A stretch of 64,000 nt of DNA, taken from contig JAPPCZ010000087.1 in assembly GCA_028824685.1 (NCBI GenBank), positions 25,915 to 89,914 on the forward strand. Reading direction: 5' to 3'. The notes beneath the pieces were generated by a model. It did no database searches. It was not told the DNA's origin and was given only the letters and a program-made list of their open reading frames with translations. This document shows positions 1 to 64,000 of this stretch, piece after piece (positions within the stretch are counted from its first letter, which is position 1; every line of letters starts with the position of its first letter). The stretch is from Candidatus Poribacteria bacterium. GTDB lineage: Bacteria > Poribacteria > WGA-4E > WGA-3G. Both the position numbers and the translations under genes were made by a program.

Positions 1-1
1 T

Positions 2-1165
2 CTGTGGCCCTCGGAATTAACAGATATCAGGACACTTCTGGAAATGTATCTTGAAAACGGTGAAGGAATTCTTCCAAAGCAAAAACTATCATCATTATTT
101 GAATCTACTTTCCAACTTGGTAAAGAAACTGCTCCATCCAATAACGAATGTAGACGAACTATAGCTAGTGCAGGGCTATTATGTGCCATTGCAGTATCAA
201 GTTATACCGACAAAGAAAATCATGTTGCCGAAATTGAAGCTTGGACGCTTTATATTGCTTATGTCCTTGCCCTTGCAGAGAAATGGAACCTTCCAAAAAA
301 GGTCTACAAAAATGAATTTGAAATTGCAACACAATCCCTCTATAATACCTTAGGAAACCTTTGTGCTGAGGTTAAAGATCGAACCTACCTGGTAGAGGGG
401 AATCCGTTGACAGATTCTTATGTCTACAAAGTTCGTATGACATGGTTATTAGGGTTGATGAGTATCTATGCACTATGGCGATGCATTAAAAAAGAACCAA
501 AAAATGAAACGGATGATTTTCTTCGAGATTTTTGTAGGGAAAAACGTAGTCAATTGAAATTATGGGGCGAAGCAGCAATACCCCAATTTCTCGCGTTCTT
601 TTGGTTTTTTAGAAAAATTGATGGAACAAAGGAACCAGACTGTTTAATTTACAAACTGATATCGAAAATATGCAACCTAAATAGACCGGGAAACAATAGA
701 TTTCTTGCTAATCCATACTATGAAGTAGAGGAATTGCTTCCACATCATTTTGCACCAATTCTCATACCACCCCCGGTGCCTCTAAAGGATTCCTTTGAAG
801 GGCAATCTTATGCGTTAGAGGGATTAGTTCACCTATATGTACGCAGAAATTGGAAACAAGCGATGCGAAGTCTTTGGCCTGCTGTAACAAGATTGCAATT
901 CGAATCCTTTGTCCCGAATAATTTTTGTGAATTTTATAGATGGAGGAGTGAAATTGGACATAACAATTTTGACTCTCCCACACATACGCAAGACTGGGAA
1001 GAATTAAAAACTATTTCTTTTGAATCCGAAGGCACTTGCATTCCGCCAACTACAAAAGAACATCCTATTCTCTTATTACTTTTTCTATGTGTATATCCAC
1101 ACAGAATGAATGCAGAAATTATAAGATGGTTGGATACACAGATGAAAGATATACCAAGACCATAA
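2..1165 (+). CDS. hypothetical protein, unknown function; 5' end probably outside the window
   Basis: Long ORF (373 aa from the ATG at 44). The frame stays open back to position 2, so the gene likely starts upstream. No recognisable catalytic motif. AT-rich compared with neighbouring core genes. Lies next to a duplicated purL 5' fragment and a TA cassette. Confidence 0.5.
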   Translation: MWPSELTDIRTLLEMYLENGEGILPKQKLSSLFESTFQLGKETAPSNNECRRTIASAGLLCAIAVSSYTDKENHVAEIEAWTLYIAYVLALAEKWNLPKKVYKNEFEIATQSLYNTLGNLCAEVKDRTYLVEGNPLTDSYVYKVRMTWLLGLMSIYALWRCIKKEPKNETDDFLRDFCREKRSQLKLWGEAAIPQFLAFFWFFRKIDGTKEPDCLIYKLISKICNLNRPGNNRFLANPYYEVEELLPHHFAPILIPPPVPLKDSFEGQSYALEGLVHLYVRRNWKQAMRSLWPAVTRLQFESFVPNNFCEFYRWRSEIGHNNFDSPTHTQDWEELKTISFESEGTCIPPTTKEHPILLLLFLCVYPHRMNAEIIRWLDTQMKDIPRP

Positions 1166-1214
1166 ACCACTGGAGTTTGGTCGCTGTTTAACTTTGGAAA
1201 TAGCGGAGAAAATA

Positions 1215-1409
1215 ATGTCTAATAAGGTAAATGAATTCCAAATTCTAAATGCAAATGATGCTGAATTAATGCGTATCAGCCAAGAAGGGACTTTGTCGCT
1301 GAACTTGAACGAAATGCAGACAATTCAGTCCCATTTTGCGAAACTGCAACGTAATCCAACCGATGTAGAACTTGACCCTATTCCGCGCGATATGGTTTAT
1401 GGCAATTAA
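1215..1409 (+). pseudogene. truncated duplicate of the purL 5' end (first ~60 codons plus RBS)
   Basis: Protein MSNKVNEFQILNANDAELMRISQEGTLSLNLNEMQTIQSHFAKLQRNPTDVEL is near-identical to the N-terminus of PurL at 2402. About 190 bp, including the upstream RBS, is repeated at roughly 90% nucleotide identity (1195-1385 vs 2385-2575). Confidence 0.75.
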
Positions 1410-1451
1410 GCGTCCTGTTTATGTGAGTTTAGAAACTTCCTATAAAAACAA

Positions 1452-1480
1452 TTGATAATCAACACAAGCTGTGGTATACT
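1452..1480 (+). promoter_or_regulatory. sigma70-like promoter for the TA cassette
   Basis: TTGATA (1452-1457), 17-nt spacer, TGGTATACT extended -10 (1472-1480). Sits about 30 nt upstream of an AAGGGG RBS and the ATG at 1513. Confidence 0.55.
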
Positions 1481-1512
1481 CTTTTCAACTGTTTTACCAA
1501 GGGGTAGATACC

Positions 1513-1740
1513 ATGAAAACGCTCCCGTTAGAAACTGACCATAAAATCAAATTACCACGTGATTGGGTCCAAGAACTGGGGTTGGAATCGGCTGTCATGC
1601 TTGAACGGACAGATGAGGGTATCCTTATCCGTCCCTACACAGCACAGACGTGGGACGAGATTTATGCCGAAAAACTCAAAATAGGCACTCCTGCAGCATT
1701 AGACTTGTCCGAGGTAAGCGGTGACGACCTTATCTTCTGA
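1513..1740 (+). CDS. AbrB/MazE-type (SpoVT-AbrB fold) antitoxin-like small protein
   Basis: 75 aa from the ATG at 1513 (MKTLPLETDHKIKLPRDWVQELGLE...). Typical size and N-terminal pattern of a swapped-hairpin antitoxin. Overlaps the downstream PIN gene by about 20 nt. Confidence 0.5.
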   Translation: MKTLPLETDHKIKLPRDWVQELGLESAVMLERTDEGILIRPYTAQTWDEIYAEKLKIGTPAALDLSEVSGDDLIF

Positions 1741-2314
1741 TCAATTTGCCGGACGCGGATTAGACGCAATGCTAATTGTCTATTCCTTGCTTGAGGACCA
1801 TCCCGCCTCTGTTGTCTGCGAATCGTTTATCCGAGAACACGCCAGTTGGCACACGACGACACTTACGTTATTGGAAGCAATATCGATTCTCACAAAGATC
1901 TATGGTGTAGGTTTCAACCTTGCCTCACAGCAGCTCTCCCAATTTTCCGCAGGACCGATTGAAATTATTGAAGTAGACCTACCAATAACCCTCGCGTCGA
2001 TGCAGATAGCCGACGCATTGGAAATTGATATTACTGATGCGGTACTTTTACAGGCAACGCGCGCACGAGGTGCTACCGTCTTGGCAACGGATGACCGTAA
2101 ACTGATACAAGCCTGCGATCAGGTAAATATAGTTGTTGAAAATCCGATTGATGTTTCGCTTCGGCGACAGATGGCGAGTTGGGAATCAGAGAACTTGCCG
2201 CAAAAAGGGTTGCCACGCATTCTTAGGCAGATTCATCATTGGCTACGTCAGAACCATCAACAGGCTGCCGAAGATTTTTGGTCTCGAACAGGAGGCGGAA
2301 GTCACCTGCCTTAA
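1721..2314 (+). CDS. PIN-domain (VapC-like) toxin
   Basis: Acidic residues placed like a PIN domain: LDAML near the N-terminus, E in LLEAISIL, D in DITDAVLL and LATDD. Translationally coupled to the upstream AbrB-like ORF. Start could also be the ATG at 1770. Confidence 0.55.
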   Translation: MTTLSSDQFAGRGLDAMLIVYSLLEDHPASVVCESFIREHASWHTTTLTLLEAISILTKIYGVGFNLASQQLSQFSAGPIEIIEVDLPITLASMQIADALEIDITDAVLLQATRARGATVLATDDRKLIQACDQVNIVVENPIDVSLRRQMASWESENLPQKGLPRILRQIHHWLRQNHQQAAEDFWSRTGGGSHLP

Positions 2315-2401
2315 CTGCAAGGAATCTGCTCAACCGCTTATATGAAACATTACAGGCTTTAAAAAGAAGTTGAGTCTTTACTATAAATTACGGAGAAGAT
2401 A

Positions 2402-4798
2402 ATGTCCAATAAGGTCAACGAATTTCAGATTCTAAATGCAGATGATGCTGAATTAATGCGTATCAGTCAAGAAGGCACTTTGTCGCTGAACTTGAACGAG
2501 ATGCAGACAATTCAGTCCCATTTTGCGAAATTACAACGCAATCCAACCGACGTGGAGCTTGAGACGATTGCACAAACATGGTCGGAGCATTGCGTCCACA
2601 AAACCTTTAAAAGCATTATTCTCTATTCTGAAGAGGGCAAGGAAACAGAACAGATTGATGGCTTGTTTCCAACCTACATTCAACGCGCAACAGAGGTAAT
2701 AGATAAACCGTGGTGTGTCTCTGTCTTTTCAGACAATGCTGGCATCATTGAATTTGATGAGACATTCAATCTCGTTTTCAAGGTGGAAACGCACAACCAT
2801 CCATCAGCCATTGAACCTTACGGTGGTGCGGGGACAGGCATCGGCGGTGTTATCCGTGACTCTCTCGGCACAGGACTCGGTGCGAAACCGATTCTGAATA
2901 CAGATGTTTTCTGCTTTGGATTGCCGGACACACCTTATGAGAAATTACCGAAAGGAACACTCCACCCCAAACGCGTATTCAAAGGCGTTGTTGCTGGTGT
3001 CCGTGATTATGGAAACCGCATGGGGATTCCTACTGCTAACGGTGCAATTCTTTTTGACACACGCTACACTGCAAACCCACTTGTCTTTTGTGGAAACGTC
3101 GGACTAATACCGATAGATAGGTGCGACAAATCTGTTGAACCCGGTGATTTAATTGTTGCTGTTGGCGGGCGTACAGGACGCGATGGAATTCACGGTGCTA
3201 CCTTCTCTTCAGCAGAATTAGATGATACTTCTGAAAGCCTCGGCAGTGTTGTTCAGATCGGTAATCCGATTATGGAAAAGAAGATTGTTGATGCACTTTT
3301 ACAGGCACGCGACCAAAACCTGTACCGTTCTATAACAGACTGCGGCGCTGGTGGGTTCTCATCGGCTGTAGGTGAAATGGGTGAGGATACAGGCGCTGAG
3401 GTACATCTGGAACGAGTCCCATTAAAATACGAAGGGTTAGCACCTTGGGAAATCTGGCTATCGGAAGCACAAGAACGGATGGTAATCTCTGTTCCGCCTG
3501 AAAATCTGGACGAACTGATGGAAATTTGCGAGGCAGAAATGGTTGAGGCAACAGTGCTTGGTAATTTCACAGATACGCACAGATTGCAGGTTTTCTATGA
3601 CGGCGCAATAGTTGCGGATTTAGATATGAAATTTCTGCACAAAGGCTTGCCACAACACGTTAAAAAAGCAACTTGGCAACCACCACAGCACGAAGAAATG
3701 CCATCGCGAGACAGCCAAACCGAGAACTACGCCGAAGACTTGTGCCGACTCCTTGCCAGTCCAAACATCGCCAGTAAAGAATCTGTCATCCGCCAGTACG
3801 ACCATGAGGTTCAAGGAGGGGTTGTTATCAAACCTCTCGTTGGTAAAAAAAACGATGGACCAAGCGATGCATGCGTCACCACACCAGTTATAGGTAGTGA
3901 GAAAGCGGTCATTGTTGCAAACGGCATCAACCCGAAATATAGCGATGTTGATGCGTACATCAGCGCAGCATCGGCAATTGATGAGGCACTCCGAAATATA
4001 GTTGCTGTCGGAGGAACACTTGAAAAAACGGCACTATTAGACAATTTCTGCTGGGGAAATCCCGATAAACCTGACCGACTTGGCGCGTTAGTCCGTGCAG
4101 CAAAGGCGTGTTACGACATTGCTACTGCCTACGGCACGCCCTTCATCTCTGGGAAAGATAGTCTTTACAACGAATACCGAGATACGACAACAGGAGAGCA
4201 ACGCGCAATTCCTTCAACGTTGCTCATATCTGCAATATGCGTGATGCCCAACATTCGCAACGCAGTTACAATGGATGTGAAATCCCCTGGTAACCTCATC
4301 TATGTCGTTGGCAACACTTACGCTGAATTGGGAGGGTCTCACTACTTCGGTATCCACGGTTTCATTGGTAACACTGCTCCAGTTGTCCGTCCAGATGAAG
4401 GTAAGTTAACGATGGAAAAACTCAGTACTGCTATCAATAGTGGTTTGGTGCGTTCCTGCCATGATTGTTCTGAAGGTGGTATCGGTGTAGCAGCAGCGGA
4501 GATGGCATTTTCAGGTGGATATGGCATGTCACTTAATATCAGCAACGTTCCTACTGGAGAAGAAATTACTTCCGACGATTTTCTACTATTTTCTGAGTCG
4601 AATAGTCGTTTTCTTGTTGAAATTGAACCGAAACACCAAGATTCTTTTGAAAACCACATGGTTGGCGTGCCGATAGGTTGCCTCGCTGCTGTTACAGAAA
4701 CACCGAAATTTATTGTCAACGGATTGACAGGCAAATACGTTATAGAAACTACTATTGATATTCTCAAATCAGCGTGGCAAACACCATTGCATTCGTAA
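2402..4798 (+). CDS. purL: phosphoribosylformylglycinamidine synthase subunit PurL (FGAM synthase II)
   Basis: 798 aa. Has the PurM-superfamily glycine-rich motif YGGAGTGIGGVIRD and duplicated AIR-synthase-like halves. Immediately followed by the purQ glutaminase. Confidence 0.9.
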   Translation: MSNKVNEFQILNADDAELMRISQEGTLSLNLNEMQTIQSHFAKLQRNPTDVELETIAQTWSEHCVHKTFKSIILYSEEGKETEQIDGLFPTYIQRATEVIDKPWCVSVFSDNAGIIEFDETFNLVFKVETHNHPSAIEPYGGAGTGIGGVIRDSLGTGLGAKPILNTDVFCFGLPDTPYEKLPKGTLHPKRVFKGVVAGVRDYGNRMGIPTANGAILFDTRYTANPLVFCGNVGLIPIDRCDKSVEPGDLIVAVGGRTGRDGIHGATFSSAELDDTSESLGSVVQIGNPIMEKKIVDALLQARDQNLYRSITDCGAGGFSSAVGEMGEDTGAEVHLERVPLKYEGLAPWEIWLSEAQERMVISVPPENLDELMEICEAEMVEATVLGNFTDTHRLQVFYDGAIVADLDMKFLHKGLPQHVKKATWQPPQHEEMPSRDSQTENYAEDLCRLLASPNIASKESVIRQYDHEVQGGVVIKPLVGKKNDGPSDACVTTPVIGSEKAVIVANGINPKYSDVDAYISAASAIDEALRNIVAVGGTLEKTALLDNFCWGNPDKPDRLGALVRAAKACYDIATAYGTPFISGKDSLYNEYRDTTTGEQRAIPSTLLISAICVMPNIRNAVTMDVKSPGNLIYVVGNTYAELGGSHYFGIHGFIGNTAPVVRPDEGKLTMEKLSTAINSGLVRSCHDCSEGGIGVAAAEMAFSGGYGMSLNISNVPTGEEITSDDFLLFSESNSRFLVEIEPKHQDSFENHMVGVPIGCLAAVTETPKFIVNGLTGKYVIETTIDILKSAWQTPLHS

Positions 4799-4870
4799 CT
4801 TTTTAACGATCCATGTGTTTTACTTATTAAGATTGCACAAACTGGAAAGTTTATGCTACAGGGAGAAAAT

Positions 4871-5672
4871 TGTGAAACCAAAGGTACTTATCTTACGAAC
4901 TGCAGGAACGAATTGCGATGCTGAAACGGATGTAGCGTTTCAACTTGCAGGTGCGGAAACTGATTTAGTCCACATTCAAAACCTCATATCTGGCAAAACA
5001 AACCTTTCCGATTATCAGATTCTTGCTATTCCGGGCGGATTCTCTTATGGCGATGATATTGCAGCAGGGATACTACTTGCTGTAGAGATGAAACATAAAC
5101 TGAGAAAAGCTCTTGATCAGTTTGTCGCTGACAATAAACTCATAATTGGAATATGTAACGGGTTTCAAGTGCTGGTGCGGACAGGGTTGTTGCCAGGGAC
5201 AGAAAACGGTAATACTGCAATTACACAGCGCGCAACTTTAGCGATGAACACGTCTGCCAAATTTGAATGTCGGTGGGTTGAATTGGACACACAACAGAGT
5301 CCTTGTATCTTTACAAAAGGTATCAAACCACATCTCTATCTCCCTGTGGCACATGCTGAAGGTAAGTTTACTGCACCATCTGACGTATTGGAAGACTTAG
5401 AGTCAAAAAACCAAATTGTATTCCGATATGGAAATACACAGCAATCATTTCCTGACAAGACTGAGTATCCACACAACCCCAACGGTTCTGATGCAGATAT
5501 TGCTGGCATCTGTGACGTAACAGGAAGAATTTTTGGGTTGATGCCTCATCCTGAAAGATTTCTGCTGAAATGGAATCATCCGCGTTGGACACGAGAAGAC
5601 TTGCCTGAAGAAGGTGATGGCCTCGCAATTTTCAAAAACGCTGTTAACTACGCGAAAGCGAATTTTTCATGA
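4871..5672 (+). CDS. purQ: phosphoribosylformylglycinamidine synthase glutaminase subunit PurQ
   Basis: Class I glutamine amidotransferase with GICNGFQVL (Cys nucleophile) and HPE in MPHPERF. GTG start at 4871 preceded by GGGAGAAAA. The track ORF from 4755 overlaps the purL end and is probably too long. Confidence 0.85.
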
Positions 5673-6103
5673 ATAATAAATTGTCGCGACGGTTACTCCC
5701 TTTCTATATGAAATTGCCTGTCTTTTGGGTATTTATCATCGTTACATTTTTCGGTCAAGTCCTATGGGTCGCAACAATCTCTAAATTTCCGTGGATTGAT
5801 CTGCGCTGGTCAAGTTTCGGATACGCTTTCGGTATTGTGCTTGGGTTTATGCAAGGCAAGTGGACATCACGACTTTGGGAAAAGTCTTATCTACAAGTTT
5901 TGAGACGGGAGATAGTTTTCTGGCAAGCAAAAGGTGCGAAAAGTTTGACATATTTTACCTGTTTTGCCCTTGGCTTACCAGTCGTTGGGATTATCTTAAT
6001 TAGATCCATGGCGCAGTTAGCAGGGATACAATCTTACGTTTTTGGTTTCGTGGGTGGCATGAATGTTGCCTTGCTGCTGTGGGTGCGGCGTATTCCTAAG
6101 TGA
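5669..6103 (+). CDS. small integral membrane protein (3-4 TM), unknown function
   Basis: ATGA overlap with the purQ stop. Hydrophobic segments throughout. Confidence 0.4.
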   Translation: MNNKLSRRLLPFYMKLPVFWVFIIVTFFGQVLWVATISKFPWIDLRWSSFGYAFGIVLGFMQGKWTSRLWEKSYLQVLRREIVFWQAKGAKSLTYFTCFALGLPVVGIILIRSMAQLAGIQSYVFGFVGGMNVALLLWVRRIPK

Positions 6104-6202
6104 ATTTAAATCGGATTTACGCAACATCATAAATCGCATATTATATTGATGAGAAACTCTTATGAGCGAGTTGAGCACTATCTTGGATGGAAGGCGATTT
6201 TC

Positions 6203-6230
6203 TTGACTTTTTTGAAAAACATGCTATGAT
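6203..6230 (+). promoter_or_regulatory. sigma70-like promoter
   Basis: TTGACT (6203-6208), 16-nt spacer, TATGAT (6225-6230). About 90 nt upstream of the 6319 start. Confidence 0.4.
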
Positions 6231-6318
6231 AGCATCAATAATTGGTATGTTTCAAAAAAGCACTCAACGCAGTAAATTTTAATATATACACTAACAACGA
6301 CCTATAGGAGTGTTTCAA

Positions 6319-6987
6319 ATGTTTTATCGAATCACCTTTTTGGTAGTATTTTTCAGTTTTGCAGTTTTTACGGTAGGGTGTCATATTTTGCTTACAGAAC
6401 AAGAATGGAGCGAAAACTACGCGTTGATGGAAGGTGTCAATTCATCCAGTCCGCAAATGATTGATGGAGATCTCAACACTGTCGGTGAAACAGAGACTAT
6501 TGGGCGACGCTACATGTATGGTTCAAGTTGGGGGTCCGCTGTTTCAATCAAGCTACCAGAAAAAAAGAACATCAGAAAAATCGTTATCCATACAGAGAAT
6601 ATCAAAAAGCTTAACATTTACGCAGATAAAGGTGGTAGCGCTCTTTCTGAAACTGACTGGCAATTAATAAAAGAGATAAAATCTGTCAAGGCATATCCTA
6701 TTGTGATTCCTGTCTTATACGCTTTTCCGACAGATCGTATTCGAATTGTAGTTACAGACTTAACAGATGAAGGCGCAAACAGAAGAAAAGAAAGGGCGGA
6801 GTTTTACCGAGGTACTGCACCGATGGAAAGAGGAATGTACGGTTTTGCGGGTGGCAGGAGATTTTATTCCAATTACCAAGCCAGAATCAGCGAAATTGAA
6901 ATTTACGGTTACAAAACTGCTGAAGAAACGGCGGCTGCAAAATCTGATACACAACGTGAAGATGAACTGAATACGATATTGGAATAG
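6319..6987 (+). CDS. hypothetical secreted/lipoprotein
   Basis: N-terminal hydrophobic segment ending VGC (possible lipobox). AGGAG RBS 9 nt before the ATG at 6319 (the track start at 6310 is a GTG). No recognisable domain. Confidence 0.5.
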   Translation: MFYRITFLVVFFSFAVFTVGCHILLTEQEWSENYALMEGVNSSSPQMIDGDLNTVGETETIGRRYMYGSSWGSAVSIKLPEKKNIRKIVIHTENIKKLNIYADKGGSALSETDWQLIKEIKSVKAYPIVIPVLYAFPTDRIRIVVTDLTDEGANRRKERAEFYRGTAPMERGMYGFAGGRRFYSNYQARISEIEIYGYKTAEETAAAKSDTQREDELNTILE

Positions 6988-7031
6988 GATAAAACATTTT
7001 TTGACATTGATTGGCAATTCAAATTTAAGCG

Positions 7032-7541
7032 ATGCAGAGTAGAACCATGAAATACTTTGCCTACGGATCAAATCTCAATATCAAACATATGAAGTGGCGA
7101 TGTCAAGATGCTGTGCCTCTCGGTGCATATACGCTTCAGGGTTACCAACTCGTTTTTCGGTACTACGCTGATTTAATGCCTGCTCAAGACAACTCCGTTA
7201 AGGGAGGACTCTGGGAAATATCAGAAGAGGATGAGAAATTACTTGACAGATATGAGGGCTACCCATCCTTATATGAAAAATACTATGATGGCGACATCAT
7301 GTTTTACCGAATGCTTGATAATGCACGGGACATTGAATTGCCAGGGCTCGGTTATCTTGAAGGGATGTTGGAGGGGATGGAAAACTTCGGACTCTCTCCA
7401 CTTGAAGATTTGAACAACAATCTTGGGGAACCACCGACCCAAGGACTTGTCAGAGAAGGTGACTTACTCCAACGCGCAATGCATCTCATTGCTGATGCAA
7501 TGGGTATTCAACTCTTAGACGAAGATTCGATCACTGTTTGA
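7032..7541 (+). CDS. gamma-glutamyl cyclotransferase-like (AIG2/GGCT fold) protein
   Basis: YFAYGSNL motif at the N-terminus (MKYFAYGSNLN...), the hallmark YGSNL of GGCT/AIG2-like proteins. About 165 aa. Confidence 0.65.
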   Translation: MQSRTMKYFAYGSNLNIKHMKWRCQDAVPLGAYTLQGYQLVFRYYADLMPAQDNSVKGGLWEISEEDEKLLDRYEGYPSLYEKYYDGDIMFYRMLDNARDIELPGLGYLEGMLEGMENFGLSPLEDLNNNLGEPPTQGLVREGDLLQRAMHLIADAMGIQLLDEDSITV

Positions 7542-7714
7542 CTCTCAATCTAATGTTGTAGAATATCTTGGCTCATGTATAGAATAAGTGCTAATGAAAA
7601 CACTTAACCCGCGTGGCCATTGACTTTATTAAAAATAGCTGCACACATCTTATACATGAGCGAATATCTTTTATAGTGAATTTTACAATTAACCTTACAT
7701 TATTGAGTTGCAGG

Positions 7715-7805
7715 AGGGAACTCCGATTCCCGACGGCTAATAGGTTGAGTCGTGATTCGGAGATCACTCCCGCTGAATGCCAAACGCGCATTCAGCGTTG
7801 ATTCA
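7715..7805. repeat. cluster of short palindromic repeat modules (GGGAACTCCGATTCCCGAC / GATTCGGAGATCACTCC / GCCAAACGCGCATTCAGCGTTGATTCACAG)
   Basis: The same modules recur at 17600-17640, 47320-47420, 50560-50700 and 53770-53900. Confidence 0.8.
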
Positions 7806-7847
7806 CAGAAGAAGTGTAAACTTATTTTTCCAATTCACTATAAGCAA

Positions 7848-7878
7848 AAAGCCGTTGCTGATTAAGCAACGGCTTTAG
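7848..7878 (-). terminator. hairpin terminator (AAAGCCGTTGC-loop-GCAACGGCTTT)
   Basis: 11-bp perfect stem. On the minus strand it is followed by TTTTGC. Lies downstream of the minus-strand transposase remnant. Confidence 0.45.
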
Positions 7879-7916
7879 TTGTTATACTAGGGTGTGTAAA
7901 GTTTTGGTTATAAGTA

Positions 7917-8353
7917 TCATGCTGCTTGTTTGAGTTCATTCCAATATCTGTCCCACGCCCCATTTTTCACTAAACACCGTAAGGCAAGCACCTTATTGAT
8001 ACCTTCTTTTTTCCATCTCATAACAGCTTGTTTACATCTTTGTCCTACAACATGTTGACACGCACTCTCAATCACACCACTCCCGATATGATACCCTTTT
8101 TCACGAAACACTTTGTATTGCATACGCTCGGCATGTTTTCAAAATACCTCACTTCTCTTTCTAAAATATCCAAAACTTCCGACTGCTGTGCTGCGAAGCC
8201 ACGAATGCATGCTACCACAGCTGTGATGTCCCCATCAAAAAGTAGCGGTTCTGTCGCTTTTAGCCAAGACCCGATAACTTCAATCTCTGTCTCGCCAAAG
8301 GCAACTTCGGTGTCCCACCAGATGCCAGTTGTGGATAATCTTTGTAAACACAA
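7917..8353 (-). pseudogene. truncated, frameshifted DDE transposase remnant (C-terminal tail resembles the ISKra4/ISNCY-group pattern GSGxIES...MRW...LR)
   Basis: 68-aa ORF ...HIGSGVIESACQHVVGQRCKQAVMRWKKEGINKVLALRCLVKNGAWDRYW plus an overlapping 93-aa ORF in another frame. No N-terminal catalytic part is present. Abuts the MITE at 8364. Confidence 0.45.
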
Positions 8354-8363
8354 CCCAACTCAA

Positions 8364-8653
8364 CAGGGTTATTCAGTTTTCAATATTTTTCATGTTTGTT
8401 TGCTATGCCGTTAATTTAATATGTTGCCATCTTGTCCGTGTCTTTAGTCCCGCTGAATGCCATAAGACGAATGCCATACGCGCATTCGTCTTATGGCATT
8501 CAGCGGGACTAAAAAACTGGAAGGGGTACTCGTTTTCTATAAACATAGCGTCCCTACGGGACTAAAGAACAATGTTCATGTTTCTGGGTATTAACTTTCA
8601 GTAAGTCTCAATACCAGAAAACTCTTAAAACTGAATAACCCTGCTAGCTCAAA
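8364..8653. mobile_element. MITE-like non-autonomous element, copy 1 (17-bp TIR CAGGGTTATTCAGTTTT)
   Basis: Perfect 17-bp terminal inverted repeats at 8364-8380 and 8637-8653. Degenerate 9-bp flanks CCAACTCAA / CTAGCTCAA (7/9 match). Contains a 28-bp-arm perfect palindrome (8449-8518) and TAGTCCCGTAGGGACG-family modules. Second copy at 42764-43093. Confidence 0.75.
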
Positions 8654-8671
8654 AACCTCCCTTGACAATTC

Positions 8672-8700
8672 AATCCATACAAGATATAATTAAAGAAACC
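8672..8700 (+). promoter_or_regulatory. consensus sigma70 promoter for trpA
   Basis: TTGACA (8672-8677), 17-nt spacer, TATAAT (8695-8700). Confidence 0.6.
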
Positions 8701-8732
8701 AATTTATAGAAAGCCGAAAAGCAATTATATCT

Positions 8733-9542
8733 ATGAATCGAATTGAAAAGAAATTTCAGGAACTCAAACAGCAAGGTGCCAGCGCATTTATGCCGTATGT
8801 CTGTGCTGGAGATCCAAACCCAGAACTAACCCCTAAACTTTTTCTTACCCTTGAAGAAGCTGGTGCTGACATCATAGAATTTGGTGTTCCCTTCTCCGAC
8901 CCGATAGCAGACGGGCCGACTATTCAACGTGCCAGCGAACGGGCACTCAAACACCGCATCTCTCTCCAACAAATTCTTGAGATTGTAAAAACTCTCCGAC
9001 AACAGACGGAAATCCCCATCGCTTTGATGAGTTACTATAACCCTATCTTTCGGATGGGCGAGGAGTCATTTTGCAAAGCTGCGCAAGCTGCTGGTATTGA
9101 TGGTGTAATCATTCCGGATTTACCGCCTGAGCAGGCGGATTCGCTTCTGAAAGTTGCATCACAATACAATCTTGCGACTATTTTTCTCGTCGCACCGACA
9201 AGTCCACCAGAACGAATGCAATTGATTGCATCGGTCAGCACAGGATTTATCTATTGCGTCTCGGTAACAGGAGTAACTGGAGCAAGGGCAACTTTGTCAG
9301 ATGAGGTTGCACCTATGATAGCAGAACTACGCAAGCACACAGACAAACCGATTTGTGTCGGTTTCGGTATATCAACGCCTGAGCAGGCAACGCAAGTTGC
9401 CCATGTTGCTGATGGTGCTATTGTGGCAAGTGCTATTATCAATGTCGCTGAAAAGAATATGGATGACGAAACAAAATTGCTTACTGAGGTGAAACAGTTT
9501 GCATCAGATTTGGCGGCTGGAACAAAAATAGTTGATATTTAA
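8733..9542 (+). CDS. trpA: tryptophan synthase alpha chain
   Basis: EFGVPFSDPIADGPTIQ motif. 269 aa. No trpB adjacent. Confidence 0.85.
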   Translation: MNRIEKKFQELKQQGASAFMPYVCAGDPNPELTPKLFLTLEEAGADIIEFGVPFSDPIADGPTIQRASERALKHRISLQQILEIVKTLRQQTEIPIALMSYYNPIFRMGEESFCKAAQAAGIDGVIIPDLPPEQADSLLKVASQYNLATIFLVAPTSPPERMQLIASVSTGFIYCVSVTGVTGARATLSDEVAPMIAELRKHTDKPICVGFGISTPEQATQVAHVADGAIVASAIINVAEKNMDDETKLLTEVKQFASDLAAGTKIVDI

Positions 9543-9604
9543 ACTCAGATCGTTTTAGGTGTGACTTGTTAACTTTTTCAAGTAAAAGTTCGGCTTAATT
9601 ACGA

Positions 9605-10330
9605 TTAGACCCACTCTCTCAACACTTGTTCAGGATCAGTCTCTGGATTGAAAACCAATAAACCTTCATCGCGCGCTGCTCTCAGCAGACGTTGATCGGA
9701 TGCAACAAGTACTAACTTATCCTCCGAAGCGTTATGAAGTTCTATTGCGACATCTAACGCTGAGCGTAACACCATTGCATCAACGCTGTTGATTGAATGC
9801 TTATCCATCAAATTTAGTGATGCCCAAATTAGGGAATTGGGTATTGAAATTGTTTTGAAATCTGAGGCTGCATCGATTATTTCAAGGTTTAGATTGGCCA
9901 CCGCATGATTAAAGTCATATTGTGTAATTCGCTTGTCATTCCTTTTGCGAACAAAAATTGATAAGACCTCTGCTGCACCGATAGCCAAACACCTGAAATA
10001 TCCGCGAGAAGTATTAGCAAAAGGAAGTTAACTTTGTTACTACCAATTTCAAGGAGGTACCGCTTGACAAGCGCGCTGGCATCGTAGTAGAAATAATACG
10101 CACTTATTTTCCCGTTCTTCAATGATCGCTCGGCTAAATTCGTTTTCCTCGGCACGAATGCCATTACGCTCCATACTTTTGTGGAGTTCTTCAATCGATA
10201 TAGGGTCAAGACCAATAATTCCGTGCCGTTCAAAAAATGGGCGCAGAATTCTTGCTGCCTCTCGCTTATCTGCATAAACCGGTTTGCCAACTTCTACGTT
10301 CTTGTCATCTGCTTTCTGCCATTGTTCACA
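9605..10330 (-). pseudogene. degraded VapBC-like toxin-antitoxin module (frameshifted PIN toxin plus start-less antitoxin remnant)
   Basis: PIN N-terminal motif YYFYYDASALVKRYLLEIGS sits in one frame (about 10030-10100). The PIN C-terminal part VLVASDQRLLRAARDEGLLVFNPE sits in another (ORF 9605-9988). Upstream is an antitoxin-like frame (...ADKREAARILRPFFERHGIIGLDPISIEELHKSMERNG...) with no in-frame start codon. Confidence 0.5.
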
Positions 10331-10456
10331 ATTCTCCTTTTACTTCTGAATGGGACATCCAACAGTATAATTGCGTTGTCTACATTTGTCAAGATGAGAT
10401 TGCAAAAAACTAATTAAGAACTCTGTTAGGAATTCGATTTTTATAATGCGCTTGGT

Positions 10457-11353
10457 TTACATGCCACGTTTGATTCCAAATTCTGCCTCAAACGCTTCCC
10501 AAATTTCTTCCGATATGTCAGCGGTAGCCGCTTTATATCCATCTTCCACCTGCGCTTTGTCTGCTGGGCCGAACATCACAACCCCGTCTATAGGTGCAGC
10601 AAGACAAAACTGCATCGCTAAGTGACGAATATTTACATCCCGTTCTTGACACCATTTCCACATAGAATATGCCTTGGGTTCAGCATCCGGGTTCCGCCTA
10701 CGCTCATCTTCAACATTCGGTTCTACCCCCGTTAAACTTCCCATTCCTAAAGGGCTCGCAAGGATAATGCCAACATCGTGTTCGCGTGCTAACGGCAGAG
10801 TCGTCTGCGCGACGGATTGCGATAATAACGTGTAATCCAAGAAGGTGAGAATAATATCAATATGTCCTGTTTCAATCAGTTGCTTGTGGAATTCGTGGGA
10901 ACGTACTCCTGCCCCGATGTGTCGGATTAAGCCTTCATCTTTCATCTCCAAAAGCGTATCCAACGCACGTCCTTTATCTAATACACTTTCCATATCCAAC
11001 GGGTCATGGATCAACACTGCATCAAGATAGTCTGTTTGCATGTCTTTAAGACTATTTGTCACACTCCACCGTGTGCCGTCCGCGGAGAAATCTTTCCTAC
11101 GTTCAGGATGTGTGCCAACTTTAGCTTGTAGATAGACTTTTTCTCTTAAACCGTCAGAAAGTGCTTCTCCCCAAAGATGCTCCCTGTGTCCAGGGTAGGT
11201 GTCAATATAGTTGATACCGATTCCAATTGCTTTTCTGATTGCACTAATAACCTCTTCATCTGGTTTTGAGGACAACCATGCTGCACCAAGTGCTAATGCA
11301 TTTGGTCGCATCTCAGTTCGCCCCATTCGGCGAGTCTCCAATTTTTGTACCAT
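10457..11353 (-). CDS. aldo/keto reductase family oxidoreductase
   Basis: AKR-like C-terminal motif ILASPLGMGSLTG. ATG at 11353 preceded by AAGGAG. The track ORF to 11482 would overlap the upstream gene. Confidence 0.6.
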   Translation of the reverse strand: MVQKLETRRMGRTEMRPNALALGAAWLSSKPDEEVISAIRKAIGIGINYIDTYPGHREHLWGEALSDGLREKVYLQAKVGTHPERRKDFSADGTRWSVTNSLKDMQTDYLDAVLIHDPLDMESVLDKGRALDTLLEMKDEGLIRHIGAGVRSHEFHKQLIETGHIDIILTFLDYTLLSQSVAQTTLPLAREHDVGIILASPLGMGSLTGVEPNVEDERRRNPDAEPKAYSMWKWCQERDVNIRHLAMQFCLAAPIDGVVMFGPADKAQVEDGYKAATADISEEIWEAFEAEFGIKRGM

Positions 11354-11378
11354 AATAAAACTCCTTAAAGAGCTGCTT

Positions 11379-11978
11379 CTACTGTTCCTCAAGTGCTTTT
11401 CGTAATTTATGTGTAGATGTAGCAAGTGATTCCTGCAAATAAGGGTATGGGAAACCACCCCACCGATCAGGCGGAGGTTCATGTGCCTGCGCTATCTTTA
11501 GATTTACAAAAACAGTACCGGGTTCATTCCAAATCTTCGGAAGATCGGTTTCAAGTATATCTATGTCATCAAATTCATATACTTGCTCAAAACCCGTTCC
11601 TTTCGCAATTGTCACCCAACTAAAGTCAGCATTTCGTGGAACCGGTTGATTACCAGTTACCTCATACGTACCGTTATCACAAACAAAAAGGAGATAGTTC
11701 GCAGGCGGTTTTGCTAAACCTGTAATCGTTGCGAGTGTCCCCAAACACATCAACATGCTCCCATCGCCGTTAAGCACAATAACTCTTTTGTCAGGCTTTG
11801 CAAGCGCAATACCGAGTGCGAAGTCCGCAGCGTGTCCCATAGCACTCCCAACAGAGGCGTAATCCAGTGGATGTGTTGATATTTTTGCCCACGGCACGCT
11901 CATTCCCATCGTAGCAACGACGATTTCGTCTGTTCGTTGAGATGCAATGAGTTGTAAACACTCTTCCTTGACAAGCAT
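11379..11978 (-). CDS. thiamine-pyrophosphate enzyme, C-terminal TPP-binding domain only (sulfopyruvate/phosphonopyruvate decarboxylase beta-subunit-like)
   Basis: GDGSMLM...CDNG TPP-binding motif. 199 aa. No alpha/N-terminal PYR-domain partner seen nearby. Confidence 0.6.
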   Translation of the reverse strand: MLVKEECLQLIASQRTDEIVVATMGMSVPWAKISTHPLDYASVGSAMGHAADFALGIALAKPDKRVIVLNGDGSMLMCLGTLATITGLAKPPANYLLFVCDNGTYEVTGNQPVPRNADFSWVTIAKGTGFEQVYEFDDIDILETDLPKIWNEPGTVFVNLKIAQAHEPPPDRWGGFPYPYLQESLATSTHKLRKALEEQ

Positions 11979-12006
11979 GAATCCTCCATTTTAAAGTAAA
12001 GTAATT

Positions 12007-13407
12007 CTACTTTTTGCCTTCCTCTAAGGGTAAAAATTTGATTTTGGGTCTATTTTTGATCGTTGTTATCATAATTTGGAGGTGTTGCAAAAATTCCGAT
12101 TGGGTTTCTATTCCATTAATTCCACCTTCCCAAATAGCAAATGTCCGATAACTGATTCGTCCTTCGCTATCAGGATTTAGGGAAATAGACAAACGGGATG
12201 CATCTGTGTCAACCAAACTACTTGTCTGTGTTCGGGAATATATTAATGCTATACCGAGAGGATATGTTCCATCAGGGTCTGTTCCCCAACTCCATAACAA
12301 ACCTTGGTCTTCGTCAACACCAAATGTTTCTCCAAGTTTTGGAATACCCGCGACGATAGCATAATCCGCAGGCAACTCTCTATCTAATTGGATTTGGTGT
12401 TCAATCCAGAGATTACTGCCATAAATAAAAGTTGTTGACTTAAGATGGTATGTTTCACCGTCAATGTACCAACTGGGGAGAATCCGTTGAACTACAGAAC
12501 GCATACCTCCATCGGCAAGAATCCGAACGTAATCCTCATCACTTGGCAGTGGAATCAATTCGTTTTCTCCCCTATGCCATAGTGCGAACCCACCACATCC
12601 GATCAATTCATCTAAAGGTGTTAACATAACCATTGTGGTGTTTTCTGGGTCAAGAAGTGCATTTAGGGACAACCCAATTGATTTGAAAAGATTGAGTTGT
12701 TCCTCAGTTTTTCGGACAAAGTAATCCTCTTGATTCTCTAAGTCATGGATTACCCAACGCTGTTCAGGTTTTTTAACTTCTCTTTTTATCGCCTGTGGAT
12801 TTTGGGACAATGATATATTTTTGTTTTCAAAATGGAACCTAAATTCAGGTGACAACGGAACATCGTTTTCTAATTCACTTTGAAACATTATATTAACACC
12901 GAAAAGTTCTTCTCGCTTTTTGCCATAAGCAACTACAGCACCGCTTGGCTTCAGCAAATATGCGATTAAATCGGATTCTACTGCCGCGACAGCATCCAGC
13001 TCAGGAAAGATACCAGCACGTGTCTGCTTTTTTACATCAAGTGTAAATGTTGCCTTAACATTAGGGTCGTAGAGAATTGAGATCTCTTTTGTTTGCTCCC
13101 GCTCAAGATCCAAGAGAAAAACCAATTGGTCACGCTCTCCATCATAGTTTAAGTCATCCGCTTGCGCGGGAATCATTGCCTCTTGCGGTTGTTTACCAGT
13201 AACCACAGAATAAGCATTCAGGGAGAAATCTGGACTGACTTTTCGCAACTGGTCTAAAGTCATCACAATTGGAACGTTTTCTCTATCAATTGCGAGTGTA
13301 TTTTGAATAGTAAACCGGATGCGGTTTGTCTTCTGTTTTCCCCCTGGGAACGTACAACCAGCAAAAAATACCAAAAATGCTAAAATAAGCCAATGCCAAC
13401 ATTTCAT
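12007..13407 (-). CDS. hypothetical lipoprotein
   Basis: Signal peptide with lipobox FFAGC (MKCWHWLILAFLVFFAGC). About 465 aa, no recognisable domain. Confidence 0.5.
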   Translation of the reverse strand: MKCWHWLILAFLVFFAGCTFPGGKQKTNRIRFTIQNTLAIDRENVPIVMTLDQLRKVSPDFSLNAYSVVTGKQPQEAMIPAQADDLNYDGERDQLVFLLDLEREQTKEISILYDPNVKATFTLDVKKQTRAGIFPELDAVAAVESDLIAYLLKPSGAVVAYGKKREELFGVNIMFQSELENDVPLSPEFRFHFENKNISLSQNPQAIKREVKKPEQRWVIHDLENQEDYFVRKTEEQLNLFKSIGLSLNALLDPENTTMVMLTPLDELIGCGGFALWHRGENELIPLPSDEDYVRILADGGMRSVVQRILPSWYIDGETYHLKSTTFIYGSNLWIEHQIQLDRELPADYAIVAGIPKLGETFGVDEDQGLLWSWGTDPDGTYPLGIALIYSRTQTSSLVDTDASRLSISLNPDSEGRISYRTFAIWEGGINGIETQSEFLQHLQIMITTIKNRPKIKFLPLEEGKK

Positions 13408-13486
13408 TGTTAGAATTTGAGTCTTTTCATCTGTGTATATCATCAATTTTCATTTCCGATTGAAAGTCATACCTTAGAAATTGCCC

Positions 13487-14635
13487 TTAATGTGTAGGTA
13501 AAACTTCAAGTAAATCTGCAATTTCTAATTCCGTGTTGTAAAAATGCGGTGAGACTCGGACTCCGCTACCGCGTTCTGCGGTAATTATATTCCTTTCATT
13601 AAGTAGCGTAAAAAGTTCAGCAGGTGTATAGTGGTCGCTTTCAAAAACCACGATCCCTGAACGTTCAGAATCCGACTTTGGCGTGATGACACGATAACCT
13701 TTTGCGTTTAATCCTTTAATTAAGCCTGATGTCAGTTCCAAAATGCGTGTTTCAATGTTAGACACATCTATTTCAAGTAATAGATCAATCGCTGCCTTAA
13801 GTCCATACAAACCGGTGCTATTGTATGATCCCTCTTCAAAACGTGTTGCATCCGGTTTCTGTGTTAGGTCATAATCGAGAAATTCGCGAGGATTTACAAC
13901 GCTTGCCCATCCAACATTGGTATTGATAAGTCGTTCCAGTTTGTCTTTAGCGCAATAGAAAATCGCTGCACCCTCCGGTGCCAGCAACCATTTGTGACCA
14001 TCTGCTGCAAGAATATCAATGTGGCTTGACTTCACATCTACCTCAATCGCACCGAGGCTTTGAATTGCATCCACCACAAACCATACATCGCGTTCTCGGC
14101 ATATCTCCCCAATTGCTTTGATGTCGTTCCGGTAGCCAGAAGCGAATTCCACATGGCTAATTGTTACGACTCGTGTCCGTTCATCAATTGCTTCAATAAT
14201 ATCTTCAAGGTGAATGCGACCGTCCCGCTCAGGTACCATGCGCGTCTGAACGCCATAGCGTTCCTTCAAACTCCACCACGGATAGACATTTGCGGGAAAT
14301 TCAACCGCTGTAGTGACGACGTTATCTCCTTGATGCCAATCAATGCCGTTTGCAGCGATCAGTATTCCCTGCGTCGTATTTTTCATAAACGCTATCTCTG
14401 TAGCATCGGCGTTGACAAGTTGTGCCGCAACGGATCGGCACATTTCAACCGTTTCAGTCCAAGAGTCTACGTTTACAGCACCGTTCACAGTGGCATCTTC
14501 CACAAAGCCTACCATTGCATCCCTTACCCGACGTGATAATGGCGCAACACCTGCATGGTTCATATAAACATAGGATTTGGTAACCGGAAATTCGGCACGC
14601 CACTTCTCAAAGAACGTTCTCAATACGTTTGACAT
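13487..14635 (-). CDS. aminotransferase class V (cysteine desulfurase / PLP-dependent transferase fold)
   Basis: DGHKWLLAPEGAAIFY motif carrying the PLP-binding Lys, characteristic of class V fold-type I enzymes. Confidence 0.7.
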   Translation of the reverse strand: MSNVLRTFFEKWRAEFPVTKSYVYMNHAGVAPLSRRVRDAMVGFVEDATVNGAVNVDSWTETVEMCRSVAAQLVNADATEIAFMKNTTQGILIAANGIDWHQGDNVVTTAVEFPANVYPWWSLKERYGVQTRMVPERDGRIHLEDIIEAIDERTRVVTISHVEFASGYRNDIKAIGEICRERDVWFVVDAIQSLGAIEVDVKSSHIDILAADGHKWLLAPEGAAIFYCAKDKLERLINTNVGWASVVNPREFLDYDLTQKPDATRFEEGSYNSTGLYGLKAAIDLLLEIDVSNIETRILELTSGLIKGLNAKGYRVITPKSDSERSGIVVFESDHYTPAELFTLLNERNIITAERGSGVRVSPHFYNTELEIADLLEVLPTH

Positions 14636-15830
14636 CTTCCCTCGCATTCAAAACTATTTCAACTGTATAATCTTTAACTCGTTTTGCATTTGCAAAAACT
14701 ATTGCTTCACCAAACAATCCACAGCAGAAAATGAAAATTCCGGTATTTATCAAAATAGGACTAACGTTTGGAAAACCTATTGTTAAAATACCGCCCAATG
14801 CTGTTAACAGAGTGCCAAAGGGCCCAAAATATCGAATAGGGCGTCTTGCACAACGATATATAAAAAAAGGCGCGAGTGGGCTTAAATCAGCAGCTTCCCG
14901 TTGTGCCTTGGAAATTGACCAACTTGTTATTAAACTAATTCCCATCAGCGATATCCCCATTCCAATGCAACTAAGAGCAGCAATTATGGCAACATTAATA
15001 AGAAGAAACCCGATAATGAAGAAAGGAAGGCTTAGAAACGCAGCGATACGATAAACATGGAATTTTGGGTTAATTTGGTTATCATAGGTTTGTTGCGTAA
15101 GAGAATTACCACTCGGATTGGACTGTCGCGCGAAAATTGAAAGAATTAACTTAAACGCTAAAATGTCCAGGATAACGCGCCAAATTCTACCGAGACCGTA
15201 TTTACTTATCCCAAAACGGCGAGGGTGATGTTTGACGACCATTTCTGCGATGCGCGCGCCTACGACCTTGGACATGGCTGGAATGAACCGATGCATTTCT
15301 CCATAAAGCGGCACCTGTTTGATAACCTCAGATCGATATGCTTTGAGTGAACAACCGTTGTCATGGATAGCAACACCCGTCACCTTACTAATTATCCAAT
15401 TGGCAGCCACAGAAGGGACTCGCCTTGTCCAGAATTTGTCTTGGCGTTCTCTTCGCCATCCACACACCAAATCATAATCTTCGTCAAGTTTCTCAAGCAA
15501 TTGCGGAATATCGGCAGGGTCATTTTGTAGATCACCATCCATGCTTATAATCCGCTCACCTTGGGCAAATTCAAAACCAGCTGCCATCGCAGCTGTTTGA
15601 CCAGCGTTCTCTTGGAATCGAATCACGACTAAATGGTGTTCCTGATTACGCAATTCTGATAGCACTTCAAAGGTGTTATCTTGACTCCCGTCGTCAACAA
15701 AAAGCACTTCATAAGTTCTGCCAATAGCCTCACATACCGTCCGAATTTTTTCATATAGTGGCCGGACATTCTCCTCCTCGTTGTACACCGGGACAACAAT
15801 TGATAGATATGGTTTTTGTGTAGCGTTCAA
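14607..15830 (-). CDS. GT2 polyprenyl-phosphate glycosyltransferase (GtrB/ArnC/Dpm1-like) with C-terminal multi-TM domain
   Basis: SIVVPVYNEE, DDGSQD and DGDLQND (DXD) motifs. C-terminal half strongly hydrophobic. Confidence 0.7.
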   Translation of the reverse strand: MNATQKPYLSIVVPVYNEEENVRPLYEKIRTVCEAIGRTYEVLFVDDGSQDNTFEVLSELRNQEHHLVVIRFQENAGQTAAMAAGFEFAQGERIISMDGDLQNDPADIPQLLEKLDEDYDLVCGWRRERQDKFWTRRVPSVAANWIISKVTGVAIHDNGCSLKAYRSEVIKQVPLYGEMHRFIPAMSKVVGARIAEMVVKHHPRRFGISKYGLGRIWRVILDILAFKLILSIFARQSNPSGNSLTQQTYDNQINPKFHVYRIAAFLSLPFFIIGFLLINVAIIAALSCIGMGISLMGISLITSWSISKAQREAADLSPLAPFFIYRCARRPIRYFGPFGTLLTALGGILTIGFPNVSPILINTGIFIFCCGLFGEAIVFANAKRVKDYTVEIVLNAREDVKRIENVL

Positions 15831-15832
15831 TG

Positions 15833-16576
15833 CTACTCCTTCCGATTCAAAAGAATTTGATGTGCTTTCGTTAGGGAATCAAAAGTCCCTGCATCAATCC
15901 ATTCACCTTGTAATAAACTATGTTCAAGTTGTCCTCGTTCAATATAGACATTATTAACCGAAGTAATCTCGTATTCCCCGCGTGCTGAAGGTTCAATTGT
16001 CCGAATAACATCAAATACTAATGAATCGTAAAAATAGACACCTACTACCGCATAATCACTTTCAGGTCGCCTTGGCTTCTCGTCAATTCTCACGACTTGG
16101 TCACCATTCAAAGTTGCTACCCCATATCGTTCAGGATCACCAACTTTTTTGAGCAAAACGCGAGCACCCGCTTGTTGTGCCTCAAAATCAGAAACGACTT
16201 GTTGAATTGAGGACTCAAAAATGTTATCACCAAGTAAGACAACTATTCTACCGCCAGCAGCAAAACCTTCGGCTAAAGCAAGCGCATTCGCAATCCCCTT
16301 TGCCTCTTCCTGCACGCGATAAGTGAATTCACAACCAAACTCTTTTCCACTCCCCAACACGTTCACAAAATCTCCAACGTAAGACGGATTCGTAACAATA
16401 AGAATTTCGGTAATTCCTGCTTCTGTTAGTTGCCTGACTCCGTGAAAGATCATCGGTTCATTGCCAACAGGCAAAAGATGTTTACTGGTAACCTTAGTAA
16501 GTGGATATAAGCGGGTACCCAAACCTCCCGCGAGAATTACGCCTCTAAGCATCGCTTCTTTTATGGTTTTCGGCAT
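15833..16576 (-). CDS. sugar-phosphate nucleotidyltransferase (RmlA/GlmU-like short form)
   Basis: G-x-G-T-R-L-x-P-L-T signature (ILAGGLGTRLYPLT). 247 aa. Confidence 0.7.
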   Translation of the reverse strand: MPKTIKEAMLRGVILAGGLGTRLYPLTKVTSKHLLPVGNEPMIFHGVRQLTEAGITEILIVTNPSYVGDFVNVLGSGKEFGCEFTYRVQEEAKGIANALALAEGFAAGGRIVVLLGDNIFESSIQQVVSDFEAQQAGARVLLKKVGDPERYGVATLNGDQVVRIDEKPRRPESDYAVVGVYFYDSLVFDVIRTIEPSARGEYEITSVNNVYIERGQLEHSLLQGEWIDAGTFDSLTKAHQILLNRKE

Positions 16577-16633
16577 CAGTCAGTTTCTAACAAATTCATC
16601 GGGTAATATCGTTAGAACCTCTTATGCTTGAAA

Positions 16634-17536
16634 TTACGAGTTTTTTCCGCGTCCAGGGAACGTTAATTCTGCGACACCAGACTTATCCAACTCACCTAAT
16701 CCCAGTTCAATCATACGATCATACTGCTCTTTCGTCGCTTTTGCCAGTGGAAGTGCAATTCCTGCATCATTCGCAAGGTCAAGCGCGATACCCGAATCCT
16801 TAGAGGCATGCGCGGCCGAAAAATAACATTCATGATCGCGTATCTGCATATCCTCTCCATCTGTTTCTAAAACACGAGAGTTTGCACCCGTTTGAGCAAA
16901 TACTTCCTGCAACATCTCCAGATCCAAACCAAGTGCAGCACCCAACCCAAGTCCTTCTGCAAGACCCGCGGTGTTGATGTTCATCACCATGTTGACTAAT
17001 GCTTTTACTTGTGCAGCCTTTCCTGCTTCACCGATATAACGGAGGGAAACACTCATTGAATCCAAAATTGCACGTGCCTTATCAAAAGTTGCCTTTTTGC
17101 CACCACACATTAAATAAAGTGTGCCTTCTCGCGCTTGTGTAATGCTACTCGCCATACAGCCTTCAAGACTTTCTGCACCGTGTTTTTCGGCGAGATTCTC
17201 AACATCTACATGAGCTTGTGGGCTAATCGTGGCACAATTGATAAACACTTTGCCTGACGCACCTTTGAGCAAACTATCATCCGCATCATCAGAATAGATC
17301 TGCCGCATTGAATCGTCATCTGTAACAACTGTGATGATGTAATCAGCAAGTTCAGTGACTTGTGCTAATTTGTCTGCTGCCGTTGTGTCAAGTTCCGATG
17401 CTAATTCCTGGGCACGTTCACCTGCAGCATCGTAAACAGCAACTACTTTGAACCCTTCGTCATTAAGATGTCGAGCAATGTTCGCTCCCATCCTGCCTAC
17501 ACCTACAACGCCAATTTTATATTCTGCGTTTGCCAT
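16634..17536 (-). CDS. NAD(P)-binding 6PGDH/HIBADH-family dehydrogenase
   Basis: N-terminal Rossmann motif IGVVGVGRMGANIARHL. About 300 aa. Confidence 0.65.
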   Translation of the reverse strand: MANAEYKIGVVGVGRMGANIARHLNDEGFKVVAVYDAAGERAQELASELDTTAADKLAQVTELADYIITVVTDDDSMRQIYSDDADDSLLKGASGKVFINCATISPQAHVDVENLAEKHGAESLEGCMASSITQAREGTLYLMCGGKKATFDKARAILDSMSVSLRYIGEAGKAAQVKALVNMVMNINTAGLAEGLGLGAALGLDLEMLQEVFAQTGANSRVLETDGEDMQIRDHECYFSAAHASKDSGIALDLANDAGIALPLAKATKEQYDRMIELGLGELDKSGVAELTFPGRGKNS

Positions 17537-17599
17537 ATCCGCCTCCTTACTCTATTCAAGATTCAAAAAAGGAAATACAATCTACTGCTTTGTCAAAAT

Positions 17600-17640
17600 A
17601 TTGTTATAGGTCGCGATTCGGAGATCGCTCCTACTGATGG
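17600..17640. repeat. palindromic repeat module GTCGCGATTCGGAGATCGCTCC
   Basis: Same family as the modules at 7760, 47395 and 50566. Confidence 0.7.
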
Positions 17641-17802
17641 ACTACTTTCTATACCCATCAATTAGCACTTGATTAAGCACTACTATAAGTTTGTTATTAG
17701 ATTATTGTATAAATTTTACTCTGATTTGTCAACAGGTTTTGTTCAACAGTAGACAATAGATTTTCCCATTTTTTCTAAAATAAATAATACAAAACTTTTT
17801 TC

Positions 17803-17830
17803 TTGACAATTTTTGTATTTTTGTTATACT
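17803..17830 (+). promoter_or_regulatory. sigma70-like promoter for the TPR protein gene
   Basis: TTGACA (17803-17808), 16-nt spacer, TATACT (17825-17830). Confidence 0.5.
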
Positions 17831-17911
17831 AAAAATATAAATCAAAACCAGTAAATCTCATCAATCTACTGGCAGGTTTTCATTATTTTATTCTGAGGAG
17901 GATTAGCAACG

Positions 17912-19315
17912 ATGACCCGTTTCACACCAAGTTTTGCTCTAAGAATAGATCAAAACTATCTTTTTATTATCATACTTGTCCTGTTTGTGGTACCACATAT
18001 TGGGTGCATAGGAGGGGTTGACATCGTACCATTGAGTGCGAAAATCCAAAATGCTGATAACGCATTTGAAGAGGCAGAAGCTATTTCTACCCGATCAGAT
18101 GACCCAGAAGAGAAACAGGAGGCACAGGCCAGGCAGCAAAAAGCTTATGATAGAGCGATGTCCCTTTATCTTGAAGTCATTGCAAAAGATGCTAAAGCAA
18201 AATATGCCCAGCGTGCACACTATCAAATCGCAAGGATTTACAAGAAGCATTATGAATGGGATAAAGCGAACGAACATTATCAAGCAATTGTTGAACTTGA
18301 CCCAACAGGATACTACGCAAGTGAAGCAAAGAGTGGTATCGCAAGTATTCGTAAGAATCGCCAACTAATTAAAGATGAATTAGCAAATTATCAAAACTAC
18401 AAAGCCATCTATGACACTGAACCGACTGATGAAACCTATGCTATAGCCGCAAACTCGCTCTACAAGGTTGCACAGGCGTATGAAGCATTAGAAAATTTCC
18501 CCGAAGCCATTGCTACTTTTGAAAGATTGGTTGAAGAATTTCCCAATCATGACAAAGCAGTACAATCCCAATATCAGGTTGGAAACATCTATTTTTACAA
18601 ATTGTATGATTATACCAATTCTGGTGGTTGGGGTGCTTTTGTAGCAGTCGCGGAAAAATTTCCTGATACTTACGAGGCTGGGCAGGTTAAAAATGAATTG
18701 AATAAGACTAAAGACCTCTTGACTGAAATCAAACAATATCAAGATGAAATTCAGCGAAACAAGAGGAAAACAGCAGTCGAATATGAAAAACTTGGAAGGT
18801 ATGTGCTGCCATCAGAAAAATGGTTGATGGGAAAAACCGACCTCGTTGTTCAGAGTTATCAACAAATTGCCAATAACTGGGAAAAACTCCGTAACTATCC
18901 GAACGCTATTGAAACATATAAGGTGTTAATTCGCGATCTTTCACATAAAAAGTACGCGGTTGCCGATGCTTTTTACCAAGTCGGTTCACTCTACCAGCAA
19001 AGTGCTCAGTATGAACGCGCAATTCAAGCTTTTGATGATCTGCTTGAAAATGCACCAGAATCCACATGGCGGAATGAATCTGTATATCAACAGGCAGTCT
19101 GTTATCGTTCTATCCGTGAATTTGGTGCCGCTTATAAAGGGTTCAAAACATATATGAGTCTCGCAAAAGGTGATCGCCCTTATCTTCGAGAGGCTGAACA
19201 GATCATACGCCAGTACGAGCTTGATCAAGACCAAGACGGCTACTTGTTCTATCAGGAACTGGAAAACGGCACCTCTGATCAAGATCCGAACTCACAACCT
19301 GGCGCAGGAAACTAA
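17912..19315 (+). CDS. tetratricopeptide-repeat protein with N-terminal membrane anchor
   Basis: N-terminal hydrophobic helix, then repeated Y/A-rich TPR-like units. 467 aa. Confidence 0.6.
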   Translation: MTRFTPSFALRIDQNYLFIIILVLFVVPHIGCIGGVDIVPLSAKIQNADNAFEEAEAISTRSDDPEEKQEAQARQQKAYDRAMSLYLEVIAKDAKAKYAQRAHYQIARIYKKHYEWDKANEHYQAIVELDPTGYYASEAKSGIASIRKNRQLIKDELANYQNYKAIYDTEPTDETYAIAANSLYKVAQAYEALENFPEAIATFERLVEEFPNHDKAVQSQYQVGNIYFYKLYDYTNSGGWGAFVAVAEKFPDTYEAGQVKNELNKTKDLLTEIKQYQDEIQRNKRKTAVEYEKLGRYVLPSEKWLMGKTDLVVQSYQQIANNWEKLRNYPNAIETYKVLIRDLSHKKYAVADAFYQVGSLYQQSAQYERAIQAFDDLLENAPESTWRNESVYQQAVCYRSIREFGAAYKGFKTYMSLAKGDRPYLREAEQIIRQYELDQDQDGYLFYQELENGTSDQDPNSQPGAGN

Positions 19316-19374
19316 GGATTTTGGCGGTTTAAATTTCTGATAGGTGGGTTGAAAGAAAGCAATCGTCATTCATA

Positions 19375-19630
19375 GCCACGGTAGGTGCGGTTTCTAACCG
19401 CACCATAGGTGTCAATTTAAGAACATGTATCTGTTTTTCTCGTTTGAAATAACGGATTGTCTGAACCAAGATTTTAGTGTTGACTGCTCTTTGTAGCGCA
19501 AACTTTTAGTTTGCGTCCCTTTGATGCACAAACTAAAAGTTTGTGCTACGCTAAGACAGGACAAATCCTCTAATTTACACACAAAATTGACGCCTATGGT
19601 GCGGTTTCTAACCGCACCGATCCAAAAAAT
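19375..19630. repeat. composite palindromic repeat block (two GGTGCGGTTTCTAACCGCACC hairpins flanking GCGCAAACTTTTAGTTTGCG / GCACAAACTAAAAGTTTGTGC hairpins)
   Basis: Hairpins at about 19384-19406 and 19608-19628. Inner palindromes at 19497-19516 and 19526-19546. A similar GCAAACTAATAGTTTGCG module recurs at 36650-36685. Confidence 0.75.
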
Positions 19631-19728
19631 AGTTTATGCGAAACTCACGTTTTCTTCCTAAATCCACCTATAAATTAAAACAGCACGAAGTTAAATCTAC
19701 TGATGTATAAATGCAGTAGACGTGTTTG

Positions 19729-20550
19729 TCATATAAACAGGTGAACACGGGAGTGTTCAGAAGTTGGCAACTTTTTGAAAACTTCTTGCCTGATTAACTC
19801 AGGTGTGTAACGGCGTGAAAAGTGATTTAGAACAATATACTCACTTTCAAAATGTTCTAACAGAGTTGGCAACATATCTAAATGCAAATGTTTCGTTTTT
19901 TTAGCTCGCTCACGATGCTCGGGTGTAATAAAAGTACATTCACAAATTAAAAGTTTGCACTGCTTGAGCAATGGATGCGCGTCAAGCGAAATGCCTCGTG
20001 TATCACCTAAATATGCTACCAACGGCAACTGTACTTCCTTTGTTATTTCAACCCCTGAAAGCTTGAGTGTCACGATTTCTCTTCCTGATAAATCGCGGTA
20101 TTCAGGCTTCAGTTTTTTGCGAACTTCACAAATCAGATAGGAAACAGCAGGGACACTATGGTTCCCTGGCAAAATGTGAGCAATTAAATTTCGCCGAAAC
20201 GGAAAAGAATCGCCTGCTTCTACTGGTGTAATCTGATAATTCCAATCCCGACCTGTGTCTAACGCAGAAATCCTGTTAAGGATGTTCTTCAATTGTTTGA
20301 ACCCGCTCAACGGAACATATATATTTCCAGGCGGCATTCCAGCAAGCCAACGTTGACTTATATAGATCGGTAACCCAAAATAGTGGTCAAGATGGAAATG
20401 AGAAATAAAAACATGGTTAGTCCCAATAAAATGCATCGGGCACCTACCCAGATCAAAAATCAGATCAAGTTCCTTTATCCTAATGTAAGTCGCTACAGCT
20501 GAACTTGATTTTCCTTCAAGTTTCCAGTTTCCACATTCTAACAATGGCAT
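19729..20550 (-). CDS. metallo-beta-lactamase-fold hydrolase (RNase Z-like)
   Basis: HFHLDHYFG (HxHxDH) motif. 273 aa. Confidence 0.6.
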   Translation of the reverse strand: MPLLECGNWKLEGKSSSAVATYIRIKELDLIFDLGRCPMHFIGTNHVFISHFHLDHYFGLPIYISQRWLAGMPPGNIYVPLSGFKQLKNILNRISALDTGRDWNYQITPVEAGDSFPFRRNLIAHILPGNHSVPAVSYLICEVRKKLKPEYRDLSGREIVTLKLSGVEITKEVQLPLVAYLGDTRGISLDAHPLLKQCKLLICECTFITPEHRERAKKTKHLHLDMLPTLLEHFESEYIVLNHFSRRYTPELIRQEVFKKLPTSEHSRVHLFI

Positions 20551-20619
20551 AGTAAATTATAGTGAAATCTAAATTATCTTTACAGTTCTTTATAGGTTAT
20601 ATGCGTTTGTAGTCGCGTA

Positions 20620-20670
20620 ATTCATTGCGCCTCTTCATGTAGGAGCGACCTCCTGGTCGCGACTTTAAAA
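20620..20670. repeat. palindromic module TGTAGGAGCGACCTCCTGGTCGCGAC
   Basis: Near-identical copy at 39565-39595. A hybrid copy (CTGTAGGAGCGATCTCCGAATCTCGAC) at 50560. Confidence 0.7.
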
Positions 20671-20770
20671 CTGTAGAACACTTTGCAAGTGCGGAGTGAC
20701 AATGTAAATTTAATTGTAAAATCTACCATAAAAGTAAATTTCGTTGCTTTCCTTTGGAGAATAAAAATAT

Positions 20771-21634
20771 ATGCATGTCAAAATCGGTATAATTGGCGGT
20801 AGCGGCTTCTATCAGATAGAAGGCTTAACCGACATTGAAACAATTGAAGTTGACACCCCTTTTGGAAAACCAAGTGATAAACTGATTTACGGTAATCTTG
20901 ATGGGCAACCAGTGGTTTTTCTGCCACGTCATGGTGTAGGACATCCACTTCTTCCCTCTGATATTAATGTCCGTGCCAATATTTTTGCCCTAAAATCGTT
21001 AGGTGTAGAATGGCTAATCTCCGTTAGCGCAGTAGGTAGCCTCAAACAAGAAATTGAACCACGCCACTTTGTTGTGCCAGATCAACTCTACGATCACACA
21101 AAAAACCGTGAATCAACTTTTTTTGGTGACGGTATTGCCGCCCATATTAGTCTTGCACACCCGTTCTGCTCCCCTCTAAGTACACTGTTATATTCAGCAG
21201 CAACAGAAGTCGGCGCGACCGTTCACAATGGCGGAACCTACATCTGTATGGAGGGACCAGCGTTTTCTACACAAGCAGAATCCAATGTATACCGACATCT
21301 CGGTTTTGACATTATCGGCATGACCGCCGCACCGGAAGCAAAACTGGCGCGCGAAGCAGAAATCTGTTACGCAGTCTTGGCATGTTCAACTGATTACGAT
21401 TGCTGGCATCCCGAACATGATCACGTTACCACTGAGATGATTCTGGATAACCTCCGATCCAATGTAGAGATTTCCAAACAAATAGTAAAAAATTTGGTCT
21501 CCAAAATTCCAGATGAACAACGGAATTGTGACTGTGCCAATGCCCTCCAATATGCTATTGCTACGCAACCGGACAAGATTCCAATTGCGAAACGACATCA
21601 GTTGAAACTTCTATTGGACAAGTACCTCACGTAA
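20771..21634 (+). CDS. mtnP: S-methyl-5'-thioadenosine phosphorylase (PNP family 2)
   Basis: MHVKIGIIGGSGFY...LPRHG... matches the family-2 purine nucleoside phosphorylase / MTAP pattern. 287 aa. Confidence 0.75.
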   Translation: MHVKIGIIGGSGFYQIEGLTDIETIEVDTPFGKPSDKLIYGNLDGQPVVFLPRHGVGHPLLPSDINVRANIFALKSLGVEWLISVSAVGSLKQEIEPRHFVVPDQLYDHTKNRESTFFGDGIAAHISLAHPFCSPLSTLLYSAATEVGATVHNGGTYICMEGPAFSTQAESNVYRHLGFDIIGMTAAPEAKLAREAEICYAVLACSTDYDCWHPEHDHVTTEMILDNLRSNVEISKQIVKNLVSKIPDEQRNCDCANALQYAIATQPDKIPIAKRHQLKLLLDKYLT

Positions 21635-22954
21635 CGTGTTGAAAATTTGATCTGCTTCCGATTCAGTGAGGATAAGAGGTGGCGCAATATAAATGATGTT
21701 CTCTGGTTCGTCAACTGCATGTCCGATTTTCCCAACAATAACGCCATTTTCTCTCAATTGCCCAACAATTTGGTTCGTTTTTGCAGTTTCAAGATGTGCG
21801 CCATCGGTTTGAATGAGTTCCACAGCAAGCATCAAACCTTTGCCTCGCACATCGCCGACAATAGGTAATGATTCCAAAGTCTTTAGTTTTTCAAGTAGAT
21901 AACTTCCTACCTTTTCAGCGTTTTCCCAGAGACGTTCTGATTGCAAAATTTTTAGGTTTGCCACGCCAGCGGCACACGCAACAGGATGTCCACCATAGGT
22001 ACAAACTTGCGCAAATTCTCGATTTTCATCAGAATCCCCAAGGAATGTGTTGAACACAGAAGTTGATGCAACACATGCACCGAGCGGGATATAACCACTT
22101 GTCAATCCCTTTGCAAGCGTGATGATATCAGGTTGCACGTCCCAATGCTCACAAGCAAACATCTTTCCTGTTCGTCCAAAACCTGTAATCACTTCATCAA
22201 GAATAAGTAACAAACCATAATCATCACAGATTTTTCGTAATTTAGGAAAGTAATCATCAGATGGCACAATTACACCACCACCACCGATAATAGGTTCTGC
22301 TATCACAGCAATCACGGTTTCGGGTCCTTCCGATTGAATTATCCGTTCAATGTCGTTTACGCACGCATCATTGCACGATTTTTCATCTAATCCGAGTGGA
22401 CAACGATAGCAATAGGGCGGAGCGGCATGATGGAATCCGGGTACCAGTGGTTCAAACGCTTTTCGTCTTCGTGCCTGTCCTGTTGCTGACATTGCACCAT
22501 AAGTAAAACCATGATAACCGCGATATCGACTTATTATCTTGTAGCGATTTTCTCCCGGATAGGTTTGCCTACCGTACTGACGCGCAATTTTAATTGCGGT
22601 TTCATTTGCTTCGGACCCGCTATTACAAAAATAGACATGGTTCAAATCGCCAGGAAGACATTCCGCTAACTGTTCTGCTAACTCAGTCGCAGGAACATTA
22701 ATTTGTGAATGTGGATAATAACACAATTCCTGTATTTGTGCATAGACCGCATCTGCAATTTCTTGTCTGCCGTACCCGACATTGACATTCCACAGTGCCG
22801 AATACGCATCTAAATATTCGTTCCCATCCGCATCTACCAGGGTTGTACCTTGTGCCGACTTAAAAACCAACAAATCCGTTTCGTCAAGACGTTGGTGTTG
22901 AAACAGTGGATGCCAAACATGTGCCTTATCAATTTCTTTATAATTTGCTGCCAT
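21611..22954 (-). CDS. class III (omega) aminotransferase, PLP-dependent
   Basis: [18 protein letters not shown] motif with the conserved Lys. 447 aa. Confidence 0.75.
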
Positions 22955-22978
22955 TTATGGAAAATCTCCGTTAAAGTT

Positions 22979-24694
22979 TTACATTGATTCCGGTGCTGAA
23001 ATACCTAACAATCTCAACCCATTTGCTAACACCGTTTGCACACTCTGAATAAGGATGAGTCTTGCATAAGTCCGTTCCATATTTGAGGCATCAAGTACCC
23101 GATGCTGATTGTAATACGGATGGAATATGCCTGCTAATTCGTGTAGATAATGTGGAATACGGTGTGCTTCACGTTCCTCTGCACTGGACAAAACAATTGC
23201 TGGGAACTCGGCTAACTTTCGTATCAATTCGTGTTCATGCGCTTCGGTAAGCAGAGCAAGAGAAACTTCAGTACTCGGTTTCAACTCAATTTGCTGCTCT
23301 TTTCCCTGTTGAAAAATACTACAACATCGCGCGTGTGCATATTGTATGTAAAAAACAGGGTTTTCATTTGCTTGCGTAACCGCCAATTCGAGGTTGAAAT
23401 CAAGGTGCGAATTATTTGCGCGCATCAGGAAAAAGTATCGTGCTACATCTACAGCAAACCGTTCACCAACAGCATCCGCAAGTTCGTCAATGAGTGAATC
23501 AAGCGTCAAAAATTGCCCTTGCCGTTTCGACATATCCCGTCGATTACCATCAGAATCAACCAGATTCACTTGTTGAATAATATCAACTTCTAACCAGTCA
23601 TCTGCCAAACCGAGTGCTTTTACAAAGTTTTTCAATCTTGTTACATGCCCTTGATGGTCCGGTCCGAGCAGGTCAATAACTTTATCAAATCCGCGATCAA
23701 ATTTATCGTGATGATAGGCTGCATCTGGAACAAAATAGGTATATTCACCGTTGGTGCGGATTACGACACAATCTTTATCGTCTCCAAAATCTGTCATCCG
23801 AAACCATGTCGCCCCCTCTGCTTCGTAGAGATAATCCTTTTCACGAAACATCTCTATAATTTCGTCTGGTTTTCCACTGTCTCGGATTGCTTTTTCACTT
23901 GTCCACACATCAAAGTTAACACGAAAACGTTCCAAAGAGACTTTCTGTTGTCCAAGTAGGTGTTCAACCCCCTTATCTCGAAAAAGTTCAACCCGTTCTT
24001 CTTGGCTAAGTTTTAGATAGGCATCACCTTCCTCAGCGGCGATAGTTTGTGCGAACTCTTGCAAATATTCACCTTGATATCCACCCTCAGGAATTTCTAA
24101 GTTCTTTTCACCTAATGCTTGCCGATAGCGCACATCAATTGATTCCCCAAGTCGTTCAACTTGCCCACCCGCATCGTTGACATAATACTCACGAATAGCC
24201 TCATATCCCACTGCGTTTAATAGGTTAACAAGCGTATCACCAACTGCTGCAGCACGTCCACTTACAATGTTAAGCGGCCCTGTCGGATTTGCACTGACAA
24301 ATTCAATTTGAACCCGCTTTCCAATGCCTATTTCGCCACTTCCATAAGCGTCCTGTGCGTCTACAATTGTCTTGAGTGTATCGTCCAACCACTCATTAGA
24401 GAGATAGACATTAATAAAACCCGGTCCCGCGATTTCAAGATCACGGATATGCGGGCATTTATCACAATCAACATGCTTAACAATAATTTCGGCAATTGCT
24501 CGTGGTGCCATCTTGGCACTTTTTGCCAATCCCAATGCCACTGGAGTGGCTATATCACCATGTTCAGGGGTTTTAGTCGGCGAAAAAGGGATTTCGGGAA
24601 CGTCCGATATCGGAAGTTCCCCTGACTCAATTGCAGCACGAATCGCACCTTTTAATATATCGTAAATTTCTAATTTGATTTCATCCATATCCAC
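22979..24694 (-). CDS. argS: arginine--tRNA ligase
   Basis: 571 aa. N-terminal Arg-tRNA synthetase add-on domain, class I Rossmann core (SANPTGPLNIVSGRAA) and DMSKRQG (KMSKS-like). Confidence 0.85.
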   Translation of the reverse strand: MDMDEIKLEIYDILKGAIRAAIESGELPISDVPEIPFSPTKTPEHGDIATPVALGLAKSAKMAPRAIAEIIVKHVDCDKCPHIRDLEIAGPGFINVYLSNEWLDDTLKTIVDAQDAYGSGEIGIGKRVQIEFVSANPTGPLNIVSGRAAAVGDTLVNLLNAVGYEAIREYYVNDAGGQVERLGESIDVRYRQALGEKNLEIPEGGYQGEYLQEFAQTIAAEEGDAYLKLSQEERVELFRDKGVEHLLGQQKVSLERFRVNFDVWTSEKAIRDSGKPDEIIEMFREKDYLYEAEGATWFRMTDFGDDKDCVVIRTNGEYTYFVPDAAYHHDKFDRGFDKVIDLLGPDHQGHVTRLKNFVKALGLADDWLEVDIIQQVNLVDSDGNRRDMSKRQGQFLTLDSLIDELADAVGERFAVDVARYFFLMRANNSHLDFNLELAVTQANENPVFYIQYAHARCCSIFQQGKEQQIELKPSTEVSLALLTEAHEHELIRKLAEFPAIVLSSAEEREAHRIPHYLHELAGIFHPYYNQHRVLDASNMERTYARLILIQSVQTVLANGLRLLGISAPESM

Positions 24695-24954
24695 GAAACT
24701 TCCATTTATACCATTTTATTAGTTTGTGTTTTTCAGTAACCGAATTATATCACAACAAACACCTCAAGTCAATTTTCTTAATGAGTATCAAAAAAATGCA
24801 ATTCATCTGCATAGGGATAGCAGACATTCATAGCAAATTATAAACATCGGTAGGCCAATTGTCACAAATTATTCTGTTGCTAAGTTCTATTTCTAACGTT
24901 AATATATTGAAGTTTATAATTTAAAAACATTGTTGCTCGTATAACCATGTGTAA

Positions 24955-24988
24955 TTTTTCTCTACCGTATTGTGAATGTATGGTATAA
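24955..24988 (+). promoter_or_regulatory. extended -10 promoter for nrdJ
   Basis: TGGTATAAT at 24980-24988 within a roughly 430-bp AT-rich leader. Weak -35. Confidence 0.45.
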
Positions 24989-25140
24989 TATTTTTCATAG
25001 GAATTATTTCAATTTAAGATTATGTTCACATGGGTGTCTCAGCAAAATTCTTTGATAAAAATTAAAGTTTAACGGTTTCATTTACCTTGCCAAACTTTAA
25101 TTTTTCTGTTACAATTGAAGGCTAAATAGGAGGAATGATT

Positions 25141-28100
25141 ATGGCTGCTAACAATACCAAAGAACTTGGTGATGCAGCACAAAATCCGCTGGAAGGCGAT
25201 GGGACAGGACTTACCTTTGCTCGTCATTTTACGAAATCGGCGGTTCACCCATTTGATGAGATTGAATGGGAACGCCGCGATTCTGCTATTTATAATGAAA
25301 AAGGTAATGTCATTTTTAAACAGGACCAAGTTGAAGTGCCTACTTTTTGGACCCAACTTGCAACGGATATCGCTGCCTCAAAATATTTCCGAAAAGCGGG
25401 TGTTCCTGATGTAGAATCAGAGGACAGCGCACGTCAATTGGTTACCCGCGTCGCTCGTACACTTCGTCGTGCTGGTGAAGAAATCGGTGGTTATTTTGCT
25501 ACCGCTGATGACGCGGAAACGTTCGAAATGGAGTTAACACATATCCTTGTCACGCAGCGCGGTGCTTTTAATTCGCCGGTCTGGTTTAACTGCGGTTTAT
25601 GGCATGAATACGGGATTAAGGGCGCAGGTGGCAATTACCATTGGGATAGAGAAGAAAAACAAGTTAATATCACTCAAAACGCGTATCAATATCCACAAAA
25701 CTCAGCATGTTTTATCCAAAGTGTTGACGACTCTTTAGACTCGATGCTTGATCTGCAAAAGGCTGAGGTGAGACTCTTTAAATATGGAAGCGGAACGGGT
25801 TCTAATTTCAGCAAGGTTCGTGCAAAAGGCGAACACCTTTCCAGTGGCGGTGAAAGTTCTGGTGTGCTTTCATTTCTTGAAGGATTCGATAGATGGGCAG
25901 GTAGTATTAAGTCTGGTGGCACAACACGCCGCGCCGCAAAGATGGTCATTTTAGATATGGACCACCCGGAAATCGTTGACTATATTGACTGGAAGATGAA
26001 GGAAGAAGAGAAGGCGAAGACGCTCATTGCTGCTGGATATCCCGCTGACTTTAATGGTGAAGCGTACGGCACTGTCAGTGGACAGAACAGCAATAATTCC
26101 GTGCGGATTTCCGACATCTTCATGGAAGCCTATCTACAAGGAAAACCTTGGCAAACAACTTATCGTACCAGTGGTGAAGTTGCTGATGAGTATGAAGCGA
26201 AAACGTTGATGGAAAAGATCGCAGAAGCAGCATGGGCTTGTGCCGATCCGGGAGTCCAATTTGATGATACGATTCAGAAATGGCATACTTGTAAACAGAC
26301 AGATCGCATTTATGCAAGTAATCCTTGTAGCGAATATCTTTTCTTAGATGACTCGGCATGCAACCTCGCAAGCATAAATCTTGTCAAGTATCTCAATGAT
26401 GATGACACTTTTGACATTGACGGGTTCAGAGCAACCGCCCGTGTCTTTATCACTGCAATGGAAATCATTGTCAGTTTGTCTTCGTACCCGACTGCCAAAA
26501 TAGCCCGACGCTCTCATGAATATCGTCCTCTTGGACTTGGATTCGCCAACTTAGGCGCACTCTTAATGCGATTAGGTATTCCTTATGATAGTGCAGAAGC
26601 ATGCAGCTACGCAGGTGCTATTACTGCTATTTTAAGTGGACAAGGTTACCAAACGAGTGCTGAAATCGCAAAAAGTATTGGACCTTTCGCAGGATACGCT
26701 AAGAATCGGAATTCAATGTTAGGCGTTATCAACATGCATCGGGATGCAGCATACAAAATTGATGCCACAACTTGCCCGTCTGATCTTTTTGAGGCAGCGC
26801 GCGAAGACTGGGATATCTGCCAGCAAAAAGGCGAAAACTGGGGATACCGCAATTCGCAAATCAGTGTTATCGCACCAACGGGAACCATCGCGCTCCTAAT
26901 GGACTGTGATACAACTGGAATTGAACCAGAATTTGCACTCGTTAAATTCAAAAAATTGGCGGGTGGCGGTTATATCAAGATTGTGAATCAGAGTGTTCGA
27001 GACGCTCTGGAAAAACTTGGCTACATACCGCAACACATAGAAGCAATTGTCACGCATATTGTCGGAACAGGAACACTTGAAGGCACACCATATATCAATC
27101 CTGAATCCCTAAAATATAAAGGGTTCACTGAGGAAGATATTGAACGCGTTGAAGAGATGTTACCGAGTGCTTTTGACCTGAATCTCGCTTTCGCACCCGG
27201 TATTTTGGGGGAAGAATGTCTTGAAAGATTAGGCATCGCTGCTGATAAAGCTGCAGCTCCAGATTTCGAGCTGCTTACTTATCTTGGATTCAATCCAAGC
27301 GAAATTGCAACCGCAGAGGAAATTATATGTGGCACAGGTACTGTTGAAGGTGCACCACATCTGTCGTCCAAACACTACCCTGTTTTTGATTGTGCGGTGC
27401 AATCCGGTAAGCACGGCACCCGTTTTATTCACCACATGGGACCGCTGAAATTAATGGCGGCTGTACAGCCCTTCATCTCAGGTGCTATTTCAAAAACAGT
27501 TAATGTCCCGCGTGAAGCAACAGTTGACGACATCAAGGAACTTTATGTTGAAGCGTGGCGCCTCGGCGTGAAATGTCTCGCTATTTATCGTGATGGGAGC
27601 AAAGGCAGCCAACCGCTTTCAACCAGTAGCCAGCAAGACGCACAGGGTGAAACGAGCGAACGTCCTATTAGGAGACGTCTCGCAGATACCCGAGACTCAA
27701 GAACACATAAATTCAGTGTCGGTGGTCATGAGGGTTACATGCATGTCGGCTTTTTTGAAGATGGCACTCCAGGTGAAGTCTTCCTCACTATGAGTAAACA
27801 GGGGTCTACTATCTCAGGACTCATGGACTCTATTGCCATTCTCATCTCTGTCGCATTGCAATACGGCGTGCCGTTAGAGTCATTGGTTGACAAATTCAGC
27901 CATGTCCGATTTGAACCATCAGGATTTACCCAAGACCGTGATATTCCGATGGCAAAATCAATTGTTGATTATGTTTTCCGCTGGCTCGGAAAAGAGTTTC
28001 TCCAACAAGATAGCCAAGAAGACTCTGCTGGTGTTCTTGAGTTGGATGAACAGATGGCATTACCTGAAGAAATCCATCCGCCCGCACACGGCAATAACGG

Positions 28101-28248
28101 TGAATCAAATCCGTGGACTGATCGTGAGAGAATAATTACACTCCGACATGGAGACTCCCCGGCATGTCACGAGTGTGGCACAATTATGATCCGAAGCGGT
28201 ATCTGTTATCGTTGCACCAATTGCGGCGCAACGAGCGGCTGTTCATAA
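25141..28248 (+). CDS. nrdJ: ribonucleotide reductase class II (adenosylcobalamin-dependent)
   Basis: About 1035 aa. Active-site region SNPCSEY. C-terminal Cys cluster CHECGTIMIRSGICYRCTNCG typical of monomeric class II RNR. AGGAGG RBS before the ATG at 25141. Confidence 0.85.
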   Translation: MAANNTKELGDAAQNPLEGDGTGLTFARHFTKSAVHPFDEIEWERRDSAIYNEKGNVIFKQDQVEVPTFWTQLATDIAASKYFRKAGVPDVESEDSARQLVTRVARTLRRAGEEIGGYFATADDAETFEMELTHILVTQRGAFNSPVWFNCGLWHEYGIKGAGGNYHWDREEKQVNITQNAYQYPQNSACFIQSVDDSLDSMLDLQKAEVRLFKYGSGTGSNFSKVRAKGEHLSSGGESSGVLSFLEGFDRWAGSIKSGGTTRRAAKMVILDMDHPEIVDYIDWKMKEEEKAKTLIAAGYPADFNGEAYGTVSGQNSNNSVRISDIFMEAYLQGKPWQTTYRTSGEVADEYEAKTLMEKIAEAAWACADPGVQFDDTIQKWHTCKQTDRIYASNPCSEYLFLDDSACNLASINLVKYLNDDDTFDIDGFRATARVFITAMEIIVSLSSYPTAKIARRSHEYRPLGLGFANLGALLMRLGIPYDSAEACSYAGAITAILSGQGYQTSAEIAKSIGPFAGYAKNRNSMLGVINMHRDAAYKIDATTCPSDLFEAAREDWDICQQKGENWGYRNSQISVIAPTGTIALLMDCDTTGIEPEFALVKFKKLAGGGYIKIVNQSVRDALEKLGYIPQHIEAIVTHIVGTGTLEGTPYINPESLKYKGFTEEDIERVEEMLPSAFDLNLAFAPGILGEECLERLGIAADKAAAPDFELLTYLGFNPSEIATAEEIICGTGTVEGAPHLSSKHYPVFDCAVQSGKHGTRFIHHMGPLKLMAAVQPFISGAISKTVNVPREATVDDIKELYVEAWRLGVKCLAIYRDGSKGSQPLSTSSQQDAQGETSERPIRRRLADTRDSRTHKFSVGGHEGYMHVGFFEDGTPGEVFLTMSKQGSTISGLMDSIAILISVALQYGVPLESLVDKFSHVRFEPSGFTQDRDIPMAKSIVDYVFRWLGKEFLQQDSQEDSAGVLELDEQMALPEEIHPPAHGNNGESNPWTDRERIITLRHGDSPACHECGTIMIRSGICYRCTNCGATSGCS

Positions 28249-28267
28249 ATTTCCACTATGAATAAGT

Positions 28268-28318
28268 ATAGGACTTACGTAAACCAAAGCAAGGGTTCGC
28301 GTAAGTCCTATTATTTTT
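28268..28318 (+). terminator. rho-independent terminator after nrdJ
   Basis: TAGGACTTACG ... CGTAAGTCCTA 11-bp stem followed by TATTTTTAA. Confidence 0.7.
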
Positions 28319-28497
28319 AATATGTGTTTGACAAAGTTTGCAGATCAGGTAGAGCGCAGCGAAACCCTAATCAACGCTATGAATGCCTTTGGTAGAAAGC
28401 GCTTTTTGGCATTCTACATGATTCAGCGAGTGTCAATTTAGGAAAATATCTGTGTTATTGTGAACACCTCTAAATACTTGTGATTATTGTGATTGTC

Positions 28498-28720
28498 CCA
28501 TATTTAGTCCCGTAGGGACGAGATGTTTATAGCGCACCATAAAACACCCTTCTTTAGCTCCGTAGGAGCGACATATTCTGATGGATAAACGGATGTAACA
28601 ACATACCGCCCGACAAATGCCATACGCGCATTTGGCGTTGATTCACGGGCTCAAGAACATGTTCACCTTGTTTTCTATAAACATTGCGTCCCTGCGGGAC
28701 TGAAGGGGTTCCATATTTGG
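28498..28720. mobile_element. MITE-like palindromic element (imperfect ~35-bp TIR CCATATTTAGTCCCGTAGGGACGAGATGTTTATAG)
   Basis: The ends are inverted copies of the TAGTCCCGTAGGGACG...TGTTTATAG module. Interior carries GCCATACGCGCATTTGGCGTTGATTCAC. Flanked at a distance by the 22-bp direct repeats GTAGAGCGCAGCGAAACCCTAATC (28349) and CTAGAGCGTAGCGAAACCTAATAC (28746). Confidence 0.6.
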
Positions 28721-28910
28721 AAAACCCTTAAATTGGCACTTATGGCTAGAGCGTAGCGAAACCTAATACTCTTGTAGGAGGCGTTTGCAACGCCGATAAA
28801 TCGGACTTTCAAAGTCCTACCACAAGAAGATCTTATGAGAATTGTACAGCTCTGAAATGTCTGTAAATTCATATTGCCCATTAGGCATAAATATGGTATC
28901 CTTAAAAGAC

Positions 28911-29254
28911 GCTTGAGTTGAGTAGATGGTCGCGTCCCATAATGGGATGAGGAAAGTCCGGACTCCGTAGGGCAGGGTGCTGGGTAACCCCCAGGAGCGG
29001 TAACGCTATGGAAAGTGCAACAGAAAATAGACTACAACGTATTAAAACGTTGTACAGGTGAAACGGTGCGGTAAAAGCGCACCAGTCCATAAGGTGACTT
29101 ATGGTGCTGGCAAACCCCATCTGGAGCAAGGTAAAATGTGGACATTTAGAGGTGTGCCCGCCTCGTCCCGGGTAACCGCTTGAGGTTAATGGCAACATTG
29201 ATCCCAGATGAATGATCATCATATACAGAATCCGGCTTATTCTCAACTCAAGCC
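28911..29254 (+). ncRNA. rnpB: RNase P RNA, bacterial type A
   Basis: Universally conserved GGAAAGTCCGG...AGGGCAGGGTGCTGGGTAAC, GTGCAACAGAAA, GGTGCGGTAAAAGCGCACC, AGATGAATGA and ACAGAATCCGGCTTA. P1 helix pairs GCTTGAGTTGAG (28911) with CTCAACTCAAGC (29243-29254). Confidence 0.92.
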
Positions 29255-29311
29255 AATGAATAAGAAATTCACTTACAAATTACCTTCTCACATAATTTCA
29301 ACTGAGATATT

Positions 29312-30253
29312 ATGGTCGCTAAAGTCGATTCTGACCTTTTTGAGGCCTCCTTAAGAGTCTTATTTTTAAATACACTCAGAAGTCGAGGCAAGTACAAATA
29401 TGCACGTTATAGAGGGCTCCCACTAAGGTATGCTGGCGGGAAAAGTCTTGGTGTAGGACATATAATAGAGCAACTTCCTGATGGACTTGAAAAACTTGTA
29501 TCTCCATTTATAGGAGGCGGTGCCGTTGAAATTGCTTGTGCTAAAGAACTCAACATACAAGTTTGTGCTTATGACATTTTTGATATTCTCGTAAACTATT
29601 GGCAAGTACAACTTTCGTTAGGTAGTGCACTCGCAAAACGACTTGAACAGTGGCAACCCACAAAAACACAATATACAAAGGTTAAGAATAGACTCAAAGC
29701 ACATTGGAATAGTGAAAAACTTATTTCTGAACCCTTAGAATTGGCAGCACATTATTGGTTTAATCACAATCTCTCCTACGGTCCCGGTTTTCTTGGGTGG
29801 ATGTCTAAAATTTATGAATCTCCAGAGAGATATATCCGCACATTAGAGACAGTACGTAATTTCAGATGTCCAAACTTGTCTGTCCATACAGGCAGATTTG
29901 AGGAAACCCTTCCAACACATTCAAATGACTTTCTATATTGCGATCCCCCCTACTATCTTGATGAAGGGGAAATGTTCCGAGGTATCTATCCACAACGAAA
30001 TTTTCCTGTTCATCACAAAGGTTTTAACCATGAATTGCTGCGCGACCTGCTCCACAATCACATGGGAGGTTTTGTCCTTTCGTATAACGATTGCCAAACT
30101 ATTCGCCAATGGTACACTGACTTCCAGATTCTTGAAGTCCAATGGCAGTACACATTGGGACAAGGTGAAACCCGCATCGGTAAGAATCGGATTGAAAATG
30201 GGACAGGACATGTCAAGCAGTCTCATGAACTTTTAATTGTAAAGGATAGCTAA
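29312..30253 (+). CDS. DNA adenine (N6) methyltransferase, Dam-like D12 class
   Basis: DPPY motif (CDPPYYLDE). 313 aa. No restriction endonuclease gene adjacent (orphan). Confidence 0.7.
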   Translation: MVAKVDSDLFEASLRVLFLNTLRSRGKYKYARYRGLPLRYAGGKSLGVGHIIEQLPDGLEKLVSPFIGGGAVEIACAKELNIQVCAYDIFDILVNYWQVQLSLGSALAKRLEQWQPTKTQYTKVKNRLKAHWNSEKLISEPLELAAHYWFNHNLSYGPGFLGWMSKIYESPERYIRTLETVRNFRCPNLSVHTGRFEETLPTHSNDFLYCDPPYYLDEGEMFRGIYPQRNFPVHHKGFNHELLRDLLHNHMGGFVLSYNDCQTIRQWYTDFQILEVQWQYTLGQGETRIGKNRIENGTGHVKQSHELLIVKDS

Positions 30254-30364
30254 AGTTACACAACCAATCCTACATAACTGCCAGTTTCTTTGACATTCTA
30301 TGGAATTATACGGTATTATAATGTTATCAAAAACACATAAGATAAAACAAAACAATTCAATAAA

Positions 30365-32800
30365 ATGAAATTCGCCACTTTACATAAGAAACCACTAATC
30401 TATCTCAGATCTATACCGCTATCCCTTTTTCTCATCTTGCTACTGGTATTTGTTTCATTGACACCCAGTACTGGTGAAAAAAGCACTCCTGACTTTGCAA
30501 AAGAGGGTATACTATTCTTAAAACAGTACTGCTTCGACTGTCATGCGGGAGATCAACCCAGTGCGGATCTTAGTCTTGATGCATTTAAAGACAATCCATC
30601 ATTAATCAAAAATTACGATGTCTGGGAAAGAGTGTTGGAAATGCTGGAGACAAGTCAAATGCCACCAGCGGATGCCGATCAACCGCCTCTGGAAGAGTTG
30701 GAATCTTTTATCCATCGCGTTGATACGATTTTTGAGGACGCAAGTCGCACAGCAAAACCGGATCCAGGTAGCGTAACAGTTCGCAGACTTAACAGAGTTG
30801 AATACAGAAACAGCGTTCGAGATTTGCTGGGTGCAGATTTTGATCCGACTGAAAATTTTCCTGCAGATGATGTCGGACACGGATTTGATAATATCGGTGA
30901 TGTGCTGACAATGTCACCACTGCTGATGGAACGGTATCTTGAAGCCGCAGAAGCCATCGCCACACGTGTTATCATAGTAAATCCGCCCAAACCAGCAAGA
31001 CATTACCAAAGCGTGACGCGTCTTGATCCGCGCCACAAAGATGTGCCAAATAAACGTTTTCGCATACTTGATCCAACTGCAACAGAACCGTGGAAATCAG
31101 GGCCCTTTACGACAGGGGCATCGTATTTCAAATTCCTTCCGGATGAAGAAACGTATCTCCGCGCTACACTTTATGCAGAGACTGAAAGTGATACACCTGT
31201 TGAAGTTGCGCTGCTCATTCAAGGGAAAGCACTTGCAGATGTATCTACACCTGATGAACTTACACGATTAGTAGGTGTAGACCCCACGGCAGACAATAAT
31301 ATCAAGATTCTCAAGGTTTTTGAGATTACCTCGCGTGATCCAAAAAAGACACAGACGGTTGAATTTCTCGTTAGTCGTGTTGCAAACGTTGAAAAAGTTG
31401 GCATCGCAATGGTAAAACCTGAACAAGGTGAACCGAACGCAAAGCTGCAAATTAGAGCGGTTTGGTCCGAAGGTCCATTGGAAACGAGACCGAAATCACA
31501 ACTTAAAATATTAGCCTGCACACCAGACATCCCTCAAGCAGATCAGACTCGGGAAGTCCTAACACGACTGCTTCGCAAAGCATATCGTCGTCCACCAACT
31601 GAAAATGAAGTAGAACAACTTGCTGGGTTTGTTGATTCTGTCCAAGCAGACGGTGCTAAATGGGAAGCAGGTATTCAGCAGGCGATTAAAGTCATCCTCT
31701 GTTCACCAAAGTTTTTATTTCGGTTGGAGTTAGATGATCGTCCGCAAAGCGAAGATCCAATCCCGATTGACGAGTTTCATCTTGCATCGCGGCTTTCGTA
31801 CTTCTTATGGAGCAGCATCCCTGACGAAGAACTCCTTGAATTAGCGGAGAAAAACCAACTGGCTGAAAATCTTGAAGAACAGGTTAAACGGATGCTTGCA
31901 GATCCAAAAGCAACGGAATTGGCTACCAACTTCGGTGTACAATGGCTACAAATCCAAAGATTAGAAACTGTTACACCTGACCCCGAACGTTTTCCTACTT
32001 TCAATCCCAAACTACGAAAAGCGATGGTAAAAGAAACAGAACTGTTTCTGGAATCCATCTTTCGTGAAGATCAGAGTATCCTCAATCTGTTGGATGCAGA
32101 CTATACATTTCTCAATCAACGTTTAGGGGGACATTATGAGATTTGGAGTGATGCACAAGGAGAACCGATTAAAGGTGACACGTTTCGGCGGGTTACATTG
32201 AAAAACCCTGCACGCGGCGGTATCCTGACACAAGCCAGCGTGCTGACGGTAACTTCTAATCCGACCCGCACCTCACCTGTTAAGAGAGGACGTTGGGTTT
32301 TGGAACAGATACTCGGTTCACCACCGCCTCCGCCACCACCAGATGTTCCCGAATTGGAAGAAGATCACGATGCTATTACCGGCACAACATTGCGAGAACG
32401 TCTTGAACAGCATCGCGAAGACCCTGCTTGCGCCAACTGCCACGCCAAAATGGATCCGATCGGATTTGCAATGGAAAACTATAACGCAATCGGTAAGTTC
32501 CGAACAAAGGACGGGGAGCAAGATATTGATACAGCCGGACAATTACCTGATGGAACTTCGTTTGAAGGAATAACAGACTTAAAACAGATTCTTAAAGATA
32601 GAAAAACGCAGTTTGCCAGATGCTTAACAGAAAAAATGTTGACCTTTGCTTTAGGTAGAGGATTAGAGTATTACGATAAGCCAACTGTCGACCGAATTGT
32701 CACTGTGCTTGAGACAAAAGATTATAGAAGCTCCGTTCTAATTACAGAAATCGTTAAAAGCGATCCATTTCTGTTACGACGTGGCACAGAGGCTAATTGA
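30365..32800 (+). CDS. DUF1592/DUF1588/DUF1587-type large secreted protein with N-terminal cytochrome-c-like CxxCH motif
   Basis: Signal peptide/TM at the N-terminus. CFDCH heme-binding-type motif. 811 aa. PPPPPPP linker. Architecture matches the planctomycete-type PSCyt/PSD families that co-occur with DUF1552. Confidence 0.65.
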   Translation: MKFATLHKKPLIYLRSIPLSLFLILLLVFVSLTPSTGEKSTPDFAKEGILFLKQYCFDCHAGDQPSADLSLDAFKDNPSLIKNYDVWERVLEMLETSQMPPADADQPPLEELESFIHRVDTIFEDASRTAKPDPGSVTVRRLNRVEYRNSVRDLLGADFDPTENFPADDVGHGFDNIGDVLTMSPLLMERYLEAAEAIATRVIIVNPPKPARHYQSVTRLDPRHKDVPNKRFRILDPTATEPWKSGPFTTGASYFKFLPDEETYLRATLYAETESDTPVEVALLIQGKALADVSTPDELTRLVGVDPTADNNIKILKVFEITSRDPKKTQTVEFLVSRVANVEKVGIAMVKPEQGEPNAKLQIRAVWSEGPLETRPKSQLKILACTPDIPQADQTREVLTRLLRKAYRRPPTENEVEQLAGFVDSVQADGAKWEAGIQQAIKVILCSPKFLFRLELDDRPQSEDPIPIDEFHLASRLSYFLWSSIPDEELLELAEKNQLAENLEEQVKRMLADPKATELATNFGVQWLQIQRLETVTPDPERFPTFNPKLRKAMVKETELFLESIFREDQSILNLLDADYTFLNQRLGGHYEIWSDAQGEPIKGDTFRRVTLKNPARGGILTQASVLTVTSNPTRTSPVKRGRWVLEQILGSPPPPPPPDVPELEEDHDAITGTTLRERLEQHREDPACANCHAKMDPIGFAMENYNAIGKFRTKDGEQDIDTAGQLPDGTSFEGITDLKQILKDRKTQFARCLTEKMLTFALGRGLEYYDKPTVDRIVTVLETKDYRSSVLITEIVKSDPFLLRRGTEAN

Positions 32801-33867
32801 TAATGCGAATTATTAATGTTATTCTCTTTACCATCGCAGTTTTTTTAATAGGTTGTTATACAGTTCATTTAGAAACCTTTAGTGACGATCCAATCTTAAG
32901 ACTCAAACAGAAATATTCTCTCCATTTAGACACTACGTGGACAACAAAACAGGCGAGTCCGCTTTTAAAAATCTTTGAATCCTTCTCTACAGACCTAAAT
33001 TTCCACCCGTCTATATGGAAAATAAGTGATAATTTAGAAGAAGATATTAAGATAGAATTTCAAAACAGTTTGAAATCTGTTACTATCAATAGTGATGTTT
33101 TTCCAGTTGAAGGTTCTGAACAAGATTTTTCCGCAGAGAAACGCTTATTTTACGCTGCCGTTCAATTCATAACGGAAAATGGAACGAATACAGAGGCAAT
33201 CAAACTGATAATAAAAGATAGGTATGGCATCAGTGTAGATATACCGTCTTATGACTTACTTACCCAACGCGTCACACAGGAAACAGCAGAACACTATTCG
33301 GATTTTGAAAATGAAGACCTGATGCTTTTCATATCAATACTTGAGGAATTCCCTCAAGCACTACATAAAATTCCAGAATTAAGATATGTCGTGCGTAGAA
33401 TTGATGATAAGATTAGAGCACCCGGTTTAGCATGGACAAGCGAAGGTTATATTGAACTTTCACAAACCCTTTTTACTCGTGATTTTCCAGATGATACTCG
33501 CCGCCTAATTGCGCATGAAAAGTCGCATTTTTTATGGACATATCTGTTTTCTGACCAGCTTAAACAGGATTGGGCAAAACTTGGCGGTTGGCAAAAAGAT
33601 TTAAAAAGTGAATCGGGTTGGTCAACGACTAAAAATCGAGAAGAATTCGTAACGGATTACGCATACCAAAATAATCCGAACGAGGATTTAGCAGAAAGTA
33701 TCGGATTTTACCTCGTATATCCGGATAAACTCCGTTCCTGCTCTTCTGCAAAATATGACTTCATTCATAATCGGATTATGCTTATGTATGGTGAACGTTA
33801 TATTTCGCCAGATATGATGCAGGACACTTCATTTTCAGGTATATCTGACCATTTGCTCAGATATTAA
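32797..33867 (+). CDS. hypothetical membrane-anchored protein with HExxH zinc-metallopeptidase-like motif
   Basis: ATGA overlap with the upstream gene. N-terminal TM helix. IAHEKSHF (HExxH). 356 aa. Confidence 0.5.
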   Translation: MIMRIINVILFTIAVFLIGCYTVHLETFSDDPILRLKQKYSLHLDTTWTTKQASPLLKIFESFSTDLNFHPSIWKISDNLEEDIKIEFQNSLKSVTINSDVFPVEGSEQDFSAEKRLFYAAVQFITENGTNTEAIKLIIKDRYGISVDIPSYDLLTQRVTQETAEHYSDFENEDLMLFISILEEFPQALHKIPELRYVVRRIDDKIRAPGLAWTSEGYIELSQTLFTRDFPDDTRRLIAHEKSHFLWTYLFSDQLKQDWAKLGGWQKDLKSESGWSTTKNREEFVTDYAYQNNPNEDLAESIGFYLVYPDKLRSCSSAKYDFIHNRIMLMYGERYISPDMMQDTSFSGISDHLLRY

Positions 33868-33868
33868 T

Positions 33869-33898
33869 TTGACAAAAACACCTACGTACGCTAAACTA
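33869..33898 (+). promoter_or_regulatory. sigma70-like promoter
   Basis: TTGACA (33869-33874), 18-nt spacer, TAAACT (33893-33898). Confidence 0.4.
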
Positions 33899-33918
33899 AC
33901 ATCAACGGTGAATATTTT

Positions 33919-34968
33919 ATGAACACTTCAAAACAACTTTCACGTCGATCATTTCTACGCAGCCTGAGTGTAGGCGTTGCGCTGCCTTGTATCGGTGCAA
34001 TAGGACCATTGGCATCTTGGGCAGACACATTCGCAGATGGTAAAGTCGTAAAACGTTACCCGGACCCTGCGGTAGAAGTCCTTGACCAGCGTTTCGCAAA
34101 ATACAAAATTGGAAACGCTGTTGTAGAAAGGTTATGGACAGGTGCGCGGTGGTCGGAGGGACCCGTCTGGTTCGGTGATGGTGGATTTCTCCTCTGGAGC
34201 GATATTCCAAACAACCGTATTCTAAAATGGCAGGAAGCCACCGGAAAAGTGAGTGTCTATCGCAAACCGTCTAACTATACCAATGGACATACGCGTGACA
34301 GGCAAGGTAGACTCATCAGTTGCGAACACGGCACACGGCGCGTTACACGAACCGAATATGACGGAACGATTACTGTACTCATAGATAATTTTGAAGGCAA
34401 ACGGTTCAATGCTCCAAACGATGTCGTTGTCCATCCCGATGGACATATCTGGTTCACGGATCCTGGATACGGCATCATGTTCAACTACGAAGGGCATAAA
34501 GCCGAATTTGAATTGCCGACTTCCGTTTATCGCCTCAATCCGGAAACTGGAAAAGCCACAGTCGTAACGAGTGAACCCGATAAACCGAACGGACTCTGCT
34601 TTTCGCCTGACTATAAAAAACTCTATGTTGCCGACACAGGAACACCAAAAAACATCGTAGTCTTTGATGTCGTAGACGGTGAGCGATTAGGCAAAAAACA
34701 GGTATTTTATAAGACAGCACCCGGCAACGCTGATGGGTTGCGATGTGATACTGATGGAAACGTATGGGCAGGTGCTGGTTGGGTCGGTGAAGGTTACGAT
34801 GGTGTACATATCTTTGCACCAGACAGAACGCTCATCGGTAAGATTCATCTCCCAGAGATTTGTTCTAATATCTGCTTCGGCGGCGTTAAAAGAAACAGAC
34901 TCTTTATGACAGCGAGTCAATCTCTATACTCTGTTTATGTTGAAGCACAAGGAGCACCGTTATTTTAG
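33919..34968 (+). CDS. SMP-30/gluconolactonase/LRE-like beta-propeller hydrolase, Tat-secreted
   Basis: Twin-arginine signal MNTSKQLSRRSFLRSLSVGVALP. Gluconolactonase-family features (GPVWFGDGGFLLWSDIPNNRI). 349 aa. Confidence 0.7.
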   Translation: MNTSKQLSRRSFLRSLSVGVALPCIGAIGPLASWADTFADGKVVKRYPDPAVEVLDQRFAKYKIGNAVVERLWTGARWSEGPVWFGDGGFLLWSDIPNNRILKWQEATGKVSVYRKPSNYTNGHTRDRQGRLISCEHGTRRVTRTEYDGTITVLIDNFEGKRFNAPNDVVVHPDGHIWFTDPGYGIMFNYEGHKAEFELPTSVYRLNPETGKATVVTSEPDKPNGLCFSPDYKKLYVADTGTPKNIVVFDVVDGERLGKKQVFYKTAPGNADGLRCDTDGNVWAGAGWVGEGYDGVHIFAPDRTLIGKIHLPEICSNICFGGVKRNRLFMTASQSLYSVYVEAQGAPLF

Positions 34969-35006
34969 ATTCTTAAATTTACTATGTGACATTGAAGATT
35001 TGGGTA

Positions 35007-35084
35007 TTTAGTCCCGTAGGGACGATATGTTTATAGAAACGAAATAAACGTCCTCTTTAGTCCCGTAGGGACGATATGTTTATA
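35007..35084. repeat. two tandem copies of the 29-bp module TTTAGTCCCGTAGGGACGATATGTTTATA
   Basis: Copies at 35007-35035 and 35056-35084. The same module occurs at 8540, 28503 and 42843. Confidence 0.85.
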
Positions 35085-35263
35085 TGACAATACCTAATAT
35101 CCGTGAAAACAACAAAAACAATTAGTTAACTGGCACAAGTCGTTATAGTTGCAAATTATCACAAATTGAATTATAATATTATATCAACTCCGTACAAATT
35201 CACAGATTATAATTGTGATCTGTTTCACAACTGAAACAGGACAAAGGAGTAAAAGATACACTT

Positions 35264-36613
35264 ATGAAAACATCAAAACAACTTTCACGTAGAACGTTTT
35301 TACGCGGGTTAGGTGTAAGTATTGCGCTACCTTGGTTAGAATCGATGGGACCGCTCACAAGTTGGGCAACCGCAGCCACAAAAGGGGTAACAGGACAAGT
35401 AACACCGAATCGGATGGCATTCCTCTATGTACCGAATGGAAAAATCATGGAGAATTGGACACCGACACAGGCAGGCGCAAACTATGAACTCACGGACATC
35501 TTAAAACCACTTGTAAATGTAAAAGAAAAAACGCTGGTTCTGAGTGGATTAACAGCCGATAAGGCACGCGCCAATGGCGATGGCGGGGGTGATCACGCCA
35601 GAGCAATGGCGGCGTTCCTCACAGGCGCGCAACCGCGCAAAACAAGCGGCACAGATATCCATGCAGGAATCTCTGTTGACCAAGCCGCAGCCTCACATAT
35701 CGGTGATCAAACGCGATTACCTTCGCTTGAACTCGGCATTGATCCCGGTTACAGAGCAGGAAATTGCGACTCCGGTTATAGCTGCGTTTATTCAACAACG
35801 ATGGCATGGAAGTCTGCAACGCAACCGCTTCCAAAAGAGGTTAATCCAAAACTCGCTTTTGAACGCCTATTTTCAACCGAACCTAACGCCCAAAAAATAC
35901 AGCGCGATGAACAAAGAAAAAGTATCCTTGATTTTGTGAGACAGGATTCAAAAGACTTAATCCAACAAGTTAGCGGAAACGATGCGCGAAAACTTGATGA
36001 ATACTTCTCTGCCATTCGCGACATTGAAATGCGGATAGAATCGGCAGAAAAGTTCCCGCCAATAGACAATCCAGACTATATTGCGCCAGAGGAAATTCCA
36101 GCAGATTTTCAAGAACATGTTTGTCTGATGTTGGATCTCATCGTACTTGCATTCCAAACAGATGTGACCCGAATTGTAACCTTTACCTTAGCAAATGAGG
36201 GTAGCAACAAGACATATCCGACTATCAATGTTACTGATGGACACCATAATTTGTCACATCATGGTGGAAATAAAGCAAAAATAGATAAAATTCGGAAAAT
36301 AGACATTTTCCACACACAGCAGCTTGCATACCTGCTGGAGAAACTTGACTCCATTCCAGAAGGGGAAGGTACGCTACTTGACCATTCTATGATTTTATAT
36401 GGCAGTGGGAATTCTGATGGCAATCGCCACAGCCATCACGACCTACCAATTCTATTATCTGGTCAAGGGTGTGGCACACTGAAAAGTGGGCGACATGTCC
36501 AGTATCCAAAGGAAACGCCACTCAATAACCTTTGGTTGTCTATGCTTAATCGAATGGATGTTAATTTGCAGCAATTAGGGGATAGTACGGGTAGTTTAGA
36601 AGGGTTATCCTAA
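35264..36613 (+). CDS. DUF1552-family protein, Tat-secreted
   Basis: Twin-arginine signal MKTSKQLSRRTFLRGLGVSIALP. 449 aa. This family is the usual partner of DUF1592 proteins. Confidence 0.6.
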   Translation: MKTSKQLSRRTFLRGLGVSIALPWLESMGPLTSWATAATKGVTGQVTPNRMAFLYVPNGKIMENWTPTQAGANYELTDILKPLVNVKEKTLVLSGLTADKARANGDGGGDHARAMAAFLTGAQPRKTSGTDIHAGISVDQAAASHIGDQTRLPSLELGIDPGYRAGNCDSGYSCVYSTTMAWKSATQPLPKEVNPKLAFERLFSTEPNAQKIQRDEQRKSILDFVRQDSKDLIQQVSGNDARKLDEYFSAIRDIEMRIESAEKFPPIDNPDYIAPEEIPADFQEHVCLMLDLIVLAFQTDVTRIVTFTLANEGSNKTYPTINVTDGHHNLSHHGGNKAKIDKIRKIDIFHTQQLAYLLEKLDSIPEGEGTLLDHSMILYGSGNSDGNRHSHHDLPILLSGQGCGTLKSGRHVQYPKETPLNNLWLSMLNRMDVNLQQLGDSTGSLEGLS

Positions 36614-36639
36614 ATCCAACACTTGTTGTAGCACAATCT

Positions 36640-36765
36640 GTTAGATTGTGCTTGAAAACCCGCAAACTAATAGTTTGCGTTACGAAATCCTAATTTATAG
36701 ATTAGCCGCACAAGATAAGGTGATCGCAGCAAACACGGCGCGTTTACAAAGCGCGCCTACTATGA
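36640..36765. repeat. palindromic modules GCAAACTAATAGTTTGCG and GGCGCGTTTACAAAGCGCGCC
   Basis: The second module recurs at 43170, 50722 and 58300 with variant loops. Confidence 0.7.
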
Positions 36766-36770
36766 GATTT

Positions 36771-38348
36771 TTACCTGTTCTCGTCTTTCCCATAACCGCC
36801 ACCACCCGGTGTTTCAATCTGAATAATATCGCCTTCCTGTATAGCAAAAGTGGCTTTGCCAGCAAGTGATTGTTCCTCCCCATTACGGATTAACACGTTA
36901 CGTCCCAATTGTCCTGCTTCACCGCCTTGTAAACCGTAGGGTTGAAACACGCGGCGTTCCGATAGGATTGTAACCTCAGCATCTGTGAGAAGTCTAAGAG
37001 AACGCACAATTCCTGCCCCGCCTCGGAATTCACCCGTACCGCCGGTACCACGCCGAATCGCATACTGCTCCACCTGCATTGGATAACTTGTCTCAATGGC
37101 TTCTATAGGCGTATTCATTGTATTCGTCATGTGGGTATGGATGGCATCAATTCCATTGCCGTTTGGACGTGCACCCATACCACCAGCAATGGTTTCATAG
37201 TAGGTAAAATCTCTACCCCGTGGCACATCATGACCACCTACTGTGATATTACTCATAGATCCACAACTCGCGGCAGGAATTCGATCTGGACAGGCTTTTG
37301 CTAAAGCGCCGAAAAGGACATCAACAATTCGCTGTGAAGTTTCAACGTTTCCACCAGCGACCGCCGCAGGGAATTTTGCATTGATAACACTACCTTCAGG
37401 TGCAATAATTTGGATCGGTTCCAAACATCCTGCATTGGAAGGCACATCCTCACCTGCAATACATCGGAACGTATAAAAGACAGCTGAGACCGTGATAGCG
37501 TAAATAGCATTGACTGAACCTCGCACTTGTCCTGACGTGCGAGAAAAATCTACTATTGCAGTATCGTCTTTAATTTCTATTGCGACACAGATTTCTATCG
37601 GTTCGTCAGTAATACCATCGTTATCAAGAAAATCTGAAAATGTATAAATACCATCAGGGATCTCCTGTAAGAATGACCGTACCATCCGACTGGAATATGA
37701 ACAGAGTTCTTGCATATATACCTCAATTTCCGACATACCGTATTTTGTCACCATCTCCTGTAGTCGCCGTTCACCGATGCGGTTTGCGGCAAGTTGTGCC
37801 TCCATGTCGCCACGACGTTCTGTTGGTGTGCGTACATTCGCGAGGATTAGCTCCCACAAATCGGTATTCAATTTTCCACCTTGGACAAGCTTAACAGGTG
37901 GTATCCGAATACCTTCCTGAATTACACTTGTTGCAAGGGGCATAGAACCTGGGGTCATACCCCCGACATCCGCGTGGTGTGCGCGGTTCGCAACTAAAAA
38001 ATCAGGACTATTCGCTGACTTTTCCCCGAAAACAGGTGCTACCAAAGTAATATCCGGTAGGTGCGTCCCACCACGATACGGATCGTTAAGCACGATCATG
38101 TCGCCGGGTTCCATTTCGGTATGCTCAATCGCTGCTAAAACGGAAAGCGGCATGGAACCCAGATGGACAGGGATATGTGCGGCTTGTGCTACCATCTGTC
38201 CCGAAGCATCAAAAACCGCACATGAAAAATCAAGGCGTTCCTTGATGTTCGGTGAAAAGGCTGTCCGTTGTAACGTAACACCCATTTCTTCCGAAACTGA
38301 GGTGAGTATATTCTTATAGAGTTCTAATTTGATTGGGTCAAAGTCCAT
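36771..38348 (-). CDS. hydantoinase B / 5-oxoprolinase family protein (HyuB-like)
   Basis: 525 aa with the typical HyuB length and composition. No adjacent HyuA-like partner gene. Confidence 0.65.
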   Translation of the reverse strand: MDFDPIKLELYKNILTSVSEEMGVTLQRTAFSPNIKERLDFSCAVFDASGQMVAQAAHIPVHLGSMPLSVLAAIEHTEMEPGDMIVLNDPYRGGTHLPDITLVAPVFGEKSANSPDFLVANRAHHADVGGMTPGSMPLATSVIQEGIRIPPVKLVQGGKLNTDLWELILANVRTPTERRGDMEAQLAANRIGERRLQEMVTKYGMSEIEVYMQELCSYSSRMVRSFLQEIPDGIYTFSDFLDNDGITDEPIEICVAIEIKDDTAIVDFSRTSGQVRGSVNAIYAITVSAVFYTFRCIAGEDVPSNAGCLEPIQIIAPEGSVINAKFPAAVAGGNVETSQRIVDVLFGALAKACPDRIPAASCGSMSNITVGGHDVPRGRDFTYYETIAGGMGARPNGNGIDAIHTHMTNTMNTPIEAIETSYPMQVEQYAIRRGTGGTGEFRGGAGIVRSLRLLTDAEVTILSERRVFQPYGLQGGEAGQLGRNVLIRNGEEQSLAGKATFAIQEGDIIQIETPGGGGYGKDENR

Positions 38349-38448
38349 AAGATGTAAAATCGCTAAATGTTTGAGTTAGGTAATTCGCAATCAGAAGTTA
38401 GTTGCATTTTAACATTTTCTCTTGTAACATACAAGAAAAACCATTGAA

Positions 38449-39420
38449 ATGGATGGAAAAATGAATAAGATCAATATCGCTTTAATCGGTGCAGGCGGAA
38501 TGGCAAACGGTGTTCACTACCCATCTCTTTCGGAATGTGAAGATGTCCATCTTGTCGGATTATGTGATTTAGTAGAGTCAAAACTTCACGCCACAGCAGA
38601 GCGGTTTCAGATAGAACAGACTTTCACAGACTACAAGAAAATGCTTGAAAAAACGAGTCCTGATGCTGTTTATATTTTGATGCCACCACAACATCTGTTC
38701 CCACTTGTAATCCATTGTCTGTCGCAGAAACAACATGTATTCATTGAGAAACCTCCGGGCATAACACTTCATCAAACAAAGGAAATGGCTTTAGCAGCTG
38801 AAAAGCACGACTGCAAAACGATGGTTGGTTTCAATAGACGTTTTATACCATTGATGCAAAAAGTCAAAGCAATCGTTGAAGAAAACGGACCGATTATCCA
38901 ATGTATGTCTACCTTCCACAAAAATTCGCCAAACGCGCGCTATTATGACGGAGTCATAGATGTTTTAACTTGCGATGCAATTCACGCTGTGGACGCACTC
39001 CGTTGGCTTGGAGGTGGTGAGGTCCAAGCAGTTGCAAGCGACATCAATTCCTTCTATTCTGAGCGCGAGAACAGTTTCAATGCACTTGTCAAGTTTACAA
39101 GTGGTGCCTCCGGATATCTCTGCACAAATTGGGCTGTCGGCGGGCGTGTCCATATTTTTGAGATGCACGCGCGAGGAATTTCCGCTTATATTAACCCAGA
39201 TGCTGGTGGACGTGCAACACTCCACACGCCTGACGGAATAACCGAAATTACGTCTGAAGAAGCTGCCGATTCTGATGCCACTCACAAAGCCTACGGGTTT
39301 TATGGAGAAAGCCGACATTTTGCGGATTGTATTCAGCAAGACCAACAACCGTTAACATGTTTTGCTGATGCGGTCAAAACGATGGAACTTGTTGAAGCTA
39401 TCTATCAGAATAGAATCTAA
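38449..39420 (+). CDS. Gfo/Idh/MocA-family NAD(P)-dependent oxidoreductase
   Basis: N-terminal Rossmann motif INIALIGAGGMANGVHYP and the conserved EKP motif (VFIEKPPG). Confidence 0.75.
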   Translation: MDGKMNKINIALIGAGGMANGVHYPSLSECEDVHLVGLCDLVESKLHATAERFQIEQTFTDYKKMLEKTSPDAVYILMPPQHLFPLVIHCLSQKQHVFIEKPPGITLHQTKEMALAAEKHDCKTMVGFNRRFIPLMQKVKAIVEENGPIIQCMSTFHKNSPNARYYDGVIDVLTCDAIHAVDALRWLGGGEVQAVASDINSFYSERENSFNALVKFTSGASGYLCTNWAVGGRVHIFEMHARGISAYINPDAGGRATLHTPDGITEITSEEAADSDATHKAYGFYGESRHFADCIQQDQQPLTCFADAVKTMELVEAIYQNRI

Positions 39421-39439
39421 AGGTGTATCCATATTGCAC

Positions 39440-39600
39440 AGAGGCATTCAATTGTCGCGAACTTCTCTTATTGGAGGGCTTTGTAAGCCCGACTTAACTT
39501 ACAAACGCGTTTAATGTGGATGTCATACGCGCATTCACCACGCGCAATTTATTACACCTCTTTTCTTCTTGTAGGAGCGACCTCCTGGTCACGACCCCGT
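39440..39600. repeat. intergenic repeat block (CATTCAATTGTCGCGAAC...TTGGAGGGCTTTGTAAGCCCGAC, GTCATACGCGCATTCACC, TGTAGGAGCGACCTCCTGGTCACGAC)
   Basis: First module repeated at 43110-43160. Last module at 20625. Confidence 0.7.
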
Positions 39601-39654
39601 CTAAATGTTAAGAAAAACAAAACTGAATGACTCTGCTATATTACAAATTTTACA

Positions 39655-39683
39655 TTGAAATCGTCCGTTTAATGTGATATAAT
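39655..39683 (+). promoter_or_regulatory. sigma70 promoter with extended -10
   Basis: TTGAAA (39655-39660), 17-nt spacer, TGATATAAT (39675-39683). Confidence 0.5.
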
Positions 39684-39746
39684 CTTATGATGCTAAATTT
39701 TCTAATATGTATGAAAAACAAAGTATAAATGAGGGAATAGATTTCA

Positions 39747-40682
39747 ATGAAGCGGATAAAAATTCCCGGAGTTGACCAAGAAATTTCACAACTGATTCTG
39801 GGAACTATGATGTATTCACCTGATAGTTTTGATCACAGCACCCAAATGCTTGATACATTCTTTGAAGCAGGTGGAAATGCTTTGGACACAGCGCACATCT
39901 ATGGAGGCGGGAATAGTCAAAAATTAATCGGACTTTGGATGCACGAACGCGGAAATAGAGAAAAGGTTTTTTTGATAGACAAAGGTGGACACCCACAAGG
40001 AGGTGTTCCACGTCGTGTTTCCCCTGAATACGTTAAACAGGACCTTGAGGATAACCTCGTCTGTCTCCAGACCGATTATATTGATCTTTATATGCTTCAC
40101 AGAGACGATGTAGAGATTCCGGTTAGCACAATCATTGATTATTTGAACGAAGAAATAGATGCAGGGCGTATCCGAGCCATCGCCGCTTCTAACTGGGAGC
40201 CGCAGCGTATTATTGAGGCAAATACTTATGCCGAAGAAAACGGGTTAAGTGGGTTCGTTGCTTGTAGTAATAATATCAGCCTCGCGGTCCCAATGGAACC
40301 GATGTGGGGTGGATGTGTTTGCGTTGATGATGCCGCACGTCGTTGGCATGTGGAGAATCAATTCCCGTTAATGCCGTGGTCATCTCAGGCACGTGGGTTC
40401 TTCAGCGGTGCTTTTACCCCAGAAAACCGAGACAACGGAGACATGGTGCGTGTCTATTATAACGACGATAACTTCGAAAGGCTTGCCCGCGCAAAACAAT
40501 TAGGGACAAAATACGGATTCTCCGCGATTCAGGTCTCGCTTGCATACTGCGTCCAACTCCCCTTTCCTATTTTCCCGATTGTTGGCCCGGCAAACTTAGA
40601 AGAGATGGAATCTTCCCTCGGCGCATTGAATCTTCAACTCTCCCACGATGAAATGGCGTGGCTAAACCTTGAAACAGAGTAG
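39747..40682 (+). CDS. aldo/keto reductase
   Basis: DTAHIYGGGNSQKLIG motif of the AKR superfamily. 311 aa. Confidence 0.75.
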   Translation: MKRIKIPGVDQEISQLILGTMMYSPDSFDHSTQMLDTFFEAGGNALDTAHIYGGGNSQKLIGLWMHERGNREKVFLIDKGGHPQGGVPRRVSPEYVKQDLEDNLVCLQTDYIDLYMLHRDDVEIPVSTIIDYLNEEIDAGRIRAIAASNWEPQRIIEANTYAEENGLSGFVACSNNISLAVPMEPMWGGCVCVDDAARRWHVENQFPLMPWSSQARGFFSGAFTPENRDNGDMVRVYYNDDNFERLARAKQLGTKYGFSAIQVSLAYCVQLPFPIFPIVGPANLEEMESSLGALNLQLSHDEMAWLNLETE

Positions 40683-40893
40683 ATAAAGTTTTAGATACCT
40701 TCTGTACCGTAAAACAGCACACAATAAGTTTGGAGTAGGCATATATTTATGCCATCAAATATAAAATTCTATGAAAACAAAAATTTTCTACGTACTACTT
40801 ATGCTTCAACTTCTCCTTCCGTTTGGTGTTATAGATAATGCGTTTGGGCAAGAAAGCTGAGGTGCCTGAAGCAATCCTGCAATCCCACGCGGG

Positions 40894-41874
40894 ATGGGTG
40901 GAGTAAGTTTGACTTCAGATAACAAGAGATTTCAAGCCTCTTTCAGCACGATGCGATGGTTTGATGCGAAAGGTGGACACCTTGAAGATGAAGGGGTTTT
41001 CATCGGTCCAAACGGAAACCGAAAAATAGACACAGTCCCGCAGCATCAACATCATGTCGTTTTGAACATTTACCGTGTTGATGTAGGGTTAAAATATCTA
41101 CTCGGTTCCCAATGGATATTGGAAGCAAACCTTCCTTATGAATCCAAAGTTCAAGAAGCCAGTATTGAGAAGATTGACGGTGTTGAATATACTCAAGAAC
41201 AGTGGGAGGCAATTGAAGAAAATGGGTTTATCCATCATCGCGACGACACCTACACCGGTCTATCAGATTCAGAAGTTTTTCTTGGACATTATAGACGAGG
41301 TGTCTTGGCAGAGGGTGATTATTTAATGGGGCGTATCGGAACGTCAATTCCATTTGGTAAAACTGAGGATGACCCGTGGAAACTCGGAGAGAAGGGAGAA
41401 GAACACCTACATATCCAATTTGGGACTGGAACTTTCAACCCCATCTTAGACCTGCACTATAATCTACCTATCTATAAGGGGTTAGCATCTCATACGAGTG
41501 TCCGCGCAAAATTACCGTTCTACGAGAACAGTAAAACATATCGTGGTTCAAATGAACTTACATATTCAGCAGGATTGAACTATCGCCTGAATAAATGGTT
41601 TTCTTTCCGAGCAGGTTACCTTGGGATATATCAATCTTTTTCGTATTGGGATGGAGAAATAGACAAAAATACTGGACTCCTTTTCGGCATGGCATCGCTC
41701 AGTACATCTATCACAACACCATTCAATGTCCCGTTATCACTTTCGATTTTGTTGCCATTGCATCAAAAAACACTATATGATGATAGTGACGCTTTTGTTG
41801 ATGGCAAATATGAAGAAAGTGACGCTTTTGAGTTCGGTCCGCTTGTCTCTTTAACAGTTTTATATTCATTTTAG
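40894..41874 (+). CDS. hypothetical secreted / outer-membrane-like protein; a signal peptide is encoded in a different frame just upstream (probable frameshift)
   Basis: ORF at 40770-40859 encodes MKTKIFYVLLMLQLLLPFGVIDNAFGQES (typical signal peptide) in frame 0. The main ORF is open from 40870 in frame 1, leaving a 10-nt gap between the two frames. Confidence 0.45.
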   Translation: MGGVSLTSDNKRFQASFSTMRWFDAKGGHLEDEGVFIGPNGNRKIDTVPQHQHHVVLNIYRVDVGLKYLLGSQWILEANLPYESKVQEASIEKIDGVEYTQEQWEAIEENGFIHHRDDTYTGLSDSEVFLGHYRRGVLAEGDYLMGRIGTSIPFGKTEDDPWKLGEKGEEHLHIQFGTGTFNPILDLHYNLPIYKGLASHTSVRAKLPFYENSKTYRGSNELTYSAGLNYRLNKWFSFRAGYLGIYQSFSYWDGEIDKNTGLLFGMASLSTSITTPFNVPLSLSILLPLHQKTLYDDSDAFVDGKYEESDAFEFGPLVSLTVLYSF

Positions 41875-41925
41875 GTTTTCACAATGCTTATTCAGTATGT
41901 ACACGAGGGTTTATAGACAAGATAA

Positions 41926-42357
41926 ATGATAGCACACAGCAGAGGAGTCCAAATCTTTCAGGGCATAATTAGCGTTATTTTGGGTGTTGTCAGCATTTTA
42001 CTGGCTATCGTATTACGACAATCCGCATATCTAACCACGACTCTCACCATATTTTTTACAGTTGGATTGATTCTTATTTTTTCTGGAGACTACCTCATAA
42101 ACCCTTTTGGTATGCCTACAGATCCCTTCAAACAACAACTCCTAAGTGAGTTGTGTCTTATCGCTTACGGGACTTTTTATGTAAATATTGGGATGTCCCG
42201 ACTTTTACAACCACTTTTGGTGATGAACATCTCACAAATCTTAGATCCTGTTTGGATACGGCGGGGTATTAGTAGCATCGGTATTCTACTAATTATCGGT
42301 GGTATTTACGGTGTCGTAACTTTGCTAAAAAACCCGGATATAGAGCCTTCTGAATAA
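41926..42357 (+). CDS. small polytopic membrane protein, unknown function
   Basis: 4 predicted TM helices. 143 aa. Confidence 0.45.
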   Translation: MIAHSRGVQIFQGIISVILGVVSILLAIVLRQSAYLTTTLTIFFTVGLILIFSGDYLINPFGMPTDPFKQQLLSELCLIAYGTFYVNIGMSRLLQPLLVMNISQILDPVWIRRGISSIGILLIIGGIYGVVTLLKNPDIEPSE

Positions 42358-42387
42358 TTGATGTTGAAAATGCCGTCAATACTGTAT

Positions 42388-42693
42388 TTACCGTGCTATA
42401 ATGACCGCATACCGAAGCGGTTTTTCACCCACGTTCCTTATGCCGTGCAAAACTTGACAATCAACATGTACAGCTTCATTGTCACTAACGCGGTGCGTCT
42501 GTTCTCCGAATAGGACTTCACCTTCTCCAGAAAAAACATAGAAAATTTCTTGTCCATCATGTGTATGTGGTGGATGTGCGCGTTGCCCCGGTCCAACTTC
42601 GGAGATGTGTAGATGGAGTTGTTCCGTGTCTGCGCCATCTTCAAAAACGAATCGATCAATACCTTTGATGTCAGTTCTTACTGTTTCTGCCAT
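42388..42693 (-). CDS. cupin-domain protein
   Basis: Cupin motifs HPPHTHDGQEIFYVFSGEG and ...HGI. 101 aa. Confidence 0.7.
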   Translation of the reverse strand: MAETVRTDIKGIDRFVFEDGADTEQLHLHISEVGPGQRAHPPHTHDGQEIFYVFSGEGEVLFGEQTHRVSDNEAVHVDCQVLHGIRNVGEKPLRYAVIIAR

Positions 42694-42763
42694 TCGTAAC
42701 CTCCTTTCTTTTTATTATTCTATCACACTCCTTAAAACCTATCAAGTTGAAAAGACTCTCTAT

Positions 42764-43093
42764 CAGGGTTATTCAGTTTTCAATATTTTTGATGGTTTTT
42801 TGCTATGACGTTAATTTGATGTGTTGCCATCTTGTCCGTGTCTTTAGTCCCATAGGGACGCTATGTTTATAGAAAAATGTTATCTACCTCTCTTGAGTTC
42901 CGGGGAATGCCTAAATGGCATTCATACCGTTGATTTGGTAGGAACGGCATAGAAGATTTAACATATTGTCCTCGCCAAATACAAAACGCGTATTTGGCGA
43001 GGATTCATGGGACTAAAGAACAATTTCATGTTTGTGGATATGAACTTTCAGTAAACCTCAATACCAGAAAACTCTTAAAACTGAATAACCCTG
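42764..43093. mobile_element. MITE-like element, copy 2 (17-bp TIR CAGGGTTATTCAGTTTT) with 9-bp target-site duplication ACTCTCTAT
   Basis: TIRs at 42764-42780 and 43077-43093. Identical direct flanks ACTCTCTAT at 42755-42763 and 43094-43102. The left ~90 bp and right ~50 bp are shared with copy 1 at 8364-8653. No coding capacity. Confidence 0.85.
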
Positions 43094-43104
43094 ACTCTCT
43101 ATCC

Positions 43105-43205
43105 AAAGCCATTCAATTGTCACGAAGTCATCTTGTTGGAGGGCTTTGTAAGCCCGATTTATTACCCAACGGTAGGCGCGTTTTGTAAACGCGCCTACCG
43201 TTGGC
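43105..43205. repeat. repeat modules CATTCAATTGTCACGAAG...TTGGAGGGCTTTGTAAGCCCGAT and CGGTAGGCGCGTTTTGTAAACGCGCCTACCG
   Basis: Copies of the modules at 39445 and 36735/50722/58300. Confidence 0.7.
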
Positions 43206-43316
43206 ATATTTTGCACGTAAAGTGCCTCAAATTGAAACCTGTTCCCAAGTTGCTTTCAACAACTATGTGTGATATACTCTAAACATCAAATATAACGGAT
43301 CCGATGAGACACATCA

Positions 43317-44243
43317 ATGCCGCGAAACAAATGGACGGATAGTACTGTATATCTAACTGTTTTGGTTTTCAGTTGGGTTTGCTGCATTCTCACAAGAAAA
43401 TGGGCGATGGGTCTCGGAAGTGCTATTGGCAAACTCCTCTATCGGATTCTCAAAAAACGGAGACAGATTGCGCTCAATAACATGCAAATAGCCTTTGGAG
43501 ACGACTTAAAACAAACACACCGACAAGAAATATGTAAAGCATGTTTTATCAATTTCGGTAAAACCGTAATTGAATTTATGCGATTCCCAAAATTAAATGC
43601 TGAGAATATCTGGTGTGAAGTTACCGTTCATGGTAGAGAACACCTCAATTCAGCATTAGAAAAAGGAAAAGGCGCTATTGTGTTCCTACCACATTTCGGG
43701 AATTGGGAACTCCTCTCACTTGTTTACGGCGCACTCATTCCGAATAGAGCAAAGGCGATCGCTTTTCCGCTGAAAAATGCCCGACTGAACGACTTAATTT
43801 GGCGGCATCGGCAGCTCCTAAGTTTAGAATTAATTCCGAGAAAAAACGCAATTCGTGCTACCCTCCGTGCACTTAAAAACAATGATGCTGTCGGATTTTT
43901 TGCCGATCAGAATGCTGGAGATCAGGGTGTGTTCATAGATTTCTTTGGTAAACCTGCATCTACAGCGAGAGGACCAGTATCTATTGCGCTCAAAACCCGG
44001 GCACCGATCCTCTTTTCACTGGATATCCGACAACCAGACGATCGACACCACGTCCATATTTCTCCTCCGCTCCATTTGGAACTCTCTGATGATTTTGAAA
44101 AAGACGTAGAATCATACACAGCACATCTTATGAAACAGTTGGAAAAATACATACAGAAATATCCAGATCAGTGGTTTTGGATACACAACCGATGGAAAAC
44201 CCAACCAAACCCGAATCGGCAGGAAATAAGAAAAAAATCGTGA
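43317..44243 (+). CDS. lipid A biosynthesis lauroyl/myristoyl acyltransferase family (LpxL/HtrB-like lysophospholipid acyltransferase)
   Basis: N-terminal TM helix. HFGNWE (HX4E) acyltransferase motif. 308 aa. Confidence 0.7.
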   Translation: MPRNKWTDSTVYLTVLVFSWVCCILTRKWAMGLGSAIGKLLYRILKKRRQIALNNMQIAFGDDLKQTHRQEICKACFINFGKTVIEFMRFPKLNAENIWCEVTVHGREHLNSALEKGKGAIVFLPHFGNWELLSLVYGALIPNRAKAIAFPLKNARLNDLIWRHRQLLSLELIPRKNAIRATLRALKNNDAVGFFADQNAGDQGVFIDFFGKPASTARGPVSIALKTRAPILFSLDIRQPDDRHHVHISPPLHLELSDDFEKDVESYTAHLMKQLEKYIQKYPDQWFWIHNRWKTQPNPNRQEIRKKS

Positions 44244-44368
44244 TTAGCAGATGTAAGCAAGCTTTGTGAAATTTATTGCACTAATGTTGGAATTGTGGTA
44301 AAATATAAAGACGTTAAAAATACCATACAATAACTTTGAAGCGAATTTAACCGCAGTGGAGTATCCTC

Positions 44369-45913
44369 ATGAAAAGATTTACATTGTCCTTCATCGTTTT
44401 AGTTGTCGCGATTGGCATTCCTTTGCTATTCATACATTCCAGTGAAAAAGATGTAACAAATGATGAACGAGTCACGCTGGTTGAGCTAAACAACGCTCTC
44501 GCTTTTGCTATTAGAACCGCCGAAAATAATTACTACAAACCGGTAGACAAACACGCAATGTACGAAGGGGCAATTAAAGGCGCGCTCGCTGCAATTGGAG
44601 ACCCATACACTTTTCTTCTATCGGAACGCGATCATCAACGTTCTGTTGAAAATCTATACAACGCGGAATTTGGTGGACTTGGTGTTAGCATTTACACTGA
44701 TCACCGCGGATTTGTTAAAATTTCTAAACCGATGCCAGGAACTCCCGCAGAAACGGCACAACTCCAAGCTGGCGACTATATTACTAAAGTCAACGGAAAG
44801 CAAATTTATTTAGGTGAAAGGACAGGAATGACTATTCACGATGTCGTCGATTTACTTCGAGGTGCAGTGGATACAGATGTGACACTTACCGTGCAGCGAA
44901 AATTTCTGCAGCCGTTTGAGATAAAACTGACACGAGCCAAAATTTCGGTACCAAGTGTTACATCAACTATGCTTGAAGACAAAATTGGTTATATTCGGAT
45001 CACCAAATTCATTGGAACAGACAGGGCAGGCGGGACAGAGGAAGAATTCAACAAAGCGCTCGCTGCACATAAAGATGCAGAAATGCAAGCATTGATTTTA
45101 GATTTGCGAAGCAATCAAGGTGGACTTCTTGACGCGGCATATCACATCGCTGACGCATTTATCAATAGTGGCGTTATTGTCTCTACGAGGGGACGGAATA
45201 GCGAATTTAATGAGGCATATCCTGCCCACTCTAACATCTTGTGCCCTCCAGAAATTCCGATCGTTGTTCTCGTTGATGAGTATAGCGCAAGTGCTTCCGA
45301 AATCGTCGCTGGTGCAATAAAAGATACTGGACGAGGCATTCTTGTCGGCACAAAAACTTATGGTAAAGGCGTTGTTCAAAAACGATACCCCTTGACAGGG
45401 ATCGGTGCAATCTCGCTCACTATCTCCTCATATTATACACCTAATGGAACATCAATTGATAAATCTGGCATCACCCCACAGGTCCCTGTTGCTGAGGTTG
45501 AACCGAATAGAATTGAACAGGTGATGCAGAGACTCGTCTCAGAAAGAAATGCCGTTGAAAATTTTGTCACCAATTGGATTGAAGAAGAGATAAAACGTAC
45601 CGGAGAAATACCGAAAGATTTTGCATTACTTGAAACAGGACTCCCACAGTTTAAGCAAACTCTTGCAAGTGAAGGGTTGAGGGTTAGCCTGCGGTGGTTG
45701 ACATTACGTGCAGAACAACTGTTTAACCTCAATGTCGGTATTGAACGGGTTGTAAATTTAAAATATGACACGCAATTACAGGAAGCAATTCGCATCATAA
45801 AAGCTGATGAGGTTGGAAGTACTATCCAGTTGTACCACACACTCGATCAGACACTGAAGTTTTTGGGAGAAGAATTGCAAAATCTTGCACACGGTCATGG
45901 ACAGATAAATTGA
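44369..45913 (+). CDS. carboxyl-terminal processing protease (S41 family, PDZ-containing)
   Basis: N-terminal signal anchor. PDZ region (GGLGVSIY...). S41 catalytic region DLRSNQGGLL ... SASASEIVAGA ... TKTYGKGVVQ (Ser/Lys dyad). Confidence 0.8.
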   Translation: MKRFTLSFIVLVVAIGIPLLFIHSSEKDVTNDERVTLVELNNALAFAIRTAENNYYKPVDKHAMYEGAIKGALAAIGDPYTFLLSERDHQRSVENLYNAEFGGLGVSIYTDHRGFVKISKPMPGTPAETAQLQAGDYITKVNGKQIYLGERTGMTIHDVVDLLRGAVDTDVTLTVQRKFLQPFEIKLTRAKISVPSVTSTMLEDKIGYIRITKFIGTDRAGGTEEEFNKALAAHKDAEMQALILDLRSNQGGLLDAAYHIADAFINSGVIVSTRGRNSEFNEAYPAHSNILCPPEIPIVVLVDEYSASASEIVAGAIKDTGRGILVGTKTYGKGVVQKRYPLTGIGAISLTISSYYTPNGTSIDKSGITPQVPVAEVEPNRIEQVMQRLVSERNAVENFVTNWIEEEIKRTGEIPKDFALLETGLPQFKQTLASEGLRVSLRWLTLRAEQLFNLNVGIERVVNLKYDTQLQEAIRIIKADEVGSTIQLYHTLDQTLKFLGEELQNLAHGHGQIN

Positions 45914-45946
45914 AAACTTACCTTATAACACAGTAGAATAGGTTCA

Positions 45947-47242
45947 ATGAATGATATCAGAGATGCTCATCACACACTCGGTAAAGCATACCTACGTGAT
46001 GCCCAGTATGACGAAGCGATCACGCATTTCAATAAGGTTCTTGAACTGGATCATGATTTCGTTGACGCACACTGCGAATTGTGTCGTGCCTATCTTGCCC
46101 AAAATGCATTAGATAATGCTGAGATATCTGCCCTCACCGCACAGCGTTTAGCCCCCAACTCTCCTGTAGTCCAGTCCATCGTAGACTCATTAAAAGATGC
46201 CTACTACGATACAGGTATTACTGCCCTCAACGCAGCGCGTTATAGTGAAGCAGTTGAATCATTTCAGAAGACGATTACTTTTGATGCAGCACATAAAGAA
46301 GCCTACCATTCGCTTGCTCTTGCTTACTTCGGACAGCATCAATTACAAGAAGCAAAAAATGCTGTGCAAACCGCTCTCAAAATTGATCCAAACTATACTG
46401 CTGCGCTGTCCTTGTTAGAAGCAATTGACCCCAACTCGTCACAACCAACACCGAACAATACCGATACACCGACCACAGAAAAAACTGAACCTGTACCAAA
46501 CCCTGATCCTGTTCCAACGGATATTGACAAAGAGATGGAACGCGGACGCGTTTTTCTCAACAATAAGCAATACCCGCAAGCAGAAGCAGTATTCAAAAAG
46601 ATAATAAAGGCAGAACCACAGTCCTATCAAGCACATCAACAACTTGGACAGACTTACTTGGAAATCGGCGCATTGAACGATGCCAAGAGTGAGGCAGACA
46701 TCGCATTACGGATTAGACCCGACTCCCGACCCGCACAAGAACTCCAAAACGCCATCATTTTCCTCACTAAACGGGAAAAACAGCAGCACCTTCAAAAGAA
46801 AATAATAGGATACCTGATCAACATCGCAATCCTCACAGTCTGCGGATTTATCGCTTTCAAATTCGGTGTCTTCGATCGGATTTTACCTGAAAAGATACCA
46901 CCCGATCTTTTAATCCACACCACTTTAGAAGACCCAACCAACAAGAACGGATACATAGATGCCGGCGAAAATGTGCGTCTGAAATTGATGATTTCTAACA
47001 CTGGCGGTACCGCAAAAGAGTTGAAAGTGAGTATACAGCCAAAGTCTATCGGCGGATTACGCTATCAGATACCCGATAGAACGCTGGACATACGAAAAAA
47101 TGGATTTGAAATGATGCGGATCCCGATGACAGCTGATAAACAAGCACGTACCAGAAAAGTACCTATAGAAATACAGGTCTTAGATAAAAATCAAATACCG
47201 CTGGCGACAACAGATTTTCAACTCAATATCAAGTCAAAATAA
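45947..47242 (+). CDS. TPR-repeat protein with Pro/Thr-rich linker, one TM helix and a C-terminal domain of unknown function
   Basis: Multiple TPR-like units (AYLRDAQYDEAITHFNKVLELD...). Linker PNNTDTPTTEKTEPVPNPDPVP. TM helix IIGYLINIAILTVCGFIAF. Confidence 0.6.
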   Translation: MNDIRDAHHTLGKAYLRDAQYDEAITHFNKVLELDHDFVDAHCELCRAYLAQNALDNAEISALTAQRLAPNSPVVQSIVDSLKDAYYDTGITALNAARYSEAVESFQKTITFDAAHKEAYHSLALAYFGQHQLQEAKNAVQTALKIDPNYTAALSLLEAIDPNSSQPTPNNTDTPTTEKTEPVPNPDPVPTDIDKEMERGRVFLNNKQYPQAEAVFKKIIKAEPQSYQAHQQLGQTYLEIGALNDAKSEADIALRIRPDSRPAQELQNAIIFLTKREKQQHLQKKIIGYLINIAILTVCGFIAFKFGVFDRILPEKIPPDLLIHTTLEDPTNKNGYIDAGENVRLKLMISNTGGTAKELKVSIQPKSIGGLRYQIPDRTLDIRKNGFEMMRIPMTADKQARTRKVPIEIQVLDKNQIPLATTDFQLNIKSK

Positions 47243-47319
47243 TGGAATCATCCTCATTGAATTACAGCAGCAACTTAAATAGTGGAGTGTTGAGTCTAAA
47301 ATTAAAGGTATTAGCAATA

Positions 47320-47420
47320 GTCGGGAATCGAAGTTCCCGACTACAATACACAAGGTTTCTGCGAATCAACGCTGAATGCGCGTATGGCATTCAGCGGGAG
47401 CGATCTCCGAATCGCGACCT
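47320..47420. repeat. repeat block (AGTCGGGAATCGAAGTTCCCGACT, GCTGAATGCGCGTATGGCATTCAGC, GAGCGATCTCCGAATCGCGACC)
   Basis: The same three module types appear at 7725-7800 and 50560-50690. It overlaps the 5' end of the track ORF 47384, which is therefore probably over-extended. Confidence 0.8.
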
Positions 47421-47479
47421 ACAATATAAATGTTAACACTCCAATAGGTTTCGCAGCGTTTTATCCCTTGCAAAAATCA

Positions 47480-49411
47480 ATGAATCAGCAATCCTCAAAC
47501 ACCACCGAGGTTATTACCAAAAAAGCGATAATCGTAGGTTTAATCCTCGTCATCGTCAATGCGTATTGGGTCGGAATAGCCAGCGAACTCTGGTACGCAG
47601 TCTATACACTTGTTTCCCCTTTTTCTAACGCAGTCTTTACATTGGTAGTGCTACTTGCGCTCAACGTTCTTCTCCGCAGAATCTCACCGCGTATTGCCTT
47701 CACTCCTGCTGAACTCTTATTGATTTACATCATGGTAACGATGGTTTCCACCATTTCTGGACATGCGATGATGGCAATCCTGATGGGGACTTTGGCACAT
47801 CCGTTCTGGTTCGCAAGTGCCGAAAATGAGTGGGCGCAGCTCTTCCTACACCATATCCCGCAATGGCTTACCGCACATGAACCTGAATGGTTAGCCGGTT
47901 ATTATGAGGGTGAATCAAGTCTCTATTTGGCAGAACATATTCGTGTGTGGACGAAGCCAGTACTCATCTGGTCGAGTTTCATTTTACTCCTCTACGGGTC
48001 GTTGCTCTGTTTAGGACTATTGCTCCGAAAACAGTGGATGGAACGTGAAAAATTGAGCTTTCCTTTAACACAGTTGCCGTTGCAGATGACAACGAACCGC
48101 AGTTTCTTTCGTTCACGTTCGCTATGGATAGGGTTCGGAATTGCTGCGCTGCTCCGCGTTATTGCTGGCTTGCATGATCTGTTTCCAGTAATACCTGCTT
48201 TTCCGTCCAGTTACCGACTTGATAGACACATAACAGAAAGACCTTGGAATGCTGTCGGTTATGTCTCTATGTCCTTCAACCTTGCCATTGTCGGATTGAC
48301 CTATTTCATGCCGCTTGACCTCGCGTTTTCTACGTGGTTTTTCTTTTGGTTGACACGCGCAGAACGGGTGATTGCAAGCGCGGTAGGTTTAACGAATATC
48401 AGCAAACTTCACCTTAATGATCGTGCTTCCGGGGCTTGGGTTGGTATTGCTGTGCTAACTTTGTGGATGGGCCGCAGACATATCCTTAGGTTCTTCAAAC
48501 ATGTCATTGGACTTGAACGTGGCGACGATAGCACCGAGCCAATATCTTATCGGACAACTGCAATTCTCTCAATTCTCAGCGTGGGAGCGGTGTTTGCTTT
48601 CTGTTATATTGCAGGAATGTCTTTATGGGTTATTGCTATCTTTTACGCTTTATTTGTTGCTTTTGCTTTAGCAATCGGACGCGTTCGTGCGGAATTAGGA
48701 CCACCCTATCATGAAGTAATCGGTATCAATCCGCGCCAAATGATGGTGAACATATTTGGAACACGTAGTTTGGGTGCAGCAAACCTCACCGTGATGACAT
48801 TTTTGTATGCTTTTAACCGTTGTAACCGTTCACATCCAATGCCAAACCAAATTGAATCATTGCGAATTGGGGATCAGGCGCGGATTCCCGGTAAAACCTT
48901 GCTTTTGAGCATGACTCTTGCTATCGGTGTTGGCGCACTTGCAACATTTTGGACATATTTGCATGTCGCTTATCACTACGGCGTACTTGCAAGGTGTCAA
49001 GGGCATGTTGGTCATTTCGGATGGGAGAGTTTTAATCCACTGCAAAATTGGCTACAACATCCGAAGGAAGCAAATCTGGGTTCTATTGTATTTATGGGAG
49101 GAGGTTTCGGTTTTGTTTTCCTTCTTAATTTTTTGCGTACCCGTCTGCTGTGGTGGACATTACATCCATCGGGATACGTCCTTTCAGGTGCTTCGTGGGG
49201 TGGCTTGATATACTTTTGGTTTCCTGTTATGGTGAGTTGGTTCATTAAGTTCATGATTTTACGGTTTTCAGGTTGGCAAACATATCGTAGGGCAATACCG
49301 TTTTTCCTCGGATTAGTTTTGGGGGATTTTGTGCCGCGAAGCGTGCTGAGTTTAATTAGTTTTGTGATGAATCTTTATATGCCCTCTTCAGGTGCGGGGC
49401 ATTCGCTTTAG
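47480..49411 (+). CDS. large polytopic membrane protein (>=12 TM), unknown function
   Basis: Start moved to the ATG at 47480 (MNQQSSNTTEV...) because the upstream part of the track ORF is repeat sequence. Hydrophobic throughout. Immediately upstream of an ABC ATPase. Confidence 0.55.
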   Translation: MNQQSSNTTEVITKKAIIVGLILVIVNAYWVGIASELWYAVYTLVSPFSNAVFTLVVLLALNVLLRRISPRIAFTPAELLLIYIMVTMVSTISGHAMMAILMGTLAHPFWFASAENEWAQLFLHHIPQWLTAHEPEWLAGYYEGESSLYLAEHIRVWTKPVLIWSSFILLLYGSLLCLGLLLRKQWMEREKLSFPLTQLPLQMTTNRSFFRSRSLWIGFGIAALLRVIAGLHDLFPVIPAFPSSYRLDRHITERPWNAVGYVSMSFNLAIVGLTYFMPLDLAFSTWFFFWLTRAERVIASAVGLTNISKLHLNDRASGAWVGIAVLTLWMGRRHILRFFKHVIGLERGDDSTEPISYRTTAILSILSVGAVFAFCYIAGMSLWVIAIFYALFVAFALAIGRVRAELGPPYHEVIGINPRQMMVNIFGTRSLGAANLTVMTFLYAFNRCNRSHPMPNQIESLRIGDQARIPGKTLLLSMTLAIGVGALATFWTYLHVAYHYGVLARCQGHVGHFGWESFNPLQNWLQHPKEANLGSIVFMGGGFGFVFLLNFLRTRLLWWTLHPSGYVLSGASWGGLIYFWFPVMVSWFIKFMILRFSGWQTYRRAIPFFLGLVLGDFVPRSVLSLISFVMNLYMPSSGAGHSL

Positions 49412-49439
49412 TATCAATAGCAATAATAGAAATTAGATT

Positions 49440-50483
49440 ATGACACCACTACTCACTGTCAAATCCATAACAAAGCAGTTTGCAGCGATACCTATTGTAC
49501 AGGATGTCAGTTTTGAAGTTTATCCTGGGGAAATCTTCGCGCTTTTGGGTGCAAGTGGCTGTGGTAAAACGACAACGTTGCGCTTAATTGCAGGATTTGA
49601 AAAAGCGGACGCAGGTGTAATTGCTATAGGGGAGCGTGTTCTTGAGGACAAGAAAGTACACATTCCACCTGAATCACGGGAAATTGGATTTGTTTTTCAA
49701 GACTACGCGCTCTTTCCTGACAAAAACGTGCTGGAAAACGCTGCTTTCGGACTTAGTAGAAAAATGCCGAAAAAGGAAAGACACGCCAATGCTTTGGAAA
49801 CTCTTGAAAAAGTCGGAATCGCTGACCTACACGCACGGATGCCGCACCATCTCTCTGGCGGTGAACAGCAACGGGTGGCTTTAGCGCGCTCACTTGCGAC
49901 ACAACCAAAACTGCTGTTGTTAGACGAACCCTTTTCAAGCCTTGATACTGGGCTGCGCCAAGCAACGAGAGAAGAGGTGCGCGGATTGTTAAAAACTTAT
50001 GGTATCAGTGTTGTATTGGTGACCCACGATCAAGAGGAAGCGTTGAGTTTTGCCGAACGGGTTGCCGTGATGAACAACGGCATAATTGAACAGATCGGAA
50101 CACCTGAAGATGTATACCGACAGCCCAAAACAGTATATGTTGCAAATTTTTTGGGAAAAACGAATATCATCAATGCAGACATCAGAAACTGTGTTGCTGA
50201 AACACCGTTTGGATTTTTGGAAATAGATTATCCAAACGCAACCGATATTCTTCTTTCAATCCGTCCAGAACATTTCACCATAGAGAAAAATGTCGCTGAT
50301 ACCAGTGACAAGAACCTTGGACGCATCATTGCACGCGAGTTTAAAGGACACGATTTTACCTACCGCGTTGAGGTAGATGGTAATCCTTACTTTGTCCAAA
50401 CCGATTATAAACGGCATTTCCAAGTCGGTGATAAGGTGATATTGAAACCAATTGAAGCGGTTGTTATTGAAAATAAGGACTAA
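49440..50483 (+). CDS. ABC transporter ATP-binding protein (PotA/FbpC/ModC-like with C-terminal TOBE-like domain)
   Basis: Walker A GASGCGKTT, signature LSGGEQQRVALAR, Walker B LLLDEPFS. 347 aa. Confidence 0.85.
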   Translation: MTPLLTVKSITKQFAAIPIVQDVSFEVYPGEIFALLGASGCGKTTTLRLIAGFEKADAGVIAIGERVLEDKKVHIPPESREIGFVFQDYALFPDKNVLENAAFGLSRKMPKKERHANALETLEKVGIADLHARMPHHLSGGEQQRVALARSLATQPKLLLLDEPFSSLDTGLRQATREEVRGLLKTYGISVVLVTHDQEEALSFAERVAVMNNGIIEQIGTPEDVYRQPKTVYVANFLGKTNIINADIRNCVAETPFGFLEIDYPNATDILLSIRPEHFTIEKNVADTSDKNLGRIIAREFKGHDFTYRVEVDGNPYFVQTDYKRHFQVGDKVILKPIEAVVIENKD

Positions 50484-50559
50484 TTTCAGATGCATCTGTT
50501 ATAGTAAAATCTAATTGAAACAATTATAGTAAAATTATGTAAATAAGTTTACATATATT

Positions 50560-50750
50560 CTGTAGGAGCGATCTCCGAATCTCGACAAAACGGACTGATA
50601 GTCGGGAATCGGAGTTCCCTCCCGCCAAATCATGCAGAATACCAAACGCGTATTCTGCCAAGCGCATTTGGCGTTGATTCACAGATCAGATGTCCAGTTA
50701 ATTGTAGAATTCACTATAATAGCGCGCTTACAAAGCGCGCCTACAAGGTT
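50560..50750. repeat. intergenic repeat block (CTGTAGGAGCGATCTCCGAATCTCGAC, AGTCGGGAATCGGAGTTCCC, CCAAACGCGTATTCTGCCAAGCGCATTTGGCGTTGATTCACAG, TAGCGCGCTTACAAAGCGCGCCTA)
   Basis: Combines modules seen at 7725-7805, 47320-47420, 36735 and 58300. Confidence 0.8.
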
Positions 50751-50763
50751 TATAAATTTATTT

Positions 50764-52806
50764 TTAAAGCATCGCAATTATCTGCTTAAGCCCTTTTATC
50801 ATACGTTCAAACGCTTCAGCAAGTCGCTTCGCTTCTATTTCCGATTTTGCTACGTCTCCTTGTTCAATCGCATCGCGTATCCCCGGAAAAACGACAGCAG
50901 CGTAGCCGGTATTCAAGCCAGGGGCATATACAAGGTGCTTAAACCACGGACGCAAAGGCAGCCCAGCTTCATCTGTCAATGTCCGTTCTAATTGATACAA
51001 CCGTTGATTTATATGACCTATCTTCTCTTTGCTACCAGACAATAAATATGTTTCAAGCAGCATATTCAGTTTTGTCGCTGTTTGTTCCCATTCTGTAAGA
51101 AGATTGTCTAATCTATCTAATTCTATTGGAACACTGTTTTTGAACGTTTCCAATTCATCTTGTAATGCTTGGGCATAAACATCGTAATCCAATGGCAAAA
51201 TATCTGCATTTGCAAGGCGCAGCGCGATGATACCCCAAATCTGTGCCATTGCAACCTGATACTGAAACGTTGGGTCGCCAAAATGTTCCATCCAATAATA
51301 ATTGTCTTGCATTGCATGATATACACCATAGGGACCATCAAATCCCATACTCACAGCAGATATACCAGCATGTCCAACAAACGGTGAATGATCTGAACCA
51401 CTACCGAGATTGCCGACTCTTGGTTCCGCAGCATTGTACCGCTTTTTCCAGTTTTCATAAACCGGTTTCAAAGTTCTCGGATCAATTACTTCCTGTGTTG
51501 CTTCACGAACCAACTGTCTGAGCGTTGGAATCGCACTTGCATAAAATCTATTCCCTGTTGCGGCAATATCTACATTCAAGTATGCTATAGATTTCTCCTG
51601 TAATTCCAACTTTAGTTCCTCAACCCATTCAGTAGAACCGAGGATGCCAAATTCTTCAGCGTCCCACGAAGCAAAAACGATTGTCCGCTTCGGACGTACA
51701 CCTTGCTGTGCTAATGCACCTAAACACCTTGCGACCTCAAGTAAGGATGTCGTTCCACTATTCGGATCCGCCGCGCCGTAAACCCACGCATCGTGATGAT
51801 TTCCTAAAATCACCCATTGGTCAGGATATTCTGTTCCTTCTAATGTTGCGATGACATTGTAAATTGGGCGGATGCTGTGCTCACATCGTACTTTGAGATG
51901 AACCTTTGCTGGTCCAGGTCCGATATGGTATGCAAGCGGCAAACCTCCCTGCCAATTATACGGCACATTTGGTCCTGCCAGTGCTTGTAACAAAGGTTTA
52001 GCATCCTTATACGCAATCGGGACAACGGGAATCTTGGGAAGGTCGGTTGCCTCGTCCATTGGAAGTCTATGTGCGTCCTCAATCGCTGCCCAGCCTGGTG
52101 TCAGCGGGTCGCTGGCATGTTGGAAGATATATTTTACAGTGCCACGTTGAATGGCATCTGCAGACCGCCATGGACCGCGCGGGTAGACATCACCCCGCGT
52201 ATAGCCATCGTCCGCTGGATCGGAATAAAGGATCAATCCAACCGCACCGTTATCCCCAGCTAACTTCGCTTTCACACCACGATAACTACCACCATATCGA
52301 GCTATACAAATTTTTCCTTCTACTGAAATACCACGTTCTATCAGCATTCGATAATCTTGCGGCAATCCTCTATTGACATAGACTAACTCAGCCGTTACAT
52401 CACCATCGGGTGAATAGGCATTGTACCCCGGCACAATATCTGTCCGAAACGAATCTTTGTCCCATTCCCAACCTGATTCTTTGTTAACCGCTAAATGTTT
52501 AGACGGTGAAACGAGTTCAACATGCACCTCAAGTGGATGCGGCAGATAGACCTGATATTCATATATCTTCACCTGCAAGCCGTAACTTTCGTATTCACTA
52601 CGAAGATATTCTGCTACCTTACGACTATTTTCTGTTCCCGCAAGATGTGGTTCTTCTGTTAATCTCCGTAATTTTGTCCGACACATCTCTGGAGAAACCA
52701 GTTCCTTAAATGCTGATTCTATATTTTGTTGTGCCAATGCGTTTTCAGCGGTGAACCCCCGTATGTCTGCGTCAGCATAAGTAAAAAGCGATGGAATCAT
52801 TAACAA
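50764..52806 (-). CDS. M28-family zinc peptidase with PA domain (glutamate carboxypeptidase II / transferrin-receptor-like)
   Basis: 680 aa. Signal peptide. PA-domain insertion and M28 metal-ligand region (...HHDAWVYGAADPNSG..., ...DAEEFGILGS...). C-terminal dimerisation-like helical domain. Confidence 0.75.
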   Translation of the reverse strand: MLMIPSLFTYADADIRGFTAENALAQQNIESAFKELVSPEMCRTKLRRLTEEPHLAGTENSRKVAEYLRSEYESYGLQVKIYEYQVYLPHPLEVHVELVSPSKHLAVNKESGWEWDKDSFRTDIVPGYNAYSPDGDVTAELVYVNRGLPQDYRMLIERGISVEGKICIARYGGSYRGVKAKLAGDNGAVGLILYSDPADDGYTRGDVYPRGPWRSADAIQRGTVKYIFQHASDPLTPGWAAIEDAHRLPMDEATDLPKIPVVPIAYKDAKPLLQALAGPNVPYNWQGGLPLAYHIGPGPAKVHLKVRCEHSIRPIYNVIATLEGTEYPDQWVILGNHHDAWVYGAADPNSGTTSLLEVARCLGALAQQGVRPKRTIVFASWDAEEFGILGSTEWVEELKLELQEKSIAYLNVDIAATGNRFYASAIPTLRQLVREATQEVIDPRTLKPVYENWKKRYNAAEPRVGNLGSGSDHSPFVGHAGISAVSMGFDGPYGVYHAMQDNYYWMEHFGDPTFQYQVAMAQIWGIIALRLANADILPLDYDVYAQALQDELETFKNSVPIELDRLDNLLTEWEQTATKLNMLLETYLLSGSKEKIGHINQRLYQLERTLTDEAGLPLRPWFKHLVYAPGLNTGYAAVVFPGIRDAIEQGDVAKSEIEAKRLAEAFERMIKGLKQIIAML

Positions 52807-53031
52807 ACATATAAAACAATAGGCAAATTTCCATCGCGAAAGTCTAAAAAGTTGAGTTTTTATGATTGCAATTGGTCTCTACCTCCTTCTGTGTTTTTGG
52901 AAATCATACCACAAATTTGGTTTATTTTCACTATGTTTTTAAGTCTTAATGTGTTACAATAGTAGTGAAAAAAATACGGTTTTTAGTTCATTTTTTTGAC
53001 ATTTTCAATGCGAAATGCAAGGAAATTCCAA

Positions 53032-53726
53032 TGGAAGCAAAAATACTAATTGTAGAGGATGAACGCGATATCGTAGAGTTGCTAAGATATAATCTGCGGG
53101 AAGCAGATTTTAAAGTTGATACTGTTCGGAATGGAGCCGATGCACTACAGCGTGCAGTAGATAATCCCCCCGACCTTATTTTGTTAGACCTCATGCTACC
53201 TGAAGTAGACGGTTTAATCGTCTGTCGACTCCTAAAGAATGACCCCCGCACCAAAAACATTCCTATCGTGATGCTGACGGCAAAAACTGAAGAACAAGAC
53301 CGCGTAACTGGGCTTGAGTTAGGTGCTGATGATTATATCACAAAACCTTTTAGTCCACGCGAAGTTGTTTTACGTATCAATGCTGTGCTACGGAGACTCC
53401 GAGCAAGTGAACAGACTGATGAAGAAAATCAGATAGAAACGCATGGTGTGACAATTGATTTGGATCGACATCAAGTATTGACTGCAGATGGGGCAATTGA
53501 TCTCACTGCAACTGAGTTCAAACTTATTACACTGTTCGCACGTTCACCCGGACGCGTTTTCAATCGTGATATTCTGATGGATGTTATCTGGGGACAAGAG
53601 TATTACGGCATTGATAGGACAGTTGACACACATGTCAGCCGTCTCAGACGGAAGTTGGGTGATTTAGGAAAACATATTGAAACTGTATACGGTGTTGGCT
53701 ATAGACTTAAGGAAGAGAAGTCTTGA
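53032..53726 (+). CDS. OmpR/PhoB-family two-component response regulator (orphan, no adjacent kinase)
   Basis: Receiver domain MEAKILIVEDERD...DLILLDLMLP. Winged-helix C-terminus ...YGVGYRL. Start moved to the ATG at 53032. Confidence 0.8.
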
Positions 53727-53769
53727 TGATTAGTAATACCATTTCTATATGATAATATTACACTATTTC

Positions 53770-54060
53770 GTAGGTCGGGTAGAAGCGGTAGCAAAACCCG
53801 ACTTTTTATAGTGTCATGTCCAAATCAACGCTAAATGCGCCAAATCAACGGTATGAATGCCATTTGGCATTCCCGTGTGGCATTTGGCGGGTTTCGTTCC
53901 TCAACCCGACCTACAATATATTATGAAAATTTGTCAATTAGAACGGTATAAATTCCTAAATCAATAGATAAACGCTGATAGGTGAATGTGTAGATTTGTC
54001 AAACTCCGCCTTGGAAATATAAGAGGCGCAATGAATTGCGCGACTACAAACACCGCAAAT
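53770..54060. repeat. intergenic repeat block (GTAGGTCGGGT...ACCCGACCTAC ~140-bp palindromic element, GAATGCCATTTGGCATTC, GCGCAATGAATTGCGCGACTACAAA)
   Basis: Large imperfect inverted repeat with termini CGTAGGTCGGGTAG (53770) and CAACCCGACCTACAATAT (53895-53912). The GAATTGCGCGACTAC module repeats at 54958. Confidence 0.7.
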
Positions 54061-54081
54061 TTGAAGAAATGGAGCCATTTT

Positions 54082-54852
54082 ATGAATTTAAGATTAAGAG
54101 ATAAAGTTGTCGTTGTGACAGGCGCGAGTCGTGGAATAGGTAGAGCAATAGCAAACGGCTTTGCTGAGGAAGGGGCGCGGCTAAGCGTCTGTGGTAGAGA
54201 TCCAGATACCTTACAAGACGTAACTGAGGAACTCACTGCACACGGTATAAAGGTGTTGTCAAAACCCACCGATGTAACTGATAATGCTCAAGTTGATGCG
54301 TTTATCACAGAAACATTACATCGTTTCAGTAGAATTGATGTTGTCGTTAACAACGTTGGTGGAAGTCGTTGGACACCTTTACAGGAGATTTCTGATGAGG
54401 AATGGCACGAAATTCTTGATCTAAATCTTGTTTCAGCAACGCGTATTAACCGACTTGTCATTCCAGCGATGCAGAAACAAGGCGGCGGGGTAATCCTCAT
54501 GATTGCCTCTATTTACGGTAGAGAAGGTGGCGGACACATTACTTATAACGCAGCAAAAGCCGCAGAAATTAGTATGGCGAAGTCATTGGCAAAAGAACTT
54601 GCACCTGACAACATACGCGTCAATAGTATTGCGCCAGGGTCTATCCTCTTTCCCGGTGGTGGTTGGGATCGTCGTATCAAAGCGGATCCTGAAGGAATGA
54701 AAACATTTGTTGAAAGTGAGATGCCGCTTGGACGGTTCGGAAAACCAGAAGAAATTGCGAATGTTGCTGTTTTTCTTGCATCTGAACGGGCAAGCCTTGT
54801 TACTGGGGCATGTATCAATGTTGATGGATGTCAGTCGCGGTCGAATATTTGA
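54082..54852 (+). CDS. short-chain dehydrogenase/reductase (SDR)
   Basis: TGASRGIGRA cofactor motif and YNAAKAA (YxxxK). Start moved to the ATG at 54082 (MNLRLRDKVVVVTG). Confidence 0.8.
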   Translation: MNLRLRDKVVVVTGASRGIGRAIANGFAEEGARLSVCGRDPDTLQDVTEELTAHGIKVLSKPTDVTDNAQVDAFITETLHRFSRIDVVVNNVGGSRWTPLQEISDEEWHEILDLNLVSATRINRLVIPAMQKQGGGVILMIASIYGREGGGHITYNAAKAAEISMAKSLAKELAPDNIRVNSIAPGSILFPGGGWDRRIKADPEGMKTFVESEMPLGRFGKPEEIANVAVFLASERASLVTGACINVDGCQSRSNI

Positions 54853-54889
54853 CCTGCACAATGATACGCTTAAACGTGGGCAGGGCAGG

Positions 54890-54985
54890 AGTCCCCGCCC
54901 TACAAATGTAAGAGGCGACAAATGCCAAAAAACTCATTTGGCGTTAATTTGGCAATGAATTGCGCGACTACGAAAGATGCCAAAC
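54890..54985. repeat. repeat modules (GGGCAGGAGTCCCCGCCC palindrome, CATTTGGCGTTAATTTGGC, AATGAATTGCGCGACTACGAAAGATGCCAAACCTACAAAATG)
   Basis: Related copy at 54020-54060. Confidence 0.65.
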
Positions 54986-55058
54986 CTACAAAATGATTTG
55001 CAATGAAAACAAGCGTATGCTAAAATAAATTTAAATCATAAGCATATAGAGGAGAGAG

Positions 55059-58000
55059 ATGAATTACGCAGAACTGCCGCTCCCACAACGTCAGAGAGAC
55101 GAAATTCATCAGATTTTATCAGACGCATCCGATAGAGACAGAAGCGTAGATAATGACTCTATATTGCGAAGTATACAAGAACTCGCCACTGACGATGCGA
55201 ACACCCAAACCTGCTTCGCCCATATCGTTATCCCGTTGTTAGAAACTTGCCTAAATTCCCCTAACCCTGAAGCAGCCTTAAATAATTTTTCGCGTTTTGC
55301 ACACGTAACGTTTAATCGGAAATGGGTTTATCAACTCTTACGAGATGCGCCGTTTTTGATGCAAACTGTGATGCTTAGTTTCGGTGCGTCCTCATATCTA
55401 TCCGATATTCTGATTCGCAACCCGATCTATTTTTACGACATCATTGATGCAAATGTGATGGACATATCAAAGACGCGTGAAGGCATGTATGCTGAACTTG
55501 CTACGACACTCGGAAGATATCAGGACATTGATCAGAAACTTCGGATCATTCGGCGATATAAAAGACGCGAAAGCTTGCGCATAGCACTGCGCGACCTTCT
55601 CCAAGTGACAGTCGTTGAAACAACGACATTGGAGATGAGTAATTTGGCAGAAGCAACATTACAACATTGCTATGAAATTGGACGTGACCAAATTATGAAG
55701 CCGAAGTTTGGGACACCGCTGAATGAGGAAGGCACAGCACCCTGTCGTTTCGCTGTTATAGGGATGGGAAAATTTGGGGGATATGAACTTAACTTTAGTT
55801 CCGATATTGATCTAATCTTCGTTTATTCAGACGAGGGACAAACCGATGAAGGCATTGATAATAGCGAATATTATGCACGGTTGTGTGAGTTTTTAATTAA
55901 GGCGATGAGCGAGGTAACGGTGGAAGGCTATGTGTTTCGTGTGGACATCCGTTTGCGACCTGAGAGCAGCGCCGGTGTCATCATCCGTTCTATGGAAAGC
56001 TACGAAAGTTATTATGAAGGTTGGGGTGATTTATGGGAACGTCAGGCTTTAATTAAAGCACGACCTGTCGCTGGCGATATGGCATTTGGAGATGAATTCA
56101 TCCGCATGATTCAACCGTTTGTGTATCAACGTTACTTAGACGGTGTAACCCTCAATGAAATTAAAGCAGATATTCGCACCACAAAAGCACGTATAGAGGA
56201 ACGACTTGTAGGTGAAAAGGCAGACCTTGAAAAGCATGTCAAACTTGGCCCGGGTGCTATTCGGGATATTGAATTTACCGTTCAATGTTTGCAGATGATT
56301 CATGGCGGAAAACGAAAGTCACTCTGCTCACAGAATACGTTGGAAACACTTGAAGCCTTAAAGGCTAACGAATTGTTGGACGCTGAAGATGCGGATGCCT
56401 TATCAAATGCATATCGGTTTCTACGAAGAGTAGAAAACAGTATCCAAATTGAGGCAGACCAACAGCGCTATTCAGTTCCAGCAAAAGAAGAGGAGGAGAT
56501 TCAGCTTGCTCGACGTTTGAAATACCATGACGCACCGCTTGAAACATTCCGGCAAGATTATCAAACCCATAAAGCACATGTGCGTAAACTCTTTGAAAAA
56601 GTAATGGACGTCCGTGAACCGGACCAATTAGATCTCCCTGTGCTGCTTAGCCAAGATGACTCCGAAGAGATACAGGAACAATTGGGTAAGTTCGGTTTTG
56701 AGAACGTTCGCGAGGCACATCGCTTACTGAAGCACCTTGCCAACGGTAGCGATGGACAGCAATTCTCTCCCGCTGTCAGACGGACTTTCTTCAAACTTGC
56801 GCCGACTCTTTTGAAATTTTTGAGTGCAGCCCCTGACCCAGATATGGCACTGCGCTATTTTGATGCGTTTGCCGCTAAAGTCGGTGCACACAGCAGCTAC
56901 TACACGATGTTTATGGAAAGACAAGGAGCACTTGAAGCACTCATAAGTGTCTGCGGTTCAAGTCTTTACTTGGCGGATTTGTTGATTGCAAGCCCTGAAT
57001 TGTTTGATCTGTTGACAGTGCCGACTTTCACCGAATCCCCTAAGACACTCGCCCAAAAACAGGAAGAGGTTTTACAACTTGTCTCGGACACATCTAATGC
57101 TCACGTGCTTAGGGCGCTTAGACGTTACAAGAACGATGAGATTTGGCGAATTGCCCTACGGAACATTCTCGGTAATGCTGACCTACCAACGACGACTGAA
57201 GAACTCTCTGATTTAGCCGAAGCAATCCTGCAAGCCATCTATCCGCAGATTGACACGCAGTTACGCGAAGAACACGGTAACCCAACGAGCGATGACGGAA
57301 CACCTGTGACGTTTGCTATCATTGCAATGGGGAAATTTGGAGGACGTGAACTTAACTTTAGCTCAGATTTAGACGTGATGTGTGTCTACACAGCAGATGG
57401 TGAGACAACCCACGGGATGCCAAATTCGGAGTATTTTTCACTGCTCGGTTTAGAATTGGTAAAGCAGCTTAGTGGGGATCATGACATGAGTATTTATGAA
57501 CTTGATCTGCGGCTCCGTCCCTATGGTACAGGTGGCGCGATCGCATTGCCATTGTCAGGATACCAGCATTACTACGATAACACTGCAGAAATCTGGGAAC
57601 GGCAGGCACTCACACGTGCACGGGTCGTGGCAGGAGATATAGAAGGGATAGGCAACCAATTTATGGAGATTGCACACACCTTTTGCTATAAGGAACCGCT
57701 CACACCTGAAGAAATCGCTGAAATCGTACATACCCGCCAACGCAAAGAAGCGCAAGTCACCCGAAAAACGAAATCACGACGGAGACGGAGCGGAAGGACC
57801 CAAAAACCTGCTGCTAATGTAAAATCAGGGTATGGTGGACTTATTGATATTGAATTCGCTGCGCAAACACTTCAGCTTATCCATGGGACCGAAACGACTT
57901 CTGTTCGTGTCCCCAATACCCTCCTTGCAATTGAAAGACTGCATGCTATCGATGTTCTGACAGAAACGCAGCGCACAGGATTATCGGAGGCGTATCAATA

Positions 58001-58220
58001 CCTTAGGCGCGTGGAAAACGCATTGCGGATTGTTCATGACCGTGCCTTAGATGCGTTGCCTACAAATCGTGCAGAATTGACACAGTTAGCGCGCCGCCTC
58101 GGATACGCTGAAACCGAAGATACGCCTATTGTGGAGGCATTTTCACAAGATTACGGGAAGTGGACAGAAAAGACTCGTGCACTTTTCAATGAACTTGTTG
58201 TTAATGAATCAAGAATGTAG
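55059..58220 (+). CDS. glnE: bifunctional glutamine synthetase adenylyltransferase / adenylyl-removing enzyme
   Basis: 1053 aa with two nucleotidyltransferase cores: GMGKFGGYELNFSSDIDLIF and AMGKFGGRELNFSSDLDVMC. Confidence 0.85.
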   Translation: MNYAELPLPQRQRDEIHQILSDASDRDRSVDNDSILRSIQELATDDANTQTCFAHIVIPLLETCLNSPNPEAALNNFSRFAHVTFNRKWVYQLLRDAPFLMQTVMLSFGASSYLSDILIRNPIYFYDIIDANVMDISKTREGMYAELATTLGRYQDIDQKLRIIRRYKRRESLRIALRDLLQVTVVETTTLEMSNLAEATLQHCYEIGRDQIMKPKFGTPLNEEGTAPCRFAVIGMGKFGGYELNFSSDIDLIFVYSDEGQTDEGIDNSEYYARLCEFLIKAMSEVTVEGYVFRVDIRLRPESSAGVIIRSMESYESYYEGWGDLWERQALIKARPVAGDMAFGDEFIRMIQPFVYQRYLDGVTLNEIKADIRTTKARIEERLVGEKADLEKHVKLGPGAIRDIEFTVQCLQMIHGGKRKSLCSQNTLETLEALKANELLDAEDADALSNAYRFLRRVENSIQIEADQQRYSVPAKEEEEIQLARRLKYHDAPLETFRQDYQTHKAHVRKLFEKVMDVREPDQLDLPVLLSQDDSEEIQEQLGKFGFENVREAHRLLKHLANGSDGQQFSPAVRRTFFKLAPTLLKFLSAAPDPDMALRYFDAFAAKVGAHSSYYTMFMERQGALEALISVCGSSLYLADLLIASPELFDLLTVPTFTESPKTLAQKQEEVLQLVSDTSNAHVLRALRRYKNDEIWRIALRNILGNADLPTTTEELSDLAEAILQAIYPQIDTQLREEHGNPTSDDGTPVTFAIIAMGKFGGRELNFSSDLDVMCVYTADGETTHGMPNSEYFSLLGLELVKQLSGDHDMSIYELDLRLRPYGTGGAIALPLSGYQHYYDNTAEIWERQALTRARVVAGDIEGIGNQFMEIAHTFCYKEPLTPEEIAEIVHTRQRKEAQVTRKTKSRRRRSGRTQKPAANVKSGYGGLIDIEFAAQTLQLIHGTETTSVRVPNTLLAIERLHAIDVLTETQRTGLSEAYQYLRRVENALRIVHDRALDALPTNRAELTQLARRLGYAETEDTPIVEAFSQDYGKWTEKTRALFNELVVNESRM

Positions 58221-58254
58221 GTCGGATAGGGCTTGCGAAACCTGATGGGAACGT

Positions 58255-58345
58255 ATACTTACTCATGATAGGCGCGTTTTGCAAATGTTTATATATCTGT
58301 CCTAAAGTCTAACGGTGCGTTTACAAAACGCACCTACACTGGAAG
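58255..58345. repeat. repeat modules GATAGGCGCGTTTTGCAAATG and GGTGCGTTTACAAAACGCACC
   Basis: Same GCGCG/GTGCG-TTTACAAA-palindrome family as 36735, 43170 and 50722. Overlaps the 5' end of the track ORF 58315, which is therefore over-extended. Confidence 0.7.
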
Positions 58346-58396
58346 GCTACGTCTTTCTATTCGTTACAAAAATACAAAACCGTAAGGAAACATACA

Positions 58397-59454
58397 TGAC
58401 ATCTGAATCGTCACCTATTAGTTTCCGTTTCCCGAAAAATGTAATAATATGCATCGGGGACGGGATGGGTTTTGAAGCGGTCAAAGCAGCGGGCTACTAT
58501 GCCTCAGGTGAAACAGACACACTTTCCTTTGAAAGGTTCCCTCACCAAGCAAAAATAAAAACTTATGCAGCAAACACACCGATGACCGACTCTGCCGCTG
58601 CTGCAACTGCTATGGCAACCGGACACAAAGTCAACAACGGTGTCATTAGTATGGGAATTCCCGGCACAGGAACTCCGTTGAAAACACTCCTTGAAATTTC
58701 TCAGGAATTAGGTAAAAGAACAGGACTTGTCTCAACCACTTACATTACCCACGCTACTCCCGCCGCATTTGGTGCACACAATCCCCAACGTAACAACTTA
58801 GGTGAAATCGCACATGATTACCTCCACCTTACCCGTCCCAACGTGTTGTTGGGTGGCGGAGGCAATGGAATTACAGAAGAGAGAGCCGAATCCGCTGGTT
58901 ATACAGTCGTAACTGATCGAGAGGAATTGTTTACCCTCAACACCAATACGGAAATCTTTGTTTCTGGACAGTTCGGTCAGACTAATATCCCGTATATGTT
59001 TGATGGCACCAACAATCTACCGCATTTGTCAGAAATGGCAACGGTAGCGTTGGAGATTCTCTTTAACAATGAAAATGGGTTTTTCATGCTTCTGGAAGGT
59101 GGCCGGATTGACCATGCTGGACATTCTAACGATATTGAACGCCAGCTTTTAGAGACAATAGAGTTTTCTAAAGCGGTGCAGACCGTTTATGAACGGGTAT
59201 CCAATGATGGGGATACCATTATTCTTGTCACCGCTGACCACGAAACGGGTGGATTGCGGGTGCATAAAAACAACGGACAGGGAAAAGTGCCTGAAATCTC
59301 TTGGTCGACTGGTGGACATACTGTAAGCAATGTGCCACTTTACGGTTGGGGCCAGAACGCTGACCGCGTTGAAGGTGTCATGAACAATACGGATCTGATT
59401 AAAGTGGTATCAGGAACGGGAGACTTGGATGGGGTACAACTTACGCTATTGTAA
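58397..59454 (+). CDS. alkaline phosphatase family protein (no evident signal peptide)
   Basis: Metal/nucleophile region GDGMG...TDSAAAATAMATGHK (Ser nucleophile in DS(A)). ...DHAGHSN... AAGGAAA RBS before the ATG at 58397. Confidence 0.75.
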
Positions 59455-59469
59455 AAATTTAATTTTTTT

Positions 59470-59508
59470 AACCTGTAGGCGCGGTTTAAAACCGAGCCTA
59501 CCATCAAT
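59470..59508. repeat. near-palindromic module CCTGTAGGCGCGGTTTAAAACCGAGCCTACC between convergent genes
   Basis: Same family as GGTGCGGTTTCTAACCGCACC (19384). May act as a bidirectional terminator for the phosphatase gene and leuA. Confidence 0.55.
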
Positions 59509-59522
59509 TGTGTTTATGGACA

Positions 59523-61091
59523 CTACCCTTCTGAGCGGAGTTGAATGAGCTTATTCACAGCATGAATATATGCCTTGGCACTTGCCTCAATAATATCCGT
59601 ACTCGCACCGTTTCCTGTGATGACGTGCCCATTGTCCTGCACCTTCAGCGTAACCTCACCGATGGCATCTTCACCTTCCGTCACAGAACGGATCTGATAA
59701 TCAATCAGGTTCAGCTTGATTTTGACGATTTGATTAATTGCCTTAAAGGCGGCGTCAACAGGACCATCACCAGTAGAAGCATTTTCAACTATTCCCTCTT
59801 CCGTACGGATACCAACGGTGGTTGTTGGTGAAATCTTCGTTCCACTGACGACTTGGATGTAGTCAAGTTCAAAGGTAGCAGGAACGGTACGAATCTCGTC
59901 GCTCATGATCGCCTCAAGATCGGCATCATGAACAGCCTTTTTCTTATCTGCAACGCGGAGGAATCTTTCATAAACCTTCTCTAACTGATCTTGATCCAAC
60001 TCATACCCAAGTTCACTAAGACGATGTTTTAAGGCATTCCGCCCAGAACGTGGGCTGAGAATTATTTGGCTCGTTTGCCAACCGATTTCTTTCGGGTCAA
60101 TGATTTCAAAGGTTACACGCGACTTAATAATCCCATCTTGGTGGATTCCTGAACTGTGTGCAAAAGCGTTTTCCCCGACAATTGCTTTGTTCGGTTGCAC
60201 TGGAATACCCATCGTGCGACTTACACGTCTGCTGATAGGCACGATCTCTTTGGTGTTAATATCGGTGTAATACGCTTTAAAGTAATCGCGTCGAGTTCGG
60301 ATTGCCATGACGACTTCTTCAAGCGAGGTGTTTCCAGCACGTTCCCCAAGTCCATTGATAGTGCACTCCACCTGCCGTGCCCCTTGCTCAATCGCAATTA
60401 GACTGTTTGCCACTGCCAACCCTAAATCGTTATGACAGTGAACACTTATGACGGCATCGTCAATATTTGAGACATTTTCCTTTATGCCTGCAATGAGACC
60501 ACCAAATTCTGCGGGGACTGTCCATCCGACGGTTTCAGGGATATTGACAACATTCGCACCTGCGGCGATAGTAGATTCAACTACCTCGTACAGATATGCC
60601 AATTCTGTCCGCCCAGCATCCATTGGCGAAAACTCAACGGTTGCATCTGGATGATCTGCACACAAACTCTTTGCATAAGCAACCGCTTCCACCGCCATTT
60701 CAAGGGTTCTCTCAGGCGTTGTGCGGGTGATGCGTTCCATGTGGATAGTTGATGTGCCAACAAATGTATGGATACGTGCGCGGGGAGCATCTTGGATCGC
60801 TTTCCATGCCGCCGTTATATCCTTTTCAACGACGCGGGAAAGCGCGCAAATTTCGGGACCCTTAACCTCGTTTGCAATCCGTTGAACAGCATCAAAATCA
60901 CCCGGTGACGAAATTGGAAAACCAGCTTCAATGACATCAACATTTAATTTTGCGAGGTGCTTGGCAATCTCCAATTTTTCTTCAATGCCGAGAGCGGCTC
61001 CGGGAGTTTGCTCCGCATCTCGGAGTGTTGTATCAAAAATATAAACCTTTTCTTGGTTAGCTTCAAAATCGTCCACGGTTGTGTCCTCCAA
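59523..61091 (-). CDS. leuA: 2-isopropylmalate synthase / citramalate synthase family (LeuA/CimA)
   Basis: DRE-TIM metallolyase core (FDTTLRDAEQTPG, HCHNDLGLAVANS) plus a C-terminal LeuA-type regulatory domain. 522 aa. Cannot separate LeuA from CimA by eye. Confidence 0.7.
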   Translation of the reverse strand: MEDTTVDDFEANQEKVYIFDTTLRDAEQTPGAALGIEEKLEIAKHLAKLNVDVIEAGFPISSPGDFDAVQRIANEVKGPEICALSRVVEKDITAAWKAIQDAPRARIHTFVGTSTIHMERITRTTPERTLEMAVEAVAYAKSLCADHPDATVEFSPMDAGRTELAYLYEVVESTIAAGANVVNIPETVGWTVPAEFGGLIAGIKENVSNIDDAVISVHCHNDLGLAVANSLIAIEQGARQVECTINGLGERAGNTSLEEVVMAIRTRRDYFKAYYTDINTKEIVPISRRVSRTMGIPVQPNKAIVGENAFAHSSGIHQDGIIKSRVTFEIIDPKEIGWQTSQIILSPRSGRNALKHRLSELGYELDQDQLEKVYERFLRVADKKKAVHDADLEAIMSDEIRTVPATFELDYIQVVSGTKISPTTTVGIRTEEGIVENASTGDGPVDAAFKAINQIVKIKLNLIDYQIRSVTEGEDAIGEVTLKVQDNGHVITGNGASTDIIEASAKAYIHAVNKLIQLRSEG

Positions 61092-61155
61092 ATGGGTTAC
61101 CTGTCCGTTTTTAGAAGGGATAATATACCCTCTTCAATGGAATAAAACTTTTCCC

Positions 61156-62172
61156 TTATATTTCTCTACCAACTGCGATAGCGATCGGTTTTAGTTCTTG
61201 CATGAGTGTCTCAAATTGATCAGGAAACAGAGATTGCGCGCCGTCACCCGTCATAGAATTATCTGGGTCATGATGAACTTCAAGTAACAGTCCATCTGCT
61301 CCAGAGGCGACAGATGCTTTTGTCATATCGCACACCAAACTCCGGATACCGGTACCATGGCTCGGATCAACGACGATGGGCAAATGGCTTAATTCGTGAA
61401 CAACAGGAACAGCGTTGAGATCAAGTGTGTTACGCGTGTGAGTTTCAAAGGTGCGGATACCTCGTTCACATAAAATCACATCTGGATTTCCTTCAGAAAG
61501 TATATATTCCGCAGCAAGCAACCATTCCTCAATTGTAGAAGACATCCCGCGCTTCAGAATAACGGGTTTTCGGGCACGACCCACTTCACGCAACAGATAG
61601 AAGTTTGTCATATTCCGCGTGCCAAGTTGAAAAACGTCTGTATATTCCCCGACAAGTTCAACTTCATGGGGTGTCATGACTTCTGTAACAATACCTAATC
61701 CTGTTTCCTCTTTGGCTGCGACAAGCATTTTCAATGCATCTGTTCCGAAGCCTTGGAAACTATAAGGACCTGTGCGAGGTTTAAATGCACCACCTCTAAT
61801 AAAACCTGCGCCTGCTTTTTTCACCAGTTTCGCTATGGTTACAATCTGTTCAGTACTCTCTACTGCACAAGGTCCCGCCATAACTGCTAACTTCCGTCCC
61901 CCAATTTTAGTCCCGTTTGTGGAGATAACAGTCGGTTCATCCCGAAATTGGCGGCTTGCTAATTTATATGGGGCAGTGATCGGCATCGTCCTTTCAACGC
62001 CAGACATTGACTCCATCGGAATATCGCCAAGCAATGTTTTATCTCCTATTACACCGATGACGGTGCGTTGTTCGCCAGTTGAAATCTGTGCTTTCAACCC
62101 TACACTCTCAATCCGTTTGACAATTGCGTCAATTTGATCGGGTGTTGCATCCGTTTTGGTAACGATTACCAT
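61156..62172 (-). CDS. 3-deoxy-7-phosphoheptulonate (DAHP) synthase, type I-beta with N-terminal ferredoxin-like regulatory domain
   Basis: N-terminal ~70-aa FL/ACT-like domain (MVIVTKTDATPDQIDAIVKRIESVGLKAQIS...), then the KDO8P/DAHP synthase TIM barrel (GPCAVES...). ATG at 62172 with GGAGGG RBS. The track start at 62208 is a TTG. Confidence 0.75.
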   Translation of the reverse strand: MVIVTKTDATPDQIDAIVKRIESVGLKAQISTGEQRTVIGVIGDKTLLGDIPMESMSGVERTMPITAPYKLASRQFRDEPTVISTNGTKIGGRKLAVMAGPCAVESTEQIVTIAKLVKKAGAGFIRGGAFKPRTGPYSFQGFGTDALKMLVAAKEETGLGIVTEVMTPHEVELVGEYTDVFQLGTRNMTNFYLLREVGRARKPVILKRGMSSTIEEWLLAAEYILSEGNPDVILCERGIRTFETHTRNTLDLNAVPVVHELSHLPIVVDPSHGTGIRSLVCDMTKASVASGADGLLLEVHHDPDNSMTGDGAQSLFPDQFETLMQELKPIAIAVGREI

Positions 62173-62678
62173 GGTTATCAATTCCCTCCGACAATAACTC
62201 TGTTTCAAGTCAATGTTGATGATTACTAAAAAAATAACCCAACATCGAATCGTTATCGACGTCGGGTAGTGATGTATGAGGCCAATTAAAACTTTTTCAT
62301 GAGTGCTTACAAACTATCGCCACCTACCGCCGCAGTACAAAAACGGGTACAACCCGAGCGTAAAGAGCGCCCAAAGGCTGAAATAATAGTCCCGTAAAAA
62401 TGTGAGAACGGACTGTGTTCCACTCGTTGGTACTGTAGAGGTGATCGTGTGTTCAAACTTCTGCATCACAAAGAATCCCTAATTTCTTTGGTTGTAAGCC
62501 TTTCTCAGTTTTCTTACTTATAAAACGTTATTCCAAACAAAACGTTTAAAATTAAAACTACTTTTTAATATGATAACATACTTTATAAGGTTAAGTCAAG
62601 TTTTTAATTCATTTTATCCTTTGTAACAAAACAGTTTTAGTCAATCCAATTTTTTCTGATAGGGAGCGCATTGCCCAT

Positions 62679-62920
62679 CTATTCCATGCTTTTCTCAAGA
62701 ACAACACGATGATAACGCTTTTTACCTGCACGCAGAAGTAACGCGTTTTCCTCTAACAGATTAGCATCAATGACGGTATCTATCACCTTATACTGCTTCT
62801 CATTGATATATGCGCCCCCCTGTTGAATCAGGCGGCGCGCTTCACTTCTGGAAGTAACTAAGCCTACTTCATAGCACAACTCCATTATCGGAATGCCAGT
62901 GTTGAGTATTAGCGCCCCTC
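62679..62920 (-). pseudogene. duplicated 3' fragment of tyrS (S4-like C-terminal domain, 68 codons)
   Basis: About 240 bp at roughly 93-95% identity to 63261-63500. Encodes MELCYEVGLVTSRSEARRLIQQGGAYINEKQYKVIDTVIDANLLEENALLLRAGKKRYHRVVLEKSME. Compare the TyrRS C-terminus ...MELFHEVGLTTSRSEARRLIQQGGAYINEKQYKAIDIVIDANLLEENALLLRAGKKRYHRVVVEESIE. Confidence 0.7.
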
Positions 62921-62950
62921 AGCATAACTGACGACTCTAAGCACATAACA

Positions 62951-63181
62951 CTATTTTTTTGATTGATCACTTTCTTGTGTTGGTGGTGGTTCATTAAATT
63001 CCACACCCCGCGCTTCAGCCTCTCTTCGCCTGCGATCCCACGCTGCAACTTCTCTGTAAACTTCCGATTTTGCCTCGGCTCTTGCCTCCGCCTTTGCCTC
63101 CGCTATCATTTCTTTTTCTTTTTTGATATGTTCTCTGAAACGCCGTAACATGATGTCTGCTCCCTCCCCTAAAATAATCAA
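62951..63181 (-). CDS. small Glu/Ala/Lys/Arg-rich coiled-coil protein, unknown function (cargo between the tyrS 3' duplicates)
   Basis: 76 aa, MIILGEGADIMLRRFREHIKKEKEMIAEAKAEARAEAKSEVYREVAAWDRRRREAEARGVEFNEPPPTQESDQSKK. Low complexity, so its coding status is uncertain. Confidence 0.35.
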   Translation of the reverse strand: MIILGEGADIMLRRFREHIKKEKEMIAEAKAEARAEAKSEVYREVAAWDRRRREAEARGVEFNEPPPTQESDQSKK

Positions 63182-63260
63182 TAAAGTTGATGCTGCTATT
63201 ATTTTTGAATTGCGATCATAGTAGATTTGGAATTAATTGGATATTCTGCAGGTCGCCCAT

Positions 63261-64000
63261 CTATTCTATGCTTTCCTCAACCACAACACGATGATAACGT
63301 TTTTTACCTGCACGCAGAAGCAACGCGTTTTCTTCTAACAGATTAGCATCAATGACAATATCTATCGCCTTATACTGCTTCTCATTGATATACGCACCCC
63401 CCTGTTGAATTAGGCGGCGCGCTTCACTTCTGGAAGTAGTTAAGCCTACTTCATGGAACAACTCCATTATCGGAATGCCTGTGTCAAGTCTGTCACCTGA
63501 AATGGTGGTTGTAGGCATTGCATCAAGGTCAAGTCCACCGCCGCCAAATGCAGCGCGCGATGTTTCCTGTGCCTTGTCTGCCTCAGCTTTTCCATGTGCC
63601 AGTTTCGTTGCTTGGTATGCAAGCAACGCTTTTGCTTCTCGAATCTCATCATGTTCCAAACCACCAAGTCGCTTCACCTCATCCATCGGTAAAAAGGTGA
63701 AATATGCTAAGAACCGCTCAACATCACGGTCATCCGTGTTAATCCAGTACTGGTAGAATTGGTAGGGTGAAGTTTTATTTGCATCAAGCCATACTGCGCC
63801 GCCAGCGGTTTTTCCCATTTTTGCGCCACCGGCTGCCGTGAGTAATGGAAAGGTGAGACCATATACACGTTTCCCCTCAATCCTACGCACGAGGTCAACG
63901 CCCGCAAGGATATTACCCCACTGGTCATCACCACCGAGTTGGAGAACACAATTGTATTTTTGGAAAAGACACAAATAATCGTACGCTTGTAGCAGTTGGT
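63261..64000 (-). CDS. tyrS: tyrosine--tRNA ligase (C-terminal part; gene continues beyond the window end)
   Basis: KMSKS-type motif AKMGKT. C-terminal S4 RNA-binding domain. The ORF is open to the window edge. Confidence 0.8.
   Translation of the reverse strand, partial: QLLQAYDYLCLFQKYNCVLQLGGDDQWGNILAGVDLVRRIEGKRVYGLTFPLLTAAGGAKMGKTAGGAVWLDANKTSPYQFYQYWINTDDRDVERFLAYFTFLPMDEVKRLGGLEHDEIREAKALLAYQATKLAHGKAEADKAQETSRAAFGGGGLDLDAMPTTTISGDRLDTGIPIMELFHEVGLTTSRSEARRLIQQGGAYINEKQYKAIDIVIDANLLEENALLLRAGKKRYHRVVVEESIE

Follow-up and report, generated by a model that had tools for sequence, protein, structure and literature searches.

A VapBC-like cassette between two copies of the purL 5' end in Candidatus Poribacteria: probable scar of a homology-anchored insertion in a defence-island hotspot

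Within the window (the whole 64,000-nucleotide stretch of Candidatus Poribacteria DNA that was analysed), the start of purL, an essential purine gene, occurs twice in direct orientation, on either side of a toxin-antitoxin (TA) cassette. We consider that this arrangement is probably the scar of a homology-anchored insertion, made either by a Campbell-type single crossover or by homology-facilitated illegitimate recombination, and spread by homologous recombination in a defence-island hotspot of this sponge symbiont. The observations behind this reading are the duplicated structures themselves (Table 1), an empty site in a related genome, a foreign-allele signature, a joint shared by different loci and the absence of an integrase within ~10 kb.

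Table 1. Features around the purL start, in window coordinates
Position	Strand	Feature	Evidence
2..1165	+	o539, 3' two-thirds of an AT-rich gene (539 aa in full)	full gene L001 7145-8764
1198..1382	+	purL' relic: resident ribosome-binding site (RBS) and codons 1-56 (ATG at 1215), probably displaced by the insertion	88.6% identity to 2385-2569
1383..1428	+	type ISP restriction-modification (R-M) gene 3'-end relic (~codons -36 to -19), in frame with the preceding purL codon 56	alignment to L055 gene
1429..2334	+	TA module as found elsewhere without purL' (promoter, antitoxin, toxin)	L092, L093
1452..1480	+	promoter-like site: TTGATA, 17 nt, TG-extended TATACT	promoter scan
1513..1740	+	antitoxin candidate, 75 aa, AbrB/MazE/SpoVT-like	sub-threshold Pfam and NCBIfam matches; homologue names
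1721..2314	+	PIN-domain (VapC-like) toxin, 197 aa	Pfam PIN; structure model; homologues
2335..2401	+	leader that probably came with the cassette	2363-2401 also in HicAB cassette of L089
2385..2569	+	second repeat copy: working RBS and codons 1-56 of intact purL	alignment
2402..4798	+	intact purL, small-type FGAM synthase II, 798 aa	Pfam FGAR-AT_linker, AIRS, AIRS_C
4872..5672	+	purQ (glutaminase subunit), conserved right flank	Pfam GATase_5

Precise alignment of 1198-1382 with 2385-2569 gave a direct repeat of 185 nt with 164 identities, the longest perfect runs being 30, 25 and 23 nt. The repeat spans the RBS and purL codons 1-56: its homology starts 17 nt 5' of the ATG, GGAG included, and ends exactly after codon 56 (ATT, 1380-1382 and 2567-2569). 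The duplication of about 190 bp described in the initial annotation is thus real, and the coordinates given for it were right to within 3-6 nt. The two copies are preceded by different leaders. The leader of the truncated copy (purL') is the resident one that follows o539, and it is collinear with the o539-to-purL leader of the related locus L003, an empty site in which o539 is followed directly by 52 nt and purL, with neither purL' nor the TA genes. The leader of the intact purL differs and accompanies the cassette in L004, L089 and L091. With a resident leader on the fragment and a cassette-linked leader on the intact gene, the suggestion in the initial annotation of a recombination scar, left by an insert that carried its own copy of the target-gene end, is borne out. 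The encoded PurL is 93-97% identical to PurL of related Poribacteria. An assembly artefact was ruled out by four contigs of independent assemblies that carry the exact window PurL in the same arrangement (L001, L002), together with L004 and L091.

The cargo between the two copies is, by its predicted proteins and a structure model, a VapBC-like module of a candidate AbrB/SpoVT-like antitoxin and a PIN toxin. The 197-aa protein matches Pfam PIN (E 1.9e-8, 35.4 bits against a cut-off of 23.6), the best PDB matches of its structure model (pLDDT 88.4) are VapC toxins (TM 0.76-0.81, normalised by target), and the acidic residues D15, E52, D103, D106 and D125 are invariant across 35 homologues; the PIN fold and the conserved acidic active-site residues by which VapBC is recognised are therefore both found. 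The 75-aa ORF matches AbrB/MazE families below threshold only (Pfam E 0.0036, NCBIfam E 0.0088; MazE_antitoxin 17.7 bits with a cut-off of 24.7, AbrB 15.7 bits with a cut-off of 28.3), and homologues 80% identical to it are named AbrB/MazE/SpoVT by NCBI. As in type II VapBC systems, a small gene, here for a putative AbrB/SpoVT-like antitoxin, overlaps the PIN gene (here by 20 nt, behind one promoter), and the PIN fold comes with an acidic tetrad; the module differs from them in the low family scores of its antitoxin and in the size of its toxin, which has a conserved helical C-terminal extension of ~55 aa. The strong promoter noted earlier was recovered by a promoter scan as a sigma-70-like site with 10/12 matches, identical in L004 and L091 and conserved in L089 before a different cargo. 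The scan gave no terminator-like site between the TA module and purL, and the TA promoter probably reads through into purL. The module itself probably has an ordinary addiction or defence role, and it may in addition guard the island against looping out by way of the repeats. The same segment (window 1429/1443-2329/2334) is present at 84% identity in other islands (L092, L093).

At its right end, purL' passes in frame into the 3'-terminal sequence of a type ISP R-M gene. The relic aligns to the end of a 1613-aa gene (L055 477-5318) that has a type IIG/ISP score in PADLOC and whose homologues contain Mrr_cat_2, ResIII, ISP_coupler, N6_Mtase and Type_ISP_C domains. The joint reads ACnATT/CCGCGCGAT, and purL (ACGATT/GCA) and the R-M gene (ACGGAT/CCG) share at most 1-2 nt there. 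A +1 frameshift in the window relic leads to a stop at 1407-1409, so that the ORF 1215-1409 encodes 64 aa. The initial annotation drew a parallel with tRNA-gene 3' ends. The break is no att core of the tRNA kind but an in-frame fusion to a restriction gene end. That fusion, like the purL break points other than codon 56, had gone unnoticed earlier.

The exact purL'-R-M joint recurs across the phylum as a boundary between defence-gene cassettes. It is present in 10 contigs or more, where it adjoins varied cargo and in some cases lies far from purL, and in all class A copies it falls at codon 56, at a single nucleotide position. The cargo at this joint is VapBC in the window, L004 and L091, HicAB in the same promoter and leader frame in L089, ThsB-TIR genes in L083 and L088, o198-o539 homologues in L084 and a 198-aa gene in L094. 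In L084 and L094 the order is R-M, cargo, purL'-R-M 3' end and o198, which is the arrangement expected from one crossover within the R-M 3' homology. L004 carries an array of two purL fragments and the intact purL, that is, three purL starts in a row, with two joints at the identical position. The window and L004 become homologous precisely where the purL fragment begins, and the TA cassette is adjoined on its left by o539 in the window, by a coiled-coil/DUF4351 cassette in L004 and by PDDEXK_3 in L091. The joint can serve as a marker for cassette flow between Poribacteria lineages and between loci.

From these structures we infer a recombination pathway and a direction and order of events. 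The joint between purL codon 56 and R-M codon -36 would have arisen once, by illegitimate recombination, in an island in which an R-M gene and purL flanked the same slot, through tandem duplication or circularisation of that slot. The DNA arriving at the purL start would then have consisted of the short R-M 3' relic, the promoter, the antitoxin, the PIN toxin, the leader and a purL 5' end, and this VapBC-like cassette would have recombined with the resident purL via the purL homology, so that the resident RBS and codons 1-56 stayed on the left as a dead fragment and the incoming leader and 5' end came to head the working gene. Because the joint has homology to two conserved genes, host recombination could integrate, swap and stack such units: a single Campbell-type crossover would integrate them at the purL start or at the R-M gene end, and host homologous recombination would swap cargo between the conserved arms and stack units into arrays, with no need for a dedicated recombinase. 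Campbell-type insertion-duplication, homology-facilitated illegitimate recombination and transformation-generated merodiploids (PMC3240628, PMC3784515) are known mainly from laboratory crosses. The purL locus shares with these processes one homologous anchor, duplicated around the insert (here as the 185-nt repeat), and one illegitimate joint with almost no microhomology. It differs from them in that the joint is heritable, widely shared and reused with many cargos in an uncultivated phylum. Several points count against a homology-anchored insertion. A trans-acting site-specific recombinase would give the same single class A position, and the two joints of the L004 array coincide in theirs. 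An integrase may lie beyond the ~10 kb per side in view. No circular or excised cassette was observed, and scans of JGI metagenomes with joint and promoter queries gave no match. Informative sites within the repeat are mosaic and locate no crossover. With 89% identity and no perfect run longer than 30 nt, the two repeats should today be poor substrates for RecA-mediated exchange. The bias of the R-M relics to short 3' pieces is explained only in part.

Site-specific integration, in which the units would be integrase-less, CIME-like satellites using an attB at purL codons 54-56 and an integrase supplied in trans, with the R-M-like sequence as an element arm and arrays formed by tandem accretion, is rather unlikely. 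It would account for the junction nucleotide that is identical in all class A copies, twice within L004, for the tandem array of that locus and for a target gene restored by the insert. Such restoration is familiar from elements that supply a substitute gene end, e14 and phage 21 for the 3' end of icd and SXT/R391 for the 5' end of prfC; SXT illustrates that a 5' end, too, can be replaced in this way and receive a new promoter. They carry the gene for a tyrosine integrase and recombine at a core that is short and fixed. The purL locus resembles them in its insert-borne target-gene end, its intact gene, its displaced end, left behind as a direct repeat whose differences are mostly silent, and its empty counterpart in L003. 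However, it has a dead R-M end as break partner, units of only 1-1.3 kb and no recombinase in or beside the element within ~10 kb. No Phage_integrase, Resolvase or Recombinase family was found among the Pfam matches of genes up to 10 kb on either side at 12 loci (L001, L083-L089 and L091-L094, with ~10 kb per side in view), and the inspected ORFs of L004 contain no integrase. Neither the integrase nor the third repeat copy that the initial annotation had envisaged upstream was found in this genome. Further, the supposed arm is the coding 3' end of an R-M gene that is complete in L055, L084, L085 and L094, and R-M 3' relics of 17-63 codons also stand at other cassette boundaries, with variable left ends and without purL'. 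A fixed crossover core would fit the class A joints, but two further purL break points, at ~codons 47 and 31, flank a Transposase_31 cassette, and some joints lie far from purL. The boundaries have no attC-like hairpins or terminal inverted repeats, only short inverted repeats at chance level, and their folding is no more stable than that of shuffled sequence (z +0.85 to +1.26).

A purely local history, with an ancestral in-situ tandem duplication of the purL start, later divergence, a TA pair already resident and no horizontal acquisition, was already disfavoured and seems to us improbable. The joint itself may well have originated by tandem duplication of the R-M-purL slot, the window and L091 may share their arrangement vertically (their identity resembles the 92-93% background), and the GC content of the TA module (0.466) is core-like. 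Against this history stands the pattern of substitutions. Over codons 1-53, purL' and the intact gene differ at 15 positions, 14 of them synonymous and one non-synonymous (pN/pS 0.02), whereas a dead copy in place should gain mostly non-synonymous changes. Because 14 of the 15 differences are synonymous, the two copies are best read as alleles of different lineages that did not arise by duplication in situ. Where a gene and a nearby fragment of it differ at silent sites only, this is a simple signature of xenologous replacement as opposed to local duplication. A local origin also fits poorly with the different leaders of the two copies, with the empty site in the equally related genomes L003 and L022, with HicAB in place of VapBC in the same frame in L089 and with a promoter and antitoxin at 99-100% identity in genomes that have 89% identity in purL.

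The purL fragments themselves are decaying relics because they have changes at PurL-invariant residues. Among the 31 residues invariant in 16 intact PurL proteins, class A fragments have 0-6 changes, and the shorter Transposase_31-associated fragments have more; window purL' is changed at invariant residues 54 and 55 and has the private change N14. That selection maintains a small peptide of 64-88 aa, made of the PurL N terminus and an R-M C-terminal tail, for example as a regulator or decoy, is very improbable: RBS and ATG are retained, the 88-aa in-frame fusion ORF is open in L083, L084, L088, P0003-P0005, P0008 and P0009 despite 20-30% divergence, and pN/pS is low (0.02-0.38 over all fragment pairs, similar to 0.09-0.25 for pairs of intact genes), but, besides the changes at invariant residues, the tails are frameshifted or truncated in the window, L004 f1/f2, L089 and L091 copies, and the ORFs are short enough to be open by chance. 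The 48-91-aa proteins, most of them annotated 'FGAR-AT linker', in many Poribacteria assemblies are pseudogene relics.

The interval from a PEP-hydrolase gene to purL is a hotspot for defence/TA cassettes in Candidatus Poribacteria. It holds nothing in L008 and L020; DUF4268, o198 and o539 in L003; the same three genes and VapBC in the window; PDDEXK_3 and VapBC in L091; a WD40 protein, a coiled-coil protein and VapBC in L004; and 202-aa and 122-aa genes and HicAB in L089. Cassettes that vary between one pair of conserved genes from one related genome to the next are also a feature of the minimal mobile elements of Neisseria, which are exchanged between conserved flanking genes by homologous recombination. 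The two systems are alike in having different whole-gene cassettes in one slot, no mobility genes and probable spread by host homologous recombination; the Neisseria elements are not known to duplicate parts of their flanking genes, whereas here purL 5' and R-M 3' relics are carried along and form arrays. The head-to-tail stacking of small cassettes beside a fixed site, each with one or two genes that often belong to TA or defence systems, also recalls integron arrays. Unlike those, the array abuts purL, with no intI or attI in the flanks and no attC hairpins at the cassette ends, and its repeated boundary elements are gene relics.

Beyond the single insertion, it is possible, though doubtful, that the chimeric joint of purL start and type ISP end acts as a portable pair of homology arms, with which host recombination inserts, stacks, swaps and relocates defence/TA cassettes between the R-M 3' end and the purL 5' end, the TA cargo guarding the array against loop-out. 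If so, such recombinase-free exchange would functionally be an 'integron without an integrase'. On our main reading, defence islands of an uncultivated sponge-symbiont phylum can grow and be reshuffled without visible mobile-element machinery, with two conserved gene ends as recombination anchors and the relics as datable fossils of each insertion.

The AT-rich gene to the left had been suggested as further cargo, and so it is by its composition (GC 0.385 for o539 against 0.46-0.47 for core genes) and patchy presence; it occurs in L003 and behind the purL'-R-M joint in L084 and is absent from L004, L008, L020 and L091. It is not part of the TA insert: o539 and o198 form a separate two-gene cassette older than that insert. 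No Pfam, NCBIfam or PADLOC match was obtained for o539. The absence of purS, also remarked upon in the initial annotation, was confirmed as a purL-purQ order without purS; in a weak purS search it was common to all Poribacteria loci examined and is unrelated to the insertion. At all these loci the position of purQ is likewise conserved.

Alignment of the two purL starts revealed a direct repeat of 185 nt, of which 164 are identical (88.6%; longest perfect runs of 30, 25, and 23 nt). The homology begins 17 nt 5' of the ATG, takes in the GGAG ribosome-binding site, and ends exactly at purL codon 56. The downstream copy is the start of an intact small-type PurL of 798 amino acids, with purQ next downstream, and the upstream copy (the fragment) is a 64-amino acid ORF. 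The initial annotation had described a duplicated purL start bracketing an AbrB/PIN cassette, and correctly so, as the repeat, the promoter-like site, and both ORFs were recovered. Within codons 1–53, the fragment and the intact gene differ at 15 nucleotides, and all but one of these differences are synonymous (14/15; pN/pS 0.02). A dead copy diverging in place is expected to gather mainly amino acid-changing differences. The mostly synonymous pattern therefore indicates that the divergence arose while both copies sat in working purL genes of different lineages. Judged from their sequences, the two starts are alleles and not a local duplication. The window fragment does show first signs of decay: residue 14 is a private N (D in all other copies examined except locus L019), the PurL-invariant residues 54 and 55 are altered, and a +1 frameshift lies just past the break. 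Across loci, fragments carry 0–6 changes at 31 PurL-invariant residues and are therefore relics of different ages. Regarding the position of the crossover, informative repeat sites across seven relatives were mosaic and uninterpretable, and sliding identity along purL gave no clear donor/recipient boundary. An assembly chimera was rejected because the arrangement is present in four independent assemblies; four contigs, each from an independent assembly, encode the exact window PurL.

The leader of the fragment is the one that follows the gene o539 (ORFs of this type are named by length in amino acids) (…TTTAACTTTGGAAATAGCGGAG) and is the same as the leader of the intact purL in L003, a related locus without fragment. 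The leader of the window's intact purL differs (…GTTGAGTCTTTACTATAAATTACGGAG), and the same leader also heads purL behind the cassette in the related loci L004, L089, and L091. Therefore, the resident purL start was displaced, and the working start came in with the cassette, which bears out the earlier suggestion of a recombination scar whose insert brought its own target-gene end. In a parallel case, L086, the fragment retains the SLFN_AlbA_2-to-purL leader known in L055, L006, and L010.

All of the relatives belong to Candidatus Poribacteria and are sponge symbionts, and one locus (L001) adds 7.6 kb upstream of the window. As listed in the table, gene content upstream of purL varies, and thus the interval is a hotspot for defense-type cargo; its DUF4268 gene is PDC-S11, a PADLOC candidate defense gene. 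Homology between the window and L004 starts exactly at the fragment. The window and L091 differ by ∼7–8% across the region in a mosaic pattern (83–99% per 100 nt), so that the arrangement may have been inherited from a common ancestor, with the left-hand cassettes perhaps exchanged later.

Features of the purL slot, the purL/R-M joint, and other repeats (TA, toxin-antitoxin; R-M, type ISP restriction-modification; L numbers, other Poribacteria or sponge-metagenome loci)
Feature	Locus	Position	Remarks
purL repeat, copies 1 and 2	window	1198-1382; 2385-2569	
64-aa ORF of copy 1	window	1215-1409	
purL and purQ	window	2402-5672	adjacent
Promoter-like site	window	1452-1480	TTGATA, 17 nt, TG-extended TATACT
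Candidate antitoxin ORF, 75 aa	window	between repeats	AbrB/MazE scores sub-threshold; close homologs AbrB/MazE/SpoVT per NCBI
PIN protein, 197 aa	window	overlaps 75-aa ORF	predicted model pLDDT 88.4; best superposition on VapC toxins
Bare TA module	window	1429-2334	
Promoter and antitoxin	window	1449-1800	
TA promoter and leader	window	1443-1517	
Second copy of TA promoter and leader	L092	4257-4331	88% identity; ahead of SLFN_AlbA_2 gene
o198-o539 cassette	L001	6583-8764	window 2-1165 is 3' part
o198-o539 cassette	L003	7770-9948	
o198-o539 cassette	L084	10317-12495	
Slot before purL	L008, L020		nothing between sulfatase/PEP-hydrolase and purL; gap 206-245 nt
Slot before purL	L003		DUF4268, o39, o69, o198, o539, purL; no fragment, no TA pair (empty site)
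Slot before purL	window		L003 order plus purL fragment and TA pair
Slot before purL	L091		closest relative (∼93% nt identity); PDDEXK_3, purL fragment, window's TA pair
Slot before purL	L004		946-aa WD40/LRR protein, fragment 1, 1.3-kb cassette, fragment 2, window's TA pair, purL (three consecutive purL starts)
Tandem array of TA-like pair	L089	3000-5108	three copies (112 aa + 113-114-aa dnstrm_HI1420/HTH protein)
33-nt tandem repeats	L004	9085-9215	perfect or near-perfect; in gene for 152-aa coiled-coil membrane protein, cassette between purL fragments
Class A joint adjoining purL	window, L004 (twice), L091, L089		
Class A joint in R-M islands	L083, L088, L084, L094		no purL within 10 kb downstream; ThsB-TIR cargo in L083 and L088
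R-M 3' relics without purL	window's genome, L003		after PEP-hydrolase gene and inside o69
R-M 3' relics without purL	L022, L083, L086		
Open PurL/type ISP fusion ORFs	L083	10001-10267	
Open PurL/type ISP fusion ORFs	L084	10001-10267	
Open PurL/type ISP fusion ORFs	L088	2668-2934	
Open PurL/type ISP fusion ORFs	L094	8674-8925	
Transposase_31 gene	L085	10242-10916	directly after purL fragment
Transposase_31 gene	L086	7111-8200	directly after purL fragment
Transposase_31 gene	L087	1161-2249	directly after purL fragment
DUF4351-like piece ending inter-fragment cassette	L004	9324-9851	typical of Transposase_31 family (judged by eye)
MITE-like element, full copies	window	8364-8643; 42764-43093	93% identity
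MITE-related short repeats	window	7710-7843; 39439-39496; 43104-43161; 47357-47418; 50557-50719	
235-nt direct repeat	window	62673-62907; 63255-63489	91% identity; 582 nt apart; near right end

The gene at the left edge of the window was suspected of being cargo, and it is: the gene is AT-rich and without family match, and slot contents vary between relatives. It is part of a separate cassette, older than the TA insert. GC is 0.34 for o198 and 0.385 for o539, against 0.46–0.47 for core genes; neither ORF has a Pfam match or anything credible in NCBIfam or PADLOC. These overlapping, AT-rich genes travel together between islands linked to purL and islands linked to R-M genes and are a candidate for an unknown defense system.

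Based on sequence and predicted structure, the cargo between the repeats is laid out like a VapBC type II TA system. The acidic residues D15, E52, D103, D106, and D125 of the PIN protein are invariant in 35 homologs, and the toxin carries a helical, conserved C-terminal extension of ∼55 amino acids. The VapC match came from a fold search; PDB sequence searches with the toxin and with the antitoxin returned nothing meaningful. The bare TA module recurs at 84% identity in the islands L092 and L093 without any purL piece. In L092, a second copy of the promoter and leader precedes another gene, and promoter modules seem to be common to different cassettes. The promoter and antitoxin are 99–100% identical among the window, L004, and L091, the purL genes of which are 89–93% identical, which suggests that exchange was recent or that constraint is strong. 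As for an R-M relic as a possible promoter donor, the −35 box of the TA promoter lines up with the I-D-N codons at the end of the R-M gene, and convincing −10 boxes were not found behind other relics. No terminator-like site was found between TA and purL, and therefore the TA promoter probably adds to purL transcription. Chromosomal TA loci have an established stabilizing role, and because of this, a TA module between 185-nt repeats would penalize loop-out deletion.

The three fragments of the window and L004 run on past codon 56 into the same ∼45 nt (CCGCGCGATtTGGTTacGGCAATTAAGCGTCCTGTTTATGTGAGT), which is the end of a 1613-amino acid gene in L055 (…NGWFTDPRDLVTAIKRIVYVSVESARIIDNLPDEITAD*) for which PADLOC gives a type IIG/type I-like restriction-methyltransferase score. 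Homologs of this gene in L084, L085, and L094 contain ResIII, Helicase_C, ISP_coupler, N6_Mtase, and Type_ISP_C, i.e. the type ISP architecture, with an additional Mrr_cat_2 domain in L084 and L085 that is absent in L094. Read this way, the break joins purL codon 56 in frame to R-M codon −36 (the class A joint). The parents share microhomology of at most 1–2 nt at this point, and the joint is therefore illegitimate and not an att core. At L089, a 73-amino acid gene and HicA/HicB take the place of VapBC within an otherwise unchanged frame of fragment, R-M relic, promoter, and leader. In L084 and L094, the R-M gene comes first, followed by cargo (either trypsin-like genes or a CBASS pair), the joint of purL fragment and R-M 3' end, and a 198-amino acid gene, which in L084, with its 538-amino acid neighbor, is homologous to o198 and o539. 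Other cassette boundaries carry R-M 3' relics of 17–63 codons without a purL piece.

With one fusion ORF as the protein query, sponge-type metagenomes yielded 31 distinct short ORFs for the PurL N terminus, and full-length PurL was not among the matches; in four of these ORFs (P0004, P0005, P0008, and P0009), the class A fusion is open for 83–88 amino acids to the R-M stop codon. JGI metagenome scans gave 0 matches for the class A joint and 0 for the TA promoter. Open fusion ORFs of 83–88 amino acids (PurL residues 1–56 plus the last 32–34 type ISP residues) also occur in R-M islands, several diverged copies still being open, and by sequence are probably relics. Longer fragments (class D, 66–134 amino acids) are likely artifacts: in the one example looked up (P0017, at L090), the contig is frameshift-ridden with purL/purQ split into many ORFs, and no member of the class was counted as a junction. 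Other purL break points lie at ∼codon 47 (L086 and L087) and ∼codon 31 (L085), and one shared Transposase_31 (Rpn/YhgA-like nuclease) cassette follows each, for which a link to RecA-independent recombination is possible.

The implied analogy to integrase/att systems was not supported: no member of the integrase, resolvase, or large serine recombinase families was found among genes called within up to 10 kb at twelve loci, nor among the L004 ORFs, cassette boundaries showed no hairpins or meaningful inverted repeats, and the break is an R-M fusion, defined by a relic that was beyond the reach of the initial annotation. Because there are several purL break points, R-M relics vary in length, and the "arm" is a dead coding piece, a homology-anchored process fits better than a site-specific one. 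Site-specific integration by a recombinase acting in trans is improbable; its strongest point is that class A joints all lie at one nucleotide, including two in one array, but the homology model accounts for this by one origin after which the joint was copied.

No intermediate was observed; from the structures, we infer that the homology-anchored process would have begun in an island with an R-M gene and purL flanking one slot (as in L055), where an illegitimate event, either tandem duplication of the slot or circularization of an excised slot, joined codon 56 to codon −36. The resulting joint-bearing unit would share homology with each of the two anchors. With a single crossover in the stretch homologous to purL, it would yield resident leader, purL fragment with R-M 3' end, cargo, incoming leader, and purL, i.e. 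the window structure; with one in the R-M homology, it would yield R-M, cargo, the joint, and the older cassette, as in L084 and L094. Double crossovers between conserved arms could exchange cargo (VapBC versus HicAB in one frame) and stack units, e.g. in L004. The same products would be reached by another route, namely illegitimate recombination of linear DNA facilitated by homology. That only fragments with the proximal end of purL are seen is explained by selection, since purL would be disrupted by an internal fragment of any other kind. The components are known: target-end replacement of the icd and prfC kind, the slot-type exchange of cassettes typical of Neisseria minimal mobile elements, and insertion-duplication of the Campbell type all recur here. 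What is new is their combination, in which a chimeric joint made from the ends of two genes can be reused and has spread through the defense islands of one phylum.

In the window and all Poribacteria loci compared, purL and purQ are adjacent, and purS was recognized beside neither at any locus; a purS search of the window gave noise only and, with a B. subtilis PurS query, is a weak test that supports no conclusion. Elsewhere, the window contains a 235-nt direct repeat and two full copies of a MITE-like element of 280–330 bp, which is bounded by 17-bp terminal inverted repeats (CAGGGTTATTCAGTTTT / AAAACTGAATAACCCTG) and encloses a palindrome of ∼60 nt.

Follow-up and report, generated by a model that had tools for sequence, protein, structure and literature searches.

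Non-autonomous mobile elements of several families have probably spread into the intergenic DNA of this Poribacteria-like chromosome. Under a stringent BLAST criterion, dispersed repeats occupy about 2.2 kb of the stretch analysed (64,000 nt; the window), or 23% of its 9.2 kb of non-genic DNA, and only 74 of their bases fall within called ORFs, in dubious N-terminal extensions of ORFs 47384 and 53986; the repeats are essentially extragenic. The original prediction had named at least 17 intergenic regions carrying about six shuffled palindromic modules, and gave 17 coordinates. When every intergenic region was read, modules were found at all 17 of these, but these represent 15 regions (7715 and 8364 share one, as do 42764 and 43105), and although the modules do recur, the sixth (TGTAGGAGCGACCTCCTGGTCGCGAC) is not a separate one: in alignment it is the reverse complement of the second, with loop CAGGAG rather than TCGGAG. 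Chance origin of the matches is excluded, three module searches having given 6, 6 and 2 matches where about 0.03, about 0.05 and 0 were expected from shuffles, and de novo repeat detection yields the same families. Several of the predicted modules are portions of bigger elements with terminal inverted repeats (TIRs; Table 1).

Dispersal and structure of the repeats

The broader claims, of REP-type repeats dispersed genome-wide and possibly used by a RAYT, are supported: the modules also occur beyond the window, and they form hairpins. Every family was seen again in loci of many Candidatus Poribacteria MAGs and in one sponge metagenome, and BLAST matches to the window came exclusively from Poribacteria loci. 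With strict patterns, 55 Poribacteria loci (440 kb) gave counts of 11+11+8 for B, 9 for C, 29+17 for D, 4 for E, 7 for F and 18 for the MITE1 TIR, and loci from other phyla (412 kb) gave 0 for each of these, the co-occurrence counts being biased because the Poribacteria loci had been chosen for containing module A. Covariance-model searches located 49 sites for B, 32 for C and about 48 for D. The families are spread across the phylum. The window does derive from a sponge-metagenome scaffold, but nothing more specific points to local duplication or to an assembly artefact limited to that scaffold, and the likelihood of either is negligible: these families are shared by dozens of independent assemblies, among them closed long-read chromosomes from several species of Poribacteria and the separate sponge metagenome, so the idea was rejected.

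As single-stranded DNA every module folds into a hairpin. Folding is strong in families C, D and E, with z from -4.7 to -8.4, and weak in A (z -2.0) and B (z -0.8), which have stems of 5 bp. Covariance-model alignments, which were fitted to the proposed structures, have 96% of stem cells paired in B and 94.6% in C, with 46 and 38 double-change cells, respectively, against 12 in shuffles for each. The inner 8 pairs of D are conserved or covarying, and its outer GTA/TAC is mostly unpaired, which makes the GTAG tag one-sided. Stem variants of A (GTCCC, GCCCC, GCTCC, GTTCC, GTGCC and ACCCC) each occur with their own complement. This covariation of the stems, with its compensatory changes, supports the hairpins.

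Covarying stems are also consistent with the hairpins being immobile sites selected by the host (terminators, mRNA 3' stabilisers or protein-binding sites), alike through functional selection. A loose terminator pattern is matched by some A and D copies, and each of the four convergent spacers that reach 68 nt or more has a D hairpin, versus 2 of the 22 other spacers (p=0.001). We nevertheless think this very improbable, as near-identical units of 30-300 nt, unpaired flanks included, appear repeatedly in either orientation and in contexts that are unrelated, nested insertions have matching empty sites, MITE1 has a target duplication, transposase genes lie between inverted copies, and no proper T tract follows the D hairpins. 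Being mobile would not preclude a secondary function, and inserted repeats may influence transcripts, for example where D hairpins lie at the 3' ends of convergent genes.

Table 1. Repeat elements of the window and their internal features (TIR-bounded larger elements are marked as such; strand given where assigned)
Position	Element	Strand	Details
7671..7843	MITE2 copy 1, TIR-bounded		TIR TTATAGTGAATT / AATTCACTATAA; inverted B doublet 7707-7736 (-), 7747-7776 (+); C 7769-7808 (+)
7889..8353	ISKra4-family IS remnant	-	Terminal repeat GGGTGTGTAAAGTTTT at 7890
8364..8643	MITE1 copy 1, TIR-bounded		TIR CAGGGTTATTCAGTTTT; 71-nt perfect nested palindrome 8442-8512 (C in C in A arms); A(-) 8537-8567
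17608..17637	B, solo	+	GTCGCGATTCGGAGATCGCTCCTAC; minus-strand reading has GTAG tag
19376..19627	Short MITE3-like unit		GTAG-tagged D2 hairpins 19376-19413 and 19590-19627 abut TIR GTGTCAATTTAAG (19409) and its inverse; E doublet GTAG-CGCAAAC..GTTTGTG-CTAC 19491-19549
in 20557..20665	MITE2-like end		TTATAGTGAAAT
20565-20635	Repeated segment		Up to 17 copies among Poribacteria loci
20636-20665	B	-	Loop CAGGAG
28349-28370, 28746-28770	G-type units		GTAGAGCG.AGCGAAACC
28430..28739	MITE3, TIR-bounded		TIR GTGTCAATTTAGG / CTTAAATTGGCAC; A(+) 28501-28532; variant A'(+) GCTCC-GTA-GGAGC 28551-28580; C(+) 28609-28648 in A(-) hairpin loop; A(-) 28675-28705
28773..28826	GTAG...CTAC doublet		Two unlike hairpins, GGCGTT-TGC-AACGCC and GGACTTT-C-AAAGTCC
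34992..35146	A tandem array	+	Two units, 35005-35042 and 35054-35091, period 49, then conserved tail; between upstream gene's stop codon and promoter-like site
36628-36686	E doublet		GTAG-CACAATC..GATTGTG / CGCAAAC..GTTTGCG-TTAC; convergent spacer
36729-36766	D		One-sided CCTAC tag; same convergent spacer as preceding doublet
39439..39635	MITE1b, TIR-bounded		TIR CAGAGGCATTCAATTGTC / AAAACTGAATGACTCTG; F 39473-39492; degenerate C 39515-39545; B(-) 39568-39597
42764-43093	MITE1 copy 2, TIR-bounded		Perfect 9-bp target duplication ACTCTCTAT each side (42755..43102); A(+) 42841-42872; 34-nt C2 42902-42936 in A' hairpin loop; C(+) 42971-43010, inserted into A(-) loop
43104..43204	MITE1b left part		F 43138-43157, then palindromic D
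43166-43204	D, fully palindromic		GGTAGGCGCG-TTTTGTAAA-CGCGCCTACC; -19.3 kcal/mol, z -8.4
47318-47347	B-like 10-bp hairpin		AGTCGGGAA..TTCCCGACT
47359-47420	B+C composite	-	C 47359-47398, B 47391-47420; extends into naive start of ORF 47384
50524-50719	MITE2 copy 2, TIR-bounded		Lies in convergent spacer; B doublet 50559-50588 (-), 50599-50628 (+); nested C 50621-50684
50713-50750	D		Convergent spacer, at MITE2 copy 2
53732..53954	G-type GTAG hairpin arms		GTAGGTCGGG... / ...CCCGACCTAC, separated by nested C
53818-53891	Nested C	-	Carries C2 (53841-53874) in own loop
54015..54053	Dispersed repeat segment		Hairpin GCGCAATGAATTGCGC; up to 17 copies, Poribacteria loci; upstream of likely true start of SDR gene, whose product's SDR match begins at about aa 33
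54878-54906	B-like GTAG hairpin		Reverse complement TGTAGGGCGGGGACTCCTGCCCTGCCCAC
54914-54953	C	+	
58262-58285	D, partial		
58306-58343	D, complete		One-sided CCTAC tag; overlaps naive GTG start of ORF 58315
59470..59507	D		TGTAGGCGCGG-TTTAAAA-CCGAGCCTACC; sole element of 68-nt convergent spacer

Y1 transposase genes associated with the hairpins

In layout, the repeats resemble the BIMEs of Escherichia coli, being intergenic mosaics in which palindromic units alternate in orientation. BIMEs comprise particular Y/Z REP types with defined linker motifs, and bind IHF, gyrase and Pol I. The REP/BIME label of the original prediction is apt for the kind of repeat and the mosaic layout, but none of these stricter BIME traits is evident here, as far as sequence alone can tell, and the mosaics arise largely from nesting and MITE cargo. 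A further parallel is with the REP/REPIN-RAYT systems of E. coli, Pseudomonas and Stenotrophomonas (Nunvar, 2010; Bertels & Rainey, 2011, PMC3116915; Di Nocera et al., 2013, PMC3733652), which likewise involve extragenic palindromes of 20-40 nt with an unpaired GTAG at one end (as in D, B and E), the grouping of copies in clusters and inverted doublets, the presence of several families in each genome, a preference for spacers downstream of genes, and inverted copies flanking RAYT genes. The sequence families and the phylum are new (Poribacteria has 0 occurrences in the text of the surveys PMC3733652 and PMC6006769), nesting with other families is extensive, and the spacer inside D2 doublets is 200-300 bp long and has a TIR of its own (MITE3), unlike the short spacer of REPINs.

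A further difference is that the window itself has no RAYT, or any other Y1 transposase gene; the predicted RAYT flanked by the modules was found instead in relatives from Poribacteria and the sponge metagenome, where three loci contain intact RAYT genes with inverted B/D-family GTAG hairpins on their flanks. The first (L199, from an Aplysina aerophoba sponge metagenome) encodes a protein of 157 aa whose score against NF047646 is 116.8 bits (cut-off 80), and homologues of this protein are mostly of 153-158 aa, several being named Candidatus Poribacteria; the gene has inverted GGTAGGTTCGGTTTCCTAACCGAACC on its flanks and adjoins D2/MITE3 ends. In a 6.11-Mb Poribacteria chromosome (L240), the gene lies between TGTAGGAGCGAGCTGTGCTCGCGAT arrays and an inverted copy, and the third (L241) has D-like arrays. 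It seems most likely that B, D, E and G, as GTAG-tagged REP hairpins often forming inverted doublets (REPIN-like) or arrays, are copied via single-stranded DNA by class-2 RAYTs (HUH/Y1), which would be encoded elsewhere in the genome, outside the window. The link between the repeats and the transposase genes is one of correlation, and from it we infer that the Y1 enzymes themselves may move these repeats, which may still be active; no cognate enzyme was identified for families C, E, F and G.

One of two less expected details concerns family A (GTCCC-GTA-GGGAC plus ATGTTTATAG), since A-type hairpins flank a second Y1/HUH transposase, distinct from RAYT. The A-adjacent genes (about 150 aa, with HuH motif DH[IV]H, WQ, the signature Y---Q--HH and a conserved C-terminal domain) were assigned to TnpA_Y1 subclass 1.2 by motif reading, not with the HMM of Quentin et al. 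Published members of the subclass are generally without flanking IS200-type hairpins and are mostly from Cyanobacteria and Bacteroidetes (Quentin et al., 2018, PMC6006769), whereas here the genes lie between inverted GTCCC-GTA-GGGAC-type hairpins, (+) upstream and (-) downstream, in Poribacteria, Ignavibacteria and Planctomycetota as well as Bacteroidota, and in Poribacteria the hairpin has multiplied into a dispersed family. Among loci picked by 16-mer only, such a gene was beside A hairpins in 9 of 62 from outside Poribacteria and in 1 of 55 from Poribacteria; two further Poribacterial copies (L118 and L119), retrieved through protein homology, also have A-type hairpins on their flanks. Family A (TTTA-GTCCC-GTA-GGGAC-GATATGTTTATAG), which frequently forms arrays with a period of about 50 nt, would represent the flanking hairpins of subclass 1.2. 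Many Poribacterial genes of the subclass are truncated (84-135 aa), so the system may be decaying.

MITEs and the loop-inserted family C

All seven intact A copies in the window lie within larger repeated units (MITE1, MITE3 and the unit at 34992-35146), most of them inside TIR-bounded MITEs, so that their spread may owe more to DDE than to Y1 transposases. These MITEs, of 100-600 bp, would carry the small hairpins as cargo and would probably be moved by DDE transposases of ISKra4-family IS. TIR pairs 100-600 bp apart recur in many Poribacteria loci, and the TIR of one MITE class is common to an intact ISKra4-family IS of a related genome (L007, L038). The intact IS in L007 has a 26-bp TIR and a 9-bp target duplication, the length also found for MITE1; for neither MITE1 nor MITE3 did the analysis reveal an autonomous element sharing an identical TIR. 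The IS remnant in the window holds the frameshifted C-terminal part of a transposase (NF033572, E=4e-22; 74% identity to L007). In their TIRs, size, lack of an ORF and 9-bp target duplication the elements are like other IS-derived MITEs, from which they differ in having interiors made of REP-type hairpins and, in MITE3, ends that are themselves GTAG-tagged hairpins.

Could all of the small hairpins be carried along passively in TIR-bounded MITEs that DDE transposases (ISKra4-type and others) move, their Y1 associations being incidental? The housing of every intact A copy in a larger unit would fit, as would an A array within ISKra4-type TIRs (L038), a B hairpin at the centre of a MITE1-like element (L007) and the IS-like target duplication of MITE1. 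It is unlikely, however, given that hairpins without TIRs exist alone (B at 17608; D at 59470, 36729 and 58306), that RAYT genes lie between inverted copies of exactly these hairpin types at three separate loci, that subclass 1.2 genes lie between A hairpins in four phyla, and that C inserts as a discrete unit without a TIR. Colonisation by several families of mobile elements is the reading that we prefer.

Family C, a loop-targeted mini-element, is the second less expected detail. It is a 31-36-nt hairpin with the tail GTTGATTYR, and sits after CCC in the loops of other hairpins. In A hairpins, at least three distinct variants of C have been found at the position separating CCC from GTAGGG, and A hairpins without the insert are the majority form; such empty sites are seen in L055, L020 and L071, in comparison with MITE1 copy 2. 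The same C2 element is present in an A' loop (42902) and in the loop of a C (53841). C would insert directly 3' of CC(C), typically where the 5' stem arm of a hairpin already present meets the loop, and nested palindromes would be built in this way; the 71-nt example in MITE1 copy 1 folds at -39.5 kcal/mol (z -15).

The SDRs of Nostoc punctiforme, described by Elhai et al. in 2008, are reportedly mobile modules of tens of nucleotides that insert precisely at specific short sites and are said to nest within larger repeats. One of them, SDR5, is described in PMC4390886 as inserted between nucleotides 3 and 4 of HIP1, a sequence for which the window has no enrichment. The likeness lies in the very small size of the modules, their short specific sites and their nesting in larger repeats; the sequences are unrelated, and family C is distinguished by its hairpin of 31-36 nt with the GTTGATTYR tail and by a target 3' of CC(C) in hairpin loops.

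Repeat families, their folding and their spread

The repeats of the window fit known kinds, namely REP/REPIN–RAYT systems (RAYT, REP-associated tyrosine transposase) and MITEs, and form new sequence families within them, in keeping with the original prediction of REP-type architecture with sequence families of its own. Three of the modules first described had 6, 6 and 2 matches in the window, against about 0.03, 0.05 and 0 in dinucleotide shuffles, and the same families were recovered by an unsupervised repeat search of the window. Inspection of every intergenic region of at least 60 nt confirmed modules at all 17 predicted positions, but these fall in 15 intergenic regions, not 17; the list of six modules also needs amendment, the sixth being the reverse complement of the second with a different loop, and several of the supposedly separate short modules are fragments of longer elements bounded by terminal inverted repeats (TIR). 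Dispersed repeats, defined stringently by BLAST as having at least two other copies, occupy 2.2 kb of the window, or 23% of its non-genic DNA, a share of REP and MITE sequence that has consequences for gene calling (false or extended ORFs), assembly, binning and the reading of promoters and terminators. Called ORFs contain only 74 of the dispersed-repeat bases, at two sites that are both doubtful N-terminal extensions, so the modules do inflate naive ORF calls, as had been remarked (ORFs 47384, 58315, 8028 and 50632 are examples).

All of the modules fold as single-stranded DNA, C, D and E strongly and A and B weakly because of their 5-bp stems, and the stems are supported by compensatory changes. 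Paired cells make up 96% of the B alignment and 94.6% of the C alignment, fractions biased towards the proposed structures since the alignments were fitted to models, with far lower values in slid-partner controls; double-change cells number 46 for B and 38 for C, against 12 in each case after shuffling. One pair of the B stem is found in three forms (CG, GC and UA), a second in four (UA, CG, AU and GC); an alternative B hairpin, GGAG/CTCC, has both arms invariant. The stems of A vary (GTCCC, GCCCC, GCTCC, GTTCC, GTGCC and ACCCC), always with an exactly complementary second arm. In D, eight inner pairs are conserved or covarying. In 44–56 of 78 rows the outer GTA/TAC columns do not pair; GTAG or CTAC stands on one side, the one-sided tag that is typical of REPs. 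At the Rfam gathering threshold RNase P RNA was the only match in the window; relaxed-threshold matches on the long palindromes were of miRNA type and were dismissed as spurious, and CRISPR-like arrays were ruled out by the constancy of the 'spacers'.

Three classes of MITE were recognized from TIR pairs recurring 100–600 bp apart in Poribacteria. One, of ISKra4 type, shares a 26-bp TIR with an intact ISKra4-type IS (locus L007) that has a 9-bp target duplication, and at another locus (L038) the same TIR encloses a seven-unit array of A. The TIR, the target duplication, the lack of an ORF and the related autonomous IS are all as in known MITEs; one copy of MITE1 has a perfect 9-bp target duplication, ACTCTCTAT (42755/43094). 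The ends of MITE3 abut inverted D2 hairpins, which carry the GTAG tag, so this element resembles a REPIN-type doublet whose long spacer contains A modules. For MITE1 and MITE3, no autonomous element with the identical TIR turned up.

Features of the window by position
Feature	Position	Strand	Remark
MITE1, copies	8364-8643; 42764-43093		TIR similar to ISKra4-type
MITE3, copies	28430-28739; 19409-19598		
Perfect palindrome, 71 nt	8442-8512		
ISKra4-family remnant	7889-8353		
Class A RNase P RNA, bacterial	28914-29254	+	285.9 bits
Spurious ORF, 114 aa	28902..29246	minus	overlaps RNase P RNA
Copy and original of the first ~55 purL codons	1215-1382; 2402-2569		89% nt identity
ORF of 197 aa	1721-2314		between purL 5'-end copies
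tyrS 3' end and copy	62673-62907; 63255-63489		91% identity
Hairpin	7845-7880		outside the repeat families

Confinement of the repeats to the window was not seen, and the wider dispersal that had been foreseen is evident. A scan with the 16-mer TAGTCCCGTAGGGACG, one genome per species, gave at least 117 loci, and 55 of the 117 listed are from Candidatus Poribacteria MAGs, closed chromosomes included. Each of the strict patterns, for families B to F and for the MITE1 end, recurs across 440 kb of the listed Poribacteria loci, and none has a match in 412 kb of the listed loci from other phyla or in shuffled sequence. With covariance models of B, C and D, built from the window copies (rigid patterns for C and D had proved too strict), 520 kb of DNA from the window and Poribacteria yielded 49 B, 32 C and about 48 D sites. 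Elsewhere the densities differ from that in the window by no more than two- to three-fold. In the window the repeats are extragenic, and most of the Poribacteria loci sampled contain them; the number of copies per genome is extrapolated, since sampling was by loci rather than by whole genomes.

Two observations extend this range. An A-type hairpin (AGTCCCGTAGGGAC with a CATATTGGTAG-like tail) occurs in local clusters in five Bacteroidota loci (L022, L067, L016, L070 and L035); the amplification of A in some Bacteroidota MAGs means that this family is not confined to Poribacteria. A fully palindromic GTAGGTGCGGT...ACCGCACCTAC is found on many non-sponge metagenome contigs (L121, L124, L126–L128, L131, L147, L153, L158 and others, including Ga0163153, Ga0163155, Ga0163144 and Ga0105046), so that a D2-like REP is probably present in further lineages as well.

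RAYT genes and the B, D and E repeats

The RAYT gene flanked by modules that the original prediction had envisaged exists in relatives. The window itself has no Y1 transposase gene, and its sole transposase trace is the ISKra4-family remnant. Scanning metagenome contigs with the D2 hairpin led to a locus from an Aplysina aerophoba sponge metagenome (L199), encoding a 157-aa protein that has PDHIH and Y..NP motifs and scores 116.8 bits against NCBIfam NF047646 (REP-associated tyrosine transposase; cut-off 80). Inverted D-type GGTAGGTTCGGTTTCCTAACCGAACC lies on both sides of this gene, which adjoins D2 and MITE3 ends otherwise seen in Poribacteria only; its homologues are numerous, mostly of 153–158 aa, and several are labelled Candidatus Poribacteria. 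On a 6.11-Mb Poribacteria chromosome (L240), a RAYT gene stands between a 43-nt array of TGTAGGAGCGAGCTGTGCTCGCGAT and its inverted copy, a B-like REP, and on a 6.35-Mb chromosome (L241) a Poribacterial RAYT gene is flanked by D-like arrays.

Two details of these chromosomes may be recorded here. In L241, a TnpB gene (OrfB_IS605 or Cas12f-like, 211-1329) is directly upstream of the RAYT gene, an IS605-like pairing but with RAYT in place of an IS200-type TnpA; and in L240 a GGTTGTT microsatellite of about six units (1010-1060) precedes the REP array beside the RAYT gene.

B, D and E resemble the GTAG-tagged REP superfamily in forming imperfect palindromes of 20–40 nt (as judged by folding, with covarying stems in B and D), in having an unpaired end tag (D; B on the reverse strand, as CTGTAG-GAGCGAT...; E as GTAG...CTAC doublets), and, for D-type and B-like copies, in the inverted arrangement round a cognate RAYT gene in these three related loci. 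REPINs are replicative units of two inverted REPs with a short spacer; the layout here may be of this kind, with inverted pairs of B, a common arrangement, spaced about 40 nt in nine or more places, and doublets of E of 59 nt. In the BIMEs of Escherichia coli, Y REPs alternate with Z REPs, the linkers are defined, and IHF, gyrase and Pol I are bound; the repeats described here share only the mosaic layout with them, the sequences being unrelated.

Poribacteria are uncultivated sponge symbionts and, to our knowledge, are known from metagenomes only. A term search found no mention of them in the text of two surveys (PMC3733652, PMC6006769), and literature searches found no report either of the hairpin sequence or of REPs in Poribacteria. 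REP–RAYT systems are hereby extended to another phylum.

Family A, Y1 subclass 1.2 and the nesting of family C

Two details were less expected: the link of a different group of Y1 genes to a hairpin that crosses phyla, and the loop-targeted mini-element C. When the 117 listed loci were searched by tblastn, E. coli RAYT gave no match and IS608 TnpA did (both query sequences having been confirmed against PDB). Among loci chosen by the 16-mer alone, a Y1 gene encoding about 150 aa lies immediately next to an A hairpin in at least nine from outside Poribacteria and at least one from Poribacteria. In L102, L010 and L119 (the last fetched by protein homology), A-type hairpins stand in (+) orientation upstream of the gene, at about -95 and -45, and in (-) orientation downstream; in L118, also fetched by homology, the layout is less clean and the inverted downstream copies are imperfect. 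The proteins match Pfam Y1_Tnp, with the NCBIfam IS200 family outscoring REP_Tyr, and D54, H55, H57, W95, Q96, Y115, Q119 and H123 are invariant in nine proteins. Their Y---Q--HH, DH[IV]H and WQ motifs, length (about 148 aa) and C-terminal domain are those of TnpA_Y1 subclass 1.2, to which we assign them by motif comparison only, against Table 1 of PMC6006769. That subclass is described as generally without flanking hairpins and of low copy number (PMC6006769), whereas the genes found here are hairpin-flanked; absence of hairpins is a described tendency rather than a defining feature. The A-type hairpins provide this orphan subclass with a concrete DNA partner. Among the Poribacterial copies of the gene, many are truncated. 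Membership of A in the CGTC-tagged REP superfamily was considered and rejected: such REPs have an unpaired CGTC tag, a stem of 8–9 bp starting with A-T pairs, a loop of 4–5 nt and a CCA tail (PMC3733652), whereas A has the GTC inside its 5-bp stem, a loop of 3 nt and the tail GATATGTTTATAG.

Alignment of MITE1 showed that its A hairpin and the variant A' (GCTCC-GTA-GGAGC) are intact in three other species, and that the window copies carry an insertion in the same hairpin; the inserted units belong to family C. One 34-nt C element has two hosts, the loop of an A' hairpin (42902) and the loop of another C (53841), and A hairpins of other genomes have C variants, at least three different ones, exactly between their CCC and GTAGGG. 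CC(C) precedes nearly all copies of C. The shared element, the position of the variants and the preceding CC(C) argue for C being an element of 31–36 nt that inserts site-specifically at hairpin loops, which would account for the 71-nt perfect palindrome of the window. If so, C is a clean natural case of a tiny element aimed at hairpin loops, and with it the ssDNA-targeting model of Y1 transposases becomes open to direct testing with short oligonucleotides.

A more far-reaching reading, which we offer tentatively and consider somewhat improbable, is that subclass 1.2 is a second cross-phylum class of REP-mobilizing enzymes and that C is among the smallest site-specific mobile elements known from bacteria. 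The substrate of subclass 1.2 would be the GTCCC-GTA-GGGAC hairpin family; C would insert 3' of CCC at stem–loop junctions in single-stranded hairpins, possibly through the subclass 1.2 enzyme, and such insertions would build nested palindromes as long as 71 nt.

Position of D hairpins and setting of the window

Each of the four convergent spacers that reach 68 nt or more contains a D hairpin, as against two of the 22 other spacers (p=0.001). This matches the known bias of REPs to positions downstream of genes (PMC3733652) and may stem from tolerance there or from a use of the hairpins as 3'-end structures. No proper T tract was found at D hairpins, and a terminator scan of the window gave loose matches only.

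The genes of the window are ordinary chromosomal ones (purL, nrdJ, argS, leuA, glnE, ctp, trpA and that for RNase P RNA), its GC content is about 43%, and among the matches listed its DNA matches Poribacteria loci only, with 77% identity for the best gene; we read it as Poribacteria-like. A cyanobacterial origin and repeats of HIP1 type were both rejected: GCGATCGC is not enriched, and glnE is present.

Two genes have duplicated ends. The first codons of purL recur about 1.2 kb upstream, with a small AbrB/MazE-like ORF and the 197-aa ORF between the copies; the arrangement looks like the insertion of a cassette, with a long duplication, at the purL 5' end. The 3' end of tyrS recurs 580 bp downstream, and a small minus-strand ORF between the copies (...VAAWDRRRREAEARGVEFNEPPP...) resembles a 73-aa ORF beside the RAYT gene of L240 (2418-2639). 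Finally, a hairpin of AAAGCCGTTGC-TTAATCA-GCAACGGCTTT has TTTTGC after it on the minus strand and, with this, the canonical look of an intrinsic terminator.

Follow-up and report, generated by a model that had tools for sequence, protein, structure and literature searches.

Insertion 13–17 bp upstream of the −35 element of sigmaA promoters has been described for TnGBS ICEs, for the ISLre2 family and for 13 ISs in the ISKra4 group (Guerillot et al. 2014, PMC3942029). All promoter-targeting elements described in that work encode Mutator-like transposases (p-MULT 3 and 4), and their specificity was called unique and atypical. Both orientations were reported for elements with symmetric or near-perfect inverted repeats, and the authors proposed, by analogy with Ty3, that these elements contact the initiation complex of RNA polymerase (PMC3942029). 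Promoter targeting was also associated there with a motif conserved in the transposases between domains N1 and N2.

The element analysed here lies in a 64-kb stretch of DNA from a Candidatus Poribacteria bacterium (the window, meaning all 64,000 nucleotides of that stretch). It resembles the TnGBS, ISLre2 and ISKra4 systems in being placed at a fixed short distance upstream of predicted −35 elements and in both orientations, at 17–18 bp compared with the published 13–17 bp. It differs from them in its probable transposase, which is of the ISAs1 type (IS4-like, DDE_Tnp_1) and not Mutator-like, in belonging to another host phylum and in being found mostly as MITEs. Ty3 at Pol III promoters, the analogy drawn in PMC3942029, is similar in its fixed position upstream of the initiation complex and in leaving the gene intact; however, Ty3 is a eukaryotic LTR element that uses an integrase–TFIIIB contact, and the evidence on the focal element is comparative. 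The focal element works like the promoter-targeting TnGBS, ISLre2 and ISKra4 families and, with a transposase that is not Mutator-like, is not a member of them.

The ISAs1 family has, in the ISfinder description, ends that start with CAGGG and direct repeats of 8–10 bp, and we take IS1548 to be one of its members. An IS1548 insertion is reported to lie 9 bp upstream of the putative lmb promoter (PMC2875397) and also, in a single-locus report, upstream of murB; we treat these single-locus placements as hints only of a promoter rule in ISAs1 elements. Our literature search found no paper linking ISAs1 to a −35 distance rule, and as it covered the searchable literature only, novelty is not proven. 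A MITE with a TSD is in itself ordinary; what appears to be new is a rule of fixed distance to promoters in a transposase family from which such targeting is not known.

The window copies and their neighbours

The window contains two copies of the element, A and B, with their flanks and neighbouring mobile DNA as follows (TIR, terminal inverted repeat; TSD, target-site duplication).

42764–43093: MITE copy A, 330 bp, non-coding
42764–42780, + strand: left TIR of copy A, CAGGGTTATTCAGTTTT, perfect (17/17)
43077–43093, − strand: right TIR of copy A, CAGGGTTATTCAGTTTT, perfect (17/17)
42755–42763: left TSD copy beside copy A, ACTCTCTAT, 9 bp, perfect
43094–43102: right TSD copy beside copy A, ACTCTCTAT, 9 bp, perfect
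42764–42851 and 43025–43093: left and right arms of copy A that are shared with copy B
43104–43235: second MITE-like element, adjoining copy A 1 bp after its TSD; left end CAAAGCCATTCAATTGT, same family as the element at 39439; right boundary approximate
39439–39635: related MITE, 197 bp, with diverged ISAs1-type ends CAGAGGCATTCAATTGT and CAGAGTCATTCAGTTTT
8364–8643: MITE copy B, 280 bp
8364–8380 and 8627–8643: TIRs of copy B, both perfect (17/17)
8355–8363 and 8644–8652: flanks of copy B, CCAACTCAA and CTAGCTCAA, 7/9 matching
7888–8353, − strand: probable ISKra4-family IS remnant, truncated and frameshifted, consisting of one end and approximately the last 145 transposase codons
7888–7905: end of the ISKra4 remnant, TAGGGTGTGTAAAGTTTT

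The sequence-only reading had described 42764–43093 as a non-coding MITE with perfect 17-bp TIRs and a perfect 9-bp TSD, and we re-found these features at the same coordinates. It had also placed a second copy at 8364–8653; the start of this copy stands, but its true end is at 8643, the longer span having taken in the flanking 9-mer. The shared TIRs, 7/9 flanks and different interior that it ascribed to this copy were all recovered from the sequence. With up to three mismatches allowed, there are five occurrences of the TIR 17-mer in the window (0.30 expected), a number reached in 0 of 100 shuffles.

Copies A and B have common arms (left 88 bp, right 69 bp, 93 % identity), between which their interiors differ. 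The interior of copy A consists of small dispersed palindromic modules, and the modules of the MITE interiors are also present outside MITEs in the window. No ORF of note was found inside copy A; within the 330 bp of copy A and the 280 bp of copy B there are only short spurious ORFs and no transposase gene. As single-stranded DNA, copy A is predicted to fold at −60 kcal/mol (z = −9.5), a stability that is largely owed to its TIRs and nested palindromes. An Rfam search of the window and of the element returned nothing relevant, with no match within the element even at E ≤ 1.

Several families of small (25–40 bp) palindromic modules are dispersed through the intergenic DNA of the window, at 7749–7810, 17604–17637, 20605–20734, 28500–28705, 35004–35088, 39564–39595, 47357–47424, 50555–50722 and 53840–53865. 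Some of these start with GTAG, like REP elements (e.g. GTAGGAGCGACCTCCTGGTCGCGAC), and they occur nested in one another, in MITEs and in the ISAs1 transposase gene of two other loci, L112 and L058. The clusters at 28500–28705 adjoin a bacterial class A RNase P RNA (28914–29254, 285.9 bits). Gram-negative envelope genes are present in the window, identical contigs were found in sponge metagenome assemblies, and close homologues carry the annotation Candidatus Poribacteria. Two contigs from independent short-read assemblies of the same organism, L002 and L004, start at window positions 43140 and 8549, at or beside the two MITEs. Such contig breaks are to be expected of multi-copy repeats, and they are a practical cause of fragmented Poribacteria MAGs.

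The TIRs of copy B are as perfect as those of copy A. A 7/9 match between its flanks has a chance of approximately 1e-3 by our own arithmetic, and its left 9-mer resembles the orthologous sequence upstream of the promoter. It is plausible that these flanks are a decayed TSD, and the 7/9 match likewise makes it plausible that copy B is older and rearranged. The regions upstream of trpA in orthologues are rearranged upstream of the promoter, and no clean empty site for copy B was found among them.

The truncated, frameshifted transposase remnant that had been noticed at 7917–8353 (− strand) beside copy B proved to be real and to match the C-terminus of the ISKra4 transposase (NCBIfam NF033572: E = 6e-25, model positions 343–422 of 422; 88 bits against a cutoff of 205, the gene being a fragment). 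We rejected this remnant as the partner of the MITE because it probably belongs to the ISKra4 family and has a different end (TAGGGTGTGTAAAGTTTT). No intact ISKra4 transposase was found among the loci retrieved. The ends of the two unrelated IS families are alike, with AGGGT...GTTTT common to TAGGGTGTGTAAAGTTTT and CAGGGTTATTCAGTTTT, and the end of a 54 %-identical ISAs1 relative starts with TAGGGT. The likeness between ISKra4-type and ISAs1-type ends could be due to chance or to a shared constraint linked to a common target.

A probable ISAs1-family partner and the extent of the family

No autonomous partner had been obvious in the window, and in agreement with this we found no ISAs1 transposase gene within its 64 kb. 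At several loci, an ISAs1-type transposase gene adjoins a MITE TIR, and a reconstructed transposase protein used as the query led to intact homologues of 383–384 aa. The full-length IS with matching TIRs that the sequence-only reading had proposed to look for was found at three loci, where intact ISs of approximately 1.3 kb carry the same perfect 17-bp TIR at both ends: L118 (1376–2680), L119 (1–1302) and L131 (1–1304), the last of which is a 1304-bp contig that is the IS itself. No TSD was found around the intact IS of L118. The partner IS has a single ORF, the product of which contains DDE_Tnp_1_assoc and DDE_Tnp_1 domains. The partner transposases returned 231.6 and 227.3 bits against NCBIfam ISAs1 (NF033564, cutoff 70) over model positions 1–313 of 314, and their identity to plasmid-borne ISAs1 transposases is at most 41 %. 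One intact transposase, P0001, originates from a metagenome sample other than those that carry the window.

With its end CAGGGTTATTCAGTTTT and 9-bp TSD, the partner IS fits the description of ISAs1 ends, which we compared with one named member, ISAzs22 (ends CAGGGCGATTCAG, that is CAGGGCGATTCAGAGAA and CAGGGCCATTCAAAGAA; 10-bp TSD; the copy examined contains stop codons). The ISAzs22 ends confirm that CAGGGnnATTCAG is a family-type end. Compared with the ISAs1 family (taken here as ISAs1, IS1548, IS1358 and ISAzs22), the partner IS is alike in its 1.3-kb length, single ORF, full-length ISAs1 match and CAGGGnnATTCAG ends, and unlike in its TSD (9 bp vs 10 bp in ISAzs22), its large MITE progeny and its apparently strict −35 distance rule.

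Elements of intermediate structure connect the IS with some of its shorter relatives. A 634-bp element in L082 retains 453 bp of one IS end and 193 bp of the other, and these long stretches mark it as an internal-deletion intermediate, while some MITEs of approximately 190 bp keep approximately 54 bp of the right end of the IS. In the window-type MITE, the sequence in common with the IS ends amounts to only 26 bp and 19 bp, so that this MITE is not a simple deletion derivative. In L112 (6790–6950) and L058 (2520–2650), both from one genome, the ISAs1 transposase gene is split at one and the same position by another small MITE, with TIRs TATCTC[A/C]TAAATAG. The two interrupted genes also share a nonsense codon, which suggests that a dead IS copy was duplicated or mobilised in trans.

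An exact scan for the 17-mer across one genome per species (596 Gb) returned at least 113 loci. Among the matches listed, the TIR 17-mer is present at at least 98 loci in 14 Poribacteria assemblies, so additional copies, the absence of which elsewhere would have spoken against the sequence-only reading, do exist. We rejected the 15 listed loci outside Poribacteria as family members, as they show no homology past the 17-mer; these are treated as chance matches, approximately 69 of which are expected in 596 Gb by our own arithmetic.

Ends could be paired into 84 elements of 119–1681 bp among the matches listed. The repeats flanking these 84 pairs match at 9/9 positions in 39, 8/9 in 11 and 7/9 in 8, against a match that never exceeded 5/9 in a shifted control. 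The TSD sequences are mildly AT-rich and without consensus. With dozens of 9-bp TSDs and this control, the family can be taken as real, mobile and producing 9-bp TSDs.

Several MITE subfamilies were recognised that have one common TIR pair and unrelated interiors built of REP-like hairpins. Bacterial MITEs such as the MaeMITEs of Microcystis (PMC2779907) are likewise small, non-coding and multi-copy, with TIRs, TSDs and strong foldback, but the elements described here differ in this combination of one TIR pair with unrelated hairpin interiors, in the only 19–26 bp that the window type has in common with the IS and in their probable targeting to promoters. The longest paired element (L031, 1904–3584; 1681 bp) is bounded by the family TIRs and flanked by a perfect 9-bp TSD, AATTTCTAC. 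Over its first 112 bp it is homologous to the left end of the IS, and it encodes a 423-aa ORF with weak TPR matches in place of the transposase gene; by its structure it appears to be a cargo element that lacks a transposase, similar to a mobile insertion cassette. In L078 (2815–3250), a tandem array with a 53-bp period comes after a MITE left end, and its module is also found inside MITEs.

The cupin–acyltransferase region offers a view of the site of copy A in relatives. Orthologues were recovered via proteins of related species (acyltransferase 86–87 % identical), and in L120, L122 and L123 the orthologous site carries a single (G/T/C)CTCTCTAT and no element, within flanks that are conserved in the alignment. 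The sequence-only reading had considered that relatives might already carry this 9-mer duplicated at the locus; the CTCTCTAT of these relatives is single. For a same-species empty site, an exact-match search of JGI metagenomes gave 0 matches. The cupin–acyltransferase intergenic region is 156 bp in L120, 355–356 bp in L122 and L123, 551 bp in L121 and 623 bp in the window, and these differences arise because three different MITEs occupy the same spot. Among the regions compared, copy A is present in the window only; the second ISAs1-type MITE (window 43104 to approximately 43235) is present in L122, L123 and the window and absent from L120; and L121 has a MITE with ISKra4-type ends at the same spot instead of this second element. 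L121 and L122/L123 encode an identical acyltransferase protein and carry different MITEs (ISKra4-type vs ISAs1-type) at the same promoter-flanked spot, which suggests recent element turnover within one species.

Distance between element ends and the −35 hexamer

Promoter-like sequences, a feature beyond those named in the sequence-only reading, lie close to both window copies and to the related MITE at 39439–39635.

42388–42693, − strand: cupin gene
42717–42745, − strand: cupin promoter, TTGATA-17-TAGAAT with TG, reading away from the element; distance from the left end of copy A to the start of the −35, 18 bp
8662–8690, + strand: trpA promoter, TTGACA-17-TATAAT (12/12), reading away from the element; distance from the right end of copy B to the start of the −35, 18 bp
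39655–39683: promoter, TTGAAA-17-TATAAT; its −35 is 19 bp from the right end of the 39439–39635 MITE

The cupin promoter is conserved in element-free orthologues and pre-exists the insertion, and the trpA promoter is conserved upstream of trpA in L124, L125 and L128. Across the family, we recorded where TTGA starts in the 170 unique outward flanks among the matches listed, and counted 16 flanks with a start at offset 17 and 29 with a start at offset 18 (45 in total), against a background of approximately 1.1 per offset (Poisson p ~1e-30); the other offsets between 0 and 69 give 0–4. When the 45 flanks are aligned, the logo displays TTGACA, an extended −10 TG and TATAAT at a 17-bp spacing, with a −10 matching at 5/6 or more positions in 26/45. 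Neither the TSD nor the 8–9 bp between it and the −35 shows any conservation.

Counted per element, a full promoter-like site is present at offset 17/18 in 22 of 48 independent TSD-bearing elements among the matches listed, vs 0–2/48 at seven control offsets, and it lies on the left side in 9 and on the right side in 13 of these 22. Approximately half of the elements have no recognisable promoter at offset 17/18, with promoters called here, for an uncultivated phylum, by an E. coli-type consensus. The distance rule is also kept by the IS itself, in six (L118, L119, L058, L079, L054 and L082) of the eight copies with this TIR, a set that comprises intact copies, defective copies and copies ending at a contig end. 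For a 54 %-identical relative from a sponge metagenome (TIR TAGGGTCATTTAGTTTT), 2/4 distinct sites show a promoter at offset 19. No promoter at the expected distance was found for one 73 %-identical Poribacteria IS (L132/L133) or for one ISAzs22 copy; to judge from these few copies, the trait may not extend to the whole ISAs1 family.

ISKra4-type ends served as a positive control in the same data, with a peak at 16–18 bp. In many instances the focal MITE lies 6–10 bp from an ISKra4-type end, a gap of approximately the length of its own TSD, as would be expected if a later insertion had gone in between the −35 and an element already resident there.

That the promoters lie outside the element is clear from flanks that differ between insertions, from TSDs directly adjoining the TIRs and from the presence of the cupin promoter in element-free orthologues. 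Together, the flank counts and alignments show that the focal ISAs1-type family lands at a fixed 17–18 bp upstream of putative −35 elements, in both orientations.

A proposed mechanism, its rivals and its meaning

We consider it probable, at approximately 80 %, that the element is a MITE derived from the 1.3-kb Poribacteria ISAs1-family IS and that its target is a position upstream of a sigma70-type −35. The ISAs1 DDE transposase (383–384 aa) would act in trans by binding both identical 17-bp TIRs, and would excise or copy the element and join it to cuts staggered by 9 bp, giving rise to the 9-bp TSD. We infer that the ISAs1 enzyme is the mobiliser because the TIRs of IS and MITE are identical. 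The target would be a position and not a cut-site sequence: the duplicated 9-mer would lie 8–9 bp upstream of the −35 hexamer, bringing the element end to 17–18 bp from the −35, or approximately −53 relative to the transcription start. Either orientation would be possible because the element ends are identical, and as the core promoter is left intact, the site may be a safe haven at which insertion is presumably neutral. The site could be found via the TTGACA sequence directly or, by analogy with TnGBS, via promoter-bound RNA polymerase or sigma. ISKra4-type elements and the second ISAs1-type MITE family would land at the same spot, leading to pile-ups at both window copies: copy B would adjoin the ISKra4 remnant because both families seek the upstream edge of the trpA promoter, and copy A would adjoin another MITE because both seek the cupin promoter.

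Part of this pattern could arise without any target preference, if the element were an ordinary MITE whose proximity to promoters is what purifying selection left once insertions into genes and core promoters had been lost. In mostly coding genomes, surviving insertions are intergenic, where most TTGACA sequences are real −35 boxes, and the co-occurrence of a −10 (≥5/6 in 26/45 flanks) could itself stem from selective filtering. However, selection predicts a minimum distance followed by a broad tail, whereas the flanks display a 2-bp spike (16 and 29, with 0–4 at other offsets); in addition, the control offsets remain at 0–2/48, and ISKra4-type ends, for which promoter targeting is published, spike likewise in the same data. 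Selection may sharpen the distance pattern, but with a spike only 2 bp wide, selection alone is unlikely to explain it, and we regard the absence of any target preference as an unlikely reading. A different proposal is that an ISKra4-group Mutator-like transposase moves these elements by cross-recognising ISAs1-type ends and that the specificity is that of ISKra4. The two end types are indeed alike (TAGGGTGTGTAAAGTTTT vs CAGGGTTATTCAGTTTT, AGGGT...GTTTT), co-occur, often 6–10 bp apart, and have about the same target position, and ISKra4-group elements with symmetric inverted repeats insert on either side of promoters (PMC3942029). We nevertheless judge this proposal quite improbable, given that the 17-bp TIR is the exact end of an IS with an intact ISAs1 transposase gene of its own, the IS copies themselves keep the distance rule, the peak offsets differ slightly (17–18 vs 16–18), the central 6–7 bases of the TIRs differ and an unrelated ISAs1 member, ISAzs22, has CAGGGnnATTCAG as its end too.

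A reading in which the locus is not mobile DNA at all, and is instead a gene for a structured RNA or a cluster of REP/BIME-like regulatory repeats lying between divergent genes, would account for the very stable fold (z = −9.5) and for an interior with terminator-like hairpins and REP-like modules. We find it scarcely credible in view of TSDs at dozens of unrelated loci, presence or absence of the element at orthologous positions, TIRs that are identical to those of a transposase-encoding IS, the lack of an Rfam match at E ≤ 1 and a stability that comes mostly from TIRs and nested palindromes.

Returning to an ISAs1-derived MITE with a promoter-upstream target, a broader evolutionary scenario can be put forward, tentatively and as one possibility. 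The ISAs1 clade of these sponge-symbiont Poribacteria may have independently evolved target capture guided by the promoter complex (through sigma70 region 4, alpha-CTD or polymerase-bent DNA at approximately −45 to −53), in convergence with TnGBS, ISLre2 and ISKra4, and its MITE progeny, with their REP-like hairpins and terminator-like stems, might insulate or rewire the upstream regulation of many genes.

The promoter-distance rule explains why different mobile elements are stacked at the same intergenic spots, and why Poribacteria assemblies break upstream of genes, as in the two contigs that start beside the window MITEs. If the rule holds experimentally, it could inform insertion tools that avoid disrupting genes, and the family would offer a small system, 1.3 kb in length, in which to study how promoters are read by a DDE transposase. 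To our knowledge, no sigma70 promoter has been mapped in the Poribacteria phylum; the insertion sites would mark such promoters in this uncultivated group. A second, unrelated transposase family that targets promoters would, if true, mean that this strategy evolved more than once.

What the first reader, a model, noticed from the sequence alone, without database searches (positions are those of the whole stretch)
62679..63500. About 240-bp duplication of the tyrS 3' end bracketing a small coiled-coil ORF, mirroring the purL scar
The last ~68 codons of tyrS plus ~12 nt of 3' flank (63261-63500) are repeated at 62679-62920 at about 93-95% identity. Both copies are in the same orientation and are separated by a 340-bp insert encoding a 76-aa Glu/Ala/Lys/Arg-rich ORF. 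The structure matches the purL 5' duplication at the other end of the window: a gene-terminus direct repeat of 190-240 bp and ~90-95% identity flanking a small cargo. That suggests a recurrent insertion mechanism that duplicates gene ends, much longer than a transposon TSD. The orphan S4-domain fragment could still be expressed as a standalone 68-aa protein.
Basis: seen in the sequence. Interest (0 to 1): 0.6.

Follow-up and report, generated by a model that had tools for sequence, protein, structure and literature searches.

The report
Displaced tyrS gene-end recombination scar
In this sponge-symbiont (Poribacteria) genome, the last ~76 codons of the tyrosyl-tRNA synthetase gene are present twice around a tiny accessory gene. 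This is a real, inherited recombination scar in which incoming DNA supplied a new gene end and pushed the old one aside, a known kind of event rather than a new insertion machine.

Summary
A 235-nt direct repeat (62673-62907 and 63255-63489, 91.5% identical, ungapped) brackets 347 bp that encode a 66/76-aa helical protein.

It is not an assembly artefact. Two other assembly records are 100% identical over 5 kb, a ~9% diverged Poribacteria genome (L007) has the same architecture and the same junction, and the longest exact match between the copies is 27 nt.

Relatives show two alleles downstream of tyrS: a short one, and one that carries the cargo. The window holds both in tandem, joined by a 19-nt filler. 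The gene-attached copy is a mosaic, resident-like in its 5' half and foreign in its 3' half. The orphan keeps the native downstream flank, lacks a ribosome-binding site and has changes at invariant residues.

No integrase, inverted termini or short target duplication are present. The cargo is exchanged horizontally: its synonymous divergence is 2-13 times lower than that of neighbouring aroG.

The purL 5' duplication has the same geometry around a VapBC-like module, and one relative (L100) carries three purL 5' copies in series.

Best explanation: terminal displacement by host homologous recombination plus one illegitimate joint, later passed on or removed by ordinary recombination. Closest analogues: icd/icdC around e14, Rhs/T6SS orphan arrays, and single-crossover duplications.

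The parts
63261..64000 (-). tyrS (tyrosyl-tRNA synthetase), 3' part. The gene runs off the right end of the window.
   Evidence: Pfam tRNA-synt_1b 2.4e-35 and SYY_C-terminal 2.4e-10. The full 415-aa gene is seen in L090.
63255..63489 (-). Repeat copy B: the functional 3' end of tyrS (about 76 codons, stop, and 6 nt). It is a mosaic: nt 1-123 are resident-type and nt 124-235 are foreign-type.
   Evidence: B has 2 private differences in nt 1-123 and 9 in nt 124-235 (p=0.028).
63358..63367 (-). Interval in copy B that contains the inferred recombination breakpoint (repeat nt 123-132). The equivalent interval in copy A is 62776-62785.
   Evidence: Max-chi2 breakpoint test: P=0.0004 with flank sites, Fisher 0.0007 without.
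62908..63254 (-). Cargo segment between the repeats (347 bp).
   Evidence: Homologous DNA lies directly after tyrS, without any second copy, in L017, L021, L006, L092 and L093. A longer form in L021 is 79% identical to an unrelated site in L087-L089.
62951..63151 (-). Cargo ORF: 66 aa from the ATG with a strong SD, or 76 aa if started at TTG 63181. It is Glu/Ala/Lys/Arg-rich and is predicted to be a single long helix.
   Evidence: 12 homolog clusters, none with a Pfam, NCBIfam or PADLOC hit. Pooled pN/pS is 0.27 and indels are in-frame. The AF2 model has a helix at residues 4-57 with pLDDT 78. SD context.
62908..62926 (-). 19-nt junction filler (TATGCTGAGGGGCGCTAAT on the tyrS strand) between the cargo end and the start of copy A. 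This is the illegitimate joint.
   Evidence: Present only in the window and L007 among all loci searched. It is absent from the cargo-only alleles, where the cargo runs straight into the common spacer.
62673..62907 (-). Repeat copy A: the displaced (orphan) tyrS 3' end, contiguous with the native downstream spacer. It contains the intact 68-aa ORF 62679-62885.
   Evidence: 95% identical to the single tyrS end of the closest relative L003, including the flank TAGATGGGCAATGCGC. 8 private changes, all in nt 1-123, including F->C and H->Y in ELFHEVGL. No SD.
62209..62672 (-). Native tyrS-aroG spacer: promoter-like site 62570-62599, conserved 51-aa ORF 62314-62469, and intrinsic terminator 62237-62267.
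   Evidence: 96.6% identical to L003 and conserved in all close relatives. Promoter/terminator scan.
61156..62208 (-). DAHP synthase (aroG-type), the conserved downstream neighbour.
   Evidence: Pfam DAHP_synth_1 5e-74.
1198..1382 (+). Orphan purL 5' end with its native upstream ~40 nt and SD. This is the mirror case.
   Evidence: It is closer to the single copy of L095 (90.8%) than the attached copy is (87.6%).
1383..1428 (+). purL-site-specific junction segment that follows the orphan.
   Evidence: The same 46 nt follows both orphans in L100. It is not part of the TA module found at other sites.
1429..2334 (+). VapBC-like toxin-antitoxin module: AbrB-like ORF 1513-1740 and PIN ORF 1721-2314.
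   Evidence: PIN Pfam 1.9e-8. AbrB match is weak, 0.0088. The same ~900-bp module is 78-84% identical at other chromosomal sites, L102-L110.
2385..2569 (+). Gene-attached purL 5' copy (the start of purL 2402-4798), preceded by cargo-side upstream sequence.

Best explanation
The structure is a recombination scar, a 'terminal displacement'. It is not a transposon or an integrase-driven insertion.

Poribacteria carry two alternative alleles downstream of tyrS: a short spacer, and a spacer with a small accessory gene.

Proposed sequence of events (inferred, except where marked as shown):
1. DNA from a lineage with the accessory-gene allele entered a genome with the short allele.
2. On one side it was joined by host homologous recombination inside the last ~110-235 nt of tyrS. 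This is shown: the attached copy is resident-like in its 5' half and foreign in its 3' half.
3. On the other side it was joined illegitimately through a 19-nt filler to a point 228 nt upstream of the resident stop codon.
4. The resident 3' end was therefore pushed downstream instead of being replaced.

The result is that tyrS stays intact with a hybrid end, the small gene sits behind it, probably co-transcribed, and the old end survives as an untranslated relic next to its native spacer.

Once formed, the unit is inherited, passed between lineages and probably deleted again by ordinary homologous recombination, with the duplicated ends and conserved flanks serving as homology. The purL 5' duplication around a VapBC-like module arose the same way. 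Repeated rounds, or unequal crossing-over, build arrays such as the three purL 5' copies in L100.
For: - Two alleles exist in relatives, and the window contains both in tandem with a unique joint.
- The orphan is contiguous with, and 95% identical to, the native end and flank of the closest relative L003.
- Mosaicism of the repeat: informative sites read BBBBBABBAB|AAAAAAAAA, Fisher 0.0007, max-chi2 permutation P=0.0004. B's private differences number 2 in nt 1-123 and 9 in nt 124-235.
- The same joint is shared by L007 although the body of each orphan resembles its own lineage.
- Cargo synonymous divergence is 2-13 times lower than that of aroG between the same genomes, for example 0.028 vs 0.366, p=1e-5.
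- WIN-L003 divergence is patchy (0-11 differences per 100 nt), which shows frequent recombination.
- There is no integrase or transposase in or next to the cargo in any of about 90 tyrS loci.
- The tyrS-aroG and purL-upstream spacers are hotspots filled with TA modules, IS fragments and defence genes.
- purL shows the same geometry and serial copies.
- Precedents: gene-end duplications of 109-950 bp from single crossovers in E. coli (PMC3240628), and HFIR-type 'sequential displacement' proposed for T6SS/Rhs orphan arrays (PMC5361080).
Against: - The original event cannot be observed. The joint is a single filler of unknown origin, with no clear microhomology.
- The same purL joint plus 46 nt occurs twice in L100, which a site-specific system would also predict.
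- The chimera signal could partly reflect an unrelated recombination tract, since such tracts are common here.
- The 5' half of copy A carries markers of the resident clade (C58, T52, G60). That fits displacement but does not fit a simple reciprocal single crossover.
- Nothing is known about competence or DNA transfer routes in Poribacteria.
- The divergence between the two orphans is far from neutral (10 non-synonymous: 20 synonymous, P=6e-7). This needs either refreshment by recombination or selection on the orphan.
Confidence: 0.6

Rival explanations
1. Campbell-type single crossover. A small circular molecule (582 bp for tyrS, about 1.19 kb for purL) carries one copy of the gene end plus the cargo and integrates by host homologous recombination into the resident gene end. 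It can loop out again by the reverse reaction. The duplicated gene end would then be the element's portable homology arm.
For: - A duplication that flanks the insert exactly is the expected product, and was the commonest outcome experimentally in E. coli (PMC3240628).
- There is a breakpoint inside the repeat.
- L003's single copy looks like B-5' plus A-3', as expected for a loop-out product or the pre-integration state.
- Tandem arrays at purL in L100 share the same joint.
- The cargo spreads horizontally.
Against: - The 5' half of copy A should then be foreign, but it carries resident-clade markers.
- A first illegitimate joint is still needed to create the circle's junction.
- No route is known by which a 582-bp circle would transfer or persist.
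- Cargo-only alleles without any orphan are the commoner state (L017, L021, L006, L092, L093).
Confidence: 0.2
2. Remnant or satellite of a site-specific integrative element whose attachment site lies inside tyrS (and another inside purL). Like e14 or phage 21 in icd, the element brings a replacement gene end. The integrase has been lost or acts in trans.
For: - The geometry is identical to icd/icdC around e14 (PMC13626634).
- The newest cassette lies nearest the gene in the L100 array, as in tandem island accretion (tycheposon preprint).
- There is a conserved 46-nt segment after each purL orphan.
- An Rpn/Transposase_31 gene lies next to purL in L097, and an Rpn-like fragment is in L100 cargo 2.
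Against: - No tyrosine or serine recombinase lies in or beside the cargo at tyrS in about 90 loci, nor at purL in the loci examined.
- There is no significant shared core at the two gene-internal boundaries: the best shared stretch is 8 nt, reached by 28% of random window pairs.
- The breakpoint lies mid-repeat rather than at the boundary.
- Most cargo-bearing genomes have no orphan.
- The TA module sits at other sites without gene-end repeats.
Confidence: 0.12
3. Assembly artefact: two strain variants of the tyrS end were concatenated by the assembler.
For: The source is a metagenome-assembled genome, and the copies differ by about 8.5%, which is a strain-to-species level of divergence.
Against: - The arrangement is identical in two further assembly records.
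- The same architecture and joint occur in a diverged genome on a 905-kb contig.
- The longest shared exact run is 27 nt.
- The junction has a private 19-nt filler.
Confidence: 0.02
4. The orphan is maintained by selection as a stand-alone 68-aa S4-like RNA-binding protein, possibly working with the cargo protein.
For: - The ORF is intact in both the window and L007 despite about 14% divergence.
- Divergence between the two orphans shows pN/pS 0.15 and is far from neutral (P=6e-7).
Against: - There is no Shine-Dalgarno sequence before its ATG, whereas the cargo, aroG and purL have one.
- Private replacements hit the F and H of ELFHEVGL, which are at least 90% conserved among 82 functional copies.
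- pN/pS against the nearest functional relative is 0.30, compared with 0.13 for functional pairs.
- Each orphan resembles its own lineage's functional gene, so the low pN/pS is explained by recent descent from, or conversion by, functional copies.
- Most cargo-bearing genomes lack the orphan.
Confidence: 0.08

Closest known systems
icd / icdC flanking prophage e14 (and phage 21) in E. coli K-12
   Same: - The integrated DNA supplies a diverged replacement 3' end for a housekeeping gene, and the original 3' end is left as a C-terminal pseudogene at the far side.
- Loss of the insert recombines the two copies into a chimeric gene (PMC13626634). L003's single copy looks like such a product or precursor.
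   Different: - e14 is a 15-kb element with its own site-specific recombination system. Here the insert is 347 bp with one tiny ORF and no recombinase.
- The cargo also exists next to tyrS without any duplication in most relatives.
C-terminal displacement and orphan arrays in Rhs, CDI and T6SS effector-immunity loci (homology-facilitated illegitimate recombination model)
   Same: - An incoming module is anchored by homology in a conserved gene part.
- The resident end is displaced downstream rather than deleted.
- Serial rounds give arrays, and the arrays are later moved between strains by homologous recombination (PMC5361080). L100's three purL 5' copies are comparable.
   Different: - Those systems diversify toxin tips and retain immunity genes, which gives an obvious selective reason.
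- Here the displaced pieces are ends of housekeeping genes (a tyrS 3' end and a purL 5' end) with no evident function.
- Here the cargo is a TA module or an unknown small protein.
Single-crossover (Campbell-type) integration of circular DNA carrying a gene-end fragment
   Same: It produces a direct duplication of the homologous gene end (109-950 bp) around the inserted DNA, using host recombination only (PMC3240628).
   Different: - That was an experimental plasmid system in E. coli. No circular form is shown here.
- The 5' half of the orphan looks resident rather than donor-derived.
Tycheposons and other tRNA-targeting islands with tandem accretion
   Same: - Successive integrations at one site push older cargo outward.
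- They leave partial copies of the target gene between cargos, including degraded integrase-less remnants (bioRxiv 10.1101/2020.12.28.424599).
   Different: - The targets there are tRNA genes, with short att repeats and identifiable tyrosine recombinases.
- Here the repeats are 185-235 nt of protein-coding sequence at about 90% identity, and no recombinase was found.
Neisseria 'minimal mobile elements' (cassette exchange between conserved flanking genes by transformation and homologous recombination; own knowledge, papers listed but not read)
   Same: A spacer between two conserved housekeeping genes holds different small cassettes in different strains and is exchanged through the flanks. The tyrS-aroG and purL-upstream spacers behave this way.
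   Different: Minimal mobile elements involve clean replacement without duplication of a flanking gene end.

Membership tests
Site-specific integrative element with intragenic att site (e14/phage 21-icd type) | Direct repeat of the target gene end at both borders, with the element-side copy keeping the gene intact | tested here: met
   235-nt repeat. tyrS is intact, 415 aa with all domains in L090.
Site-specific integrative element with intragenic att site (e14/phage 21-icd type) | A tyrosine or serine recombinase encoded in or next to the element | tested here: not met
   The cargo is one 66-aa helical ORF with no family hit. No recombinase was found downstream of tyrS in 80 + 4 loci. Only an IS630 DDE_3 (L080) and an IS3 fragment (L011) were found.
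Site-specific integrative element with intragenic att site (e14/phage 21-icd type) | A defined identical core where strand exchange occurs, at a fixed position | tested here: inconclusive
   The longest identical run is 27 nt. The inferred breakpoint is mid-repeat, at nt 123-132. The motif shared with the purL boundary is not above chance.
Site-specific integrative element with intragenic att site (e14/phage 21-icd type) | Excision to a circular form | not testable with these tools
   No read data are available.
Terminal displacement by homology-facilitated illegitimate recombination (Rhs/T6SS orphan-array type) | Homologous anchor on one side of the incoming DNA | tested here: met
   The attached copy B is resident-type in nt 1-123 and foreign-type in nt 124-235.
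Terminal displacement by homology-facilitated illegitimate recombination (Rhs/T6SS orphan-array type) | Non-homologous (illegitimate) joint on the other side | tested here: met
   The 19-nt filler at 62908-62926 is found only in the window and L007. The cargo-only alleles lack it. No clear microhomology was identified.
Terminal displacement by homology-facilitated illegitimate recombination (Rhs/T6SS orphan-array type) | The resident end is retained downstream, contiguous with the native flank | tested here: met
   Copy A plus its flank are 95% identical to L003. At purL, the orphan keeps the native upstream sequence.
Terminal displacement by homology-facilitated illegitimate recombination (Rhs/T6SS orphan-array type) | Serial arrays of displaced ends | tested here: met
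   Met at purL: L100 has three copies and two cargos. Not seen at tyrS, which has at most two copies.
Campbell-type single crossover of a circular molecule | Both copies are reciprocal chimeras of resident and incoming sequence | tested here: inconclusive
   B is chimeric. A's 3' half is resident-type, but A's 5' half also carries resident-clade markers plus 8 private changes.
Transposon / IS / MITE | Terminal inverted repeats and a short target-site duplication, or a transposase | tested here: not met
   No inverted repeats lie at the cargo ends. The repeat is 235 nt of coding sequence. The boundaries of the unit shared with the second site (L087-89) do not match any candidate termini.
Diversity-generating retroelement (template/variable repeat pair) | Mismatches confined to adenines of one copy, with a reverse transcriptase nearby | tested here: not met
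   The 20 differences run in all directions (16 transitions). A is the differing base at only 4 sites in the orphan and 6 in the attached copy. The neighbours are tyrS, aroG and leuA.
Type II toxin-antitoxin, VapBC (the purL-side cargo) | PIN-domain toxin preceded by a small overlapping DNA-binding antitoxin gene | tested here: met
   PIN 1.9e-8, above the Pfam cutoff. The 75-aa upstream ORF overlaps by 20 nt. Its AbrB match is weak, E=0.0088 and below cutoff.

The most novel reading that the evidence does not exclude
The cargo plus one copy of a housekeeping-gene terminus forms a minimal, enzyme-free mobile cassette. The copied gene end would be a portable homology arm that lets the cassette enter any related genome by the host's own RecA-mediated recombination, as a single crossover of a looped-out circle or as two crossovers in the same target. 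It would always restore the essential gene. Successive entries would stack into arrays (as at purL in L100), and addictive cargo such as VapBC would favour retention. This would be a class of 'homology-hitchhiking' cassettes that target the ends of conserved genes in sponge symbionts.
Probability: 0.2. Interest if true: 0.65.

Novelty: new member of a known kind. Interest (0 to 1): 0.35.

Why it matters
- **Evolution of these genomes:** it documents, base by base, how accessory genes enter and leave the genomes of uncultivated sponge symbionts. This happens at hotspots beside essential genes, through host recombination, without dedicated mobile-element enzymes, and with little risk to the essential gene.
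- **Annotation:** the 68-aa 'S4 domain protein' and the 71-aa 'FGAR-AT linker' ORFs called in these MAGs are displaced gene ends, not new genes.
- **If the hitchhiking-cassette reading were right:** gene-end repeats could be used as a search key for a hidden layer of mobile cargo in genomes that lack recognisable integrases.

Tried and rejected
- **DGR template/variable repeat pair:** rejected from the substitution spectrum.
- **MITE or transposon with TIR/TSD:** a tentative TCAG duplication and a 5-nt inverted end in the cargo allele did not match the boundaries of the unit shared with the second site.
- **Shared recombinase core at the gene-internal repeat boundaries (CTTGA[C/G]AC at tyrS and purL):** not above chance, since 28% of random window pairs do as well.
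- **Cargo related to Rpn/Transposase_31 proteins:** hhalign probability below 1%.
- **Metagenome scan for the purL junction (CAATTAAGYGTCCTGTTT):** 36 hits, none homologous to either locus.
- **Integrase search downstream of tyrS:** none found.
- **Chimera test at purL:** no signal with L095 or L099 (P=0.42 and 0.84). These references are 9-12% diverged, so the test has little power.
- **Relaxed-constraint test on the orphans by counting residues unseen in functional copies:** 2 and 1, within the functional distribution, so not significant.
- **Fold search of the cargo model:** not run, because a single helix gives meaningless matches.
- **Script problems:** one script timed out. One used a wrong tyrS frame and a misaligned L021 trim. 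Both were redone, and the numbers are not used.
- **Near-identity of A's 3' half and the next ~150 nt to L003:** first read as special, but similar low-divergence tracts occur elsewhere in the region.
Full report
**1. The observation**

The repeat exists. The repeat finder reports 62673-62907 and 63255-63489: 235 nt, ungapped, 91% identical, 582 nt apart. A pairwise alignment shows sharp boundaries on both sides. I count 20 differences (91.5% identity), 16 of them transitions, running in all directions.

Copy B is the end of tyrS, which lies on the minus strand and runs off the window. It covers about 76 codons, the stop codon and 6 nt. Copy A contains an intact 68-aa ORF (62679-62885) that matches the SYY_C-terminal and S4 families.

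Between the copies lie 347 bp with a small ORF. It is 76 aa from a TTG, but more probably 66 aa from the ATG at 63151, which is preceded by GGGGAGGGAG. The purL 5' repeat it mentions (1198-1382 vs 2385-2569, 89%) is also real.

**2. Not an artefact**

- The organism is a Candidatus Poribacteria sponge symbiont.
- Two other assembly records that carry the identical cargo protein (L090 and L091, from different assemblers) are 100% identical to the window over 5001 nt, including both copies. I could not verify that the underlying samples are independent.
- More importantly, L007 has the same architecture: tyrS end 6487-6715, cargo 6759-7027, orphan 7028-7262, followed by the same spacer and aroG. 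L007 is a 905-kb contig of a different species-level genome, 91-93% identical in the flanks.
- L007 also has the same joint, GCTGAGGGG[C/T]GCTAAT|ACTCAAC. This joint occurs nowhere else in the loci searched.
- The longest exact run shared by the two copies is 27 nt.

**3. What relatives show**

Among 80 tyrS loci, the close clade keeps the order tyrS, spacer, aroG. Two alleles exist immediately after the tyrS stop codon.

- **Short allele:** stop + ATGGGCAATGCGCTCCCTATCAG, then the common spacer. Found in L001, L002 and the closest relative L003.
- **Cargo allele:** stop + a hairpin + the small ORF, then the common spacer, with no second tyrS copy. Found in L017, L021, L006, L092 and L093. L023 keeps only relics of the cargo ends.

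The window and L007 contain both alleles in tandem: [tyrS end + cargo] + 19-nt filler + [tyrS end + short-allele flank].

Other relatives carry unrelated insertions in the same spacer: IS630 and IS3 fragments, an MNT/HEPN-like pair, a kinase fragment, lipoproteins and enzymes. None carries a recombinase. The spacer is therefore an insertion hotspot.

**4. Which copy is which**

Copy A, with its flank, is 95% identical to L003's single tyrS end. Copy B is 92% identical.

The differences are not evenly spread. Taking sites where A and B differ and L003 agrees with one of them, L003 agrees with B at 8 of 10 sites in repeat nt 1-123 and with A at all 9 sites in nt 124-235. The Fisher test gives 0.0007. 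With four flank sites included, the max-chi2 permutation gives P=0.0004, with the breakpoint between nt 123 and 132.

Private changes split as follows:

| Copy | nt 1-123 | nt 124-235 | p |
|---|---|---|---|
| B (attached) | 2 | 9 | 0.028 |
| A (orphan) | 8 | 0 | 0.007 |

So the attached copy is a mosaic: resident-type in its 5' part and foreign-type in its 3' part. At the sites where B is foreign-type it carries the states common in other lineages.

The 5' half of copy A still carries markers restricted to the window/L003 clade (C58, T52, G60 in the alignment), together with private replacements. These include F->C and H->Y in the ELFHEVGL motif, which is at least 90% conserved in 82 functional copies. 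L007's orphan has H->D at the same motif.

I read copy A as the displaced resident end, slowly decaying. I read B as the resident 5' part fused to an incoming 3' part.

One caution applies. WIN-L003 divergence is patchy everywhere, at 0-11 differences per 100 nt. Ordinary recombination tracts are therefore frequent, and part of the mosaic signal may come from one of them.

**5. The cargo**

- The ORF has only 12 homolog clusters, no hit in Pfam, NCBIfam or PADLOC, and no relation to Rpn proteins.
- It behaves as a real gene. Pooled pN/pS is 0.27 and its indels are in-frame, in the AEAK repeat.
- AlphaFold predicts one long helix (residues 4-57, pLDDT 78) and a disordered tail.
- It also occurs at an unrelated site, between an abhydrolase gene and lysA, next to HigBA-like and DUF2283 genes. 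A roughly 495-bp long form in L021 is 79% identical to that site.
- Between lineages, its synonymous divergence is 2-13 times lower than that of aroG in the same genomes. Examples: L007-L017 0.028 vs 0.366, p=1e-5, and L092-L093 0.075 vs 0.368, p=3e-4. The cargo has therefore spread horizontally more recently than the lineages split.
- There is no terminator-like site between the tyrS stop and the cargo in the window, so co-transcription with tyrS is likely. This is an inference.

**6. The orphan as a gene?**

Both orphans are intact. Their mutual divergence is far from neutral: 10 non-synonymous to 20 synonymous changes, P=6e-7.

However, each orphan resembles its own lineage's functional gene. 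That explains the pattern by recent descent from, or conversion by, functional copies. In addition:
- The orphan ATG has no Shine-Dalgarno sequence (CTGGCATTCCGATAATG), unlike the cargo, aroG and purL.
- pN/pS against the nearest functional relative is 0.30, compared with 0.13 for functional pairs. The site counts are too small for significance.
- Most cargo-bearing genomes have no orphan.

I consider stand-alone function unlikely, at about 8%.

**7. The purL site**

The cargo here is a ~900-bp VapBC-like module: PIN 1.9e-8, and an overlapping 75-aa ORF with a weak AbrB-like match. The same module is found at other chromosomal sites at 78-84% identity.

- The orphan keeps the native ~40 nt upstream and its SD. 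These are shared with the single-copy relatives L095, L097 and L099.
- The gene-attached copy is preceded by cargo-side sequence.
- L095's single copy is nearer to the orphan (90.8%) than to the attached copy (87.6%).
- L100 has three purL 5' copies in series: orphan 1, a 46-nt junction, a second cargo (two ORFs, one with a weak Rpn-like match), orphan 2, the same junction, the TA module, then purL.

The geometry therefore recurs and can stack. A chimera test at purL had no power.

A census of diverged direct repeats in the window plus 110 loci (1.26 Mb) found gene-terminus duplications only at tyrS and purL. That sample is biased towards these two loci.

**8. Mechanism**

There are no inverted termini, no short target duplication and no recombinase, and the two sites share no core above chance.

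The evidence fits host recombination. The proposed event has a homologous joint inside the gene end and one illegitimate joint that displaced, rather than replaced, the resident end. Later inheritance, transfer between lineages and probable deletion would proceed by ordinary homologous recombination.

L003's copy has the composition expected either of the pre-event state or of a B x A loop-out product. Because L007 is an outgroup to the window and L003 (aroG: 95.4% WIN-L003 against 92.8-92.9% to L007) and shares the joint, loss in the L003 lineage is the more parsimonious reading if inheritance was vertical.

A Campbell-type single crossover of a small circle is a close variant that I cannot exclude. 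Experimentally it is the commonest source of gene-end duplications (PMC3240628). A site-specific element remnant is less likely, because a defining feature, the recombinase, was looked for and not found.

**9. Comparison with known systems and verdict**

- The architecture is that of icd/icdC around e14 (PMC13626634).
- The process resembles the 'sequential displacement' proposed for T6SS effector-immunity and Rhs arrays (PMC5361080).
- Tandem accretion recalls tRNA-targeting islands.

What differs here is the combination of housekeeping-gene termini, cargo of 0.35-1 kb, and no recombinase.

I classify this as a new member of a known kind, of moderate interest (0.35). There is a roughly 20% chance that the gene-end copy works as a portable homology arm for enzyme-free cassettes, which would be more interesting.

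Noticed in passing
window 8364-8643 and 42764-43093 (a related end at 39619-39635): MITE-like element of about 280-330 bp with perfect 17-nt terminal inverted repeats, CAGGGTTATTCAGTTTT ... AAAACTGAATAACCCTG. There are two full copies 93% identical in their ends. The pattern has 5 matches in the window against 0.02 expected, and one further match in L022.
   Followed up: partly
window 62237-62599 (minus strand): A conserved unit lies directly upstream of the DAHP synthase gene. It has a promoter-like site (TTGACT-18-TATCAT), a 51-aa ORF rich in aromatic residues (…DYYFSLWALFTLGLYPFLY…), and then a strong intrinsic terminator 30 nt before aroG. It is conserved in all close relatives. It could be a leader/attenuator for an aromatic amino-acid gene, or a small membrane protein.
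   Followed up: no
L100:1973-4848: Three purL 5' copies in series, with two different cargos. The ORF at 2931-3344 in the second cargo has a weak match to the C-terminal part of Rpn-family recombination-promoting nucleases (E=4e-5, below cutoff). L097 has a full Transposase_31 (Rpn-like) gene immediately upstream of purL.
   Followed up: partly
L102:4169-4676 and 7716-8224: A 511-nt direct repeat (92%), each copy including a 100-aa ORF, brackets the VapBC-like module plus a 357-aa ORF and a Fic-domain gene. This is another repeat-cargo-repeat structure in a defence-gene neighbourhood.
   Followed up: no
L081-L089 (abhydrolase-lysA spacer): A second home of the small cargo gene, beside HigB/HigA-like (Gp49/HTH_37) and DUF2283 genes. 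L088 carries two partial tandem copies of the cargo unit.
   Followed up: partly
window 44-1165: A 373-aa ORF directly upstream of the purL orphan has no hit in Pfam, NCBIfam or PADLOC and no counterpart upstream of purL in L095-L101. It may be a further accessory insertion at the purL hotspot.
   Followed up: partly
window 28914-29254: Bacterial RNase P RNA class A (286 bits). It is the only Rfam family above threshold in the window.
   Followed up: no
window 33917-34040 and 35262-35385: A 124-nt direct repeat at 70% identity sits at the starts of two ORFs in the same orientation (33919-34968 and 35264-36613). These are probably paralogous N-termini rather than a displaced gene end.
   Followed up: no
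L021:1650-1920 and the window cargo region 63182-63254: The window's cargo is a deletion derivative of a longer form. L021 has about 270 extra nt, in which the ORF extends upstream into a hydrophobic N-terminal segment (MLIVCVILHQRFLENYKVIDSLYFVV…). L006 carries a disrupted copy with an in-frame stop.
   Followed up: partly
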